Below, one piece after another: positions 1-64,000 of a stretch of 64,000 nt of DNA. The notes under the pieces were generated by a model. The model had not been told where the DNA came from, did not search any database, and saw only the letters and a list, made by a program, of their open reading frames with translations. This stretch comes from Microthyrium microscopicum (taxonomy: Eukaryota): assembly GCA_010405405.1 (NCBI GenBank), contig MU004239.1, positions 186,001 to 250,000 of the forward strand, read 5' to 3'. The position numbers and the translations under genes were made by a program. Numbering within the stretch: position 1 is the first letter of the stretch; each line of letters begins with the position of its first letter.

Positions 1-139
1 GAAGAATATGTCCCTTTCATGAAACAATGAAGCTGATAGAATGCTGAGACAATGCGCACGTATACGACGAATATGACCTTGACCAAAGTGCGGATGATAT
101 CGATGGGTGAGTATATTATACATACCACTGAGTTTGCAC

Positions 140-1040
140 CTAGTTTACTTGAGTTCCATATCCACGAATCCGCTCCGCGAATTGCCACGACTGGTTCTCG
201 AGCTTCTCGTCCAGCTTGAGATTAACCCCTTCCTTCTTGATGACAGCAATGCTGTAGTTATCCAAACTACGAGCATCTCTGTAGAATAAGACCTTCATAC
301 ACTCCTTGATGACCTTGACTGCCTGCTCCTCTGTGACCTGATCCACCGCATCCTCGTCAGGCACGACCTTGCGCATGATTGGCTGAGCAAGATGTGCCCC
401 GTATCCAGTGGCAAGAGAAGGAGAGGAGAAGGTTGTTCCGAGAAGGTCCACGCTTGCCAGGAAGGGCTCGTCGTCGCTGTCAAGACCAGCTACCAGCATG
501 TGATTCCATAGCGGGTCGAACTTTGTGCGGCGGGCGTACATGACTTTGGAGAGGTATGTGTGGACGTTGTCTGCTGAGAAGCCATCGGTATCTTCTTCAT
601 CGGTAGCGTCGTGTTGATAGTTTTCCTTGATGGATAGGGAGTTGAGTAGGCGGTCAAGGTGTTGCATGTCAGATATGTCGCCTCCGAATCCAATGACGGT
701 TCTCTCGTTGAATTTTCGTAGACGCTTGACGTCGGTGAATCGAGCTAGTGAGCCATATGATGCTAAATGACAGTATTAGTACAATGGTTGGAGTAGCTAT
801 GCTGTGGGCTTGCCCAAATTGTCAGTAGCGATGACTACTCCATCTTTGAACTTGATGGCGACGACGGAGGTACCGGTGACGATAGGCGACTGTGTGTGTT
901 GGTTCGGCGCAGGTGCTTGAAGATATCCATGATTGTAAGGACCGTAGACATCGTCTCTAGGCTTACACCTAATTAGCATAATGTTGGTGGATGGCTGAAG
1001 GATAACGTACACGGCCCCAGGTTTCAGGGAAGTGGTTCAT
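140..1040 (-). CDS. PRE4: 20S proteasome subunit beta-7; 3 exons, introns ~1010-963 and 813-763 (GC-AG)
   Basis: Spliced protein MNHFPETWGRPRDDVYG...[36 protein letters not shown]...GGDISDMQHL...FDPLWN...LATGYGAHLAQP...VLFYRDARS...RGYGTQ; beta-7 motifs. Confidence 0.95.
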
Positions 1041-1447
1041 AATGGATTGGAGGAAGCTGGATTGAAGGGAGGATACTTTGCTACAGCTTCCAGCAACAGA
1101 ATAAAGTCAATAGAAGAAGTGGACGGAGTGAGGAATTGGTGCTCGACAATGGTGGTTCAGAGCTTGAGGTTGGAGGGCCAGGCACAGAGAGCTGTCGCGT
1201 TCATCAAGCGAGGGGTCCAAGTAGCGCGCGTCTAATTTTTCCAATCGGAATCCATTGCTCATCTTTGATATCCGCGTTTTATACTTTCATATTCTATTTC
1301 AGTATTACGGAATATAGCAATGAGATGATGAGGTTGATTAATAGATGTCTTTCCAAGGACGGGATCGTGGCCGATGTACGGAGTACATAGTACTGTAGTT
1401 AAGATAATCTGGTTTGCTTTGTTTATGATTGAATTCGCTCAAAATTG

Positions 1448-2391
1448 CTACCGCCTCCGCTTAGAATCACCCTCATCATACCTCTGAGACTTCTTGCTTT
1501 TGTAAGCATCTCTATCTACACCTGACATGACTTTCTCTGCCGTACTTCGGTTTCCAGTTGTCCGCTGTCCCGGCGCTTTACTCGTCGCTCCAGCTTCCGC
1601 ACTAGCAACGAAGTCAAGTCGCTCTCGTGGGATTTTCGCCTTGATGTCATCCTTCTTTTTCAACAACTGTTGTTGTGTTTTGTTAAGCTGCTCTCCATAT
1701 GCCCAGGGAGGATATGAAGTAGGGACTGCAAGATCATCTGGTAAAGCTGAAGCATACTGGTCGTAGTCATCCACCCCAGCAAAGCCCATGAGCTTTTGAA
1801 GGAGAGCTGGGTTGCGCAGAGCAGGTGAATCTTCTAGCTTAGTGTTGAAATGAACACCTTCCTTTTTGAGCTCAAGAAAGTGCGCAAACTTCTTGTTGGC
1901 TTGTTGTGGAGGGGATGATGGTGGTGATTCGGGAATGCTGAAATTTGGCACAGGAGGCATGGTGAGGCTTCGGACTAAAGTTTGGGTTGCAGAGTATGGA
2001 GATAATGGTGTCAGTTGCTCATGATCTTGGCTATTCGGTTCTGACTGCGGCATTGCTGGTCCAAGAGATGGGCCTGTTTGGACATTTTCGAGTGGCTCTG
2101 GTTCGGCATCGCGCATTTCGACATCCTTTATTGGCTCTGTTGAAGGAGCCGGTACTGGCTCTGGCTTATCGGCTATACGATGATATGAGCTCAGATTCAT
2201 GTCTAGCAGACAGTTTTACTCACAAATTGTGGTTTTTGCTATCGCCGCAGTGTTGCTCGCCTGCGTTGTGTTTGTCTAATGTGAGGCTGTTAGTAGCCAT
2301 CTTGATCCTGATTCCTGTCTAAAATTAGGTCAGACTCTACCTCAGAAGCATCTTCCTCATCACTACTTCCATAGTCAACAATCCCTATCAT
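1448..2391 (-). CDS. HCNGP/SAP30-binding-protein-like protein; introns ~2340-2277 and ~2222-2172
   Basis: N-terminal MIGIVDYGSSDEED; core FAHFLELKKEGVHFNTKLEDSPALRNPALLQKLMGFAGV...YPPWAY typical of the HCNGP family; splice phases are consistent. Confidence 0.8.
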
Positions 2392-2634
2392 ATTGCCTCT
2401 TGGTATGTAGCTATGGAAACAAGCGGTGATTGCTACGAAAAAGAAAAGTTGACACAATGAAGTGGATCGTTACAATTTGCGATTGGCAGATGTTCTCTTA
2501 CTGGTAACTAGCCCCGCCACACAGAACGACACACTTCCAACTGTAGTGTGCAAACAAGGAAGATTTCTCTTGACATCTTCCTTCCAAGGTTTATATTTGA
2601 TATATTGATGTACGCAAAAATCTAAGTCTATCTA

Positions 2635-3876
2635 CTAGACACCTTGAATCACTGACCTGCGTATTCCGACAAAATTGAAGAATTTAGGAGCATCAGTATC
2701 CGAAGCTCGACCTGTGCTTGTAATGAGCGACCGCGGGAGGCGTAACCTTATATAGTCTTTCCCAACAAACTGGATTTTGAATTTGAACCGTCCATCAGGA
2801 CACTGCCCCTTCGGAAACACTGTTTTGATTTTCTTGCGCCGAGCTTGTTCAGGTAGCATGAACTCCGACGAGAGGAGGAAGCAAAGATCTTCGACATTTA
2901 GGCAAGCACGAATCGCTCTTGATGCTTCTACGCGGTTCGGGCGGAACTTGGGCATAGGAACCACATCGCCACACTCGTCCGGGTATTGAAAGTCAAGGTA
3001 ATGGTGGGGATGGTAGAAGTCGAGCGTATAACCGTCGTAATAGTTGGTTTTGAAAAGGTCGGTTGAGAATAGGTAGAATCCTTGTCGAGCGAAATCTTTC
3101 ATAGACAGATCCTCGCCTTTCGCTCCACTCTCTCTACGAGCCTTTAAAGAATCGTAGATTCTTTTCACCTTATTCATATGAAACTCCTCATCTATCAGCG
3201 CGCGCGCTTGTGCCTTCTTGTCGTATTCTTCTCCTTCTTTGATGACTCGCTTTAGAGCTTCGCGCTTCGTCTTATGATGGTGATATTTCTCATTGAGCCT
3301 TTCAATGAGAACTACAGGGGCTCTTGGTTCACAGTCGCAATCTGAGTAGTCGAAATCGCAGTCGCAGTCCGAGTCATCGGGATCGCATTGACATTTGATT
3401 TTTTCCTTCTCGTCGTCCTGGAGTGAGTCCTCATCTGAATAATCTTCTGGCTCACACTCACAGTCCGAATCGTCGGAACCACAGAAGCAGTCTTCGTCTT
3501 CCGGATGGCACAAGCACCTGGTCTTGTCATCCTCATCTGCCTGGGGTGAGTCCACGTTCACCATAGGGGAATCCTCGTCAACACTGGGTGGATCCTCGTC
3601 TACCTCAGATGAGTCTTCAGGATCTCCGGGTTCTTCATCACTCAATGATGAGTCTTCGCCTATCTCAGAAAGATCCTCATCATAAATGTTTTTACCTCGG
3701 TATATGTTGGCAGGAGGCTGACATCCACGTTTACAGTAGCAATCTTGGTGCGTCGCATAACAACCTTCCCGAACGATCCGCTGAAACCAAGGCGGAAATT
3801 CAGTGATGTCGCGACGAAGCCTTTTTCGGACACCTGCTGAGCGAGGTTGTAAAGCGTCGGCCTGGGATTGAGGCAT
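2635..3876 (-). CDS. Hypothetical Cys/Asp-rich protein, family A copy 1 (intronless)
   Basis: Long ORF; first plausible ATG is MPQSQ at 3876; shares FPxW, NIYDEDLSE, CxCD...CDC, YDSLK, FxL(F/Y)SxDL and IQFxGK motifs with the next two ORFs. Confidence 0.75.
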   Translation of the reverse strand: MPQSQADALQPRSAGVRKRLRRDITEFPPWFQRIVREGCYATHQDCYCKRGCQPPANIYRGKNIYDEDLSEIGEDSSLSDEEPGDPEDSSEVDEDPPSVDEDSPMVNVDSPQADEDDKTRCLCHPEDEDCFCGSDDSDCECEPEDYSDEDSLQDDEKEKIKCQCDPDDSDCDCDFDYSDCDCEPRAPVVLIERLNEKYHHHKTKREALKRVIKEGEEYDKKAQARALIDEEFHMNKVKRIYDSLKARRESGAKGEDLSMKDFARQGFYLFSTDLFKTNYYDGYTLDFYHPHHYLDFQYPDECGDVVPMPKFRPNRVEASRAIRACLNVEDLCFLLSSEFMLPEQARRKKIKTVFPKGQCPDGRFKFKIQFVGKDYIRLRLPRSLITSTGRASDTDAPKFFNFVGIRRSVIQGV

Positions 3877-4413
3877 GCCAACGGCTGGCAAAGTGGGGTG
3901 CGACACGAGATTGACCTGGGCCTTGGTTGGAGCTCCGAATTTGCAACTCGTTCGATGAGCGAGGGTTGCAGACAAGCTGAACACTAAATTGAACGAATTT
4001 AGGAGATTCAAGCAATAACGCGTAACTGTCAATGGGGAAGAAGTCGAAGGGAAGGAGGAGGAAGTTAGATGTTGAAAGCGACCAGCTCGGAGCTCAGGGT
4101 CAATGAGAAATCCGAAGCTAGCAACGATGTGATCTTGCTGTGATCGAGACCGAACAGGCCAACTCGCCAAACCAGTAAGCTGACCAATTGTTTAGAAATT
4201 TAGTCTTTGAATTTCTGAACAGTTGTATGGAATCGAAACTAAAGCCCATTTCATTTCTGACTGAGTACATTTTGGTAGGCAGTTGAAAACCCAGCCTTGC
4301 CAGCTACATGCCCGTTATCGAAGATGGAATCCCGGATTTTCGAAATAGCACATGTGAAACTAGAGTATTGTAGATGAAGATCCGAAAGCATATATTGGTC
4401 TTCTAGCCAACTA

Positions 4414-5706
4414 TCATGCTTCGTCCTCATCTGAACTCCAGTCTGAATCAGCTCTAGGGCGATAGATGTCTTGTTGCACCGGCACACCATGCAAAACGCC
4501 TACAAGTTCAAGCATTTCGGGTCCATTGGTTGCGTCTCCTTCAGTGAACGCCCCTTGTTCAATGAAGAAACTGCGCGAAATGCGTAATTTTAGGCATCTC
4601 TTTCCGAGGAACTGAATGGTCATTTTGTGGTGGCCCAGTTGCTCCTTTGGGTTTCTGCCATAATTACTCTCAATAATTGGAGCAACCACATGCTTGCGAC
4701 TTGCTCGTTTTGGCAGTCTGAAGTCTCTAGATGTACTAGAATACAGACCATCTGTGAACCCCAGCGATGCGGAAAGCATTCTCGACTTGCCTATACGCTC
4801 CCCTCTTTTGAGATCCTCACTGTCGACGGCCCTGGGTAAGTCGAATTCTATGTAGTGATTGGGTGTATAGTGCTCTTCGTCATAACTGTCCCATAGTTCA
4901 AGCTCAGACTCATCTGGATAGTTGGCTCTGACTAGATCCGAGGAGTATAGTTGGAAGCGCTGATAGAGGATCTCTTGGAACGGGGTCTTCTTACCCTTCT
5001 CTCCAGTTTTCCTCCTTGTCTTCAAAGAGTCGTAAACTGATTTTACCCTGTCTTCGTAGGCCTCCAGCTCGTCCAATAATCCAGTCCTCGCCTTGTCAAT
5101 TATTGCTTGTCTTTTGGCCTCGACCCTCTCTTCTCTAGCCAACTCTCTAGCCTCAGCTCTTTCTCTTTGTCTTTTTAGTCTCGCTGCTTCTTCCACTGCG
5201 AACACTGCGGCGCCCTTCTCTCGTATATCCTTGAGTCTCCTTAGTTCAAGTTGGCGCTCTTCACGCTCCTTGTTGAATTCATCAAATTGCTCGCACAGAG
5301 TACCTGCGTGTGATATCTCGTCATCGTCTTGTCGCTCCTCACACTCGCAATTCGGATCATCAAGATCACACTCGCATCGCGAAGCATACGTATCACAATA
5401 ACAATTGTAGTCTGGACTCAGGTCTGGTAAAGTCCAATCGTCGCCGAGTTCTGATAGGTCTTCATCATAGATGTTCTCTGGGGCGCTGCATTTGGGGCAG
5501 TCGCAGTCTAGTTTGCCGCGGTCCCGACGACAGAATGAGCCGCCGTAGAAAGGGTCTTTGGCGTAGTCGTGCCGAAGCGCTGTTTGGAACCAAGATGGGA
5601 AGTCACGAACTTGACTACGCCGCTTCTGAACGCGTGCAGGTTTTGGTTTCAGGGGGTCTTGCGTAGATCTGGTCATTTTGCAGCTCCTCTGGTGCCCCGG
5701 TGTCAT
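4414..5706 (-). CDS. Hypothetical Cys/Asp-rich protein, family A copy 2
   Basis: 430-aa ORF with DFPSWF, CDCPKC, NIYDEDLSE, SHAG, FQLYSSDL, FRLPKRA, IQFLGKRCLKL. Confidence 0.8.
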   Translation of the reverse strand: MTPGHQRSCKMTRSTQDPLKPKPARVQKRRSQVRDFPSWFQTALRHDYAKDPFYGGSFCRRDRGKLDCDCPKCSAPENIYDEDLSELGDDWTLPDLSPDYNCYCDTYASRCECDLDDPNCECEERQDDDEISHAGTLCEQFDEFNKEREERQLELRRLKDIREKGAAVFAVEEAARLKRQRERAEARELAREERVEAKRQAIIDKARTGLLDELEAYEDRVKSVYDSLKTRRKTGEKGKKTPFQEILYQRFQLYSSDLVRANYPDESELELWDSYDEEHYTPNHYIEFDLPRAVDSEDLKRGERIGKSRMLSASLGFTDGLYSSTSRDFRLPKRASRKHVVAPIIESNYGRNPKEQLGHHKMTIQFLGKRCLKLRISRSFFIEQGAFTEGDATNGPEMLELVGVLHGVPVQQDIYRPRADSDWSSDEDEA

Positions 5707-6548
5707 GAGAAGATGTATCTAAGTGATGACAATTCGGACGGGTATAAGAAAGTGATATCGTATCAGGGCCGAATGGAAAGAGGAGACAAAGAGAACGGTG
5801 GGAATAGTGGATGATGAAAATGCCGACTGATTAAGAATTGGGACTTGGTGACAGGATTAAGCTTGGACCATAGCGAGGACGCGCGACGCGCGACGTGACG
5901 AGAAGAGAATTACATTAGGTTAGATCACATCGGCGATCGCGGATTAGATCCGCGAATGGAGGCGTTGACGACGCTGTAAAATTATGTGAGCGGGTTTTGA
6001 AAGTAGTAGGGCCTAACTTTGAACTGAGCTATTCATCCTCTTCATATCCGTAGTTGAGTCTACTCCAGGACAATCCTTTCGCAAACATCGTGTCATTTCA
6101 ATTCCTCCTTTTGCTAATGCACCACGCACCACGCACCATGCAAGACCCTTACAATGTCGTTCATTCGAAGGGGCACTGCTTGCATGATCATCGAACTTGC
6201 CCTTTGGCCGAACAAAATACCTCCGCGGAAGACGTGGGCGTCGCATCTTTTTTCGATAAACTGATTACTTTCAGGTTAATGGTCCTTGTCATAGGTATAT
6301 GCTTCATCATGCTTTTTCTGGGTAACCACGACCCATAACTCACTTGTTTTGTCGGGGCTTATACGACGAAATCGTCATCATTAAGGGTTCCAGCAAAGTC
6401 AAGCTATGCAGGTAACAATTTGAAGTCCTGTTAATGCTGTCGTTCACCGACTGACAATCCGCGTTGTCCATCATGGGCACGCATCCTCCGTAATCAATGA
6501 CCATACTCTGCCGCTGCTTTCACTCACATGTATGAAGCGGTGATATCC

Positions 6549-7733
6549 TCAAGTCGCCGGGCCGTGCCACACGCCACAGAATTCTAGCACGTCGGGAATG
6601 TGATCGTCGGGGATGATGATCCGGTCAAACAAAGCCTTTTGTATATGTAGCTTCAAGCAACGCTTTCCAATGAACTGGATACTGACATCGTACTTTCCTT
6701 CATCGGCTCTGACTTTTCGAGCTTTGCGCCGAGCTCTTTTTGGAAGCTTGAAATTGGCCGTACCGAATACAGGAGTATCATGGATGACAATCCTGGCGCA
6801 AAGCACTCTAGACTTTCCTTCCGGTTCTTCTTGTTCTTCGCATGCGGAGTCTTTAGAAAGAAGCAATTCCACCTCATGTATCTGATCGGAAAATTGAACG
6901 GGTGGATAGGCATCATCATACGAGTCGAACTTGACCATGTCTGAGGAGTACAATCGGAATCTTTGACCAACCATGTCCTTGAATGGAAGCTTTTCACCCT
7001 TTTCGCCTGCTTTTCGAGAGTCTTTCAGAGTTGCGTACACAGCTTGTACTTTCTTCTCATATGATTCGTTCTGAGCTAGCAGTTCAGCCTTGGCCGTCTC
7101 GAATTTTTCTACCTTCCTAGCTTTTGCTTTCTCTCGTCTTGCTAAGTGATTGCTCTTCACCGTTGCACATTTGGCTTGATAAGCCTTTTCGCCATTCTTT
7201 TTGATGAACTTCCCAATCTTCAGCTCTCGTTTTCGTTTCTCGCGAGAAAAGTTATGGTTATCGTATTCTTCATAGAGGCTACCAGCATGTGACCAATTAT
7301 CCTCCTCCTCTAGCAAGCAGTCGCATTCCGAGTCTTTAGGACCACACTTACAATCCCAAGCATCTATATCACAATAGCATGCGATGGCTTCTCTTTCGTC
7401 TTCGTTTGCAGACAGATTCATATCCTGTTCTATCTCGGACAGGGTCAATTCTTCATCTAATCCAGACATGTGGTTGTCGTAGATGTTTGTGGGAGTCTTG
7501 CAACTCAGGCATTTGCAAGCCCTGGCAGGGCCTCGTGAGGAGCCTTCACAGTCCCAATGGTCATAGCGACGACAGAATTCAGCACCACCACCAAAATTCG
7601 TGCTGTGATTAAATGTGTATTGCATGGCGACTTTCAACCAAGCTGGGAAGTCATCGATTGTGCTTCGTCGCTTGGTGGGGTCTTTGGGTTTGGATGGTCG
7701 GCTTTCTGGGTCGAAAAGCCGGAATCGAGGCAT
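6549..7733 (-). CDS. Hypothetical Cys/Asp-rich protein, family A copy 3
   Basis: 394-aa ORF with DFPAWL, CKCLSC, NIYD, SHAG, FRLYSSDM, FKLPKRA, IQFIGKRCLKL. Confidence 0.8.
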   Translation of the reverse strand: MPRFRLFDPESRPSKPKDPTKRRSTIDDFPAWLKVAMQYTFNHSTNFGGGAEFCRRYDHWDCEGSSRGPARACKCLSCKTPTNIYDNHMSGLDEELTLSEIEQDMNLSANEDEREAIACYCDIDAWDCKCGPKDSECDCLLEEEDNWSHAGSLYEEYDNHNFSREKRKRELKIGKFIKKNGEKAYQAKCATVKSNHLARREKAKARKVEKFETAKAELLAQNESYEKKVQAVYATLKDSRKAGEKGEKLPFKDMVGQRFRLYSSDMVKFDSYDDAYPPVQFSDQIHEVELLLSKDSACEEQEEPEGKSRVLCARIVIHDTPVFGTANFKLPKRARRKARKVRADEGKYDVSIQFIGKRCLKLHIQKALFDRIIIPDDHIPDVLEFCGVWHGPAT

Positions 7734-8069
7734 CGCGCTGAGCTTCTTAAGACTGAATGCAGAGTTGGAAGCAGTATACTAGCTATTGTCGCCCGTCAAT
7801 TGGAAATGGCAAAGTCACCGATACAAACTTTTTGGCAGAGGGTGAGTTGAGGTTAGGAGCTCACAAAGGTCGTAAAATATTAAAGCTTGGACTAAAGCTT
7901 GGACCATGCCTCATCCACGTCAACTCTGGAGGCCTTCAAAGCTCCAGACATCCCTCCCACCGAGCTTCATGCAACCACAACCAAAACATCCATCGACTCT
8001 GCTCACAAGCCCCAATACAACCTATAGCTCCCATATACAAGCCTCCTTCCATCCCGCTGCATAGTCATC

Positions 8070-8910
8070 ATGGCGTCCATATTACCAGGCGCTCCACAAG
8101 AGGGCATTGGATACTCCTTCTCACAAGCTGCCCCAAACGCCGCTTCAGAACCCAGACAGCACTCTTTCTACCCGTAGGTATATCTAATTTGCTCACTATT
8201 TCAGAATCTCACATCTATGCAGCTACTCAGACAATGGCGGAACCTCTCTAGGCATCAGCGGTACTGATTTCACCATCATGGCGGCCGACACTCGTAACGT
8301 CTCCGGCTACAGCATCAATACCCGCTATTCACCCCGTCTATACCTCATTGGTGGCGAAGGTCCAGAGAACAAAGGTGCCCGCATCGTGCTATCAGTAGTC
8401 GGCTTCACAGCTGATGGCTCCGCGCTGAAAGAGCGTCTTGACAACATCGTCAAGATGTACAAATATCACCACGGCAAGCCCATGAGTGTCTCCGCCTGCG
8501 CACAACGACTGAGCCATCTACTCTACAGCAAGCGATTCTTCCCCTTCTACGTGTCAGCAATCCTAGGTGGCTTGGATGAGGAGGGCAAGGGTGCACTGTA
8601 CAGCTACGATTATGTGGGCAGCTATGAAAGAGAGCAGTGTCGGTCTGCTGGTGCCGCATCTAGTTTGATCATGCCGTTCCTCGACAATCAGGTCAACTTC
8701 AAAAATCAGTATCAACCTGGTAGTGGAACTGGCCACAACCTGCAAGCAGTCGTCGCAGAGCCATTGCCGCGAGAACGAGTCACTCAATTGGTTAGAGACG
8801 CATTTACGAGTGCCGTGGAGCGACATATCGAGGTTGGTGATGGATTACAGATGATGATCATCACAAAAGATGGTGTTCAGGAGAAGTATGTCGAGTTGAA
8901 AAAGGATTAG
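8070..8910 (+). CDS. PRE7: 20S proteasome subunit beta-6; intron 8174-8222
   Basis: Spliced FYPYSDNGGT...AADTR...KRFFPFYV...GSYEREQCRSAGAASSLIMPFLDNQV...ERHIEVGDGL...LKKD. Confidence 0.95.
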
Positions 8911-9292
8911 TCGCGTTTAGCGGTCACCCTTGGTATTTTACGACCAAAGTCAATCAAAGCATTAGCGAATCAAATGCTTACGTTCATGCTCCCTCGAGCA
9001 ACGCCAAATCGTGACACCGCCTGACCCCTTTATTGCATGATAGGTTTGCATGTCTCAACAGACCAGCTCATTCTTCCTTGCCCAGATTAGCAGGTTGTCA
9101 CCGAACAAATTTGAGCTAAAGTGTCAGTCCTATGATTGTGTCAAGACTAAATTATCATTTCAGGCCTGTCTAAGTACCTATGTATGTACGTACCATAGGA
9201 CTGTCTCAACAACCCGCGAGCTAGAACATATAGCTAGTCGTAGCCCCAGACCATACTTCGTCATAACTACACATCTATCTCATGACTACAAT

Positions 9293-9925
9293 CTAAGATG
9301 GTGGTGCAGCTGGTGCGTCACCCTTGGGGAAGCCACCCTTGCCACCGAAGCCCTTTCCTGCGCCTTGGTGATTGTTAGCACATAACAGAAGCTTATAGCC
9401 AGGAGAGTACGTACCTGGAGCGCCTCCTTGTGGGAAGCCACCAGCACCACCATTTGGTCCTTGGAAACCGCCTTGCTTTCCGCCCTTGGGGAATCCACCG
9501 GCTCCGCCCTGCTTAGGGAATCCGCCGGCACCACCTTGCTTGGGGAATCCGCCGGCACCGCCCTGCTTGGGGAAGCCACCAGCACCACCCTTTGGTCCTT
9601 GGAAACCGCCTTGCTTTCCGCCCTTGGGGAATCCACCGGCACCTCCCTGCTTGGGGAAGCCACCAGCACCGCCCTGCTTAGGGAATCCACCGGCACCGCC
9701 CTTGGGAAGTCCACCAGACTTGGGGAATCCTTGGCCTAGGCCACCGGCTGGTGCGGCGGGGAGATCTTGAGGAGCTGCAAGAGCGAGGCCACTAAGGAAA
9801 AGAGAGGTTAGTCTCGAGTTATAAAGAGCATGGAAAACCGGGTACACGGTATAGGACGCGTGGCATCCGTGTTCCTGGCTGATGGAAACTTACATGAAGG
9901 CAGCGAGGATTGCGATGCGAACCAT
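9293..9925 (-). CDS. Small secreted Gly-rich repeat protein with GGAGGFPKQ repeats; introns 9893-9792 and ~9415-9365
   Basis: Spliced signal peptide MVRIAILAAFIGLALAAPQ followed by ~8 GGAGGFP(K/Q) units; canonical GTAAGT/GTACGT donors and CTAAC branch sites. Confidence 0.8.
9428..9710. repeat. Coding tandem repeat: 27-nt units plus a 138-nt higher-order duplication
   Basis: tttggtccttggaaaccgccttgctttccgcccttggggaatccaccg occurs at 9453 and 9591. Confidence 0.85.
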
Positions 9926-11507
9926 ATTTGCTGATTATGTAAAGGAGTGACTAAGTTGGTAAGTAGTAACGGTAGGTTGGGAAATAATGTCTGAACTTGA
10001 ACGGTGGTACTGACTGAAACAGCGAGGGGACAGAGCTATAAACTTATATAGACAAACTTATCCAGGGACTAGGACTTGACAGCTACAGGTACACAGCACT
10101 GGACAGTGCTGCTCGGCCTATAATGGAGTGACTGTAGGACATATGTGCAACGTGCTTATGGTGGAGACAATGATCTTCAGCAGTTTTCTCTAGAGCAGCA
10201 AGATTCTAGGTTCGGGGAAATTATCATGTCGTAGATGATAATTTGCCTTCTTCATCTCCGAGAAATATAATATTCTCCGCCAGCGACTGACCATATATCT
10301 TGCCACTCTCTATCCAATTGTGACCACAATTGAATACCAAGAGACCAGGTCTGATAAGTTTGCAAGTTAAGGGGCAATGACAATGACATCGGCCCACTAG
10401 TCTATGACCTGGCAGCATTTAGCATTGGTGGAGATAATCAGCATGAATAGATGAAGTGTAGTTTCGAACAGATCGAGCAAGCACGAGAAATGGCCTGAAA
10501 TGATGTATGATTTGGACCTGAACAAAGTTGTCTTGGCTGGCTGTACGCATAAGGACTGGACCAGTAGAAATCAACTGCTTCACTGCAAGGCTCATCTTAG
10601 CAGATTGATTGGCATTGGTTCAGGCACTTTACCAGGTAAGTTGACTTACAGTTTAGATGATCTTCCACCATAGTTCGCATGGGAATATAAACAGCCAGTT
10701 GTGGGAAATGAAGGTCTGTCATAATGGAGATCCAGGGCTCATAATGATGCCATAGCTTTACTTTGCGCAGGACTTAGAAGCTGATCTCCTGCTGGGAAGT
10801 ATACACTGAGCCAGTGGAAAGTGTGGGATGGGAGAGTAAGATGAACCGCGAGATGACTTGGATCAGTTGGCCCCATTATATGGTCAATTCATTTCCTTGA
10901 GATCGCAACTTTGCGACGAATTTCCGAACCCAAAGCATAGAGGTGCAAAAGACAGCTTTCTTTGGCATTGCATGATGGGGTTAGAGAAATTTCCGGTTGT
11001 GCTCATTTGCATGTCCTGGGGCGTCCAAGTTGTTATATTATTTCTATATCTGGAGATCATAAACCGAGAATTTCAGTCTCTTTGCTCGTGTTAGATGTTA
11101 TTAGGACTCCTTTCCAAATCTGCGCCAATCGGGGCTTGAGAAACTCCGCCATATCGTAAAATCTGATCGAGATATAGAGCCCTATACAACAGGCCATGGA
11201 CGCACTCACTGTAACTTCAATACTTTAAAGCATTCGGCCCGTCTAGCCTCGCTCTCGGTGTTCTCCACTCGTGTGAATACTTCTCCACATCCGAGACGAC
11301 TTTGTGGCCCTGTTCTCAGAAACATGCTGCATTGTGGGTCATAAACTCGCGATAACCAACACCACGCTCCAAACGCTGAAACCAGTTTGCGCACTAGCAT
11401 CGCAATGATGTACATTAGCCTATCTATCGCGTGAGTGATGTGTCCCGTTCCGTGTCTATTGCCAGGTATAGCACGTCACTCCACGGCTACTATAAGCCCC
11501 TGGATGG

Positions 11508-13664
11508 CTATTCCTGGTCGTTGAAAATGAAGGTTTCGCCTTTACTGGAGCCACTGCTTTCAGAGCTGGCTATTAGAGATAGTTCATCTCCGTCGAACCT
11601 TGAGATGTTGACCCTGAAGGCGCCATTCGCTGGGATATTATGGTTTTGAACAGCGCCCCTCGTATAAGGACTTGAAGGACCTGGCTGGGCTGGGAAATCT
11701 CGTCTACTTGGTGACACAGGAGATGGCATTTGCTTTATTCTAGGTTCGATTCCGCGATCATATTGATTGTTGCTGCGTGGAGGGATTGGCGCGTGCCTGA
11801 CGGAACGTGGTGACAGGATACGCGCACTTTGGGAATCGTCTCTGTCAATAAAGTCTTCCAGTCTTGTTATTGTAGATTCTCGTGGACTCTTTTGCTTTAT
11901 TGGTGCGTTGAATTGCCTACTGGAGCTTGGGCTGGCCTGCGTAACCGGAGGACTGCTTATGCTAGTCTCTTTTCGTTCGAACATTGTGCTGACGAGACTC
12001 TTCTCTTTTGGATACTCAACACGCTGCAAAGTCTGAGAATGCGTACGTGTCCCAGCAGTCGCATAATGTTGTGGCGATGACCTGGAAATTGGAGAAGAAG
12101 TCTTTCCAACATTGGGAGATGACCGCACACTCCCAGTAGGTTGTGGACGTGACCTGAAAAGTGGAAGAGAACGAATTGAGCGCATCGAGACGTTTGATGG
12201 TCGTCGAGAGACAGCTTGAGCATTCATTTGGGCAGCCCGCTGTTCATACTTGATGCGTTGCTCCTCAGTGAGGATGGGACCACTGATTTTGAGCTTCGGA
12301 GTTGAGTCTATCTTCAATTTGCTACCCAGTCGTTGTAGTTTGTCTTTGGACCAAGAACCAATACGGGCCATTTTTTCTGTCATGCTCTTCTTGTTGCCGG
12401 AGTTCGATCTGCAGTCGTTCGACTCTTTACCATACCAGGAGTCAATCTGTTGATGGCCATGTGGTGTTTCTGCTTGGCTTGAAATGACCTGTTGCTGTTG
12501 AGCAGCTTCGGCTGCCCAGTCAGCCTCAGTCTTTGCTGCATTGTCGCGGAACATTCTCCTGGTCTCTTCCGCCGCCATCACCGAATTCGGGTTGTATCTG
12601 GAGGGTTGAGGCGCGGTAGTCGTAGTTTTGGCTCGGCTTCGTGATCGTGATCGAAGTGTACTTCGAGAAAGGGAGCGCATACGATCCAAAAGACCTGGTT
12701 CCTGTTCGCGAGTCTGCGATCGGCCTCTCTCAGAGTACATATCCTCCTCTGTATTCGCTGTGTATCTCCCTCCTCGATCTACTTCTCGTCGATCTGTCTC
12801 GCGCACATATCTGGAGATAGAGCCAGTGTCTTCCCTCCTGAGCATAGAAGATACCTTCTGAGACCAGCGATCGAGACGAGGCTGTTCGTTACGTTTGTAA
12901 CCGGGCGCATAGCCTATCCGAGGTGGAGATCCAGGTGGGCTTGTGGCGCTGTTGAAAGCATCGTGGTTTTGGTAAGCAGGATTTTGACCGTGAGGACTGA
13001 TAGGTTGATAAGGCTGTGAGCGGTAATCCGGCTGCTGCTCGAAGCGATTGGAAGACGGACTCATGGGCTGACCAGGCTGAGAGCGATAATCTGGCTGCTG
13101 TTCAAATCTGTTGCCAGACGGACTCATGGGCTGACGGGGCTGTGAGCGATAACCCGACTGCTGTCCAAACCGATTGGAAGATGGACCGCTTGCTACACTG
13201 GGTTGATATTGGAATGAAGGATCGCTGAACATGCTGGTGTTATCCTGAAATGGAGGGATTTTCAAAGATTCAGGACGCATTACGTACTGTTTTGTTCTTG
13301 GAGGCGTTCTGTCATAAAGTGAGTCCGGAGAATCTCGATTGTTTGTGCTATTCACAGGCTTTGCATTCGACGCAGGTGGAGATGAAGCTTGGCCACTGCT
13401 TGTCGAATTCTGCGAGGGGCCCTCAAATCCACGGGTGTATCGATTGTTGCCTACCCAAACCTCAGTGTCGGTAATTGTGATGTGGGCATTGGGGTCGATC
13501 TTTTTATCTCGATATTCGGGTCTGACTTGGCTCGAAACATCGCCCAAACGAAGCTGATGATGCGGTGTCCATTCATTTGTGCCGTTGTAAGGTTGAGCTG
13601 GATCTTGGGTCTGTCCGCTATCCTTCATGTCCACTCCAAAGGCAGCAGCGAGTGATTTCTTCAT
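11508..13664 (-). CDS. Hypothetical low-complexity (S/P/R/Q-rich, probably disordered) protein, 718 aa
   Basis: Uninterrupted 2.1-kb ORF starting at ATG; no recognisable domain. Confidence 0.75.
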   Translation of the reverse strand: MKKSLAAAFGVDMKDSGQTQDPAQPYNGTNEWTPHHQLRLGDVSSQVRPEYRDKKIDPNAHITITDTEVWVGNNRYTRGFEGPSQNSTSSGQASSPPASNAKPVNSTNNRDSPDSLYDRTPPRTKQYVMRPESLKIPPFQDNTSMFSDPSFQYQPSVASGPSSNRFGQQSGYRSQPRQPMSPSGNRFEQQPDYRSQPGQPMSPSSNRFEQQPDYRSQPYQPISPHGQNPAYQNHDAFNSATSPPGSPPRIGYAPGYKRNEQPRLDRWSQKVSSMLRREDTGSISRYVRETDRREVDRGGRYTANTEEDMYSERGRSQTREQEPGLLDRMRSLSRSTLRSRSRSRAKTTTTAPQPSRYNPNSVMAAEETRRMFRDNAAKTEADWAAEAAQQQQVISSQAETPHGHQQIDSWYGKESNDCRSNSGNKKSMTEKMARIGSWSKDKLQRLGSKLKIDSTPKLKISGPILTEEQRIKYEQRAAQMNAQAVSRRPSNVSMRSIRSLPLFRSRPQPTGSVRSSPNVGKTSSPISRSSPQHYATAGTRTHSQTLQRVEYPKEKSLVSTMFERKETSISSPPVTQASPSSSRQFNAPIKQKSPRESTITRLEDFIDRDDSQSARILSPRSVRHAPIPPRSNNQYDRGIEPRIKQMPSPVSPSRRDFPAQPGPSSPYTRGAVQNHNIPANGAFRVNISRFDGDELSLIASSESSGSSKGETFIFNDQE
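12995..13186. repeat. 63-nt coding tandem repeat x3 (SxNRFxQQxxYRSQPxQPxSP)
   Basis: ggctg(t/a)gagcg(g/a)taa recurs at ~13013, ~13075 and ~13138. Confidence 0.85.
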
Positions 13665-14445
13665 TCGATGGTTTCCTGAATGGCTATCGCTAAGAGCGCA
13701 TTATTCTGTTGAGCGTAGGGTTGGAATGGCGGTAGATGATGGCTAACGTGGAGGATTCTAGAGCTTAGCAAAGGAGAATATGTAATAATGACAATCAGAA
13801 TCACAGGTACTGAAGGTCCATGACTTTTGTAGACAATGGTCATCAGTAATCTAGAGGAGGAGACTGAGTACCTTCGCATCGGCTGATATGAACAAGTGAA
13901 GTGTAAACAAAATCAGGTGTAGTTCGTAAGCACAGGCAAATCCTGTACAAGTGTCATTCATAGGGATTTAGATCGTACAGTCACAGGAAAGGCCTCATAA
14001 TTTCTTAATTACGCCTTCATAGCCATGTGTGCAAATGCCGGCTTTCACACAAGACAAGTGAGAAAAGTTAGGTAGTGAAGAACACGCGGAACATTATGAC
14101 TGGCGCAAACCAACAACATATGCGGAATGCTTGGAAAACATACAGCTAATCCCCGCGAAGTTCCACACTATTGTCATAACCTGTGAACACATAAGTTGGA
14201 GAAAATTACGAAGAAGCTTGACATGTGAAGAACATTCAGCAAACATGAATAATCAGACTATGTTGGATGTCTTACGTCTTAAGTCAAAGGCACAAACATT
14301 GTGCTTTGAAATGGAGGTAACAACCATCTCAACTGTGACAAATAAACTCACTACAATAGAATCAGTCTCGATTATTTACTCAAGTTCATAAAATGCTACA
14401 CGTCTTACCAGCTTTTATGGATCTTGAACTAAGATATCGCTCACC

Positions 14446-15945
14446 ATGAGTTCCCCCATTTCACCCGAAGGCAACGATTTACTAGACGAGAAGCGTGACT
14501 GGTTCAGGAACGAGGTTGAAAACGGCGATGAGCTCTCCTCTGACGGAGATCTTTCATCTATTGAGGAGCATCCATCCAACGAGAACATTGTCGACATTGT
14601 GCAAAAATGGCGACCACTATGTTATACAATGGACCAAGCCCAATTCATCTCTTATCTGAAAATTGTCCATCCCTGGTGGATTGACGTCAACGAGAAATAC
14701 CTGCAAGAATGTTTAGACGAGCATGACTTGAGGGAATCTCCTTCCGATGAAACTCTTTTGGACATTGTCAAAACCACACGCGAACAGTTTCCTGGCGTCG
14801 GAAGACCTGAACTTCTCACCATCTTAAGACACAACATTGTATTTCCTTTGACTGATGACCGTTTGAAAGAATGTCTAGAGAGTCATAACCTGGCCGCAAC
14901 ACCAAATGATGATGAGCTTTTAAAGGCCATCACAAAGCTACGTCCATTGCATCCTCATCTCGGACGAGCTGCTTTTCGCACTCTTTTGAAAACATCCTAT
15001 ACCTGGACTCTGAGCGATGCTCGCCTCAAGAACCTTCTTGACAGAGATCGCTATCTGCAAGCAACACCAGACGGCAGTGGCAGTATTGACGAGATCATTC
15101 GTCAGACTTTCAGCGACTATAGAATCCGCGAGCGCAAGTTCTTCCTGGGCTTGTCCAAGGAAAAGGTCTTGAAGATCTCAATTGGCCTTTCAGGTAAGAC
15201 CAATGACCCTTCACGGCCCTACGCAGAACAGCCAGAAATCCTGCGTTGCATGATAATCAAAGATCATAGGCTCTTTACACGTGTTCGATGCAGTACGAAC
15301 GGACTACAGCGGCGTATCAACTGACCACTTTCAGATAAGCCAATTTTTCCTGCATGCAGCTTCCGACATCACTTCGAAATACTGCTAGTACTGCGTGGAC
15401 GAAAGCCGTGTGTTCTCATCGGCGATAGAAGGGCTCAAGAAATTTATGACGAATTGGTCGAACACTGCGTTAAGCCGATGATGCGGCCAGAGCATGGACG
15501 ATACAGACTTGAGCAGTACGGCTTCCACCTTCAAAAATGCACAAACGATATCAAGATCCCGGATCGCCTTCGAAAAGACTTTGGTGATGGCTGGGTGTTC
15601 GCTGACAAACAAAGCAAACAGTGGCGCCTAGTGGAAAACTTGTTTTTGAAGCCTAACAGTGGCGAGTTCAGCGAGCATGATCTTAGACTCGCTCTAGGCC
15701 ATCCGGGTATTTCTGGCAGCAAAGATTTCAAAGTTATGGATAATACGGAAAGGAATCTTCTAGTGAAAGAGCTCAACCTTCAGGGGGAGGGTGTTCCTGA
15801 CGTGAGGGCCTACGATTTTACTTGTCCTGTAGAAACTGCTGACTATGAAGATATCATGACACATTTCTTTGAATGTCAGTCTGAAGCAAACAAAGTAGGA
15901 ATGGTTCTCGCAACACAAGATTGGCCGAAGAGAAAACTTACATAA
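14446..15945 (+). CDS. Hypothetical protein with three N-terminal ~50-aa helical repeats; intron 15194-15334
   Basis: A GTAAGA...CTGAC...CAG intron joins ...GLS-DKPIFPACSFRHHFEILLVLRGRKPCV...VEHCVKP in frame with ORF 15454-15945. Confidence 0.7.
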
Positions 15946-16572
15946 GGACGAGTGCAGATATGCCAGACAAACCTTGAATACCCAAAAGGCCTATGGCCGC
16001 GATTCTGTATTGTAAAAAGTTGATGATGGCCATACAAGTTTATTCACGGTGTACTGTATCATTGCGTTTGTACTGAAATAACAGTGAAGTTCGTCAAACG
16101 ACACTTTGAAGCGACTTGATAGGCACTTCATTGAATGGTCATGGATACGAGGCACATGAATGCCAGCTCTGGTACATTGACGAGATGAAGTGAGTATTGG
16201 TAGCGAAAGGAGTAGATCTATTGATAGGATACACGCATCTAGCTACCTACTCGACAGGATATGAGTTTGGGCTGAAGTTGGAGATGAAGTGAAGTTGGAG
16301 AACTTGTGGAGCTTGGCGATTATCCAGCGCCATGCTTTCCGCTGGCGCCGCTCCACCTATCAAGCCACGCTAGCTGCCCCACCACACCTGCAACTGCAAC
16401 TCATTCTCCTCTGTCGCCCTTGATCAATTTTTTTTTTGTTCGCAATGCAGGCCTAGTACCTTCAACCATCTTCCACTTCTTTAATCGGTGATTAAACACT
16501 TTTTACATTTGCGCATTCGCTGCGATATGATTAAGCTTTAGTCTCTTTACCTCCAAGCACATCCATCGAGAT

Positions 16573-18039
16573 ATGTCTTCCCAAATCCAGCCTTTGGAGT
16601 CGAAGCAGACGCTCAAGGCTGCACTCGCCCTTGTCCGCCATCTTGAGAAGCAGCAAAACGAAGAAAACATACATCGACCCAGTCTTCTAGCTGACACAGA
16701 CGATGAGTCTCCCAAATCATCTCTTGACGTTCCCCTCTGGCTTTTGGTCACTGCCAAAAAGCACCTGGCTACCTCACATTCTCTGAATCCCGCTAAAGTG
16801 TGAGTATTCTCTACTCTCATGCGCCTGTATATCCTTTGCTAATTCTACATCAGACTTGTACCTCACCCACTCTATACCTCGCCAAGCACTCGTGTTTGCC
16901 TCATAACCGCCGATCCACATAGTTCTCAGCCAAAGGTGTACAAGAAGCTCATCAAGGACGCCGCATTTCCCAATGATCTGCAAGAAAAAATTGTCAAGGT
17001 CATCGCCTACTCCCGTCTCGCAAAGAAGTTCAAACAGTTTGAGGCTAGAAGACAGCTCATGGCTGACTATGATGTCTTTCTCGTCGATGAACGGGTTGCT
17101 CATCTTCTTCCCGTGGCCTTGGGCAAGACTTTTTACAAATCAACCACAAAGCGCCCAATGCCTGTGAGCTTGACTGGCAAGGAGCTTTGGGGAAAGAAAG
17201 TCAAGAAAGCGCCACTCGACAGACTCAAGAAGAAAGACAAGGACACACCCAAGGTGATTGGAAAACCAGAGGACGTTGCTTTAGACATTGAAAAAGTTCT
17301 GTCCAGTCTGGCTATGAATCTGAGCCCCTCGCCTACTCTTTCCATCAAGGTTGCATATGCCGGTTGGCCCGCAGAATGGATTGCTGAGAATGTGGATGTC
17401 GCGGTTCAACGAGTTGTCTCCAAATATGTCCCTGAACAGTGGAATGGGTTGAAAGCCTTGCATCTGAAAGGGCCCGACACGGCTGCTTTACCGATCTGGA
17501 TGGCTGACCAACTATGGCAAACCGAAGACGATGTACTGGACGATGCGGAGGAGGCTACCGGACTCACCGTCGCCAAACAGACCAAGGATGAGAAGAAACA
17601 ACGCAAGGAGCTGGCCAAAGCAAAGTATGCAGAATTGACACAGAGTACACAGGAGGAGCCGAAGCCAGAGAAAAAGCGTAAACGTGTTTCAGGAAAGGAC
17701 GAGGAGGAAGTCAAGGTGAAAAAGACCAAGAAAAAGGTCAAAATTGCGACTGCTGCTGAAATTGAGGTTACTGGTACTACTGGAAAACCTCGCAAAACTG
17801 CTGATGCTGGCTATGATACCGAGAAAACCGAGGAGATCATCGTGGTTAAACGAAAACAAAAGATCCGAGCTGCGGAGAAGCAGGATAAGCTGGAAAAACC
17901 CAAGGCCAAGGAGGTACCAGAGCCGGAGAATGTAGATCGACCAGCCAAGTCTTCCAAAAAGGAGAAACGGTCCAAACCTGCCAAGGAGGCAAAAAAGAGT
18001 GAGCAGGTAGCTCCAGAAGAGACCAAAGCTCGTATGTAA
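16573..18039 (+). CDS. Ribosomal L1-domain nucleolar protein (Cic1/Utp30/RSL1D1 family); intron ~16799-16853
   Basis: CLITADP, KFKQFEARRQLMADYDVFLVDERV..LLPxxLGKxFY, LHLKGPDTAALPIW and a Lys/Glu-rich tail. Confidence 0.85.
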
Positions 18040-18248
18040 TTCAATAGACCATATCACCTGCTAGGCTTACCCTTTCTCTAGAAAATCCACCCGAAGCAAA
18101 AGTTAAATTTGATGTTGCAAACTGGGACTGGACCAATAAATCATAAGCTAAGTAATTTGATCTATTCTTTTATTTTTTTATGTCTGTCAAGTGGCTATGA
18201 TACCCTTTAGCTACTTTAGCTATGGAGCAGGAAATTTACGATGTCTTC

Positions 18249-18699
18249 TTATTGAGACTGCTTTAGCATATTACACCAATTACACGAATCACAGTTTCTT
18301 ACCAAATCATCTGTGTTGCTTAATTCGTTGTTCGTTGGTCGCGAACTTTCGCGCCTAAGCCCAAAATTGGTATCAATAGTGCTCTCAATAAGGAAGTCTA
18401 TTGAGACCCCTTTTCGGAACAACCTTTGACATGTTTTCTCGTCAGGCTTTCAGATATTCGCAACGACCACAAGCTATCAAAGCTTAATGATGTTCTATGT
18501 CCTCTTGAAAGAAGTATTCGATATCTGTACCAGCTTTTCCAAACTTCAGAGCAAAGATGTCTATAGAAGTCTTCTCAATAAGCAACAAGCTCAAAGAAAC
18601 ACCCGAAGCTAAACCCGATTGACTCCGTGATCCGGCTCGGTTCTTTGCAGAGTCTCTATTGAGGACCAATCTAAGTCAAAAGCCTTTTGATATCAATAG
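18249..18699. promoter_or_regulatory. Cluster of six (C/T)TATTGA(G/T) motifs upstream of the pheromone precursor; putative MAT1-1-1 alpha-box binding sites
   Basis: TTATTGAG 18249(+), ATCAATAG 18372, CTCAATAA 18384, CTATTGAG 18398, CTCAATAA 18574, CTATTGAG 18656; a seventh near-match, ATCAATAG, at 18692. Confidence 0.7.
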
Positions 18700-18872
18700 C
18701 CATATCCTTTGATGAATAACTCCAAGGGACAGGAAGAACAAACACCAGAAAATGGCATTTGAAGCCCTCCATCCCTCCTCTCTCGACACTCACAACGCTC
18801 AAAAACCTTCATTTGCGCAACTCCCATAACACATCTTTTTCATTCTACGAAAACCAAAACACTTCCTTCACT

Positions 18873-19394
18873 ATGAAGCTCACTTCCATCCTCTTCGTCG
18901 CCACCATGGCCATTGCTCAGGCTGCCGCCATCGAGTCAACCGACGAGCAAAACCTCTCCCACGATGCATGCTACCAGCCAAACGGCCCATGCGCCAAGCT
19001 CGACCACGCCATTGCCTCCGCCAAGGGAATCTTGAACAACCCATACGGCCCCAAGCCAGATGTCAACAGCAAGCGTGCCTTTGACTACCTCAGCACTGCT
19101 CTCGACCAGGCCTCTGCCCGCGACTTCCAAGCCATGCAGAAGCGTGACACCAACCTTGAGCGCCGCTGGAGATGGACCAACTGGTGCGGTTGGGCCGGTG
19201 AGGGCTGCGGAAAGGCCCGTCGCTCTGCTACTGCTATCCAGGAGATCCTCGGCGATGACAAGCTCCAGAAGCGCTGGAGCTGGACCAACTGGTGCGGTTG
19301 GGCTGGCGAGGGCTGTGGAAAGGCTCGTCGTTCTATCGATGAGCTCCTCAAGGTCTCTGATGAGGTCCTCAAGAGCATCCCTCAAGAGGAATAG
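18873..19394 (+). CDS. ppg1: Alpha-factor-type mating pheromone precursor (ppg1/ccg-4/ppgA class)
   Basis: Signal peptide MKLTSILFVATMAIAQAAA; two repeats W(R/S)WTNWCGWAGEGCG flanked by dibasic Kex2 sites (RR/KR ... KARR); degenerate CYQPNGPCAK unit. Confidence 0.85.
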   Translation: MKLTSILFVATMAIAQAAAIESTDEQNLSHDACYQPNGPCAKLDHAIASAKGILNNPYGPKPDVNSKRAFDYLSTALDQASARDFQAMQKRDTNLERRWRWTNWCGWAGEGCGKARRSATAIQEILGDDKLQKRWSWTNWCGWAGEGCGKARRSIDELLKVSDEVLKSIPQEE

Positions 19395-19854
19395 AGCTTT
19401 GGCTTCCATTGCCTACTCTTCTGAGTTGATCTGAGCTGCTTTACTTCTTGTCTTCTACTTTGGGCTGGCCCTGCGGTTGGTCTCTGACTGGTCGCAGGAA
19501 TAGTCCGTTTGCGTTCGGCATGACTACTGGTATACTGGTGGTTTATATATGTTGAACGTCTTTTTTGTATATAGTCTGGCATGTGGAGGACTTATCTTCT
19601 ATCTGTTATACTGCCTTATAGCTATCAGTCTCTGATAGACGTAGGATGAATATAATCTTTGTTTATAATTCTGCTTACTTTGTGATGTTTGATTTGTGAT
19701 TACATGCTCTTCAACCTGCCCTTCTTGTCACTTTATTGACTTCGTTTCACGTGCTAAATGCTTCGATAATTCCCTAGTTGTCACTGCCTTTGGTGTCCTG
19801 CAGGTTTTTATGATAGCCACTTGACGTTTCCTTGTGCGGATTGGGAAGGTTTCT

Positions 19855-21295
19855 TTAAGGTTCCGCCTGTTTCGTTTCTTCTTCCTTCATATTGTCCATC
19901 GCCATCTCCAAACAGTCCAGTGCCGTCTTCATCGACCACGACCTACCAGCCGCATTCAACGCAAGTCCCATAAACGGCAGTCGTCTCAACATCCGTCCAC
20001 TTACCCCCTTACACTTATCGGAGAGAGTCCACAATCGGCGACTCGGACTCTCGTCTGCTGTCTCATCCGACAACCGCAACTCTGACAAACTCATCAACAT
20101 CCCATCCTCCGGCACTGGCGATCCCTCGAGCAGATCCCCTTGTGCACCGTTTACCAGCCCACATCTGACCATCTCCCCAAAACAACTCCTCAAAATATCA
20201 TACCTCGCCCCCTGCCCGGGTAGCGGCACCTTCTCCACCAGATCCACGCGGTCTAGAAATGCGCCATCCATGCTGTCAGCCAAATTGCTCGTACATAACA
20301 GCAGCACGTTTGGCGTATAGCGCATTCGATCTAGCATGACGAGCAGTGCGTTCGTAACCCTCACTACCTCTCCCACCTCCTGGGTTTGTAGCGCACGTTC
20401 CCTGGATCCAGCAATGCTTTCGATTTCGTCGATGAGGACTAGCACGAGATGCGAGGGATCAGAGGCCAAGGAGAAAATAGTTTGAAAGGCGTTCGTTATG
20501 TGGGTGACTGATTCACCAAAGAATTTCGAGAAGAGAGAGGAGGTGTGTAGTTCGAGGAGTGTGCTGGTGGGGAAGGTGGTCGACAGCCGAATGGAGAGTT
20601 TTTGCGCCAACGCGCGACAGAGGCTCGTTTTGCCGGTGCCAGGCGGGCCGTGGAGTAGGATTACACGGTTTAGATGGATGATGTTGGGATTTAAGCCGGT
20701 GGAGGAGAAGTGCAAGAGGTGAGTGGTAAAAGCCAGGAGTTTGTTGGGGAGGGCTGGTTCGCGGACGGTAGGGTCAAAGATGAGAGATTCGTAGAGGCCA
20801 TGGAGGGTACGATGAGGGAGGGATGTGATGCGCAGTGGGGAGGGCGTGTCGTCGGCGCTCGTTTCTGACTGAGTGACGATGGGGTCGCAGAGGGTGTCGT
20901 CTGATGGGATACCTGTGGGCTCTTGAAAGGCTTTGGGGGTGTGGTCGTGAAGGGTTATTAGGTTGATATCGAGGTTAACGGCAGAAAGGTAGAATATTTT
21001 GGAGTCGACTTGTGGGCCAGAGTAGCCAGATACGAGGATGTAGTCGATTGTTTCGCGGAGAGAGGGATTATCTAAGAGCAAGTCAGTGCTCTGACGGAGA
21101 CTGGAGAATATAATCCTCAATAAGAGGAGAATTGTAGGACGCACCAAAGGACGATATCTGCTGGCCTAATTGCAGACATGAAAAGTTGTCATTCAAATGA
21201 GTCAAAATTTGTTGACGTACGCTTGAGAGATCGTCATCCTGGTGACGGCCGCTGGATTCAAAGTAGACTTCAAGATGAAGGACCACGGGAAACAT
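19855..21295 (-). CDS. PCH2: Pachytene checkpoint AAA+ ATPase (Pch2/TRIP13); intron 21144-21072
   Basis: LPHRTLHGLYESLIF, NRVILLHGPPGTGKTSLCRALAQKLSIR, SLFSKFFGES, VLIDEIES, RVTNALL, AFLDRVD, SGRMLRRLP. Confidence 0.92.
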
Positions 21296-22402
21296 ATCGG
21301 ACTGGTTTGCCAGGAAAGTGATGTTGTGAGGAGTGCAACATGTGGGAGGAGATGAGTATATCCTTCGTCCAGGATGTCCTCAACAAATTTCAAGCCTAAC
21401 AACCTTTACCTCTAGAAGTCAGAATACCTACCTAGGTAGTTGAAACGCCTTGATGTATATCTTTTTGACTTCTAAAGCGAGCCATTGTGTCTTTCATCCC
21501 TTCTTCTATCCTCTTCGAACCTCATTTGCCAAAAGCAAGTTATCAGGAGTTGATTTCCTTCACAGCTACCAGTACTAGTACTAGTAGGTTAGGCTACTAA
21601 GACTCTGCAGAATATCTGCAAAATGTTGCTATGAAATAAATGTAAGCGATCCTTTCCTGGACGAACTTTCCTACATTTGGATGACGCATGGAAATTGTCC
21701 TAGAGCCAAATTATGGACAATAGTAAGTGAGAAAAGGAAGTGGTTGTTGTAGCAAGCGAGCTTTGATGTGGTACAGAATACCGCACTCCCAAGTAGCCTA
21801 TCTTCTGCATTCCAAATTGCCAGAATGCAACTGTCTCATAGAGCTAAAGAAAATTCAAGCAACAATCGTGATATCGAACCTCAGGCAGCCCGAATCCAAG
21901 AACTCTGTGAACTGTGAGTTGAGCTGTAGGTCTGAAAGTCAACGCGGAGAGCCGGAGCTGTTTCTCAATATGATCTTGCTTGGCCCCTTGTATATCTCCA
22001 CTGTAAGAAGCCTCACTCTACAAGTTTGGCGATGGAATCTTTCTTAGCACGACTATGTGGAGAGCCGTTGTGTTTCGATGGTTGAAGTTTTCGGAGAACA
22101 TGGGCTCTTCTGTTCGATAACCTAGCTGGGAAAGTATTGGTGATTTTGCGGAAAACCGGTCTTGGTAATTTTGCTATCCCGCGGTGCCATGAAGATGTCG
22201 ACGGCAAATCGATCCACATCGTATGTTCCTCAGATCTTCGTGTAATTTAGGCGTATATCAGGGCGCAATATCCACAAGTCATCGGAGTATTGATCGTCTG
22301 CGCCGGCTAGCCAGCAAGTATAAGAATGCTCACGTCCAAAGCCAAAGGGGTTTTTGTCTTCATGATACTACATCAGCCGCTTCAATTATATCAGTCTCTA
22401 CC

Positions 22403-23000
22403 ATGCGTTTCTCCACTTTCTTGGCCTCTGCTTTTGCATCTGCGGGACTTGCAACCATTCTCCCTCTTCCTATAGCTTCTACCATAAACCTTCCCCAGCC
22501 CAATCCTTTCGAAGCCATCCATCAAGCAGAAAATGACCTTGCTCTTATTCTGGATACCAAAGATTGGAACTCAATCTCCAGACGCGTCACCCAAGATGTC
22601 GTCTATGACAGTACTGCGCTAGGCCAGTTTGGTGGTCTCTCCAACGGCATTGACCAGTTCATCGTGAACGCAAAGGCTGCATTCGGGAACGCTCTTGTAG
22701 CGCACCATGTGACCAACGGATTCATCGTATTTACCAGTCCCTCTAGCGCCAATGTCACTACATAGTTAGTACCCTTCGTTGCGGGCTTCCATTGCTCTCA
22801 CTGCACTTTCGCTGACGGGTGCTAGCATTACGTGGTCTCAATGGGATCCGCATGCGCTGGAGGATTACAGCAAAACCTTCCGAGTGTTCGAAAAATGCCA
22901 GGATGTGTTCGTTCTTCAGAATGGGTTGTGGAAACTTCACTATAGTAAAGTGACAAATCTAGCGCCAAAAGTGGAAAGTCCGTTTTTTAGCGATATTTAG
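22403..23000 (+). CDS. Small secreted SnoaL/NTF2-like protein; intron 22765-22826
   Basis: Signal peptide MRFSTFLASAFASAGLA; LDTKDW..TQDVVYD, HHVTN, then after splicing YITWSQW...QDVFVLQNGLWKL. Confidence 0.7.
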
Positions 23001-23737
23001 ACAAGTTTGACGTATTGAAGCAGGATCAAGGACATACAAGGCAACCGCCGTAATGGGCAAATCCTCATTTGGTAGTAATGGTAGGGAATTACAATAGAAC
23101 AGAGTCTAAGGAGATTAAGTTCTTCTCTACCTGAAGACATGTTTGACCGGGTCCATAATACTGAGTGCTATGTACTGAGTTGCCAGATTCGCACGCGTTT
23201 GAGGCGGCTTCATGGTTCGTACTCCAGGAATACTATCACACTATCATCAATAGCCGGAAGATTTCTTGCATATGGTTAAGGAGAAGGTAATAATAGAGAC
23301 AGAGACGAAGAAAAGGGAGTTGCACCTTGAGAAGGATCGGACCGAGCTAACAAGGATCCATCCCTGGTCGAGCCGGACCGATATCTCCAACGTCACTCAA
23401 CATTAAATCAGATGCAGCAACAGCCAAGCTAGCTGCCAGCCAAGACTTCATAACGTTACCACCAAGCTTTTGTATCCTACAACTTCTACAACTCCTAATC
23501 ATATCATACTACTTTCAACGATCGCTTCCCAATCTCTATACGTCCTACGTGAATACCCTCAGAAACGTCTCGATTGATCCTCGCGTCGAGCGTCTTATCT
23601 ACATCGTCAAACTTTGCGAATTTACCCGAACGATCGCTGTCGCAATTGATATCATACCACAATACCATTATCCTTAGTTGGGGCACATGCCGCTTCTCAA
23701 CAATTCAGTACAAATGCATTCATAACGTCAGATTATC

Positions 23738-26700
23738 ATGGCCCTTCTTTTTCTCCCTCAGACCAATACCTTCCCCAGGCCAGCCAAACCCAATGCGCGC
23801 CTCCAACGACTTGATCGAGCCAGGCGCGTCTTTCAGCGAGTTATTCTTACAGCCTTGGTCGTTTGCTTGATCGCATACACATGTTCCTTCTTTGTCGCTC
23901 ATCGGTCTCGGCCAATTAGGTTGAACAAGCGTAATGATGTCTTTATCAAGGACGAAGAGGTATGTCGCCTAGTTGCATGACTACAGTCGTCTGATCATAT
24001 GATACCAGTGTCAACTCGTTCACAACGCGATCGATCAATGCGCCTTCGTCATCAAGAATTGCGATGATGAAGAACCGGGCTACATCCATTACCTTCAGCT
24101 CTACTACTGCACACTGCCAAAAGTTAAACCTCTTGCTTTTATCGTTATAATATCATGGCTTGGCCTTCTCTTCAGCACCATTGGACTTGCAGCAAGCGAT
24201 TTTTTCTGTGTCAACCTAGGCTCCCTGGCCACCATGGCTGGAATGAGCGAGAATTTTGCCGGCGTCACCCTTCTTGCTCTTGGGAACGGAAGTCCCGATG
24301 TGTTTTCCACATTTGCCGCCATGTACAATAATAGCGGAAGTCTAGCCATTGGCGAACTCGTTGGGGCTGCTGGATTTATAACTGCTGTTATAGCTGGATC
24401 AATGGCCTTTATACGCCCTTTCAAGGTGCCCCGGAAGACATTTCTGAGAGATGTGATTTTCTTTATAATTGCTGCTAGTTTCACACTGGTATTTCTTGCA
24501 GATGGCAAACTCCAGCTGTGGGAATGCATAGTTATGGTTTCACTCTATATTATTTACGTTGGTATAGTTGTCTTTTGGCACTGGTACTTCAAAAAGAAGC
24601 GAACCCGGAGATTGACGGAGCTTGCAGCAAGATCTCAACACTCATATCCAGGGACCGGTGCTGCCGAATTTGGGGGAGAATACAGGGATGAAGATGAAGA
24701 TAGAGATCCTCGAGATAGACTATCAACAAGAACTGGAAATGAAGATTTTGAAGCCCTGGAGCACGGCGCAAATGAGCATGAAGACGAGGATGAAGAGGAA
24801 GATCGGATGGAAAGAGTTCGTGGCCATCTAAGTAGCCAGATGCGTCTACGAAGACCTCGAGCGGGTGATCGTCGAAGTACTCACGATCCAATTCGACCGA
24901 GTTTGCTCGGTGCTCTCGAATTTCGAAGTGTGCTTTCTGGCTTGCATCGTGTGGGAAATCTGCAAGTGTATCCAATGAATAATAGGAGATATTCAGAGGA
25001 TCCTACTCTCGTCATGTTTCAAGATCAAAGGTCAACAATATCCGAACCAAATCAAGTGGAATTCGAGTCTGCTGCTACAAAACGACCATCAATTCAAAGG
25101 ACGGCTTCTGGCAACCGAACTCGAGCTGTATCAGCCATAGAGCCTGGCGTGTTTGGTGATTCTAATCTTCCGAGTGTTCCACGAATTGATTTGCAGGCAC
25201 CTGTCGATGAAGAGCCAGTACAAGATCAGCCGTCGGACTCGTACTTCGACAACACCAGCCATAAGCCTCCACCATCACCAACGATATCAATTTCGCCGCC
25301 TCCATCTGAGCGTCGTGTTCCAGCACCAGATGGCCAGCAAGCCCGTCGAAGTCCGTCTCCAAAGGGATTGGCACCGCCTGGACCGATTGGGTCACGATCA
25401 TCTCACCAACCATCAACCACGTCAAGTCTCAAAGATCGAGGCGTGGAGCCGCATAAATTGGATACCAGTGTGGGGTCGCATTCTAGCCAGGTCTCGCAGT
25501 TCCCAGTGTATACCGACGAATCCTTCCCAGCATCTCCAATGAGCATGGGATCGGAGACTCCATTCAGGTTGCCATCTCCGGTTGTCCCTTCTAGTCCTGC
25601 CGTAGGTGTAGGTGCTCCCTCTAGACGACCTCTGACCTGGTGGCCCTACTGGCTTCTACCAAAGCCAGAAGAGTTGATAGAGACTCTGTTTCCCACACTA
25701 CAGAAATGGAACGACAAAGGGTTCCTAGGCCGAATATTCGGTATATTATCGGCTCCAAGCGTATTTTGTCTCACCATCACCTTACCCGTGGTAGAAATAG
25801 CTAAGGACGACGAGGTCGCAGACACAATACCGGACATTAGCAGAGCTCCAACCGTATCTTCCACTCAAATTCTACCTCACATAGAAGGCATCGAACAACA
25901 ACCACCAGTCCAAGTCCTCGCCGAAGAAGCAGGTCTCCACGGCCCACCTGCCGTAGTTGCTCCCCCTTCAGGTTCCCGAACCAGTCTACCTGACAACAAC
26001 CATCTAATAAACTCCCCAGAACAACTACCCTCCCTTGGCACCGATGACGAAGGCTGGAACAGATGGCTCGTCATTCTACAAGTCTTCACTGCGCCACTCT
26101 TCTGCACCGTCATCATCTGGGCCAACGTCGACTACGGCAACCTATCTCTTCTGCTCTACTACGTCCTTGTATCCCTAGTCATCTCCTTAATATTCTTGAC
26201 ATTCGTACTCTTCACGAGTAATCCAGACTACCCGCCCATGTGGTACGGATTATTGTGTGTGCTTGGCTTTGCGGTCAGTATTGGTTGGATCTCCACCATT
26301 GCCGGCGAAGTCGTCGGCGTTCTCAAAGCTTTGGGCATAATCTTCAACATTTCAGACGCCATTCTCGGCCTCACCGTCTTTGCCGTCGGAAACTCTCTCG
26401 GTGACTTGGTTGCAGACGTCACCATGGCGAAGCTTGGATACTCTGTCATGGCTCTCAGCGCATGCTTTGGTGGACCCATGTTAAACATCCTGCTTGGTAT
26501 TGGGTTGAGTGGCGCATATATGACGATATCTCAAGGCCAGCAGAGGAAGAAGAAACATCCAGGCAAGAAGTTCAAGGTCAAGCCATACATCATCGAGGTT
26601 GATCGCACCCTAATGATCTCTGGAATCGCGCTACTCGTCACGTTGGTTGGTTTGTTGATCGTTGTCCCGCTAAGGAGATGGCGGATGGATCGTGTGGTTG

Positions 26701-26792
26701 GGTGGTTTCTGATTGGGTTGTGGATTGTTACGACGATTGGGAATCTTGGGACAGAATTATGGCTTGGCCAGGGAACTTGGGCTGGGCCATAA
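23738..26792 (+). CDS. Sodium/calcium exchanger (CCX/NCKX6, Ecm27-like); intron 23960-24008
   Basis: Alpha-repeats AGVTLLALGNGSPDVFST and LGLTVFAVGNSLGDLVAD...ACFGGPMLNILLG; multiple TM segments. Confidence 0.9.
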
Positions 26793-27260
26793 AGTAGAAC
26801 TTTCGTAGGATGCTATGAGTAGAGGGCTGGGAAAGAGACGGGTGCTGGCGGTATCTATATGACTGAGACGAAGCGATGTTTGGTATGGTGTTTATTCTTG
26901 GATGGACGATGGACGGATATACCCATTTCTTTTGATACTAGTTGCGCCGAACCTATTGTACATTCTTGGTCAAACAACAAATATTGTTGGCTTTTGTAAT
27001 TACCCTTTTTGCATAGTATACATAGCAATCACGTCCATTCTTATTAACCATACCCATTCATAACAACACCGTGAGGGACAGCATTTAATTGTATCAGGTT
27101 GGTACTTTCTCTGAGCGATGTAAAGTTGAACATGCATGACCGGCCATTGAAGGCCGCCAAAATTGTAGTGCGGATCAGCAAGTCGGGAAAAGTACACGTA
27201 TACCATCATCTTCGATAGTAGCTTTAGCATTCGGATAAAATATATCTTATTACATAGCAT

Positions 27261-28904
27261 TTATGTCGCCTTGCCTTTCCGCTTAGCCTTTCTCCTCTCC
27301 CAAACCTGCACATAGCTTTCTTTCGTGAAAAGCGTCTCCGCCGCAGCCTTTTCGACAAACAGATCCTGAATCTCAAACCACTCTGCGCCAGCGCGGTCCA
27401 TAACTTGGCACCGCCAGACTTTCTTCTCTGCCTCACCTTCCACGCTATCGTCCCGTACTCTTACTGCCTCGTGCGTGATATTCGCTACGAGATCGTAAAT
27501 AATTGGCTCACCGACTGGGTGGAGCGCAGGATTTGGCACCACGTATTGCGACATGTCTAGGCCTGTAGGTTGGAAGGTGACGATCGTGGGATTGCGTTCG
27601 GACACGAACTTGTTCGCCGAGAAGCGCTTGACATGGAAGAGTAGGTAAGGTGGTAGTGGATGAAGTAGGCGGTAGCGGCGTCGGAAATTGAGCTTTTCTT
27701 GGGCGTGGATGCCATCGTACTTAGATAGGATGGTGGTGAGTGGTACTTGGGGTATAATATTTTTGTCGAGCTCGTCTTGGAAGAGTGGCGCAGCGGGCAG
27801 GTCGAGGGTAAGTAGCAGGAATCGGGAGATGTCAGTCTGGACGTGTGCGTCTTCGAACCTCAAACGGTCGCCGGCGTCTGCGCGCGCTGTAATGGCTTGC
27901 GATTCGATTTGTACGGAGCCTTGGAAGACGCGCTGGACCATGCTGGTGCCGGGCTTGCTTTTGGAGCCGCCGAGGGCTATGTGTAGGTTATTAAGAAACC
28001 AATTGAGGAAGTCGACGGGGTCGGATTGCTGAGAGAGGGTGAACTTTTTGTTAGAGCGGAGTGTGATTTCTTGGAGGAGTTCGTGGGGTGATACATGGGC
28101 TTTGAAGGCGTGGGGATTCCAGATTTTGCGAATCAGGATGCCAAATCGTTGGGCTAATTGAGGGCGTGATGATAGATCTTCTAGCATGAAGAAGTTGCGG
28201 AGTGGCGCAACGTGTGAGAGTAGTTGGATGACTGAATTCAGGTAGTCGTTGGCCTTGATGTTATTAATGCCAACAAAACCGGGAATATATTTATTGCCTG
28301 CCAGATCCCAAGAAGGATTTAAGGTCTTATCGAGCTTCATAACATCTTCCTTGGGCATCTTTGGGTTCGCAACGAATTTGATATCATCCAAACTCTTTGA
28401 AGTGACCTCGTAGTTTTCGGGAAGGACGTAGACTTTCTGTGACTCGAGATTGATGTAAACATGATGATCTTCGTCGAGCGCATGAAAGTATGCTTGTGAC
28501 TTAGGCCCTCGACCTTGATAGTACTTCCCGCAGACCAGACAGGCATAGACGTTTATGTTGGAGAGAGTTACAGAGCATAACTTTTCGAAATCGAAATCGA
28601 GGAGTGCGCGATTGATGGTGTCGAGGTATAGATCCTGGTATCCTTCCACTGGTGCAGTTTGTCGTGGTAATTGTATAGGCTCGTCTTCGTCTTCGTCTTC
28701 CAAGCCATCGTCTCCGTCTAGCAGATCAGCAACTCCAGCTTCGACCAATTCTTCATGCTCTTCCATGTCAGCGCCTAATATGTCTGGTGTTCCTGTTGAG
28801 GTTGATGGTGCAGTGTTGCCATTGTCCACGCGAGGACGCTTAGCCGCCGGCGAGGGAGCTGCAGCAACTTCCTCGAGATTGTCGACGGCCGGTCTTTTTG
28901 GCAT
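27261..28904 (-). CDS. SAD1: U4/U6.U5 tri-snRNP protein Sad1/USP39 (ZnF-UBP plus inactive USP domain)
   Basis: LDFDFEKLCSVTLSNINVYACLVCGKYYQGRG, PGFVGINNIKANDY, FKAHVSPHELLQE, ERNPTIVTF. Confidence 0.95.
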   Translation of the reverse strand: MPKRPAVDNLEEVAAAPSPAAKRPRVDNGNTAPSTSTGTPDILGADMEEHEELVEAGVADLLDGDDGLEDEDEDEPIQLPRQTAPVEGYQDLYLDTINRALLDFDFEKLCSVTLSNINVYACLVCGKYYQGRGPKSQAYFHALDEDHHVYINLESQKVYVLPENYEVTSKSLDDIKFVANPKMPKEDVMKLDKTLNPSWDLAGNKYIPGFVGINNIKANDYLNSVIQLLSHVAPLRNFFMLEDLSSRPQLAQRFGILIRKIWNPHAFKAHVSPHELLQEITLRSNKKFTLSQQSDPVDFLNWFLNNLHIALGGSKSKPGTSMVQRVFQGSVQIESQAITARADAGDRLRFEDAHVQTDISRFLLLTLDLPAAPLFQDELDKNIIPQVPLTTILSKYDGIHAQEKLNFRRRYRLLHPLPPYLLFHVKRFSANKFVSERNPTIVTFQPTGLDMSQYVVPNPALHPVGEPIIYDLVANITHEAVRVRDDSVEGEAEKKVWRCQVMDRAGAEWFEIQDLFVEKAAAETLFTKESYVQVWERRKAKRKGKAT

Positions 28905-29208
28905 GATGATAAGGTCGGGTTCGAACGATCGAGGATTTATGGGATGGTGCTAATTATTTAAGAACTCTCGAAGTTGCGAAAAAGGTCAGGCAAGCGCTAG
29001 GCACGTGCAGGGGACCACGCGCACGCGAGTTATCTAGCCCCTGGAAGCTTCAAGATGGTCTGTAGCCCCCGTTGTATGCCCCACCAAACATCAGGAGAGT
29101 ACGAAAAGCTGTCGCGCAGTAAACATTTCAAGGCATCTTTCACCGACATACAAAAAAAGTTGCCTACACGCTCTCTTCTCCTCCCTCCGTCCCTTGTCAT
29201 CTATCATC

Positions 29209-30917
29209 ATGGTAAGTGTACTTTGACTGTCAAATATATGCGGTTTGGACATGTCACTAACAGTATCGTCTCACTAGGCACAAAATCCTACCCAAGTTTT
29301 CGCGCAAGACGTAACGGAAGAAAGAGGCGAAAATGCTAGACTCTCAGCATTTGTTGGTGCTATTGCAGTTGGTGATCTGGTGAAGAGTACACTGGGCCCT
29401 AAAGGAATGGACAAGATCTTACAATCTGCGTGGGTTTGGTCTTTTTGACAAAATGTTCTAGTCCTAACTTTCCATCATACAGATCCACTGGCGAAATATT
29501 AGTTACCAATGACGGAGCCACCATTCTCAAAGCCATCGCACTCGATAATGCCGCAGCAAAAGTTCTCGTCAACATCAGCAAGGTTCAAGATGACGAAGTT
29601 GGTGATGGCACAACATCAGTCGCTGTCCTGGCCGCCGAACTTCTTCGCGAAGCAGAACGACTCGTAGATCAAAAGATTCACCCCCAGACCATCATCGAAG
29701 GTTATCGAATTGCCTCCCAAGCCGCACTCTCCACCCTCTCATCCCTCGCCGTTGACAATTCCAAAGATGACGAAGAATTCCGTAAAGATCTCATAGCCAT
29801 CGCACGTACCACTCTCAGCAGTAAAGTCCTCAGCCAGGACAAAATACACTTCTCCGATTTGGCGGTTGATGCCGTTCTACGTATGAAGGGCTCTACAGAT
29901 CTCACACATATCCAGATAATCAAAAAGGCGGGTGGCAAGCTCAAGGATTCATACCTTGATTCTGGGTTCATTCTAGATAAACAATTCGGCGTCAATCAAC
30001 CCAAGCGCATCACCAATGCCAAAATCATGGTCGCCAATACCGCCATGGACACCGACAAGATCAAGATTTTTGGCGCCCGCGTCAAGGTCGACTCTACAGG
30101 CAAACTCGCTGACCTCGAGCGCGCCGAAAAGGAAAAGATGCGCGCCAAAGTCGAGCGCATCAAGACACACGGCATCAACGTCTTTGTCAACCGCCAACTC
30201 ATCTACAACTGGCCCGAACAGCTCTTTGCGGACGTTGGCATCGCTTCGATCGAGCACGCAGACTTTGACGGTGTCGAACGTCTCGCACTGGTCACTGGCG
30301 CAGAAATCGCATCCACCTTTGACCACCCCGAATCCGTAGCCCTTGGCCATTGCGACCTTGTCGAAGAAGTCATGATCGGCGAAGACACACTCATCCGCTT
30401 CTCTGGTGTTGCCGCTGGCCGTGCCTGCACCATCGTCCTCCGCGGCGCCACCGAACAACTTCTCGACGAGGCAGAGCGCTCTTTACACGATGCCCTCGCC
30501 GTCCTCTCACAGACCGTCAAAGAGCCAAAGGTCACACTTGGCGGCGGCTGTGCGGAGATGAACATGGCGCGCGCCGTGGACGAGGCTGCCAAAGGCACAG
30601 CAGGCAAAAAAGCACTTGCTGTTGAAGCCTTCGCCAAGGCATTACGCCAACTACCCACAATACTGGCAGACAATGCAGGTCTTGATAGCGCGGATTTGGT
30701 GAGTCGGCTACGCACTGCCATCTACGCAGGCGAGAAGCAGGCAGGTCTAGATCTGTTGACACCCGGTGGCGGCATCGTCAACATGCGCGAGATTGGCGTA
30801 GTCGAAAGCTACAAGCTCAAGCGCGCAGTCGTAAACAGTGCCAGTGAGGCGGCAGAATTACTTCTGAGAGTGGATAATATCATCCGCAGTGCACCGCGGA
30901 AGCGTGAGCGCATGTAA
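29209..30917 (+). CDS. CCT2: T-complex protein 1 subunit beta; exon 1 is the ATG only, introns 29212-29277 and ~29430-29481
   Basis: [65 protein letters not shown]. Confidence 0.95.
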
Positions 30918-31178
30918 GATAGGAAGAAACCCCGATAAGGACAAAATCCATAGAATTGTAATTAATTCCCAGTGTCCATAAGCTATCTAACAGATATTCG
31001 AACAGTAAAAGAAGCGCATAGGTACCTCCAAGAAGCCATTAGTAAGCACAAGTCCAAGAAGTGAAATCCTCCTATCCTCCGCGATATCAGCTCGCGCACA
31101 ACTCAAAAACAATTAATAATATGGGTATTTAGTCAGCCTCGCGCTTGTCCTCAATCTCGCCTGCTCTCTCGCAACGCC

Positions 31179-33253
31179 CTACGTAGCTGCCACCGCAGGC
31201 GCTTTTCCAGCCTGTGTACTCTGAGCGCCATCGACTCCATTCATCTTCTCCTCTACCTTCTCCGGTTCCTCAGTCAGCGGCCCATTCCCATTCAAAACCT
31301 TGCCTCCCTCATAACCTTCCTTCCTGCGATTCGCGCTCTCTCCGTTTACACCAAGATCCCTACCCTTGGCGAGGCTCTTATAGTGCGCCTTCTTCCGATT
31401 GCCCTTATTGCTCGCATTATGTTTCAACGTCTTCAGCAGACTCGGATCCTCGCGGCCCCGTGCAATCATATCTTCAAGATCGCTTTCATCCGAGCTGCTG
31501 ATGCTGCTGCCGCGACTAGTCTGGCGGTACATGACCATGCCATCTTCTTTCTGTTTCTGGCGCTGCTCGTCCTTGAGTTTCTGCTGTACTTCTGCATCTT
31601 TTTGGCAATCGAGCGTGACGACTTTCAGGCCAGGTAGATTGCGTTGTAAGAATTCTTTGAGTTTGGGGAGGAGGTCGGCGTTGGGCCGGTAAGTACCGGA
31701 ATCGTTGTCGATGACGAGCTCGTAGTAGGCTGGATCTTTGACGGGTTCATCACCACCGTCTGGCTCTGGGATATCGTTGGGTGGATGGGCGGGGTTATCG
31801 CCGCCTTCCTCCGGTGGTGGTTGGTGCTTGTGCTTTAGTCGGCGCACGAAGAATTCGCCGGAGAAGGCGATGTAGAGCGCGACTTCGCTGTGCATTGTGT
31901 GCTTGGATAACATGTCGATGCCGAATTGCTTGCCTGTCTCCGTGAAGCGCATTAATCCGTCGAGAGTCAGAATGTAGGTAAAGATGCGGCCTCCTTGGTC
32001 AAAGTGCACGAGTTCAAGGAACTTTAATGCCGCTTCGGTGTTGGGCCCGTTGGGCATATAGCCTGTTTCTGTGGAGCGGTCGAAATGGTAAATTTGGTCA
32101 TGTTGGTGCATGAGGGCTTTATGGAGGAAGAAGCCTCGGAGGCCGGAATGAGTGAACATGCGCTTGACAAAGGGACGGAATTCAACGTATCGGTGGTATA
32201 GCTCGGCGGGGACTGGACCGGCGAATTGGAACTGGTTTGCTTGGAAGCTGAAATTTTGTTAGCAAAAGGAAATGCGATTGAGATGTGAGCTTACTTGTAT
32301 TTCTGCGCCTTGGTCTTACTGCTATCATCGGCCTCTTCAGCTTCCTCTGTTGCAGTGTTTTGCCCTGGGGTTTTGCGACCGGTTATGCGACCTAGAAGAG
32401 GACTGTAATGTCGTGTGAACCACATGGGTCCAACAGTATACAATCTGGAGCCATGTTCTGATTCCGTGCGACCAAGATTTTCAATGCTGACAAAAAGATG
32501 CCCGTCCATGTGCTTTCTCTTACGAACGCCAGTAGCGAGGGCTTGTACAAGATAGGCGCGTTTGCTACCTGTTCGTTTCTTGATCTTGAGATCTTGGTTG
32601 GTGATGCCTTTCCACGCTTCATCAAGATGATGTACTTCGATTTCGGCGTTTCCAAGGCGATCATCATGGTCTGCTGGATCTTCGTCGTAGATTCGGCATT
32701 TCAGTTTGAATCCACTGGCGGGGACATTTGCGACTATCCATTCAGCGTTCCATTCTGGGTCGGTGTTCCTGCGAATAGTAAAGGTGCGCATCCTCATGGC
32801 GGGATCTTCCTTGTGGCGAGTCGGATTATGTGTGTAAATTTGAGATATGACATATGGATCGGAAGATAAGGAGTTGATATCGGCCATTGGTAGATTCTCG
32901 GCGCGATGGATTGTAAACTTGAGGGTATAGCCCGGAGGCATTCTGGGAATAGGCGTCGCATCGTATCCGCCTGCAGGTTTGGGCTCGGAGCTGCTGGAAT
33001 CGGATTGTTTGTTAGACTTGGGCGAGGAAGAGTTGTCGTCTTTAGCTGGTGTCGCAGAGTCCGGATTGGGATGATCTCTGCCTGACTCTACGGTTGGCTC
33101 GGCGGCAGTGCTTGGCTTGCTTGGTTCGGCAATTGCTGGAGCTGCTTGAGCTTGCGCTTGATGATCTTGATGATCTTGATCTGACGTCACATGGGATGGA
33201 GGAGGCTCTGAGGCCTCGTGCGCCTGACTGGGAACAGGGCCGGCAGCGGACAT
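31179..33253 (-). CDS. Conserved fungal C2-domain protein; intron ~32294-32249
   Basis: LKFTIHRAENLPMADINSLSSDPYV...YDEDPADHDDRLGN (C2); downstream FQANQFQF and FTETGKQFGIDMLSKHTMHS. Confidence 0.85.
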
Positions 33254-33455
33254 GGTGAACTACTAGAAATAAAGGAAAAAGGGACCAAGTCTTGGTATGA
33301 TGCGGTGATGTTGTGCAGGTAACAAAGACAGCCAAACAACGCAGACTTGGCACGACGGGAAGAAAAGCAAAGGAGGATTGGGGGAAAGCAGGCACTGAGG
33401 CAGGGCCAACGGATCAAATGACAAAAAGTGGGAAGACGGATCAAGCACTTTGATA

Positions 33456-33712
33456 TCTCTGCTGCGCGTTCTGTCCTACACAGGCAGAAAAATGGCCGTC
33501 TTTTTTGATCGCACCTGCGAAGCTGTTGATTAGCTGCATACTCCTAGAATAAGCGATTATTATTGGCTGATAATATCTTGGCAAGGAACATCAAAAAGTC
33601 AACCAATCAGCTTAGGCAAGGAGTGCCCTCACAACCAATCAGCTTGGTCAAATGGTGCCCTACTTCAGAGAGCAATTTTCCAGCCTGTGTAGGACAGAAC
33701 GCGCAGCAGAGA
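33456..33712. mobile_element. MITE (~257 bp) with 30-bp perfect TIRs and flanking TA dinucleotides (Tc1/mariner-type target site)
   Basis: tctctgctgcgcgttctgtcctacacaggc at 33456 and its exact reverse complement ending at 33712; TA on both sides; internal direct repeat caaccaatcagctt x2. Confidence 0.85.
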
Positions 33713-33771
33713 TATTTTAGATTGCCGTCTTGGCAACCATGATCCAGGCCAGATTCAAATTTCAAGCCATT

Positions 33772-34100
33772 AATCTGCAGGGTCGGCAGCTGAAATCTTT
33801 GATAAGCTAAAGTTTGATAACCCCTTTGGCGTTTTATAAAGCGTACTATATAAATTTAAGCTCGTGATAGCTAACGTTACTTATAAAGGGATAGCTAATC
33901 TACTTCCCGTCGTTATACTATAAGGAAATTATACGGAACTTAAGGAACTAAGCAGTTTTGAGGCTTAAATCTATTATATAGCGCTAACGTAATCCATTAG
34001 CGCTATATAATTACTACCAATTGTTGAGTAACACCTTACCTAATCAAGCGACGGATCAGGTTCTTATTATTACGGATCCGGGTTGCCGACCCTCCAGATT
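33772..34100. mobile_element. Second small TIR element with an AT/TpA-rich (RIP-like) interior
   Basis: aatctgcagggtcggca ... tgccgaccctccagatt imperfect inverted ends; 15-bp perfect hairpin at 33973-34011. Confidence 0.6.
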
Positions 34101-34743
34101 CTTCTCTCAGCACTGAGCAGTTCAGCCTTAAGAAGTTAAGCTCATCAGGGCTGTATCACACGAGTCAGCACCATGCCACCGCTTCTAAACGGGGGCCGTT
34201 ACCTAGAGCAACCAACCTCAATGCATTTTGATGAATCTACTCCTTGGGGCGGCTTTGAAGAGCATATTCTATGTAGTCATGACTATTTCAAATGATCCGA
34301 ACTGGGTAGGTACAATAGCTATTTGATACATATTATATATTTATGTATTTATGTACTTTGGGTCCAGTTATTTAAGAAAGATTTTACGTTTACCCGCTAT
34401 TTGTTTATTTCAGGGGCATTGTTGTCAGTTTCACGTTAGTAAGGAGAACTTCGTAGCTTGAAGACTTGACAACAGGTCTTGATCTTGACGACCACCTACC
34501 CGCACCCTCTTCTGGATATTCCTCCTTTGATCTATGAATAACCTTCAGGATTGCCATGTAGGTGGTCGGTGTATCATAGCTAATGGCTTAGGCGTTATGG
34601 TCTGAAGACATTGATCAATAATTACACGCCATAGCCGCGTTGACGCCTCGGTGGCGTTGATCCGTTGCTATTCATTGTTTACCTACACTTTGTCCATGTT
34701 ATCTAACCTTCAATACTTTGACTGGAATTGTACACCAACGATC

Positions 34744-35502
34744 ATGGCTACGCCCGCCGCATATCACCGCTACGCTAAGCACGGCTTTGCAGGTCTCGAC
34801 GGAATTCAAGCCAAACACATCATGAGAATCATGAATTCCCCTTGGGATGCAGACCAGGAAATTGCAAAGCAGATCAACGCGCTGATAAAGCGCTTCGCCA
34901 TCAAAAAGCACATGGAAACTTACTATCGAGCCCGTGGTTTGTCTGTGCCCAGAAACTATGTTGATAAATGCGACGAGCCCGGATCAGGGCGCCATAGCCC
35001 AGTTCCATCAGGGCCACTCGACCACGACCACTCACTTATTCTATACGAAGAACCGTCTTGGGACGAGAGACTGGCTACCGCTAAAGAACTCGCTGCGCAA
35101 GCACAACAAGCTGGACACGCCAGCGACGATATATTCCACATTTTCTTCTACGACGGTATTAATGTTGCACAGCAATGGCCGCCAAGTATACGCCTCATGC
35201 ACGAACCTTGGATGAAGAAATGCGTGTCCGAAGACCTTCGGATTCCAGTTGATGAGGTCACGCTGGAGAGCTTCCTGATCTGGGAGAGAACTGGTTGTTT
35301 CACTAAACCTTTCAGTTTGGGGTGGTTGCCACTGCAGAAGGGAGAAGACTTTCTAAGTGCCAACAAAGAACTGATAGCGAATACGAAGCGAATGAATGCT
35401 AGAAGATGGAAAGCAAAGGCACGAAAGAATGGACCAAGAAAGAAGAAGCAAACCAGAGTGACTGCCGTGACAGTAACGGTCTCGATTGAGGAGTCTGGAT
35501 GA
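34744..35502 (+). CDS. Hypothetical protein, RYAKHGFAGL family (modules N+C)
   Basis: MATPAAYHRYAKHGFAGLDG...MNS...SPVPSGPLDHDH...HIFF...MKKCVSEDLRIP...VTLESFLIWE. Confidence 0.8.
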   Translation: MATPAAYHRYAKHGFAGLDGIQAKHIMRIMNSPWDADQEIAKQINALIKRFAIKKHMETYYRARGLSVPRNYVDKCDEPGSGRHSPVPSGPLDHDHSLILYEEPSWDERLATAKELAAQAQQAGHASDDIFHIFFYDGINVAQQWPPSIRLMHEPWMKKCVSEDLRIPVDEVTLESFLIWERTGCFTKPFSLGWLPLQKGEDFLSANKELIANTKRMNARRWKAKARKNGPRKKKQTRVTAVTVTVSIEESG

Positions 35503-35638
35503 GAACTATCCTATATTGTAGCAGTTGTATACATATTGTATGAGTATATCAAGTTGTCAAGTAGCCGAAACCGCCATCGCACCAAGGGTCTACAAGTATT
35601 CAGAAGTAGCTAAAATTATGGGAGAAGAAGACCCAAGG

Positions 35639-35866
35639 CTAGGTGACCTGCTCGCTCATCAATGGGTATCCTGGCCAGTATTCTCGCAGCACTTGTTCAT
35701 TATCAAATATTCTGTCACCGTGCTCTACTGCTACTGTCTTCTCTTGTCGTTTACTCGCATAAACCGAATCTACTCTAAGATGACAGTCCACTTCTTTAGC
35801 TTGGACTCCATCCAGGCCGGCAAAGCCGTGCTTTGCATAGCGGCGCTGCACATCGTGTGTGACCAT
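35639..35866 (-). pseudogene. Truncated RYAKHGFAGL-family copy (N-terminal fragment only, 75 aa)
   Basis: MVTHDVQRRYAKHGFAGLDGVQAKE...VEHGDRIFDNE; resembles VDHGHDRIFESE of the 47134 paralogue; no C module. Confidence 0.6.
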
Positions 35867-36320
35867 AACGGTTCCCAGGTTGAATCTGTCGTGTAGGGCG
35901 AAAGATTTGTAGAAGCAGAGAAGCATAAATGAAGTGTAAACACCAAGAGCAACTGGTTTGTATTCGCTCTCATGTGTTTAGCGGTAGCTTTTCACATTTT
36001 GAAACAGATATATCAACATCCATTTCTATTGTGATATAATTCTAAAAGGAAGAGAAGATAGCCAATAGCAATGTTTCGTTATATCTGATAGCTCTTTGAA
36101 ACCCTACATACGCCTTTAGCAAGTAATATGGAGTGACAATAAAGAAGAGGCGGGCGAGTAAAGGATATAAGGGTCCCGAACAACGATCAATAACAATCTG
36201 AGTATTGGGATAACCTTAGAGAGATGATCCTGTACTCCGAGGCTCTGCATAATCCATACATTATATACATCCTGTCAGCTCGAAAATTTTGTATCCATAG
36301 AATGGGCAGATTAGGGCTCA

Positions 36321-39300
36321 TTAACGAGTCCAAAAGGCAATGATATCGTCAAAGTCTTTCGTCGTCAAGGTCTTAACATCTCGGTCCTCTTTAGTGATCT
36401 CCTTTCTCAAGCGAGAGGCTACTCTAAGGGCAATAGAGGCTTTTTGCACCTTGCCTGTCGCCTCGAACAATTTTCCTTTCAGGAAAGTAGTACGAGCAAT
36501 CTCGTTCTTATGTGCGTTCGGATCAACAGACCATATGTCCAGCGCCCCGTTGATCATAGCACTGAAAATGATTAACAAAATCTCAGCCAATGTAATGAAT
36601 GTGGGAGCACTTACATCGCTTCCTCGGCCCTTCCTAAACGGATTAGGTGCTCAGCAATCTTATAAGCAACCCTTGCGGTGTAAACATCCTTTTCGCCCAC
36701 CGTTTCGCGCATGTGGCGCCACGCCCTGTCATGATATTGGAAACTTTCATCCCATCGGTTCTGCGCGGAACGAAGGCTGCCGAGGGCAGAAAGAATCAAT
36801 CCAGTCTTCACAGATTCCCTGTCATCTTTGCCCAAAGCCTTTTCTCTCCCCGCTAAACTGTCCAACAGGAGCCTGTCACACTCTTCAAGCTTTCCCTGCG
36901 CAAGAAGAGCCCAGCTGAGAGTAGCCTCACCAGCACGAGGAACATAGTTGCCGAGGGCTTTACGTATGCGTAGCGCCTCCTTTAGATCCTTTTCTCCTTC
37001 TTCGTACCGTCTATCTTGGATGCGTGAGATCCCTCGCTCTGCGTAGGCGAGGTATAATCTCTCGTCGGCAGTGCCTAGATCTTTGCAAATTTTAGAGACT
37101 AGATCAAGAGAATGTTCCTTGTAAAAGCGGCTGCCATCGAAATCGCTCGCATCCATGGCAATAGCACCCAAGCAAAAGTAAATGTCTGCAAGCACTGAAT
37201 CCCGATCTGGGTGTGTTGAAGACTCGCATATACTACGAGCAGTGTCGAAGAAGCCGTCAAAAGCCTTTGTCCTCCCACGCTCTTTTTGATACCTGCAAAT
37301 GTTAGATTAACAGCAAGGGAATTGTTGTGATAGTTTATACGCACCATGCAGCCTCATTTAGTAACTTTGCAAAATGCAAACTGATGGCCTCAGAGGGATT
37401 TGGAACGACTGGCCAGAGCTGATGTATTCTTAGGACGTGGGGATAGATCGCCGCACATACAGGCCACCTTCCAACATGTTGCCTTCCACCAGTAGACTTC
37501 GGCTTAGGTAACTCTGGGTCCTTTGATGGTTTTGGCATGGCGGATGGCCAATCTGCCCAAAGGATTCGTACAACTTGGTCAAGCATAAACCGTTTCTTCG
37601 TAACATCCATTGTTGCCAAGATTGCATCTTGTACAATGCGATGCACCGATAGATGCTGCTTTTGCTTATCTCTCTGGACAAGAGATGACTGCAGGAGATC
37701 AGCTCGAGCCTCGATGTAGTTGGCCTTCTTGAAATGTGTGCCCTCGGAAAACAGATCTGCCGATGCTGCCATCAACAAGTCTTCTCCGGTGACATCTGGA
37801 TCAAGAAACGAAAGTAGCTCCAAGAGCTGGCGAGCTTGCGGCTTCAGCTTCTCAAATGCCCAGACAGTGGAGAGAGAATGACGATATGTGACCAAGCTGG
37901 TATCAAATTTCGTCTCATAAAGACTGGCATGTTCTTCATGGTCTTTATACAGCTCCAAAAACTCTGACAGGGTGAGGTCCTGTCGACGAATGATGCCTGC
38001 CATCTGAGATATGGCTAGAGGAATGCCACCGAGTGCGTTTGAGATTTTCCGCGCAGTATCATCTTCTGGCTCGTTGACAGTGGTAGTGAGATGGTTGAAT
38101 AGGGATAGGCTATCTTGTTGTGTAAGTGGACCGAGATCTAGGCCTGAGGGTCTTCTCGTAAATATGCTTTTGGACAATGGATCACGGCTAGTGACAAGAA
38201 TAGAGCCACTTCCTTGCGGCCAGTAGTCTGCAAGAACTATAGGGTCGTCTGCGTTGTCGAATATAAGCAGCCAGGTCGCCTCTGGTCTAGATTCACCGGG
38301 TTGATCAAACTCATCTGACCCCGAAAGATGCTTGCGAGGACAGGACAGCCATCCTTTCACAATTTCTCTACTGACGACCTGGCTCTTACATTCGGATGAA
38401 TCTTCGAGTCCTAGTGCCAATGAAATTTGCTGGTAATGTTCGTCAAGCTTCGCAATCTCATCCGCCGCAACCCAGAAGATTGCATCAAAGTCATTTTTAT
38501 GACGCCGACAAAACTCGCGGGCTATTTCCGTCTTTCCAATACCTCCAAATCCACAGAGTGCAAACTGTCGTAGAGCTGTACCTGACGCTGTTACTATGTT
38601 TTTCGAAGGTATGAGCTCGGCTGCAAGGCACTCCAAGATATCTTCGCGGCCGCAGAAATCGCTATTTGCAGATTGCGTGTTGAGCAGGAAGCACGGTAAG
38701 TTAAGAGTCTTCCCAATTTTAGTATTTGTTGTTGTAGGATATACCATCTCAAATCCCGCGAGAGATGTTCCTTCTGTTGCTCTGTTTGAAGGCCATTCTG
38801 TTGCTTTGTTTGATGGCCATTCGGTGAGTTCCACTTGCTCAACTAATAGAGGTTAGTACGGCGACTTGGTGAGACACGCACAACAAGCTCACCTTTGAGT
38901 GGTAGTTCACTCAATGTAGGCGAGTAAGCGCTCATCGTTGCGTATTGGTACTCCTCTGGGACTATTAGTCCGATTCTAGAGTCTATTGACAATTTCATAA
39001 CCTACGGTCCTCAAGTCGAAGTGCAACAAGACGCGTAGCGTCATGCAGTGTCTCGTGAATAAACTTGTTGAATTCGGCTAAGCCTTCGCCGCCAACGCTC
39101 TTGGTGAACAGACATGTATCGTAATGGTTGACATTGAGGCCAATAATTGTTTCCATTGGGGCATGTGTTGAACAAGTCTCGCGATAAACCAACTTGAACA
39201 CACGAATTAGTGTTCATAGATCAGCTAAGAGTGGAGACTAACCTGTTGGTATTTTGAGCGCAATGGCGTTGAACTGTTTTTTGTTTCTTTTAGTTCATAG

Positions 39301-40056
39301 ACAGAGAGTATCGGGGTACGGAACGAGATTCCTTCAAATCTGTCTGCGAGGTCAAGCAGAATGGCCCCTTCTTGTGCAATGTTGGCGTTTGGGATCTTCA
39401 GGTTTCTACCAGTAGTCGCTTCCAAGACATCGCGAAACTGTGTGAAGCTCGTGGTCCTGTCGCCGTAGCGATGAGGACTGCTTAGAAAGATTACTCCCAC
39501 TATAGCATTGACAATTGATCCGTACCGAGGGAACTGCTTATTGGCAACGCACAAAGCCTGTTTCACTACAATGCCACCTAAGCTGTGGCAGACAATAAAG
39601 ATTGGCCTGTTCGCGGTCTAATAAAGGCACATCAGCAAGCATACAGCGAGCCTAGAGGGGATGAACCTTGACTGTGCCACTTACCACGCGTGTGCCTATC
39701 TGTGAAGGCACGTCGCTTAAATGCTGGAGAAAGTCGTAGCCCAGCATCAAAATTGACTCCCATGAGGGCTTCGTGCCCATAAATGGCGAAGCGTATTCGT
39801 ACGCAAGGATACGCGCCGCAGCACTGAAGCCAGGTATGGTGGCGAGCCAGGCTTCGTTTGCAAATGGCCAGTTCTCGGGTGAGGTAGTTCCAATGCCAGG
39901 AACGAGGACGACGCTAGATTTAGGCGTAAGTTGAAGAAGCACCGAACTAGACTTGGTTATAGCCTTCGCTTACTCGATACCATCCTGAGAAGTATCCACA
40001 GGATCCCTCAGGACTCGAAGGCGGCCGGTCGCTGCAAAGCTCATCACTTTAGCCAT
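36321..40056 (-). CDS. NLR-like protein: SesB-type alpha/beta-hydrolase + NB-ARC + TPR; 8 exons, apparently intact
   Basis: VVLVPG, RPIFIVCHSLGGIVVKQAL (nucleophile elbow), P-loop LCGFGGIGKTEIA, WLLIFDNADD, GSILVTSRD, LGGIPLAISQMA, TPR-like ALRIRKALG and REKALGKDD; all splice phases checked. Confidence 0.88.
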
Positions 40057-40652
40057 GATTGAGCGTTTTGTGATGAGAGGAAGATGGATTGCTAATGCAG
40101 TCGACAAGACGATCTAGATACCACGATACCTTAGTACTTATCTCTCCCTCCGGGAATGGATATATGCGGGGCGTAATGGAGAGGGGTAGCGGGTTGGCAG
40201 GAGTGTACTGTATGAATGCCTGCGCCTCGACTAGGCTGACCTGTAAATAGTAGCCTCATGTCGCAAAGACCGTCTTGATTTCGTAAGTGAATAATTACGT
40301 AGAGCAAATACGCTGAGATAGTACCTGCTGCAAGGGTAGATGATTCCGTGTTTCTCAAATATAAATCTTGGAGGCTAAGGCGGTATGTGGCTATAACTTA
40401 CCTCAATAAAGGGATGTCCGTTGATCCTAAAGTACTGTTTTCACTCTTCGCTTGTCCAGATAAGCACAGCAACCCTTCTGTTCTTCCCCGTAGTGTTGCA
40501 AGTAAGTATTGACTGTAGAAATCCTATCAAATGATATATATGATGATGAAGTAGAGGAGGAACTATTAATACCGAGATTGCGCTGTGTGACGATCGTACC
40601 ATGTAGTCCACATACCGAAAGTATGGTGCAATTACAACATCGATACAACCGA

Positions 40653-42481
40653 TCACACAATATGGCTCAGTTCTTTCTCGCCTCTTCCACCGATCATGCC
40701 TCGCCTAACGCCGCAACATTCCTTCCAGAAACTTTTGCAAGACCGTCTCAGAGCCTGGAAGTCCCAAAGATAAGCAGTGTAGGCACTCAAAGTGATTGGA
40801 ACACACAACACGAAGAACCACCAGAACCTTACCGTACCCTGTCCAAGAATATCGACATTCATACCAAACAAGCTAGTGCTAAAGCCAAGAGGAATGAAGA
40901 GTGTCGCGAGCATAGTCAATTTCTTGAGTCGCTCAGACTGCTCAATCGCTTTGCGGGATTCATCTATCGTGGCTTTATTCATTGCCAAAGTTATACCACG
41001 AGAACACATTTTTGACATGTCGACGCAACGAACATGGAGTTGTTCATAATCTTCCAAGAGGCCGTTGGTAGTGAAAGCACCATGGGAACTACTGCTTCCG
41101 ACGTTTTTAGCAGGCTCTGTCTCTGAGGCGTGTCGTTTGACTCCGTTCAAACCTGGACTACCGCACTCGGCCAATTTGTATAGTGCACGTATACTATCTC
41201 TTAGCTGTTGGGCATGTCGGTTGAGAATGTTGGAGAAGTATTGTAGTGTTTCCAACGCGTCCGCTGGGATTCCTTCGGCTGTTCTAGTCATTTGGATTTG
41301 GATTCTGGATTCCATAAGATTCAAGAACTGAACTTCAGAGAAAGCCGAGTGTGCAAACAACGGGATACACATAGACATCGGATCCTGAGGCGCACGACGG
41401 GCCAAGTCAACGAGGGCGATCAACGAATCGTACTGCAGGGGAAGGATGGCTGCACTTTGCTGAACTTCTGCCGAAGCATTCGCATCTGGGGCTAGACGAT
41501 TAGTCGTAGTTCGGAATGCCATCTTATGATGATGTTGAAGAACAGGTAGTGGAGTTGCCCTGGATTCGATATGACTTGTCCACGGCCCTGGAGGGGATTT
41601 TTCCAAGGGTCTACCCTGGTCCATCCAGGCAATAACTGAATACATACATCATTAATGATGTTCCTCGTGGTAAGGGGCATTGTATCTTACCAGCCCAGCC
41701 CCTTTCTGATTTTGCGACGCACAGTGAAATCCATTGTTCCACCACAGAGAAGTGTGAGCACACAGTGGAGTACTCGCGCACGAGGGAGTCTCCGCAGCAG
41801 ACTTTAGTAGACCCAAGCTGTTGTATCTTGTATCTTTCAAGCCCAGTCGAGTGTTCTGTCCGCTGTGTTTGGAGTTCCTATCCCCCAAAGTCATCGCGTT
41901 GAAAGAGGGTGCTCACACAAAGTCGAAATGTATTATCCGAGGAACTCGCAAGCGAAGGGAAACTGTACGCATGTCTGTTGATGTTTGCGGAAAGGAAGTC
42001 CATATGTCTCCTGAAAAACTCGGGATCGATGCTATATTTGCTCCCAATGGCCGACACCCAAGACGGTGATATGAAGCCTCTAATGAAGACTATTTGTCCT
42101 GAGCCTCCAGCAGCGAGCGAGGTTGCAACAGAGAAGGTGTCGTGTTGCTCTTGACTATATTGTTGCACGTCCCACTTCTTGTCCCCGCTGCTGTATACCA
42201 CGACCAAATCGTGATGCTCTTCGGATCCGGAAGCGAAAAGGGCGGCATCCTCTTCTGATTTCGCCGAGTTGAGAAGACTATGGTCTTGTAGCAACCACTC
42301 TCCGATGTCGACATAATTATTGCCTGGAAAGACAGAGGTGCTCGAATATCTTCTCGAAAGTGAGATGATTGCTCGAGCGTAATTCTGTGGTGTAACTGCC
42401 AAGCCAAGCGTTAATTTGACGATAGTTGGACGATAGAGTAATGGAGGATGAAAACTTACGTGCGGACTTTCTACGCTCCAT
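40653..42481 (-). pseudogene. Fungal CorA-like membrane protein gene with a single in-frame TAG at 41880-41878; introns ~42459-42396 and 41690-41636
   Basis: IDPEFFRRHM...DDFGG*ELQTQR...GDSLVREYS...FSVVEQWIS...W|VIAWMDQG...KKLTMLATLFIPLGFSTSLFGMNV (GMN motif, two C-terminal TMs); frame continues through the stop. Confidence 0.75.
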
Positions 42482-43256
42482 TGTGCTTACCGGCAAACCG
42501 GTAGGCTTCTTTTTGGGACCCTCTAATTTAGTATAGGTTAGTTACATTTCGGACGCGCCTAGGATTGTCTAGCAGAGTGGAGAAAACAATCATTCAAGAA
42601 GCTAAAGGCCGGACTTTATTACTCTACTATGTCGAAACGTGAGGCGGATGCCTTGTACGGAGTACAGTATAGCCTGAAGGCCGTTTGCGACAAGGTGTCT
42701 TTTTCTCTTGACCACCATTGGACGAATTGAATGAGGCTGTCGCTGCATAGCCGCTGGAAAGTCCCGTAAGTGGTGGAACATGTGGAAGTGTTCAAGGAGA
42801 TTCAACGCATCCCAAGGTTGACTTGAATCATTTGATAACTGGCGTGGCCAGGCTAAACCACGCGCATACGACCAAGAAAGCCAATCTGCCTTGCCTACCA
42901 AGGCAGAACCCTCAGCTCACTAACCGCGAAAGAATTACTATACGGAGTCTAAATCGCTCCGTTCCATACCGCCGCATATATAGAGTAGTCTCTTTCAATA
43001 GGCTTAGTCACCTGCAGATTCCTTTTGCTGGCAAAAACGAAGAACTCATCTAAACAAAGGAGTGTATTTTAGTACTACTAGTACATAAAGTACTAGTAAG
43101 TACTACAGTACTTGCAAGTACTCTAGTAGACATTTGCGACCCAGAAACACCATTTTTTCTGCAACATCTTTCAGCCCAATAACACCGTCAACAAACCATC
43201 AAGATCCTTTTGCAGTACACGAGCATCATCAAATCCTTGGTCTGCATTCAGTGATC

Positions 43257-44161
43257 ATGTCCACCCTCGAGAGAAAGTATGTGCTCTCTATACCAGAGTT
43301 TATAACGAGTGAATATGAAAGTTAACAAGGTTGCGTGTCGCTAGCTTCCCCGCAATACGCGCCTGCATCTTCGACATGGACGGGCTTCTCATCAACTCCG
43401 AAGACATAATCGGTCAAACCACGAACTATCTTCTTGAAAAGTACGGAAGGCCTGCCCTGACTCGCGCCATTCGAGCGCAGCTCATAGGTGTCTCGGGGTC
43501 AACAAATGGTGATGTGTTTCACAACTGGGCGAAGCTGCCCATCTCCCGCGAGCAATTCGCCCGTGAATCTAGTGAGCAAATGCGACTGCATTTTCCAGAT
43601 TGCGAGCCGATGCCCGGCGCCGAGACGCTTGTGTCGAACCTTAGCCGTGCGTGTATTGCTTCTTCTGGGGATATGATTGAGCTGGCATTAGCATCCAGCA
43701 CCAAGAGTCGTTCCTACGAATTGAAAACTTCCAAGCCGAGAACGAAACAACTACTTGAGTTCTTCCAGTCAGAGAGGCGAATTCTCGGCGACGACCCACG
43801 AGTGCGATTGGGTCGAGGGAAACCAGCGCCTGATATGTATTTAGTTGCGTTAGAGGCATTGAACGCGACTGCAGACTCTGACAAAGATCCCATCTTGCCT
43901 AACGAATGTTTGGTCATCGAAGATAGCGTGGTTGGGGTAGAGGCGGGACGACGGGCTGGGATGAGGGTCATTTGGGTACCGCATCCAGACGTAGCGCTCG
44001 AATATCAAGCTAGACAAGAGGATGTGCTGGCTGGAAGGGTGGGTTTAATCAAGATCGGAGACGACTGGCAGCTAGGAGATATTGAAGATGGATGGGCTGA
44101 ATGTATAGAGAGTCTAGAACAGTTTGATTATAACAAGTATGGTATACAGGTGCCGTCCTAG
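43257..44161 (+). CDS. HAD-superfamily phosphatase (HDHD1/GS1-like); one short 5' intron
   Basis: ACIFDMDGLLINSED, ALASST, GRGKPAPDMY, ECLVIEDSVVGVEAGRRAGM. Confidence 0.9.
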
Positions 44162-44396
44162 CCTTTGTAGAACAACATTGCCGGTTCAAATTCGTTGTTT
44201 GCTTCTCAGTGTACAAGGAAGGGCTCCGACTAACAAACGATCGTCCACTTGCCTAATAATAATGCCTAGTCCCTCGATATTTAGCCACATAGTGTGGAAG
44301 ATCAGCTAAGTACGGTTGTACGGGACGACCCGATCCATGTGGGCTTAGCACCCTGCAAGGCTGCAAATAGTACACCAGACACTAAGAGAGAATGTA

Positions 44397-44521
44397 ATTT
44401 GAGCAAGCTAATTGGCTGAGATCTGATGTTGATGCTTCATTTCATTCTTTAAATTCATCACGAAGATATTATCAGCCAATAACAATCGATTATTGTAGTG
44501 GTGCAGCCAATTAGCAGTTCT
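44397..44521 (-). repeat. Degenerate inverted copy of the interior of the 33456 MITE, with no TIRs
   Basis: aagatattatcagccaataa (44463-44482) is the exact reverse complement of 33560-33579; flanking similarity on both sides. Confidence 0.7.
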
Positions 44522-44793
44522 GAAAGAGTCCTGTGGTTACAGTACTTGTAGAACCTGGACAAGGTATTCGAAGGTAGTAAAGAGATGGAGGGTCGCTTAC
44601 AATGCTCACTACCTGATAAGCTCAGAACGCGTGGCAGAGTTACAATACGTAAGGTGCGGGGGCTAGAACATCTGCATTTTAATCTCGAAGGGGAAGGCAG
44701 TATTTTGATTCCCTATCTTGGGATTCTTGGCTGAGTTCTAAGTTCTAGACTGTTGTAGCATTCCAGCATTTCAGCATAGGGGTATCACTCCTA

Positions 44794-46027
44794 ATGGGTC
44801 AATTCGTCGCAGTAGGAAATTGTGTTCTCGATACCATTTTGAGGTACAAGTTTCTTCCATATGTCCGTTTGTTCCTTGTTCCATGGCTGATGGGACACTA
44901 CTCTAGCGTTCCACATTTTCCTGGAGAAGATGATAAGCTGCGCGCCTCTAACATCACGAGAAGAAGGGGAGGAAATGCCCCAAACACAGTCGACGTGCTT
45001 CAACAACTTTTCGCCAGCGATGATGAGGCAGATCGGACCATTGGTCTGAATTTGATCGTGGTTCTCCCCAACCGCGCATCACCGGCGGTTCAAGAGATAC
45101 AACGGTCGTTGGGATCTGGAAAGGCCATAACAAAGAGCATTTATCGCGAGGACTACTTTGAGGCTTCGTCGAGCTACATCATCAAGAACCTGGCGACTGA
45201 CAGCAGGACGATAATTAGTTACAATTCCTTGCAAGATATGAATTTCGAAGAGTTCACTCAGATCGCAGGATCCTTCGGCAATGAGGCAGTGTGGTATCAT
45301 TTCGAAGTAAGACTCCGCTCCTCTTGTTTTTCCCCAACGTTCGAACATCTGATCACAATAGGGTCGCATACCGGATGTCACATTAAACTGCATCCGATAT
45401 CTGAGGAAGTCGGCGCCAGACGTCAAGATTAGCGTAGAGATCGAGAAATTCCCAAGAGAAGGGCTGGAAGAGCTTGTCCCCGAAGCTGATGTTATCTTCT
45501 ACTCCAAGATCTGGGCTGTAGTACGTAACCCTGCGGTACCTCTACTGATATCCTGGTATCTTAACATGATTCTAAACAGGGAAATGGATACAAAGATGCC
45601 GAAGCTTGTCTTCGAGCGCAAGCAAAACTTGCTCCCAGCGCGTGAGCTTATGCTTTTCATGCTTCGCATTGGGCTAACAATTATCTACCAGACTCCTTCT
45701 TTGCTGCACCTGGGGAATGCAAGGCGCCTCGGTTTTCGAACCTGCAACTGAAGCCTATTATCACAGAGCCGCATGGGTGTCAAAGGACTCCCAAGTCGTT
45801 GAGTAAGCAAATAGGTTTCCTCCTTACGTGAAAAAGCTGACTCTTTTAGTACCATTGGGGCAGGTGACACGTTTATTGCAGGAATGCTCTACTCGTACCT
45901 CGCACCCAATAACAACTGGCCGGTTTCCCAGAAACTCGAGTTCGCCAACGAGCTTGCAGGACGGAAAGTGGTCCAGGAAGGGTTTGCTGGCCTTGGAGGG
46001 CTCGTGCATCGTGGATTGCAGCAATAA
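44794..46027 (+). CDS. PfkB-family carbohydrate kinase, ketohexokinase-like; about 5 introns
   Basis: VAVGNCVLDTIL, FPGEDDKLRA, RRGGNAPNT, WYHFEGR, C-terminal TIGAGDTFIAGML...ANELAGRKVVQEGF. Confidence 0.85.
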
Positions 46028-46330
46028 TCATTAGGTATAGGCCGAGTATTGGCGTGTCTGTTGCTCTTGATAAAGATATGTTAGTACAGTCGGCATTGGA
46101 ACCAAGTTGCTATGTGGTGCCTACACCTTGACTTGCGTCTTCAAATGCTAGAATCGTTATTTGTCTTGACGCCCTGATGACAATAAGTTTTGCCATACGA
46201 CAACTCGTCTTGTTCATCAAAGCACGGTACTTCGTTGCATCATTCTTGACCTTCCGCTTTACTACATTGATACAACCATAAGATCTGTCTCATCCAGGTA
46301 CCTGTGTAGCAGCTACTGCCATTGAACACC

Positions 46331-47134
46331 CTATACGTTGGATTGCTCCTTCCTTCTTGATCTACTCTTTCGTGATCTTGATTTCCTTCTATTTTTCATT
46401 TGCCTCTCTTGCTCAGCTTTGAATGCCTTATTGAATTTATCGCGCTGAAGGAGTTCATTTTCCTGTGTATTTGCTTGCGGTCTGAACAGCCTCACTTTCC
46501 AGGCGTTTTCCTCCTTCTCTGCATCTTGCTGCGCTTTCAACCATCCTGGGCTCCATAACGGCTTTTCGAAGTCCATGATGCTCCAAACTTGAAACGTTTC
46601 TTGTGTAACCTCATCGTAAGGAACGTCAAGGTCTTTCGCGACCCGCTTTCTCATGTATGGCTCGTGACTTTCAAGTAGCTCGGGTGAATCTCCAAGGGGA
46701 CAGGCTATAGAGAGACCGTCGAAGAAGAATATCTTGTGTATGGGAAGGAAGCTGTAGCTATGATCCTTAGCGACCTCTTTGGCGGCAGCCAGTCTATTTG
46801 CAAAGCGAGGCGCACGTTCGGATTCGAATATCCGGTCGTGACCGTGGTCGACTGGTCCTGGGGGAATAGGACTGTCCGGCACCTGCCTCCACTCGCCAGA
46901 GTCAGCATCGTAGGTCTCTTTGGTTTTGGGCCCGGGGCAACATTTGCAACCCCATGGGCCATTGGATCTTGCAATTCTAAAATTTCGTATAGAGTTGTTG
47001 ATCATTCTTGCGTGTTCCGTGAATTCTTCGCGCGTCGAGTTCATGATTTTGATAATCTGCTTGGCTTCGAGGCCATTCAGACCTGCAAAGCCGTGCTTCG
47101 CGTAACGATCTCGTAGCTCCCTTGTTGTAGCCAT
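46331..47134 (-). CDS. Hypothetical protein, RYAKHGFAGL family (N+C)
   Basis: RYAKHGFAGLNG...MNS...SPIPPGPVDHGH...KIFF...MRKRVAKDLDVP...VTQETFQVW. Confidence 0.8.
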   Translation of the reverse strand: MATTRELRDRYAKHGFAGLNGLEAKQIIKIMNSTREEFTEHARMINNSIRNFRIARSNGPWGCKCCPGPKTKETYDADSGEWRQVPDSPIPPGPVDHGHDRIFESERAPRFANRLAAAKEVAKDHSYSFLPIHKIFFFDGLSIACPLGDSPELLESHEPYMRKRVAKDLDVPYDEVTQETFQVWSIMDFEKPLWSPGWLKAQQDAEKEENAWKVRLFRPQANTQENELLQRDKFNKAFKAEQERQMKNRRKSRSRKSRSRRKEQSNV

Positions 47135-47817
47135 GATCATTCACAGAATGAATTGCAAAAGTGATGAAAGAACTAGGGGTGAAAGCTAAAGACATGGACG
47201 AGGTGTAAACAACAGGAACAACATCCTTGTAAACGAAGCTCGAAGGGCCTGCCAACGCCACAAACGCGTCAACGCGGCTACAGCGTGTAGAGAGAGATTG
47301 ACCAACGACAACGGAGCTTCAGACAATACTTTTGCATAGCCTCCCTTATCAGTATCGCTCCAGTGTTGCTCGCATTATTACAGATAATCAGATACTGTAC
47401 CTGCTTTGGTCGGCTGCGACCCGTTACTTCACCTCTACCTTCTTTCAGTATTCTAGTGATGCAACGGCAGACAGTAAAGGTCCCGTAGCTGTTCGTGAAC
47501 TTGAAAAAGTTAGAAGTGATGCTCCAGCAAGGAAATTGAACTTCAGTCTATCATGCTCAAGAAGAGCAGAAAATCAAGGTCCTGACATACGAGCCTGTGT
47601 GCTCTACTTGCATGATCGAATCAGCCTTCTCAGACAATAGGCTTGCCAACTGCAGACGCCTGCAGAAGCCAATCATGGTACAGCACGACAAGGCGGGGAG
47701 GATGATCAAGAAATGGCTTCGACAGCCTAATCCTACGTTTCCTAAGCATTGCAAACTTTTGCCTCGAAAACTCTACCTTGTGTGCTTTTGAGCTGACCAC
47801 AGGTCATTCGTTACAGT

Positions 47818-50800
47818 ATGAGCAAATTTGTGAAGAAATTCCACGACTTGACACATCGAAAAGAACGGGATGAAGAGAATGCGGTACAGAAAGATCCTCA
47901 TTCCAAAGCTGGTGGAACTATTGTGCCCGCAGAAAGTATGTTCTTTGGCGGAGTTGTGGCATACTGAAACTCATCGACTGTAGATCAAAATGTTCAGAAG
48001 GTAGTCCAACCTACCGCTAGCTCGAGTACCCATATAAATGTAGTCGAAGACAAGAACGCCCAGCAGCATGATAGCCTAGCTTCAAGACCACCAGCTTCAG
48101 TAAAGGCCACCGAGTCACCTAATAGTGCTTCTATCGCTGCGGTGGCACAAAATGATGCTCAAACGCACGACAAGCATGAGCCAGAGCCGACCACTTTACT
48201 AAAGCCCAACGAGTCCGTCTTAAGTTCCTCTACTGCTCCGGCCGCGGACTCTAGCAATGATATGGCTCCTGACGCAGAGATTGGAGACGAGAGAACTGCA
48301 AACTCCTTTTCTCAAGCCCTCTGGGACGATGCCTACGACAGCATCAAGGACGAAGAACTTTTGCAAAACTACAATGCCGTTTTGAGGCGATATTTTGAAG
48401 GAGATAATAAGAAGGACATTTCAGTAGCCGAAGCTATCGAGATATCTGCCAAACTCAACAAGCGATCTGAGCGACAACGGTACATGGAGGATTTAGTTGC
48501 AAGCGGTAAAGCCAGAATTGAAAAGTCGTCAAAAGTGTCAAAAGTCGTGGGCGATGTTGCCAACGGGATCCTCGTACTCAAGCCAGTAATGGAGATAGTG
48601 CTGAAGGTACCTCAAGCCGCACCTGCTGCACTTCCATGGGCTGGAGTATGCGTTGGTCTTGAGGCTAGTTTCCTGACCTTATGTACAATGTAATTGTGCT
48701 AATATAATTTAGATGTTGGGAAATCCGGGGAAGGCTACCGCTGCCAATGTTGATGGCATGACGCATGTCGTAAACAGAATGGAGTGGTATTCCTTGATCA
48801 GCGAGAATCTATTGCAACCAAGCAAAGAAGATTCTAGAGCTGCTTCACTCAATTCGATTCTTCAAAATTTGACGCCAAGGGTTGTGCAGCTGTTCCAGTC
48901 CATACTGATGTTCCAGATGAAGAGCATATGTTCCTACTACAGGAATCTAGGCTACAATTTTCTGCTTCAGATGGTCAATCATGATGACTGGGAGGCCTCG
49001 AAGAAAAGCATCATTAAAGCGGAGGAAGATCTACTTCGCGATTGGAAGAAATATGACGAGCTTAAAGCGAGCAAAGTCTCGGAAGAGCTTCTTGAACTTA
49101 CCGGAAAGGTGGAAGCACTGCTTGGTGATATCAGTCAAACTCTCGGGGAGTTGATTGTCGAGGAGAAGCAAATGCACTCTGAGGAGAAGATCAGTCAGTG
49201 TCTTCGAGATCTTCTACTCGTGAGCCCTATGGATAACATGGATCGAATTGAAGACGACAAGGAAAAGCTTGTCGACGCTGCGTATCAATGGATCTTCAGC
49301 AACAAAGAATATACTAAATTCACAAATTGGACCGATCTATCTTTGTTACAAAATCGACTTTTGTGGATCAAAGGTGACGCTGGAACTGGGAAGACTATGC
49401 TCTTGATGGGTATCATTCGACAACTTTCGGGGTCAGCGGCAGTATTCTCGCCGAGTTTGTCCTATTTTTTCTGTCAAAGCAAGGACAAGACCACAGTGCC
49501 ATTGAATAGCCTCACTGCTGCTTTGAGAACCCTGATATGGGTGTTGGTCATGCAACAGCCAAAACTTATACCGCACTTGCAAAAACAATACGAGAGTCGA
49601 GGTAAAAAGTTGTTTACCAATATGGATGCACAACAAGCAATGCTCCGGATCTTCGAAAACATGCTGAAAGACGCCGAGCCGGTCTACTTTATTGTTGACG
49701 CACTAGATGAGTGCGAAGAAGGCTTGGACGCCTTCATCGAGCTGATAGCTACCTCGCTTTACCTATCGCCAAACGTAAGATGGCTCATCTCAAGTCGGCG
49801 GGAAGTCAACCTCGTAGAGAAAATGATGCTGCAGATGAAATCCGGTCGATTGAACAAGGTCCCACGAAAGGATGGCGCTATTAGCGCCAGTCTTCAGGAG
49901 ATCCACATACAGTCTCAGCAAGAGAGAGTAACGAGATATATTGACCAAAAGCTGGATGATCTTACGCGTTCCGAGTTTGGCGAGACATATACTGAAGACA
50001 TTCTCAAAGTTGTCAAGAAGGAAATCTCACAGCGTACCGAGGACAACTTGTTGTGGGCTTATTTGGTATTTGAAGATCTCAAAATTATGGGCGGAGACGA
50101 TGCGGTCAAAAACATCACAGACTACCCGCCTGGATTGTCAAAATTATACGATCACAAAATGACCAACCTTCGCGATGGAGGAACGAAACATCTGGAATGG
50201 TGCTATGATGTATTGGTCATAACCTCTCTCGCATATCGGCCACTTGCTCTTCACGAAATCAGTGCTCTTGTCCCGTGGTCCACCAAGCTACACCCGCGCA
50301 CCATTGTCAGCCAGTGCAAGGCATTCGTTGCAATCAATCAAGATAAATTGGTGACATCGGTTCATAAATCGGCTCGGGATTACATTCTTGATGTCTACAA
50401 TGAGTTCAACGGTGGCAATATCCATGGTCACGTAGACATTGCGGAATGCTCTCTCAGTGCACTGAGGACCACCCTCAAAACTCGAAATGTATACGGCCTC
50501 AAGCATTATGGGATCACAAAACAGGACGTGAAACGTCCGGAACAAGCAAAGGATCCTCTAGCGCCCATCGAGTATTCTTGTGTATACTGGGCTGAACATC
50601 TTTGCGTGGTGGACTACAGTGATGCTAGGCGCCTAGAAGAAGTCATGAAAGAAGTGAAACTTTTGGAGTTCCTCAATGAATGCTTCTTGTTCTGGCTTGA
50701 GAGTTTGTCCCTCCTAGGGCAAGTGGCTGAAGGATCGCGAGCATTGAGGAAATTGGAGAGCATTGTCAAGGTATGGCTCCCACTGCAACCTATATTTTAC

Positions 50801-53117
50801 AACCACTTACAATCCATAGAATCAAAAAAGTGTCAATCCCGGCCTACTTAATTCTGTGGACGATGCTGGGCAATTCATTCTTCATAATGCATCCATGATA
50901 ACAAGGCTTCCACTGCAGACGTACGCCTCAGCACTTGCTTTCAGCCCAGCTGGAAGTAGCATCAGAGAAAAGCAATGGCGACTGCGCTCTCCCGGTATTG
51001 TCGACGTGAAAGGGTCTCAACGTTCTTGGAGTCACCTCATGCAAACTGTGATGAATGACGACAAAGACATAGCCCCGTTCGTCGGAGTTGTCTTTTCACA
51101 TGATAATTTATCTCTTGCGACAATATCAAATACCGGGGCGATCATGACCTGGGATGTCATTACGGGCCAATTGAAGCAAGCCATAACGTCAAACACAGAT
51201 CATTATTCACTTCGAACGGAGACTCCTGAAAAGTTTCCAGAATGTTTCCCGCAGGGCATAGATTTCTCTCCTGATGATAGTATATTGGCTGCCATTTCGA
51301 TGACGGACACTTCAGTCCGGCTATGGAATGTTGAGACTGCCAAGCTGGAGAAGACCTTAGAAAACAAAGAGAATCCTGATGAGCCATTTCATCTCGTGGC
51401 GTTCTCACCAAATGGCTTCTTTCTTGCTACTGCTTCCAACACGCAAATACAACTGTGGAACCTTGCCACAACCTCTTGCGAAAGAGTGTGGACAGGCATC
51501 ACACAAGCCGTCGCTTTTTCAGCAGACTCTACGTTACTTGCTACTGGACTAGAAGAGAGTGGCAGTTATCCTATTAAAATTTGGAACGCTATTGCTGGTG
51601 ATCTGGAAGGCTCAGCCATGCACGGCCACCGGACCGCAATCACTACACTCGCTTTCTCGCCAGATTTGGAGAAGAAGCTCCTGGCGTCCGGCTCAGACGA
51701 GAGCTCTGTGAGGGTTTGGGATATATCAACTTGTTTACAACAGGATATTCTCGAAGACAAGTACGAGAAATTTAGCAATGGCGCCATGAAAATGCTAGCC
51801 TTCGCCCGGGATGGAAAAGAGCTTGTGTCCTGGCAGCAATACGGCGTGAGTTTATGGGATATGAGCACGATGCGCAAAGTGAAAAAGATTGCTGACTTCG
51901 CGGTCACCATATCACCTGTTGCTATTTCTGCTGACACAAAGACCGTTACAGCTTGTCACGGTCGTAGCTTCAAGTTCTGGCATACCAATGTCGCAGGAGA
52001 CAACCCATCGTCAGGACCAGGCGATTCGTTTCTGCCCAGTGAACATGTCTTCGGGATGGCCTTTTCTCCAGATGGTGGCAAACTTGCCTTGGGGACACGG
52101 CAAACCGTTTACATTTGGGATGTTGTGAAGAATGCCCTTGATCATATTCTTGATAAGACTTGGACAATGGCTTTTGACAAGCTGTTCTTTTCTTCGGATG
52201 GTATGACTCTTGCAGTCTTGCTAATCGAGCCTGATGTTGATATGGATACAAATGCAATTCAACTCTATGATGTGAGAACCAAGGCCAAAGGACCAAAGCT
52301 GGATTGGTTGAAAGGCACAACAGTAACCATTTCAATCGATCATTCGATGCTTGCAGCAATAAGCACTAATGAGAGCATTCAGCTCTGGAATATGTCCGCT
52401 AGTACAGGCACTAAAGTGAGACTTCCAGGCACTATACATGGAAAGCTTGCATTTTCTCCAAATGGCAGACATTTAGCCTGTCTGATAGGTGATACAATCA
52501 CAATATGGGATGACTCAGGAGCTTGTGTCAACACGCTAGCAAGCGTTATATCAGAGATTACGAGACCTGACAGAATCCACTACTTTGCCATCTCCCCTGG
52601 ATGCGATAACATCGCCATTGTGGGCAATTTTTGGGGTTATTTTCCTTCTCGGTGGAATTTGGGGCTTGTGGATCGAAATGGTTCTGTGACCAATTTGGGC
52701 GACGTCAAGCTATTTTATAACAAGGTCGCATTTTCCAACAGCGGAGGCATTCTCGCGGCACAGACAGGCAAAGATATCCAATTTTGGAACGTGGCCGTTG
52801 ATCCACCTGAATTGCTTTGCAGCGTTGCTTCGTCTCAACATGTCTCGCATTTGTCTTTCTCAGCAGACGACTCGACGTTAAACACAAACATGGGACCAAT
52901 GAAGACACCGTTGGGGACGAACGAAGTTCTGACAAGTGATAAGGGAACAAAGTTGGCGATACAGGATGGCTGGATTGTTCAAGGCGAGCCATTGATATGG
53001 GTTCCTACTGAATATCGACCTGACCCGTTGCAAGACCCGGTTATGGTTTCTGGCGATCGAATGGTAATAGCACACAATAAGGAAGGCTGCTCTTTGTTCC
53101 ATATTTCGAGCGGATAG
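47818..53117 (+). CDS. NLR-like NACHT-WD40 (NWD) protein; introns 47936-47983, 48664-48712 (probable GC donor), 50771-50819
   Basis: LWDDAYDSIK, ALPWAGVC (NWD N-terminal domain), Walker A LLWIKGDAGTGKT, Walker B VYFIVDALDEC, YSCVYWAEHL, WLESLSLLG, multiple AFSPD...W-D/N repeats. Confidence 0.9.
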
Positions 53118-53372
53118 AGCATTATCTGGAGTCATTTAGGAATCATTCGCCTTTATTCACGAAGCTAGGTCATGATTACTGATATGTAACTCTTGACACT
53201 TTTCGCTTGTCATTGATGAGAAGCTTTCTCAAACTCTTATCGTTCATCTTCTCCAAGACTATTATCGATATCATCAACACACATCTTGACTCGTCCATTT
53301 TAATGCAGCCCCAGAGTGGCATTACTGGATCTGACATCGTCAAATATGGCCCCGTGTTGTACACTTCCACTT

Positions 53373-54575
53373 TCAAGTTTGATTTCTCCTTTTCCCTGGA
53401 TCCACGCCTTCAGACTTTGCCTTTTGCTTTTCGACCAGCATTTTCTTCCATCTCCGAGTATCTGCCTTGTTTACTTGGTCTACAGGAATCTCCAGAGCTT
53501 TCGCTACATGCTCTGACCGTCGTTTATCCTTGAGCCACCATTTTTTCTTCAGCTTTTTGAGACCCAATGCCTCCCATTGCCGGAAGCTTTCTATAGTGAC
53601 TCGATGGCAAGCTATTCCAAGATCCTTTGCTACCTGCTCTTTCATGTAAGTTCCGTATACGCCGACCGGCTTACTAAACCCATGCGCAGCGCTCTTGTCA
53701 AAGGTGAAGAAGATCTCGTGCATCTCTCGCTTGTCTTTTTCGGCAGCAGCATCCTCAATCCCATTCAACGCGACGTCACTCCCGTCTTGACGAGGCGATC
53801 CTCTGCGAACCCGCTTGCTCTCGGAACTCAAATTCGACTTTGAGTTCGCCGTTTGAGGTTCAATCTGTCCTGCAGGCGTGGACGTGTGATGAATGCGTTT
53901 ACGCTTGTTCGACTTTTCAGCTCTCCATTTTATCTGCATCTCTGCCAGCCTAGCTTTCTTTTCCTGATCCCGAGCTTCTTTCTCAGCAACCCGCTGCGCT
54001 TTCAACCACCCATGTCTACTCGGCTTCTCATATCCCAGTTTCTCCCATATTAGAAAACTCTCCATCGTAACCTCGTGGCGCGTCATTCCAAGATCCTTTG
54101 ATACCCATTGTTTCATGTGGTGCTCGTACTTCTTGCTTAGCCCCTGCTCCACGTTGAAAGCCCTGGGATTGAAGAATATCTCGTGCAATCCACGGGGAGC
54201 TCGTGCCGCCTTCTCAACGGCTGCTTTAGCGGCAGCCAGCTGTTCTGCTGTAGGGGTCGACTTTCCAACCTTCACCTTGGGCGTAAAATGATTATGATCG
54301 ACTGGCCCGGGAGGAACTGGACTATCTCTGTAAGATGTACGACGCCCAGTGCTATCCCATCTCCAAAGATATCTAGGCTGTCGGCTAACAAGGCCATGCG
54401 GAGCTAGTTTCCTGTGCGTATTGAATTCCCGTATCAACTGATTGATGCTTTCCTGATAAGGCCTGTCTTCTTCATCTTCCGAGTTCATAATCGCTCTGAT
54501 GTGTTTAGCGGTATCCTCGTCTAGAGCTGCAAAGCCATGTTTTGCATAGCGATATCGCGTTAAGTATGTAGCCAT
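53373..54575 (-). CDS. Hypothetical protein, RYAKHGFAGL family (N+C+C)
   Basis: RYAKHGFAAL...SPVPPGPVDHNH; two C modules: HEIFF...MKQWVSKDLG...VTMESFLIWE and HEIFF...MKEQVAKDLG...VTIESFRQWE. Confidence 0.8.
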   Translation of the reverse strand: MATYLTRYRYAKHGFAALDEDTAKHIRAIMNSEDEEDRPYQESINQLIREFNTHRKLAPHGLVSRQPRYLWRWDSTGRRTSYRDSPVPPGPVDHNHFTPKVKVGKSTPTAEQLAAAKAAVEKAARAPRGLHEIFFNPRAFNVEQGLSKKYEHHMKQWVSKDLGMTRHEVTMESFLIWEKLGYEKPSRHGWLKAQRVAEKEARDQEKKARLAEMQIKWRAEKSNKRKRIHHTSTPAGQIEPQTANSKSNLSSESKRVRRGSPRQDGSDVALNGIEDAAAEKDKREMHEIFFTFDKSAAHGFSKPVGVYGTYMKEQVAKDLGIACHRVTIESFRQWEALGLKKLKKKWWLKDKRRSEHVAKALEIPVDQVNKADTRRWKKMLVEKQKAKSEGVDPGKRRNQT

Positions 54576-54981
54576 TAGGGCTGATCAGTGTCATCATCAA
54601 TCAGATTAGAGAAGTAGATAGTAGCTAGATAGTGAATTGGTGATAACGTGAGAAGTTGAAACACAGTTCAAGGTCACCGCAAGCGCTCGTTATCTCGGCC
54701 AATTGCCTTGCGTGAGCGGTTTTCGTACGCAAGCATGTATATGCCTGTTTGCGAAATGTATAATATCCCACCAGTTGACCTGAGTTTGAGATCAAGATTG
54801 TAAAGGAGTTGGTATGATTTTGCCGCGTTATGCCCTGCGTACATGCCATAGCCGCGGCGCGTCTGTACCTCCTCACTGCCGATGACCGTGGCCATTGCGC
54901 GCTGACTCCTATCCGTCACGCAGGAATAGCACTTCGCAGATCAGCACATCTGGCACGAGAAATTGCCATCAATCATCACAA

Positions 54982-56139
54982 ATGTCTGCCCATCTCAACC
55001 TCGCCAACCAAAATTTCTTCCGCGAACTATGTGAGTGCAACAGCGATGTTGATCCCGCAGAACTACGCAGTCGCTGTTTGAAGGGGCTTGAAAACCTCGA
55101 CGTAAGCAAACTGATAGAATCGACCACCGCACTCGTAGCTGGAGAGCTTCAGCGTGCGAGAACAGCGAAGCAATTGCGCAAAATAAAACAGCGAGATGCT
55201 GCTATACGCAAGCTCCGGCGGAAGCAGATAAGGGCGAAGAGGCGCTTGGCGAGAGAAACAACCATTCATCTCGACAATCCAGCGTCTGATGAGGATGACA
55301 CGCTAGTAGCCAGCATCGAACAACCAACCAAATCTACACTCACGCAAGCGGACCTCGAATTCGACTACGATAGAAACAGAATGCGCGATCGCCGATTGTC
55401 TCCGGGTCGCGTCAATCGTCCTCGACACGGTGACTGGGATTTAACGCACGATTTCAAATCGAAATTTTCCATACCACAGCCTTCTCTTCCTTCTTCGAGC
55501 GGCGACCTTAGCGGCGATAAGCAGAAATCGGCAAGAAGCTTTCCCCAGGAGGACTTCTACGATTACTTGAAATATGTGGATCCAGCACACCATAACTACG
55601 ATTTGTATGCCTGTCACCGTAAAGGTCGCGACGGCTCACCATCGTATGATAATGCCGGGTATCAACTCGACTGGGAAAAGGTTGATGGATGGATGAAATC
55701 AGATAAAAAGGTGTCCGAGATGCGCTTTGATAACGGGAAAAAGACCATTGCAGAACAGGACAGGATGAACAGAGAAGAAAGATGGGCGTACAGTCAGAAT
55801 CGCCTTGATACGGATAATCGTGAGATGGAATATATCTTTTTCTCGCGTGGACTACCAAACGCTCCGGTGTCTGACTACGAGTTTTACATGAGGGATCGAG
55901 TGTCCAAAGATCTTGGCGTTCCCTATCACCAGGTCACCATAAAGACTTTCCAACGGTGGGAACGACGGCTGGAGCGGAAAATGATTGACAAGCCTGATTG
56001 GAAGAGGTGGTGGCGGCGTGACCCTAGTGATGAGGATAAAGCGAGGGAGCATAGGATGAGGATGAATGCTCATCTCAGAAAGGATGTGCAAACGGAATGG
56101 GTGAACAACCACTGGGTTATCGTAAAGGATACTGATTGA
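54982..56139 (+). CDS. Hypothetical protein, DLEFDY family (M+C)
   Basis: LTQADLEFDYDRNRMRDRRLSPGRVNRPR, CHRKGRDGSPSYDNAGYQLDWEKVD, YIFF...MRDRVSKDLGVPYHQ. Confidence 0.8.
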   Translation: MSAHLNLANQNFFRELCECNSDVDPAELRSRCLKGLENLDVSKLIESTTALVAGELQRARTAKQLRKIKQRDAAIRKLRRKQIRAKRRLARETTIHLDNPASDEDDTLVASIEQPTKSTLTQADLEFDYDRNRMRDRRLSPGRVNRPRHGDWDLTHDFKSKFSIPQPSLPSSSGDLSGDKQKSARSFPQEDFYDYLKYVDPAHHNYDLYACHRKGRDGSPSYDNAGYQLDWEKVDGWMKSDKKVSEMRFDNGKKTIAEQDRMNREERWAYSQNRLDTDNREMEYIFFSRGLPNAPVSDYEFYMRDRVSKDLGVPYHQVTIKTFQRWERRLERKMIDKPDWKRWWRRDPSDEDKAREHRMRMNAHLRKDVQTEWVNNHWVIVKDTD

Positions 56140-56497
56140 AGGGCATCATGAGAGCTCGGGATAGGCTATGAGACATGAATATCGTACACGAGTTCACTGA
56201 GTAAACACGCCGAAGAACTATTTTTGAATACTCAAGGAACGCATTGTAGAGCTAAAGTATTTAGTAGTGCTCCATTCAATACTAGCAAATGATTAACATT
56301 ATCGGTATCAGGCTGACGGGTATTGGCTGACCAATCAAATATTTCATCCGTGTTGACGCGCCCCTTGCTTTGACGCGTCCATTCTAATCGTCGCGTCGTT
56401 CCTATCATTATCACCTTAGCTAACAAGTCGCCCATGTTATCTACCTAGGTACTTGTAAAGATTGTCACACTCTTCGTCTTTCAACCTCTCAATAAAT

Positions 56498-57466
56498 ATG
56501 TGTGATCATGAAACACAATACCGCTACGCGAAGCACGGATTTGCAGGCCTTGATAAATCGGACGCTCGGGAGGTCAGACTGGTGATGGCCTCTGAATGTG
56601 AAAAGGACAAGGAATACGCCAGAAGAATAGAGGCCCTGATCAGAAGGTTTGCCGCAGAGAGGAAGTCGAACGCTATTGCCAGAGCTGCTGGTAAAACGGT
56701 TCATCCTCCTTGGATCTGGAAGCGCCATTCATATGGAAGAGATGGACGAACAAGGGTCGAGGATTCTCCAGTACCAGAGGGCCCAATTGACCACAGCCAT
56801 CATGATCCAGTGCTTACTGACATGGCCCGGACGAGGTACGACAAAGACGTCGCCGAATACAAGCTACTACGCGGAAGATCGGAGCATCTCAGTCCATCCA
56901 AATCTAATGAAAAGATTAGTCTCCCTGCCGACGAGACAAGCCCTTTGGCTAAAGGCCCCGCCATGGAAGCACCCGACGACAGTCGATGGATGGAAGAGAT
57001 ATTCTTCAAGAATGGCAAGCGCTGCAATTTTGGACAAAAAGAACGCTCTCTATTTGAACCCTATATGAAAGCACGTGTATCGAAAGATCTTTTCATTCCT
57101 GCCTACCGAATCACACATGAAAGTTTCCTGGTCTGGGAGAAGAAAGGATTCGACAAGCCTCGTTGTAAGGGGTGGTTGAAAAAGCAACAACGTAGAGAAA
57201 GGGCAGAGCTTAAGGTACGCTTGGAACGTCCGGAATGTACAGAAACCCAACTGCGCATAGAACGTTTAGAAATTGCGTCGCGGCAACGTCAGATGCAGGC
57301 TTTTCGTGACGGGGATCCATCATATCAGCGGAAATTGAAGAGACGGAGTGCGCAGAGAAAAGAAAGAAAACTAAACAGGCAAACAGCACAATCCCACAAG
57401 CAAAGGCAGAAGTCGAAACAAATTGGACATGACGGAGGCAAAGAAAATGGCGGTGAACTTTTCTGA
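56498..57466 (+). CDS. Hypothetical protein, RYAKHGFAGL family (N+C)
   Basis: YRYAKHGFAGLD...SPVPEGPIDHSH...EEIFF...MKARVSKDLFIP...ITHESFLVWEKKGFDKP. Confidence 0.8.
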   Translation: MCDHETQYRYAKHGFAGLDKSDAREVRLVMASECEKDKEYARRIEALIRRFAAERKSNAIARAAGKTVHPPWIWKRHSYGRDGRTRVEDSPVPEGPIDHSHHDPVLTDMARTRYDKDVAEYKLLRGRSEHLSPSKSNEKISLPADETSPLAKGPAMEAPDDSRWMEEIFFKNGKRCNFGQKERSLFEPYMKARVSKDLFIPAYRITHESFLVWEKKGFDKPRCKGWLKKQQRRERAELKVRLERPECTETQLRIERLEIASRQRQMQAFRDGDPSYQRKLKRRSAQRKERKLNRQTAQSHKQRQKSKQIGHDGGKENGGELF

Positions 57467-57615
57467 GAAACTCTGACAGGCTCAAACTTACTCTAGCACT
57501 TCCCTACCCCACTATCGTAATGTCCATTGGTATTTCTTCTCAATATCTTTTGATCAGAATTGAGGTCTATCACTTAATTCAAATGATACATGTGGCGAGC
57601 ATCTGTCCTTAAATC

Positions 57616-60373
57616 ATGGGTGCACTCCCTGACTTTGTTAATTTGAATGCATATCGCCGATACAAGCAAGATACAGATATCGTAGCCACATGGCTCGCAA
57701 CAACTGCAGAACAGCTTGGTTACTCAACTGAGACCTTGAAAGGCACTAAAAAGGTGCAAAAGAGTCAGCGTCTCAAAGGAAAGGCCCGAAAGTTAGCAAA
57801 AGAGGCTGCTACTCAATCTGCAGCAACAACTACTGCTTCCCCTGAGGCAGCGATTCCAAATTACACGATAGCAGTATCTGATTTTGCACTCCTTGCTGAG
57901 TACATTTCTGAAAAACAAGGATTTCTAGTCCCAGGACACATATCAGGAGCTCTCAACCGAGCAATCAAGCTACGGAAAGGTCACAATATCTTTTATGCCA
58001 GCCAAACCAATGACGGAGTCATCGACGCAGAAGAGGATGATAAGCGGCATCAACATTTTGTTGAGATCTTGGAACAAGCTAGAGATTTACTCAATCTAGG
58101 GCCATCCAATGAGTCTATTGCTTCTGCAAGCCAAACAAATAGGCACACCTCTTCCCAAATTGAAGATGATGAACTCGTCTTTAACAACATGTTCCAAGGT
58201 TTGAATGTTGAAGAACCATCGGATGAATTCCTCAATGCACCAGCTAAGCCAATGGCTGCGACACCAAGTGCGATCTACCATGTGGACTCATCGGCTGATA
58301 CTTTGGATCTGTATCTTGCAATTGCCGCATTACTACATGATCTGGCTAGCATTCGCAACGCGATTCAGCAGATTTGGAGTCAGTATGCTCAAGGACAAAT
58401 TAGTCTGATCTCGGCTTCGGTAACTACCAACACTGCGATACAGCTTGCGGGTCAGCTAGAAGAACAGTTCATCAAGGATTATCCCGCCGAGAAAGACACT
58501 GGACTCGCCCGTGAGAAATTCCTCAAGTTTCAGTACATGATGCTTGGAGAAGACTTCAGAGCCAATGCAAGGCCCGGAGAGTCTATCAATGTCAACCGCT
58601 ACGACTTGGTGGACTTTACACTTACAAACACACGACTGATTCTCAGAGGATTTGGAAAAGTGTGCAAAGACGCGAAGGGCGCTCATCCGTTGTTCAAAAA
58701 CGGATTCTTTGGTGTTTATAATCCATTAGCAGACCGATCCAAGATGACTGGCTTTCAAAAGTTCGACGAGGATAAAATTCTTCTCTTGGAAATGATGCCC
58801 GACATTCTACTATTTGTCTATCAATGGGAGCTCACAGGGTGTGATGAGTTCACAAGAAAAGTTTACGACTTCTGCAAAAACTATGAAGAATCGCTGTTGC
58901 TTGACTTTGTGGCCCAAATATTTTTATTGATTCATCATACTTTGCGTGAACGTGTTGGGATGGCTTGGAAAACATTTTCAACTTATGCTCGCAATTGCGA
59001 AGACTCCATCAAGGAGAGCATGGCTTTTCATAACGGCCAAACGAATCCAAATTGGCCACAGGAATACCACATGATGCTGCGAGAATGGGCACGCAAACTT
59101 GGAGACATCGTGCTTGACAACGCCATCCAGACTGACAAAAATAGACATGTAAGTCGATTAACCTTAACACGATACGAAAACTAATTCGAGATTAGACCAT
59201 AAATAACGGATGGGTACGTCATAGTTTCTCCTTCTTGAAATTTCCGTGTCAGGTTTTCCGAGCGAACATCTCTGCAGATATTGGATTTGGCTTCGAGTCA
59301 ACTCAATATCAAGATCCAAGAGGGCCAAAGGCAGGACCGTTTACTACTACGCCTCCTTGAACTACAAATCATGTTTCAGTGACTAATATGAACATCAGTA
59401 TCCCGAACCCTACACACCATACCAATTCTATATCAATCATCCTTGGCTCTGCGGCTCTCTTCTATTCGGAACGAAGATGGAGATGCAAGAACTTGGCTTA
59501 GGACTCAGTAATGCGTGGGGCTCAATCAAGTTTGCGGCGCACATTTACAATGCAGCTAGGCAAGAGAAACTCCTAGAAGGACACTGGGAAGATATGGAGC
59601 TTGCGCTACGTTTCTACGGTCATCAGAATATATTCGTAGGCAGTGAGCCCAAACAGCCCGAGGATTACTACAGGCGTTGGTGTCTAGCCATGGGCTATTC
59701 AGCGCAAAACTTCGCCAAAGGTAAACGTCAAACCCAAAAGTTCATTCCGTCCAGCAAGGGACCTCGTGGACAGCTCGAATCACGACATATCACTCCTTTG
59801 GCTGATCAACTTCGATTTGGCTACACGCTGTTAGATCGCAAAAAGGCGGCGCCAAGTCTAGAAACTGTTCTCAAGACATGTTTTGACAAGGTCGCGGCTG
59901 CCGGGGGCAACAGCATTGCTGTAGATGATTTCCTTAAGTCTCAGAATTCACGAACCAGGAAACATCTGACCAAACAGTTCTCACTAGCTGAATTGCTACA
60001 GATCTTCTGTGCTGGGCTAGTGGACGAGGAATTGGCACTGACCTTTGATCACTTCCACCTCCATCGTACCGCATGGGACGTACTTCGGGACATTCACAAG
60101 GCAACTGATGCTGATCTCTCACAATACTACGGGGCAGGCTACTTAGAAACCGAGAGTCAGCTTCCGTTTATGATTGGTTATATTTTCATGACAGCCATTG
60201 ATGCGAAGAAGCTGGCTGGATTCCTATTGCCAAAGAAAGGAGACGTTATCAGTTCTAAACTGTTGGCACAGGCTGCGGAGGTATTTTCGGAGATGATTGA
60301 CTCTGACATTGGTCAGTCAGAAATCAAAGTCTTGCAGGACAAGTACAGCATGGCTTTAGAGTACGAAGAGTAA
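57616..60373 (+). CDS. DUF6604-like fungal protein; introns 59149-59195 and 59214-59398 around an 18-nt microexon
   Basis: N-terminal YRRYKQDTDIVATWLATTA...RLKGKARK...RAIKLRK...HQHFVEIL, NNMFQGLNVEEPS; C-terminal HPWLCG, AHIYNA, WEDME, YLETESQLPF. Confidence 0.75.
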
Positions 60374-60519
60374 GACACCGTTCAGCAAGTAGACGACTTG
60401 AGTTCTCTTCGATACAGGCAGATAAAATTCTTACGGTAGCTCGAGCTGTGAAAGGATAATGGAAGCTCCTATGTGTACACCAGAGGTTTCCGTAAGAGTT
60501 TGAGATCTTCGACAATCAA

Positions 60520-61644
60520 TTACAAGTCCACAATTTTGTAGCTTTTTCGATCCTTGCTTATGATCGTTCGTGTCCGTTTTCTCAGAGCCTCGCCAGATAT
60601 GCTCTCTACGCGCAGCCTTCTCGCCTCTTCCTCCTCATTGGGCTCACGCCACCAATCTGATGCAATAGGCTTCTTGAACCCCATCTTCCCCCAACGTTCC
60701 AGCTTGGCCATATCTAATTGATGGAACGGAGCCCCCATATCTTTTGATACATGATCTTTCAGGTAAAAGTCGTACTTGTGAGGCGGGACATCCTTTGGCC
60801 CCTGGCCACCCTGGAAGAATATGAGATTCATCGTATCGTGATTGTACGATATATTTTGTTCTGGCACTTCAGCCTTCGTCATGGCCTTTTTCGCCTGCTC
60901 CGCCATTTCCGCCATTCTGGCAGCGTTTGTCTTTGGCTGGAAGCGCATAACATAGTCGTCAACCAGTTCCCAATCGTACTGATAACCAGCGTTGTCGTAG
61001 CAAGGCGAGCCTTCTCGGCCTTTCTCGTGACAATAGCGTATGCCATAATCATCGTCGGCGGGATCTAGGAGTGCGGTCTGACGACCCCTCTCGCATTGCT
61101 GGCGCGATTTCAGCTGAGCCTGTTGGTGCTCACTCAGGCCTTCCTGTGGAGGTTCGAGCTGACCTGGAGGATCTGTTGGTATTGGAACGTAGAACTGTGA
61201 TCTAAATTCCTCTGTCATGTCCCAGTTGCCGCGCCGGGGGCGGTTGACGCGACCTGGTGATGGTCGAGGATCCCGCATCTTGGTCCTGTCGTAGTCGAAT
61301 TCGAGGTCAGCGAGTGTCAATTCTGGCTTTGCCTGATCTTCAATGCTAGGGATTGCCTTTTCCACAATGAAGGTTGGCGTGACAAATCTTGGCTTTGGTT
61401 TTCGACGCTTGCACTTTTTGTTGGCCAATTTCCAGTAAAGAGCTGGATTCGTCTCTCGCAATCGTCGATCGTTTTCTATTTTCACGCGTTCGGCTCCTTC
61501 TCGGCGTGCATTCATTCGACGCGCAATTATCTGATCGGCTGGGCACGTCGATTTCATCAATGTTTTCACGGCTTTAGCTTCGTCCTTGCTAACGCCCGCG
61601 GAACCATATTGTCCCCAGCGATACTGTAGGTCCGACGAAATCAT
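60520..61644 (-). CDS. Hypothetical protein, chimeric member (degenerate N + M + C)
   Basis: QYRWGQYGSAGVSKDEAKAVKTLMKS resembles QYRYAKHGFAGLDKSDAREVRLVMAS; LTLADLEFDYDR...PGRVNRPR; CHEKGREGSPCYDNAGYQ; IFF...KDHVSKDMG. Confidence 0.8.
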   Translation of the reverse strand: MISSDLQYRWGQYGSAGVSKDEAKAVKTLMKSTCPADQIIARRMNARREGAERVKIENDRRLRETNPALYWKLANKKCKRRKPKPRFVTPTFIVEKAIPSIEDQAKPELTLADLEFDYDRTKMRDPRPSPGRVNRPRRGNWDMTEEFRSQFYVPIPTDPPGQLEPPQEGLSEHQQAQLKSRQQCERGRQTALLDPADDDYGIRYCHEKGREGSPCYDNAGYQYDWELVDDYVMRFQPKTNAARMAEMAEQAKKAMTKAEVPEQNISYNHDTMNLIFFQGGQGPKDVPPHKYDFYLKDHVSKDMGAPFHQLDMAKLERWGKMGFKKPIASDWWREPNEEEEARRLRVESISGEALRKRTRTIISKDRKSYKIVDL

Positions 61645-62071
61645 AGTTATGATGATCCTTTATGGGGAAAGCATCGATAGAGAGATTGATAATAGTAAAA
61701 ATAGACTGATATGTAATGGCATGCGATCAACTTTCAATCCAAAAGTCGCGTTGTGTCCGAGCGCTGTCGCGACTGTGGCGTATATGCAAGGCTGTATAAG
61801 GCTGAAATTGATCTGCTCTGATTGGCCCTTAGATGATCATGCTCTTCATGAATGATTCTAGATTTCGGTAACACCCAGAAAGTGTATTGCGCACTAACAC
61901 GATTACCGAATGCCGTCAACATCAAAGTATGAAGTCTCCAGGAAATGTCTTTGGCGGACAATGCAATCATAAGAGCAGTTCCCAAACGGCTCAATTACTC
62001 TAACAACATTGAGTCAATGTCATGAACCGAGGCAACGTTGAGGAGAGCATTGATGTGTAGATTGGATATTG

Positions 62072-62986
62072 CTATAAGTCCTTCCTCAGACCTCCACCCC
62101 TACGCATTTTTGACTCTCGTTTCTTTTCTTCCTCATTGGGTTCATGCCACCATGTTTTTGCGTTTTGCTTTTCAAATCCCAGCTCTTGCCAATTGCGAAA
62201 GCTAGCTGAGGTTATTTGATGATAAGGAATTCCAAGGTCTTTCGATAGCTGGTCCTTCATGTAGAAACCCCAATCCCAAAAATCCATATCAAACTCTGGA
62301 CCTCCATCGAAGAAGATTTCGAACATCTTCTGCCGCTCCTCAAACTCCGTGTCCATGTAATCCCTGGACTCGTTCACTATTCTATTCTTGTTATAAGCCC
62401 GGGGCTTCGTCCACTTGTCAACTTTCTTCCAGTCAACCTGGAATCCGCCTTCGTCATAAGTAGGCGAGCCATTTGGACCCTTTTTGTGACAGATGTATAA
62501 GTGATGGCAGTCATAGTAAGGACTCGAAAGGCTCTTCTTGCGAAATGTCGCGTCCCATTGACTTTGGAATGGCAAGATTTCCCCTAATTTGAGGGGCTCT
62601 GGGATGTCAAATCGGGCCTTGTATGAGTCTGTGAGACCCATATTCTCCAGATCGTGCTCATCGTAGCGTGGTCGTGCTTCTCGGCCTGGGGTTGCTCGAG
62701 GATCCCGCAATTGGCTTCTGTTGTAGTCAAACTCAAGATCCGGTGTCGTTAGGTGAGGCTTTGTCTCCTTTGCAATTTGAACGTCTGGCTTGGTCTTGGA
62801 CGTAGCCTTCTTGCGCCCACTAATGGACGTCTTCGGTGCCACCTTGGTCTTCTTGGCAGGTTGGCCTGCCTGGGGCTCATCTTTCGAATGTCGCTTCGAA
62901 TTTTTCGAGTTGATTGAGGACGCACTCGATTGCGTCAGCTTTCCCTCCATCGCGTTAGATTTCGTGCCAGCTCGAGTTGTAGGCAT
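62072..62986 (-). CDS. Hypothetical protein, DLEFDY family (M+C) with a basic NLS-like N-terminus
   Basis: PAKKTK; LTTPDLEFDYNRSQLRDPRATPGREARPRY; CHKKGPNGSPTYDEGGFQVDWKKVD; EIFF...MKDQLSKDLGIPYHQ...WWHEP. Confidence 0.82.
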   Translation of the reverse strand: MPTTRAGTKSNAMEGKLTQSSASSINSKNSKRHSKDEPQAGQPAKKTKVAPKTSISGRKKATSKTKPDVQIAKETKPHLTTPDLEFDYNRSQLRDPRATPGREARPRYDEHDLENMGLTDSYKARFDIPEPLKLGEILPFQSQWDATFRKKSLSSPYYDCHHLYICHKKGPNGSPTYDEGGFQVDWKKVDKWTKPRAYNKNRIVNESRDYMDTEFEERQKMFEIFFDGGPEFDMDFWDWGFYMKDQLSKDLGIPYHQITSASFRNWQELGFEKQNAKTWWHEPNEEEKKRESKMRRGGGLRKDL

Positions 62987-63586
62987 ATTGAAGCTCTATC
63001 TTTGTAAATCAGGCAATGTTGAGAGAAGTATCAAGTGGGCAGTAAGACGGACGCTAGCAAGTCTCGTCCTATATACTTTGAGCTGGTTGAGGAAGGGAAG
63101 CCATTGACATCAGAGGTGCGACGCGGTTAGAGATCGGCTCTAAGGCTGTAAACATGGTTGCGGCAGAATATTGATCTGATTGGTTCATGTGTTTGTCGAT
63201 GGTTTGGAGATAGAGCTTGTCTTATTCTCCGCCATTGGGTACCGTATGTTATGCTTTATCTAGATATCGTGATCGCACGCCAATCACGTTATTTATGCTG
63301 ATACATTTTTTTCCATCTCCACGATATCTTTAGGTGGAGGGCACGCAACAGATCAAGTCAGCCGGTGATATCGTGGGGAAATACCAGGGATGATGTCACG
63401 ACTGCCTCTCATTGGCCCTATCATGATCTGATGATCCCCAATCTTTCCCATGTCCTTGCCGCTCATCCCTCTTCTTCTGTCTCTTCTTTCTCTGCAGAAC
63501 TCCCTTTACACCTTCGTTCCAACCTCAAGAATAAAACTTGGTGTCTGCTTATGTTGTAACTGCTCCCGAACCCGGAACTCGACTCC

Positions 63587-64000
63587 ATGTCCTCTCCTCG
63601 ACCTTCGTCCAGCGGCGGCCGACCACTCACTCCAAAACACCATGACTGGGTCACTGTGGGGCTATTAATATCTTTAGCTCCCCTGTCCATTACTCTAGGC
63701 CTGTTGGTTGCTTTGTCTGATGCTGTGTCAAGGGTTGTTGGACACAGGGGAAAGCTACTTCCTCGACTAAATGCACAATCGAGCAATCGCCGCCTCAATG
63801 GACGTCCCCAACCCCCGAGCCAGTCAGTGGAGACCACTGCTATCCTTGAACAGCCTAGGGGGCCAAAATATAATGTTTTGATAACTGGATCTACACCTTT
63901 GGCATTGGCAATGGCTCGAGAGTTTACTAAAAATGGTCACCGAGTTACCGTAAGCGATCACGAAACTGTTCGGCGAGTAAATCGAGCCCGATATTCGAGA
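63587..64000 (+). CDS. 5' part of a probable MysC-like ATP-grasp ligase (runs off the window)
   Basis: Open frame from ATG 63587 to the window end: hydrophobic LLISLAPLSITLGLLVAL, then NVLITGSTPLALAMAREFTKNGHRVTVSD...ARYSR. Confidence 0.55.
   Translation, partial: MSSPRPSSSGGRPLTPKHHDWVTVGLLISLAPLSITLGLLVALSDAVSRVVGHRGKLLPRLNAQSSNRRLNGRPQPPSQSVETTAILEQPRGPKYNVLITGSTPLALAMAREFTKNGHRVTVSDHETVRRVNRARYSR

Follow-up and report, generated by a model that had tools for sequence, protein, structure and literature searches.

A cluster of paralogues of an uncharacterised Pezizomycotina protein family in Microthyrium microscopicum, with an orphan N-terminal module in four copies

The 64-kb stretch of Microthyrium microscopicum DNA analysed here, which we call the window, carries an array of seven intact open reading frames plus one remnant of 26 codons, at the coordinates given below. 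All seven proteins contain a module, C, that is preceded either by a module M or by a module N. We consider the array to be best explained, with a probability of about 0.55, as a long-standing group of paralogues from one uncharacterised Pezizomycotina family, maintained and expressed, in which the copies of the N+C type would be derived, non-canonical paralogues and probably nuclear proteins.

The seven copies lie within 28 kb, and the architectures proposed for them from a first reading of the sequence hold. Copy A (34744-35502, plus strand, 252 aa, the frame being open from 34696) is N+C, with motifs N1 and N2, a single C module at residues 111-203 and a K/R cluster at residues 214-239 (pI 9.2). 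Copy B (46331-47140, minus strand, 269 aa) is also N+C, with a K/R cluster at residues 244-268; its open reading frame was correctly recognised earlier but placed at 47134 on the minus strand, which is the second methionine, the frame beginning at 47140. Copy C (53373-54575, minus strand, 400 aa) is N+C+C plus a third, partial C; its modules span residues 111-200 and 266-356, and the additional C-like stretch covers 354-389 (domain E 1.1e-6). Copy D (54982-56139, plus strand, 385 aa) is M+C with a helical, basic N-terminal extension of its own, and copy E (56498-57466, plus strand, 322 aa) is N+C with a long linker. Copy F (60520-61644, minus strand, 374 aa) is a combination N'(1-55)+M+C that has motifs M1 and M2, its first 53-55 residues resembling N1 of E (42% identity, 44.7 bits). 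Copy G (62072-62986, minus strand, 304 aa) is a canonical M+C protein with a basic disordered N-terminal tail.

The earlier note on this DNA had described an eight-gene array. All eight places exist, but the eighth is not a gene: it is a remnant of the start of N (35789-35866, minus strand) lying tail-to-tail with copy A. Its likeness to N is confined to the first 26 codons, MVTHDVQRRYAKHGFAGLDGVQAKEV, which tblastn aligns at 52-65% identity with the opening 26-28 residues of A, B, C and E, and past ...AKEV the frame continues to a stop without likeness to the family. An inverted repeat, I2 (34737-34815 / 35795-35873), 71% complementary, spans the start of copy A and the remnant. As this place holds only 26 N-like codons, we describe the array as seven genes plus one remnant. 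Searching the whole window with the seven proteins by tblastn gave matches at these eight places only, with none in positions 1-34000, and regular-expression scans for N1, N2, M1 and M2 in the six frames of the window gave no occurrence outside the family reading frames.

That the copies form one family is confirmed by a C-module HMM, which all seven proteins match (domain E 4e-34 to 6e-30) with eight full modules. The pattern of the module is I-F-F ... Y-M-K-D-x-V-S-K-D-L-G-x-P-x-H-Q-I ... W ... G-F ... W-W. Pairwise comparison of C across the two types, N+C and M+C, gives 35-57 bits, and hhalign of the N+C profile against the family gave a probability of 98.5% and an E of 2.5e-15 over 72 columns. 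The C-module similarity had been named beforehand as a point on which the one-family proposal could fail, and it is significant in this profile-profile comparison. When 17 C-region columns, each at least 90% conserved, were compared across the five C modules of the N+C copies, D245 was replaced in all five (K, K, Q, E, A) and H256 in three of them (residues D, D, H, H, Y); K249 was kept in four and D250 in five. Both D245 and H256 are kept in D, F and G. The hydrophobic core of C (F225, F226, L251, W266, W279) is retained in the N+C proteins, and the full invariant polar set of the module (D245, K249, D250, H256) was not found in the N+C copies. Because D245 is lost throughout and H256 in part, the N+C proteins carry the module and yet are not canonical members of the family.

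The M+C form is not new, being a member of a widespread family that has no Pfam entry. It represents an uncharacterised Pezizomycotina family, annotated as "hypothetical protein", with 75 homologues beyond G (76 with G), in which every source that has a name belongs to the Pezizomycotina and the best non-self identity is 48-54%. Members come from Xylariales, Fusarium and other Nectriaceae, Aureobasidium, Pleosporales, Cladosporium and Lithohypha. Its spread over Sordariomycetes, Dothideomycetes and Eurotiomycetes, although patchy among fungi, is at odds with the view of M+C as lineage-specific. None of the seven window proteins is matched by a Pfam family, whereas a match to a single characterised housekeeping family had been named beforehand as a finding that would count against the proposal, and the M+C family was not found in the literature by locus tags or motif strings.

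Copies D, F and G have the whole M+C domain in common with this family (E down to 1e-75) and keep all 13 invariant columns of a 62-row alignment. At 62 columns with a conservation of 90% or more, G keeps the family residue in 57, F in 48 and D in 47, and G is the most canonical copy in the window. These three copies carry motif M1 (L-T-x-x-D-L-E-F-D-Y ... R-D-x-R ... P-G-R-x-x-R-P-R), with D83, D95, P100 and G101 invariant across the 62 rows and DLEFDY present in exactly these three reading frames, as well as motif M2 (C-H-x-K-G ... G-S-P-x-Y-D ... G-x-Q-x-D-W), with C166, G170 and D178 invariant across the same rows; a window scan located GSP[TSC]YD at 55633, 60994 and 62453 only. Both M1 and M2 are absent from A, B, C and E, which have only the C module in common with the Pezizomycotina M+C family, N standing where M stands. 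The family also differs elsewhere in copy number: it was found at a single place in 22 of 22 related metagenome loci, against seven copies in 28 kb here.

An AF2 model of G built on the 62-row alignment was confident (mean pLDDT 83.2, pTM 0.73, 198 residues at 90 or above), with pLDDT over 90 for most of residues 75-304. In this model M and C form one compact, mostly helical unit following the basic disordered tail, and fold searches with it gave no clear solved counterpart. The N+C model, from a four-row alignment, was poor (pLDDT 61.5, pTM 0.38). The joint folding of M and C, together with their joint presence in canonical family members, does not agree with the free shuffling of three modules that had been suggested; the changes that can be read from the sequences are one replacement of M by N, one duplication of C and new N-terminal extensions. 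Polar positions without variation in the family come from both halves (D83, D95, C166, D178, D245, K249, D250, and nearly so H256), and these residues of M and C probably make up one putative binding or catalytic site.

All seven proteins have a pI of 9.2-10 and a K/R-rich window (at least 6 K/R in 12 residues), although that of G is short and interspersed with acidic residues; the K/R clusters are a feature of composition and a putative NLS only. A SAP domain matches two of the 62 aligned members of the family and is precomputed for four of the 76 database hits, in Aureobasidium only. The seven window proteins gave no match to SAP (PF02037) at E up to 1, and hhalign of N1 against the SAP-bearing N-termini of Aureobasidium gave a probability of 0.09%. 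From the K/R clusters, the high pI and the SAP domain of some Aureobasidium members, we read these proteins as probably nuclear and in contact with chromatin or nucleic acid.

Compared in pairs, the four N+C proteins have a mean identity of 0.48 in N1, 0.67 in N2 and 0.50 in the C core, against 0.16 in the middle of N, 0.33 in the linker and 0.22 in the loop, so that the observation of conserved motifs (0.48-0.67) and diverged linkers (0.16-0.33) was accurate. By NG86, dS had a defined value, of 2.0, in one of nine pairs only, the other eight being saturated; dN was 0.58-0.70, and all seven frames are open. Saturated synonymous sites indicate that the duplicates are old and maintained, kept open by selection, and the description of the array as locally expanding, in the sense of a recent process, has to be given up. 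Rapid evolution is supported, since the window copies lie on long branches both in the C tree (1.0-2.2 changes per column, against a median of 0.35) and in the M+C tree (0.93-1.17 against 0.27). In the C tree the modules of the N+C proteins group together (100/91), with D as their sister (100/83); in the M+C tree D pairs with F (SH-aLRT 97), and D, F and G fall on one side of a branch (72). A single clade of all eight window C modules was not rejected (p-AU 0.399); as every window row is long-branched, with a warning to this effect for A with B in the C tree, these placements may be pulled together.

RNA contigs of run X1 cover six copies, B to G, which speaks against the possibility, named beforehand, that the copies are untranscribed. 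The spliced contigs of this run traverse these six reading frames unspliced: of their 10 joints none lies inside B-G, and nine are short intron-like joints in neighbouring genes. One contig (record 2) passes unspliced through C up to 54731, another (record 3) runs from 56492 to 62993, unspliced through E and covering F and G, and for B, as for D, the bins are covered with no joint inside the reading frame. The copies had been called intronless, and for B-G this holds. Both the N+C and the M+C types are covered by RNA of the same run; the contigs are unstranded and cover all 30 bins, intergenic ones included, so read-through or antisense RNA could be a source of this coverage.

N proved to be an orphan, as lineage-specific as first supposed. 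A search of 1,835,955,588 representative proteins found it in A, B, C and E of the window and nowhere else (E 2e-103 to 3e-85), and nine of the 11 other matches of the N+C profile cover the C part only. One could argue that no module was replaced and that N is a shrunken, diverged M, the N+C and M+C proteins being collinear homologues. MAFFT does place the N motif GR...SPxPxGPxDH beneath the M stretch PGR..RPR...IPxP...DPxxH, and copy F has the first half of N ahead of an intact M. However, hhalign of N (four rows) against M (residues 70-205 of the 62-row alignment) gave a probability of 0.27% and an E of 0.22, the whole-profile comparison of N+C with the family aligned the C part only, and the presence of N1 and M side by side in F means that N1 at least was not derived from M. 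We regard this explanation as unlikely; the architectures and the C homology bear out the idea that N stands at the position of M on a C module common to both types. Still less probable is an origin of the copies as genes of a mobile element, or as domesticated from one, even though it would explain the absence of introns, the occurrence on both strands and the patchy distribution, and would suit the basic proteins. The repeats among copies are motif-coding stretches only and terminal repeats are absent from all of them; no RT domain, transposase or integrase was matched by Pfam in the seven proteins, nor was there a match in BFVD; the seven copies have no RIP signature (TpA/ApT 0.49-0.67, (CpA+TpG)/(ApC+GpT) 1.20-1.43) and a GC3 of 0.47-0.54 like that of their neighbours; and none of the 22 related loci has the family at more than one place. 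Nor do we give much credit, even slightly less in fact, to the N+C copies being decaying relics without function, to which the plain remnant at 35789-35866 and the disappearance of family-invariant residues might point: four frames of 252-400 codons have stayed open despite saturated dS, their motif blocks are 48-67% identical compared with 16-33% in linkers, and RNA contigs extend over B, C and E.

The array lies in a variable stretch right after 34 kb of housekeeping genes, together with two NLR genes, one at about 36611-39969 (minus strand; lipase-like plus NB-ARC, DUF7779 and TPR) and one at about 48262-53117 (plus strand; NACHT_N, NACHT and WD40). The case for a conflict system (allorecognition, drive or NLR guarding), as suggested in the earlier note, comes from this neighbourhood only. 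In such a system the copies would act against one another, for example as a toxin with its antidote, as alleles of allorecognition or as decoys under the watch of the neighbouring NLRs, the N+C proteins acting as site-dead mimics that titrate or counteract the M+C proteins. Such a role would agree with the long branches of the window copies, the orphan N, the coverage of both types in one RNA run and the decoy-like loss of D245 and H256, and multi-copy fungal killer or toxin-antidote families such as Spok and wtf, which are defined by drive in crosses, resemble the array by general description in being lineage-specific, multi-copy sets of diverged paralogues. The array differs from them in that its copies are old by saturated dS, its parent family is broadly conserved, and it is known from sequence alone. 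Saturated synonymous sites also argue against recent birth-and-death, and canonical members occur widely, each of the 22 related loci having the family at a single place. Neither NLR gene has any family motif, whether by tblastn of the seven proteins (E up to 0.01) or by six-frame scans for the N1, N2, M1 and M2 patterns. Pfam matched no pore-forming, nuclease, kinase or other killing domain and no cell-death execution domain (HeLo-like, gasdermin, patatin and the like) in the seven proteins, and fold searches gave no clear match. Fungal cell-death genes are known to cluster with their sensors, and a review (PMC10197012) describes NLRs paired with an adjacent executioner gene, as in NWD2/HET-S or gasdermin with protease; the array is alike in consisting of small genes near NLR genes in a variable region, but the defining link is absent, as these scans gave no motif common to an NLR N-terminus and the neighbouring array, and the family has no known cell-death domain in Pfam. 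Clusters of lineage-specific genes have also been described in Neurospora as a "rummage region" (Wang et al. 2023, PMC11628664), from which the array differs in having an identifiable and widespread parent family and in being free of long repeats and of extensive non-coding tracts near its copies, and proximity to a telomere is not evident from the window. A conflict system therefore seems improbable to us, although it is the least improbable of these alternatives. A bolder form of it, an antagonistic system on a fold without a solved counterpart in which the M+C proteins would form a nuclear composite site and the N+C proteins would be site-dead mimics blocking or redirecting it, long kept beside NLR genes, is about as doubtful as the derivation of N from M.

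Returning to the old and maintained paralogue cluster, the ancestral form would have been like G, with M and C as one domain behind a basic disordered tail. This gene may have multiplied locally in this lineage, G remaining canonical, D and F retaining M+C and gaining new N-terminal extensions, the one in F corresponding to the front half of N. One further lineage, today represented by A, B, C and E, would have exchanged its entire M portion for the orphan N, and copy C would have acquired an extra C. The loss of D245 and H256 with the C core kept leads us to read the N+C proteins as derivatives without the M-dependent job, in which C may serve as a scaffold or partner-binding unit joined to a new N-terminal function; possibly they are regulators or competitors of the canonical protein.

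These results define a widespread fungal family that lacks both a Pfam entry and a solved structure, that the literature searched does not mention, and whose confidently predicted fold has no clear likeness to solved ones. They also provide a natural experiment, in which half of a domain was swapped for an orphan module in one genome and residues invariant elsewhere were then lost. This loss after the replacement of M indicates which residues depend on M and hence a likely functional site. If the conflict reading were true, the copies would be fungal incompatibility or drive genes of a new kind; as the evidence stands, the array is an ordinary lineage-specific gene-family expansion, and a case of an orphan protein segment that was born on an old scaffold and then long kept.

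Calling ORFs over 34000-64000 of the window with the standard code, we obtained seven intact frames belonging to the array: copy A (34744-35502, +, in a frame open from 34696), copy B (46331-47140, -), copy C (53373-54575, -), copy D (54982-56139, +), copy E (56498-57466, +), copy F (60520-61644, -) and copy G (62072-62986, -). The sole extra place found by tblastn was a remnant at 35789-35872 (-), where the family likeness extends over 26 codons (MVTHDVQRRYAKHGFAGLDGVQAKEV) and is gone further downstream in the same frame. The first 34 kb of the window gave no tblastn match to the seven proteins. An array of eight genes had been described in the earlier note; the eight places do exist, but by translation and tblastn they amount to seven genes and this fragment.

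Six-frame motif scans established the anatomy of the copies. The first motif of the N module, N1 ([RK][YW][AG][KQ][HY]G[FS]A[GA][LV]), was found in A, B, C, E, F and the remnant, the second, N2 (SPxPxGPxDH), in A, B, C and E, and the M-module motifs M1 (DLEFDY) and M2 (GSPxYD) in D, F and G; none of these four diagnostic motifs was found elsewhere, outside the family ORFs, in any of the six frames. An HMM of the C module recognized a single module each in A, B, D, E, F and G, and in copy C two full modules followed by a partial third (residues 354-389, E 1.1e-6). The architectures first proposed (N+C in A, B and E, N+C+C in copy C, M+C in D and G, and a chimera with a shortened N in F) are correct. 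The partial stretch of copy C lies at 53373-53515 (SEHVAKALEIPVDQVNKADTRRWKKM), after the two full modules, so that the helix-loop-helix core of C is repeated more than once there. Tight conservation of the motifs against diverged linkers was also borne out, with 48-67% versus 16-33% identity among the N+C proteins.

Some small features were observed around the copies. A short common stretch (TTCAACCT) occurs at 34690-34745, 35867-35920 (-) and 56444-56497. It precedes the start codon by about 15-20 nt in the remnant and in copy E, is less well matched in the other copies, and may be a common start-site context or chance. Two inverted pairs, which may be small repeat elements or likewise chance, were also seen: one of 49 nt, 90% complementary and 165 nt apart, at 33453-33715 just upstream of the array, and one of 54 nt, 80% complementary and 10.8 kb apart, joining 33544-33597 with 44445-44498 and thus flanking copy A, the remnant, an NB-ARC NLR gene, a CorA-like gene and a HAD gene. 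A scan of the region between C and D for bacterial promoters and terminators, which has no bearing on a fungus, was empty.

RNA coverage was taken from one public sequencing run, X1, whose RNA label is only a guess. This run contains 91% of the sampled words of 53300-63000, and on 44000-63500, which covers B to G, it gave eight contigs matching at 99% or better with ten joints. Nine of the joints skip 47-63 nt (seven printed as GT..AG, one as CT..AC) and sit in a ribokinase-like gene, downstream of the stop of B, and in the NACHT-WD40 gene; the tenth skips 249 nt in the DUF6604 gene. Because the contigs lack these short intron-like stretches, we read them as spliced RNA. No joint out of the ten falls inside B, C, D, E, F or G, in agreement with the earlier view of intron-free copies among intron-rich neighbours. 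One such neighbour is the gene at 44794-46065 (+), with no Pfam match in its largest ORF, from which the X1 contig lacks five short GT..AG stretches. One spliced contig runs from the NLR gene through copy C to 54731, and another, starting at 56492, crosses E, the DUF6604 gene, F and G and ends at 62993. Coverage extends to all 30 of 30 bins, intergenic ones included, and the contigs are strandless and carry neither start nor level. The CT..AC joint (46065-46125) lies about 200 nt past the stop of B, on the strand of B. The joint at 59148-59398 in the DUF6604 gene (57616-60373) is unlike the others, with ends GT..CA and 17 other letters between, and may represent an intron of unusual type or a mismatch between the window and the source of the run.

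The M+C form belongs to a family found in many fungi. A search with G returned 76 proteins, G included, and the named matches were all from Pezizomycotina (Xylariales, Fusarium and relatives, Aureobasidium, Pleosporales, Cladosporium, Lithohypha and Apiospora), nearly all annotated as hypothetical, with the closest non-self identity to G merely 48-54%. The homologues carry basic, low-complexity N-terminal tails ahead of PRLTTPDLEFDYDRSQLRDPRPTPGR, and four Aureobasidium entries among the matches of G have a SAP domain in front. SAP was the sole meaningful Pfam match among 62 aligned members, occurring in two of them, with one more member marginal (E 0.0086). A single characterised Pfam family had been considered as a possible home for the modules; no Pfam match to any of the seven window proteins rose above noise. 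A literature search found no mention of six of the family locus tags or of four of its motif strings, and nothing on SAP with Aureobasidium. A second subtype, represented by the database proteins P0084, P0085, P0088 and P0089 and by the related metagenome loci L006-L016, carries EKTPGR..GPI...IKIAPFKGPKG where other members have the DLEFDY part of M, and then continues with the usual M2 and C; variation in the front of M is thus also seen in the family outside the window.

The two types are alike in the C module. Pairwise C-module matches between them score 35-57 bits, and when the four-protein N+C profile was aligned to the 62-protein M+C profile with hhalign, the aligned 72 columns were exactly the C module (probability 98.5%, E 2.5e-15), so that the C likeness claimed for the two types survives a profile-profile check. 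The N module gave a very different picture. An exhaustive HMMER search of 1,835,955,588 representative proteins with the N+C profile yielded 15 matches at E 0.001 or better: four are A, B, C and E themselves (E 2e-103 to 3e-85), nine are limited to the C module (profile positions from about 99), and one, P0089, aligns over positions 27-190 (E 3.1e-4) and is a member of the second subtype lacking the N motifs. The last, P0081 (5817 aa, 13 weak stretches, E 6e-23), was rejected; this highly repetitive protein, rich in S, G, D, A and N, was taken for a bacterial adhesin and its match for a repetition artefact. A word-indexed search with the N+C alignment recovered just two window proteins among 8000 candidates scored. 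By these sequence comparisons, N is an orphan module. Neither a relationship of N to M (hhalign probability 0.27%) nor one of N1 to the SAP-bearing N-termini (0.09%) was upheld. In F the first 55 residues of N, 42% identical to E, stand ahead of an intact M, and accordingly N1 is an addition and not a remodelled M.

Of the M+C copies in the window, G is the least altered, retaining 57 of the 62 columns with 90% or higher conservation across 59 rows from other fungi, against 47 in D and 48 in F. D and F pair as sisters in the M+C tree (SH-aLRT 97), where D, F and G lie on one side of a weakly supported branch (72), with end branches of 0.93-1.17 against a median of 0.27. The C-module tree places the five modules of A, B, C and E in one clade (100/91), sister to D (100/83), and groups G with a metagenome protein; end branches of the window rows are about 1.0-2.2 against a median of 0.35, and these placements carry a warning of long-branch attraction. 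Uniting all eight window C modules in one clade cost 6.25 log-likelihood units and was not rejected (p-AU 0.399). Together, the tree placements, the column retention and this test fit, and do not prove, a single local expansion in which N replaced M once.

The duplicates are old, since NG86 dS is undefined through saturation in eight of nine pairs and 2.0 in the ninth (dN 0.58-0.70). That seven frames of 252-400 codons are still open at such divergence must reflect selection. Other explanations for the divergence found no support: the copies have no RIP signature and nothing unusual in GC3, no repeats flank them, and the only repeats among them are the motif-coding stretches. The family stands at a single place in each of the 22 related metagenome loci; no synteny with these loci was found, the family ORFs being the only matches among 208 window ORFs of at least 80 aa.

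An AlphaFold2 model of G, built on a 62-row alignment, scored 83.2 in mean pLDDT and 0.73 in pTM. Residues 1-70 are disordered, and from about residue 80 the 10-residue block means are mostly at or above 90 (84-98, one block 75). From this confidence across the two modules, M and C are predicted to form one compact, mostly helical unit and not two separable domains. Foldseek gave no match at E 0.001 or better in the PDB (best E 3.5) and none in BFVD, the PDB sequence-profile search gave a single match at E 0.31, and the ESM Atlas returned nothing usable with either G or residues 1-100 of copy C as query. Since the wide fold search covered mostly residues 194-287 of a protein folded as a whole, we describe the model of G as having no clear match among solved structures and do not call it a new fold. 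The model of an N+C protein was poor (pLDDT 61.5, pTM 0.38, four-row alignment) and suggests three helices for N1, nothing firm. A predicted complex of G 75-304 with residues 1-196 of copy C scored 0.00, with alignments unused and the fold of the partner uncertain, and a score so obtained speaks neither for nor against binding.

The C modules that stand without M have changed in a selective manner. The comparison took the 17 columns of the C region with at least 90% conservation across the family and examined them in the five C modules of the N+C proteins. F225, F226, D250, L251, W266 and W279 are retained in all five modules and K249 in four. D245, found in 60 of 60 family rows, is replaced in every one of the five, by K, K, Q, E and A; H256, found in 58 of 60, is replaced in three of the five, by D, D and Y. 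D, F and G retain both residues. Within M, D83, D95, C166 and D178 are invariant. Retention of the hydrophobic core of C together with release of the M-associated polar positions suggests a joint role of D245 and H256 with M, whether they contact it or belong to a site shared with D83, D95, C166 and D178. If they do cooperate with M in this way, it would follow that the N+C proteins no longer perform the M-dependent function.

The first 34 kb of the window are taken up by genes of housekeeping type (proteasome subunits, ribosomal L1, CCT-beta, a UBP and a Na/Ca exchanger), and two NLR genes are interleaved with the array, as are a CorA-like gene, a HAD hydrolase and the DUF6604 gene. The NLR between A and B, at about 36611-39969 (-), combines a lipase-like N-terminal part (IFIVCHSLGGIVVKQAL, with CHSLGG, in ORFs 39225-39617 and 39652-39969) with NB-ARC and DUF7779 (37335-38747) and TPR repeats (36611-37156). 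The other, in the stretch 47900-53117, is an NWD-type NLR at about 48262-53117 (+) with NACHT_N, NPHP3_N/NACHT and a WD40 propeller; X1 contigs lack 47935-47984, 48661-48711 and 50768-50818, which fits introns uniting its ORFs into one gene.

It is from this neighbourhood, and nothing further, that the idea of the array as a conflict system draws its support. In the NWD2/HET-S-type pair, as outlined in PMC10197012, the defining link between an NLR and its partner is a shared motif. Tblastn and the six-frame motif scan found no family motif in either NLR gene, so that this link is absent in the array, and we consider a conflict role improbable. What had been observed in the array is thus confirmed, as are a lineage-specific N and a single family, but the conflict role proposed with them has only the neighbourhood behind it. 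The array is a lineage-specific cluster of paralogues from a fungal family that, though widespread, is undescribed; in one clear case an orphan module has replaced a domain, an event of a known kind by comparison with the lineage-specific gene clusters of Neurospora as outlined in PMC11628664.

All seven proteins have a pI of 9.2-10. A clear K/R-rich cluster is present in six, N-terminal or internal in D and F and C-terminal in A, B, C and E; in G the K/R window is short and mixed with acidic residues, and the N-terminal tail is basic. From the pI, these clusters and the SAP fusion in one genus, we take the seven for probable nuclear proteins contacting chromatin or nucleic acid. In the canonical M+C domain, activity would depend on a composite polar site. 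As for the N+C proteins, they would be derivatives of long standing in which C is kept as a scaffold or partner-binding unit and a new N-terminal function has been gained, and they may modulate or compete with the canonical protein.

Follow-up and report, generated by a model that had tools for sequence, protein, structure and literature searches.

Introduction

In NWD2/HET-S-type amyloid signalling, the genes of an NLR and of its membrane-acting partner are neighbours and are passed on as a pair. In bacteria, CorA-family proteins are the membrane effectors of some type III CRISPR systems. The known non-self NLR receptors of fungi are fast-evolving. In a window of 64,000 nucleotides from Microthyrium microscopicum (contig MU004239.1), an earlier note had described a lipase-like NLR in tandem with a CorA-like gene, next to a divergent HAD phosphatase gene, and had interpreted them as a mobile immune module made of a sensor and a pore effector. 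We confirm that the block is present as described.

SesB-like domains are among the most frequent N-terminal domains of fungal NLRs, according to Dyrka et al. (2014; PMC4986451) and a Sordariales survey (PMC12258605), and the latter gives NB-ARC/TPR as the combination in which NB-ARC NLRs most often occur. The Microthyrium NLR has the same three-part design as the sesB-like/NB-ARC/TPR NLRs treated in these papers. Unlike them, it belongs to a highly conserved group (84% identity, Dothideomycete to Leotiomycete, over 1117 columns), has non-repetitive TPRs and is tied to CorA-like and HAD genes, a linkage to NLRs that is not mentioned in the sections of either paper available to us. We found no paper describing the linkage of these three genes.

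By analogy, the block recalls NWD2/HET-S pairs in that the NLR adjoins the gene of a putative membrane-acting partner with which it would be inherited. It differs from them in that the NLR starts with a full enzyme domain and that a CorA-fold channel takes the place of the HeLo-type domain as candidate partner; translations compared by eye revealed no short motif common to the NLR N-terminus and the CorA-like C-terminus. A similar analogy may be drawn with CRISPR CorA effectors, since the gene of a predicted CorA-fold membrane protein is linked to that of an intracellular sensor and has a small hydrolase gene close by. In contrast to type III CRISPR, however, the cassette is eukaryotic, has no Cas10-type signal synthase, has for its sensor a STAND NTPase that carries a lipase-like domain, and shows no sign of ligand gating.

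An intact and expressed NLR

The NLR gene (36321..40056, minus strand) has eight exons and seven introns and encodes 1117 amino acids; its translation is free of stops and agrees in full with the deposited protein P0241. All seven introns are exactly matched by spliced RNA contigs (run X5): the gene is intact, spliced and expressed. An alpha/beta-hydrolase of the sesB-like type is followed by NB-ARC, a DUF7779 winged helix and TPRs (Pfam: Abhydrolase_6/PGAP1, NB-ARC, DUF7779, TPR_12/TPR_10). The catalytic serine noticed earlier lies in the nucleophile-elbow motif CHSLGG of the hydrolase (39573..39590, minus strand; amino acids 114-119). This serine is kept in 42 of 50 alignment rows, including every listed orthologue row, and its neighbours H115, G118 and G119 in 47-48 of 50. 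The alignment columns of Walker A, sensor and GxP show little or no variation. Across 28 orthologues, mean identity to the Microthyrium protein is 0.74 for the hydrolase, 0.82 for NB-ARC and 0.79 for the TPR domain, in which we looked for internal repeats and found none.

A CorA-like gene with a premature stop

The CorA-like gene (40653..42481, minus strand; three exons, 569 codons) was identified from the gene model and a Pfam CorA match of 40.9 bits (cut-off 27). Its two introns, of 64 and 55 nt, are both consistent with RNA contig depths, and its orthologues are 62-85% identical among the matches listed and the metagenome loci. It contains one in-frame TAG at codon 180 (41878..41880, minus strand), where homologues have Gln (GGQ[DN]LQSQR). 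The annotated model P0001 sidesteps the stop through a 39-nt "intron" (41916-41878), yet bin-depth arithmetic places this stretch, TAG included, in the RNA contig. The CAG-to-TAG change is hence retained in the mRNA, the product is probably a 179-aa fragment or none at all, and the cassette is probably crippled in Microthyrium. Since the NLR is nonetheless intact and expressed, it does not visibly depend on the CorA-like gene.

The two genes are co-oriented, as reported, and the spacer from the CorA-like stop codon to the NLR start codon measures 596 bp (40057..40652, minus strand), compared to approximately 290 bp in metagenome locus L002. A single RNA contig (X5 record 10) covers the spacer without gaps, and spliced RNA contigs span both genes and the spacer.

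The encoded protein is predicted to have the full CorA fold together with the GMN motif. The AlphaFold model of an orthologue (pLDDT 80.8, pTM 0.77) shows a long stalk helix and then two C-terminal helices, in line with the two transmembrane segments proposed before, and matches Thermotoga maritima CorA over approximately 490 columns (E 2e-8; TM to target 0.44-0.54). This whole-length fold match to the CorA/MIT superfamily channels, of which T. maritima CorA (PDB 4i0u, 8tmc and others) is the closest with a solved structure, extends to the GMN ending the first of two C-terminal transmembrane helices (40857..40865, minus strand; amino acids 500-502) and to the stalk helix. Across the 52 rows of the family alignment M501 never varies, while G500 and N502 are each found in 90% of rows or more. 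Compared to T. maritima CorA, the protein is some 220 residues longer; the N-terminal region, first thought to be unlike a simple Mg transporter, instead folds in the model as an enlarged CorA cytoplasmic domain of alpha/beta type. Only the final 45-95 residues are similar in sequence (E 0.009), and the MPEL-type loop is absent, as judged by eye. The family is large: a search with E up to 0.001 gives 1883 representative clusters.

A further difference from T. maritima CorA is a conserved cytosolic C-terminal tail of the form ...EKDPSHIV, which in Microthyrium is encoded by the last ten codons (40656..40685, minus strand) and ends in ...EKELSHIV. Of 120 listed CorA-like rows, 101 have K at -7, 84 have D at -6, 91 have H or Y at -3 and 100 have V at -1. 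Only 4 of 148 more distant representatives end in HIV or YIV, and the three inspected are orthologous fragments; the tail is specific to this orthologue group.

A divergent HAD phosphatase gene

The third gene (43257..44161, plus strand; two exons, 278 aa; model identical to P0121) encodes a putative HAD-IA (variant 3) phosphatase resembling pseudouridine-5'-phosphatase, with matches to Pfam HAD_2 (66.8 bits) and TIGR01509 (62.2 bits). Its closest solved relatives are HDHD1A/pseudouridine-5'-phosphatase (PDB 3l5k, E 9e-24; 9m7l, E 2.5e-23), with which it has in common the HAD-IA type and a DxDG motif (FDMDG), and from which it is set apart by its location in a cassette with an NLR. It is indeed transcribed divergently from the CorA-like gene, across a 775 bp intergenic region (42482..43256). 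Bin depths put an RNA contig end at 42536 in this region, 55 nt ahead of the CorA-like start codon.

Linkage recurs across fungi

Two or three of the cassette genes lie no more than two locus tags apart in at least 14 named genomes of four classes, counting among the matches listed, at most 120 rows per list, and reading adjacency off locus-tag numbers and contig sizes, not DNA. HAD and NLR are two tags apart, with one tag between them, in Lachnellula occidentalis (G002770/2772), L. arida (G001253/1255), Pseudogymnoascus australis (010735/010737), Coleophoma (BP6252_04475/04473) and Paecilomyces (DTO217A2_7958/7960), and they are adjacent in P. chrysogenum (N7489_005837/5838), Conoideocrella (QQS21_005010/5011) and Onygenales PD_12 (FQN52_004295/4296). 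The NLR adjoins the CorA-like gene in Arthroderma (FQN49_007458/7459), Penicillium DV-2018c (N7535_007660/7661) and T. virens (TrVFT333_011010/11011), and these two are two tags apart in P. verhagenii (N7454_001986/1988) and P. malachiteum (N7483_012359/12361). In Elasticomyces, the CorA-like gene adjoins HAD (LTS10_007083/7084). From equal contig sizes, 26 of the 57 NLR orthologue rows, self included, have a contig in common with a listed CorA-like or HAD match; equal size does not amount to adjacency on megabase contigs, and there was one chance match among small sizes (1784 bp).

Linkage was also read directly on DNA. The metagenome loci L002-L004 carry the CorA-like>NLR tandem, with genes approximately 290 bp apart and the HAD gene on the opposite side of the pair with respect to Microthyrium, showing that HAD moves yet stays beside the pair. 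Besides, the Fusarium bulbicola model P0353 merges a CorA-like gene with a downstream NLR, in the same order as in the cassette, and its halves share only 27% identity with the CorA-like orthologue of Seiridium and 26% with the Microthyrium NLR: a deeply diverged paralogous pair is also adjacent. The synteny that the earlier note proposed to look for in distant fungi therefore exists, and the closest homologues are linked elsewhere too, in genomes and metagenomes alike. The linkage is more than chance.

Gene trees

In all three gene trees, the sister of Microthyrium is Seiridium cardinale or a clade that includes this species (SH-aLRT 100 for NLR, 98 for CorA-like and 90 for HAD). Seiridium, of a different class, is an unexpected sister. 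That the three genes have it in common is as expected if the block was inherited or moved as a unit. The backbones of the trees are short and unresolved, with patchy taxa. In AU tests of non-vertical descent, monophyly of the Dothideomycete NLR copies was rejected (p-AU 0.003, 22 of 57 rows used), but the result for the CorA-like gene was not significant (p 0.08).

What the linkage may mean

The persistence of the linkage across four classes of filamentous fungi suggests that the three genes work together. We favour, with a probability of roughly 0.55, the reading that this is the Microthyrium copy of a three-gene cassette preserved in many Pezizomycotina, whose CorA-like/NLR pair cooperates, here with a broken CorA-like copy. 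In its layout, the CorA-like gene immediately precedes a sesB-like-hydrolase/NB-ARC/TPR NLR gene on the same strand, and HAD flanks this pair on one side or the other. The NLR would act as a switch powered by ATP, with a TPR domain that is conserved and non-repetitive and would sense a cue that is likewise conserved. A pentameric cation channel formed by the CorA-like protein would be the membrane partner of the NLR, acting as its output or as a component that it monitors, while the HAD enzyme may act on a phosphorylated small molecule of the same pathway. Judging from sequence, both the NLR/CorA-like interaction and an immune role are conjectural. The earlier interpretation is partly supported: the recurrent linkage, the CorA type and the common sister species speak for it, yet its effector gene carries a stop codon in this genome.

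Genes may also stay linked with no mechanism in common, through co-transfer or shared regulation. The block could have been transferred or duplicated whole, or be kept as a common regulatory neighbourhood, with each product working separately: the NLR through a lipase output of its own, the CorA-like protein as a divalent-cation channel and the HAD enzyme as a phosphatase of nucleotides or sugars. The NLR is complete by itself, and because it carries its own enzymatic N-terminal domain a separate effector is not needed; it stays intact and expressed although its CorA-like neighbour is broken. HAD, found now on one side and now on the other, may be a passenger, and the tree backbones and patchy taxa are those expected of a spreading block. 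This explanation is possible but to us doubtful: rearrangements leave all three genes together, a pair only 26-27% identical is adjacent in the same order, which is hard to obtain via one recent transfer, and the orthologue-specific CorA-like tail points to a dedicated partner.

The mobile immune module, in which the NLR would sense non-self, the CorA-like protein would be a pore-forming death effector and HAD would clear the signal, we judge unlikely. It draws on the conserved tandem, the unexpected sister common to the trees, the rejected NLR monophyly, and flanks that are not conserved among loci L001-L004, with repeats on both sides of the Microthyrium block. Moreover, NLR orthologues at least 64% identical are scattered over species, and the next matches listed drop to 55% or less. 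Yet the locus has no signal-generating enzyme, its TPR domain is as conserved as NB-ARC and shows no repeat shuffling, unlike known non-self receptors, and the retained GMN suits a selective cation channel over a lytic pore. The CRISPR parallel is an analogy, and the CorA-like copy is broken. As for mobility, tree incongruence and patchiness speak for it, but no recombinase or transposase family was matched in the 37 of 46 window ORFs of at least 150 aa that were scanned, nor did we find transposon hallmarks in the window. Preservation of a cooperating pair with an associated HAD gene remains our preferred reading.

That an ordinary Alr1/Mnr2/Mrs2-type Mg2+ transporter lies beside an NLR by chance, as source annotations of homologues ("Mg2+ and Co2+ transporter CorA") might suggest, is highly improbable given the recurrent synteny, the lack of Alr1, Mnr2 or Mrs2 chains among 11 PDB sequence matches (E up to 10) and the fact that every listed fold match is T. 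maritima CorA, so that the protein matches bacterial-type CorA only, weakly by sequence and over its whole length by fold, and does not group with those transporters.

Borders of the block

The AT-rich left border proposed for the block corresponds to a lower GC content (0.40-0.42 at 35750-36499, against 0.45-0.51 within genes), but the drop is modest and usual for DNA between genes. On the right, the repeat relic is real: 54 nt (44445..44498) form an inverted partial copy (80%) of a MITE-like element (33453-33715) that is multi-copy according to contig depths.

Conservation of the trio across fungi

The earlier note described a hydrolase/NB-ARC/TPR receptor gene (NLR) with a CorA-like membrane gene and a divergent HAD phosphatase gene (HAD), and this description was confirmed. 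All three match deposited proteins of the Dothideomycete Microthyrium microscopicum at 100% (P0241 for the NLR, P0001 for the CorA-like gene and P0121 for HAD), which share one contig of 1,739,785 bp. We find that the trio is a real, conserved unit whose members probably move together. According to the hit lists, two of the three genes have locus tags at most two apart in 14 named genomes, covering Leotiomycetes, Eurotiomycetes, Sordariomycetes and Dothideomycetes; by general submission habit, locus tags follow gene order. Five of these genomes have a single tag between HAD and NLR, which by analogy with the window would be the CorA-like gene. Pairing by contigs of equal size gave 11 NLR rows a CorA-like partner and 19 a HAD partner, and it gave 13 CorA-like rows a HAD partner, counts that include the window's own rows and in which small sizes may coincide (a 1784-bp pairing joins different sources and cannot be real). 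Among the matches listed, 26 of 57 NLR orthologue rows had at least one cassette partner on a contig of equal size.

A metagenome scan for the cassette returned four loci, from approximately two organisms. The DNA of three of them (L002-L004) carries the CorA-like gene and the NLR as a same-strand tandem in this order, separated by about 290 bp; HAD follows the NLR in convergent orientation, indicating that HAD switches side yet stays beside the pair. Adjacent NLR and HAD tags in Penicillium chrysogenum, Conoideocrella and Onygenales PD_12 fit this arrangement. The flanks of the cassette in the window (31000-36320 and 44162-48000) gave no tblastx match to the four metagenome loci. Two versions were found in Penicillium salamii, on contigs of 984,859 and 153,086 bp; these could represent separate loci or separate strains, and were not counted as a duplication.

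The same gene order can be recognized at a greater distance. A Fusarium bulbicola protein of 1470 aa (P0353) has Pfam matches to CorA, DUF7779 and TPR; its residues 1-560 align with the CorA-like protein (27% identity), and the part from residue 603 onward with the NLR, starting at NLR residue 198 (26% identity). This two-part alignment identifies P0353 as a single model fusing a CorA-like gene to the NLR downstream of it. The CorA-like/NLR order thus has a second, deeply diverged example, the only merged row among 120 matches listed. The merging drops the first part of the NLR hydrolase domain. In our literature searches we found no report of linkage between CorA-like and NLR genes.

A conserved NLR with unrepetitive sensor repeats

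The NLR (40056..36321, minus strand) has 8 exons and encodes 1117 aa, and the model built from the sequence equals the deposited protein, P0241. Splice joints in contigs of the sequencing run X5 reproduced all seven predicted introns to the base, showing that the gene is expressed and correctly modeled. Pfam matches comprised Abhydrolase_6 (30.8 bits, cut-off 26.3), NB-ARC (33.2), DUF7779 (99.9) and TPR_12 (65.6), as well as PGAP1 in the hydrolase part and TPR_10, i.e.: the three-part fungal architecture of N-terminal effector domain, NOD and C-terminal repeats. The motifs CHSLGG (aa 114-119), GFGGIGKT (aa 410), GGIPLA (aa 584) and VHRIV (aa 712) were located along the protein. In a 50-row alignment G384, G386, K387, T388, D479, N480 and D482 are invariant, while at least 90% of rows retain T501, S502, R503, G556, P558, L559, A560, H684 and R685, so that the NB-ARC motif set (Walker A, Walker B region, sensor, GxP and MHD-like) is present. 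The GxSxG-like nucleophile motif CHSLGG has its serine in 42 of the 50 rows and a glycine instead in five. On sequence grounds, the protein fits the fungal NB-ARC STAND NTPases of the sesB-like/NB-ARC/TPR class.

Highly similar, shuffling repeats are a trait of the subset of NLRs devoted to non-self recognition, and not of every NLR. An internal-repeat search of the gene found no tandem repeat in the TPR-coding DNA, and mean identity to 28 orthologues was 0.79 for the TPR domain vs 0.82 for NB-ARC. This unrepetitive domain, as well conserved as NB-ARC, is unlike those of repeat-shuffling allorecognition receptors, and points to a conserved cue for the NLR. The sole array that the search returned was a 24-nt unit in about two copies (2.1) at 38772-38822 (minus strand), in the linker between hydrolase and NB-ARC. 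It encodes EWPSNKATEWPSNRATE.

The CorA-like protein has the whole CorA fold

The Pfam CorA family (PF01544) matched the window exon with 40.9 bits (cut-off 27), over some 90 C-terminal residues, and the intact Seiridium orthologue, P0004, with 43.5 bits. The motif FGMNVD lies at aa 499-504; a 52-row alignment has M501 in every row and G500 and N502 in at least 90% of them. From this alignment we folded P0004 (pLDDT 80.8, pTM 0.77), and in the model helices 432-500 and 514-532 are the two predicted C-terminal transmembrane helices. Foldseek against the PDB matched Thermotoga maritima CorA chains with E from 2.4e-8, over 466-501 columns and with a TM-score to target of 0.42-0.54, which identifies the long N-terminal part as the cytoplasmic domain of CorA in enlarged form. 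The model thus supports placing the protein in the CorA/MIT superfamily, with the whole CorA fold.

The earlier note had found the N-terminal region unlike that of a simple Mg transporter, and the protein is indeed not a transporter of the housekeeping type. Structures of Mrs2 exist in the PDB, and a sequence search of the PDB to E 10 gave 11 matches, none of them named Mrs2 or Alr1: all were T. maritima or other prokaryotic CorA, ZntB or CmaX, with E of 0.009 or worse. By fold, too, no Alr1, Mnr2 or Mrs2 appeared, every listed Foldseek match being T. maritima CorA. This is a big family, with 1883 representative clusters at E up to 0.001, of which 41 remain at E up to 1e-30, and the CorA-like orthologue group forms one tight set in it, its next relatives being 40-51% identical.

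The local CorA-like copy carries a nonsense codon

As for the proposal that the trio is a mobile immune module, with the NLR as sensor and the CorA-like protein as pore effector, the unit itself stands, yet the local CorA-like copy is broken. The gene (42481..40653, minus strand, 596 bp upstream of the NLR) has introns of 64 and 55 nt and 569 codons, among them one in-frame TAG at codon 180 (41880-41878, minus strand). Homologues, including those of the metagenome loci L001 and L002, carry glutamine at this codon, within the conserved stretch ...RDDFGGQ[DN]LQSQR. The deposited protein, P0001, equals our sequence-built model minus 13 codons (VSTLFQRDDFGG and the stop), since the deposited gene model conceals the nonsense codon in a 39-nt "intron" (41916-41878, minus strand). 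In the folded orthologue P0004 the removed stretch maps to what is modeled as a core beta-strand (residues 163-173). The case carries a lesson for annotation, as a pseudo-intron of 39 nt masks a nonsense codon.

Contig depth in X5 speaks directly to this intron. The RNA contig that is record 10 of the run has a depth of 105.8, with 97.0 in the bin 41340-42006 and 73.9 in the bin 42007-42673. These values are exactly those expected if the two introns (55 and 64 nt) and a further 77 nt at the 5' end are missing, and by the same arithmetic there is no further gap of 39 nt in this record; identical arithmetic recovers the NLR introns in two other bins. The six A>G differences of X5 all lie at 33.8-34.0 kb, and hence leave the TAG unaltered, and a source DNA contig covers 34071-50000 without any difference. 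Together, these data show that the nonsense codon is real and retained in the message. The local copy is probably inactive, or yields only a 179-aa fragment. Read-through of the stop was rejected as unsupported: to our knowledge, its context (TAG GAA CTC) has no likeness to any known read-through signal. A single assembled RNA contig of 5825 nt (36226-42536, minus strand) spans the CorA-like gene and the NLR together with the 596-bp spacer between them, and either overlapping transcripts or transcriptional read-through is compatible with it.

A possible working of the cassette

Two known systems come to mind, and the trio differs from both. The CorA effectors of type III CRISPR systems are prokaryotic and linked to Cas10-type synthases, whereas the genes studied here are fungal and spliced; no cas-type family was found among the 37 window ORFs scanned. 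In the amyloid pairs of the NWD2/HET-S type, the N-terminus of the NLR and the C-terminus of its partner share a short motif. By eye, such a motif is absent here (MAKVMSFAATGRLRVLRD... in the NLR vs ...GGRGEKELSHIV in the CorA-like protein), and the NLR hydrolase domain begins near residue 25.

The end of the CorA-like protein offers another candidate contact. The orthologue group terminates in a conserved ...[RK]SEKDPSHIV; among the best 120 CorA-like matches listed, 101 have K at position -7, 84 have D at -6 and 100 have V at -1. Out of 148 more distant representatives only four end in HIV or YIV, at least three of them being fragments of orthologues. The closest solved relatives of the NLR TPR domain are kinesin light chains. 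The C-terminus of CorA is cytosolic, and kinesin-light-chain TPRs bind short linear peptides, which led us to propose docking of the tail in the TPR domain. A complex prediction joining the NLR of Seiridium (P0247; hydrolase domain, 1-300, and TPR domain, 750-1088) to the first 330 residues of P0004 gave a score of 0.00 and a mark of 0.34; run without alignments, controls or the C-terminal tail, it is evidence neither way.

The third gene, HAD (43257-44161, plus strand), has one 68-nt intron, and its model equals the deposited protein, P0121. It matched HAD_2 with 66.8 bits (cut-off 23.8) and TIGR01509 with 62.2 bits (cut-off 29.4), and carries motif I (DxDG) as FDMDG. Its best solved relatives are HDHD1A/pseudouridine-5'-phosphatase (PUDP), making it a HAD-IA variant 3 enzyme of the pseudouridine-5'-phosphatase-like kind.

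An effector role for the CorA-like protein is an inference, and we suggest, with a probability of roughly one in five, that it is a channel serving as the dedicated membrane partner of the NLR. Its tail (...EKDPSHIV-COOH) would dock in the kinesin-light-chain-like TPR domain, and through this contact the NLR would guard or gate a cation channel. A conserved cue would release the NLR switch, the output would be ion flux plus the lipase-like domain, HAD would reset a phosphorylated ligand, and the whole cassette would spread as a unit between fungal classes. Were this correct, the NLR would be the first in eukaryotes to be coupled to a channel of CorA fold.

Fungal NLRs are numerous, and few have a known partner or output. 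Unlike the usual fast-evolving receptors, the orthologue group described here is approximately 80% identical across four classes, has non-repetitive sensor repeats, and is tied to genes for a CorA-fold channel and a phosphatase. As a three-gene system it lends itself to knock-out and reconstitution in tractable moulds, such as P. chrysogenum and Trichoderma virens. It raises the questions of which cue a conserved fungal NLR senses, of whether such cassettes move between lineages, and of whether fungal ion channels act downstream of NLRs or under their guard, as ion channels do in plants.

Inheritance and surroundings of the block

The NLR tree (57 rows) recovered genus-level groups on a backbone that is very short between classes. 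The sister of Microthyrium in it is the Sordariomycete Seiridium cardinale (SH-aLRT 100); by identity, the Microthyrium NLR is closest to that of Lachnellula (84% over 1117 columns). The CorA-like tree (36 rows) groups Microthyrium with one other sequence and then with Seiridium (support 98), and the HAD tree (51 rows) places it with Seiridium and Neoarthrinium (support 90). Forcing the three Dothideomycete NLRs together cost 72 log-likelihood units (p-AU 0.003; 22 of the 57 rows, with the tree seen beforehand), while the equivalent constraint on the CorA-like protein cost 22.7 units and was not significant (p-AU 0.08; 18 rows). Among the matches listed, NLR orthologue rows are scattered over species, and identity then falls to 55% or less. 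From these trees we read the block as co-inherited, its history including either one or more non-vertical events, in either direction, or hidden paralogy.

Support for the mobility inferred in the earlier note is only indirect. The runs X5 and X6 bear other organism codes, yet show no difference from the window in the housekeeping flank at 30-33.7 kb; they hence come from the same organism and are no evidence of transfer. A freshwater metagenome run (X7) contributed just a few pieces of 151 nt. A scan of 37 of the 46 window ORFs of at least 150 aa matched no recombinase or transposase family, and the same ORFs gave no match to DUF3435, the tyrosine-recombinase "captain" at one end of Starship giant transposons, although Starships may exceed a 64-kb window.

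To the left of the block lie the housekeeping genes (a Na/Ca exchanger, UBP, CCT and a C2-domain gene) and a MITE-like element (33453-33715) with 49-nt terminal inverted repeats at 90%, multi-copy in the genome (contig depth 300-1500 vs approximately 98). An inverted partial copy of it, a 54-nt relic (44445-44498), sits just 3' of HAD. Two paralogous genes matching no Pfam family (34615-35502, plus strand, and 46331-47140, minus strand; 40% identity, E 5e-37) face inward, and a third, partial copy (35639-35977, minus strand) lies just left of the NLR. The inward-facing pair encloses the NLR, CorA-like and HAD genes together with a pfkB-family kinase gene beside HAD (44700-46030, plus strand), whose five introns were confirmed by RNA contigs and one exon of which gave no match in a PDB search. 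Some 4 kb right of the block lies a second NLR (47968-53117, plus strand), of the NWD type, with NACHT_N, NACHT/NPHP3_N and WD40 domains.
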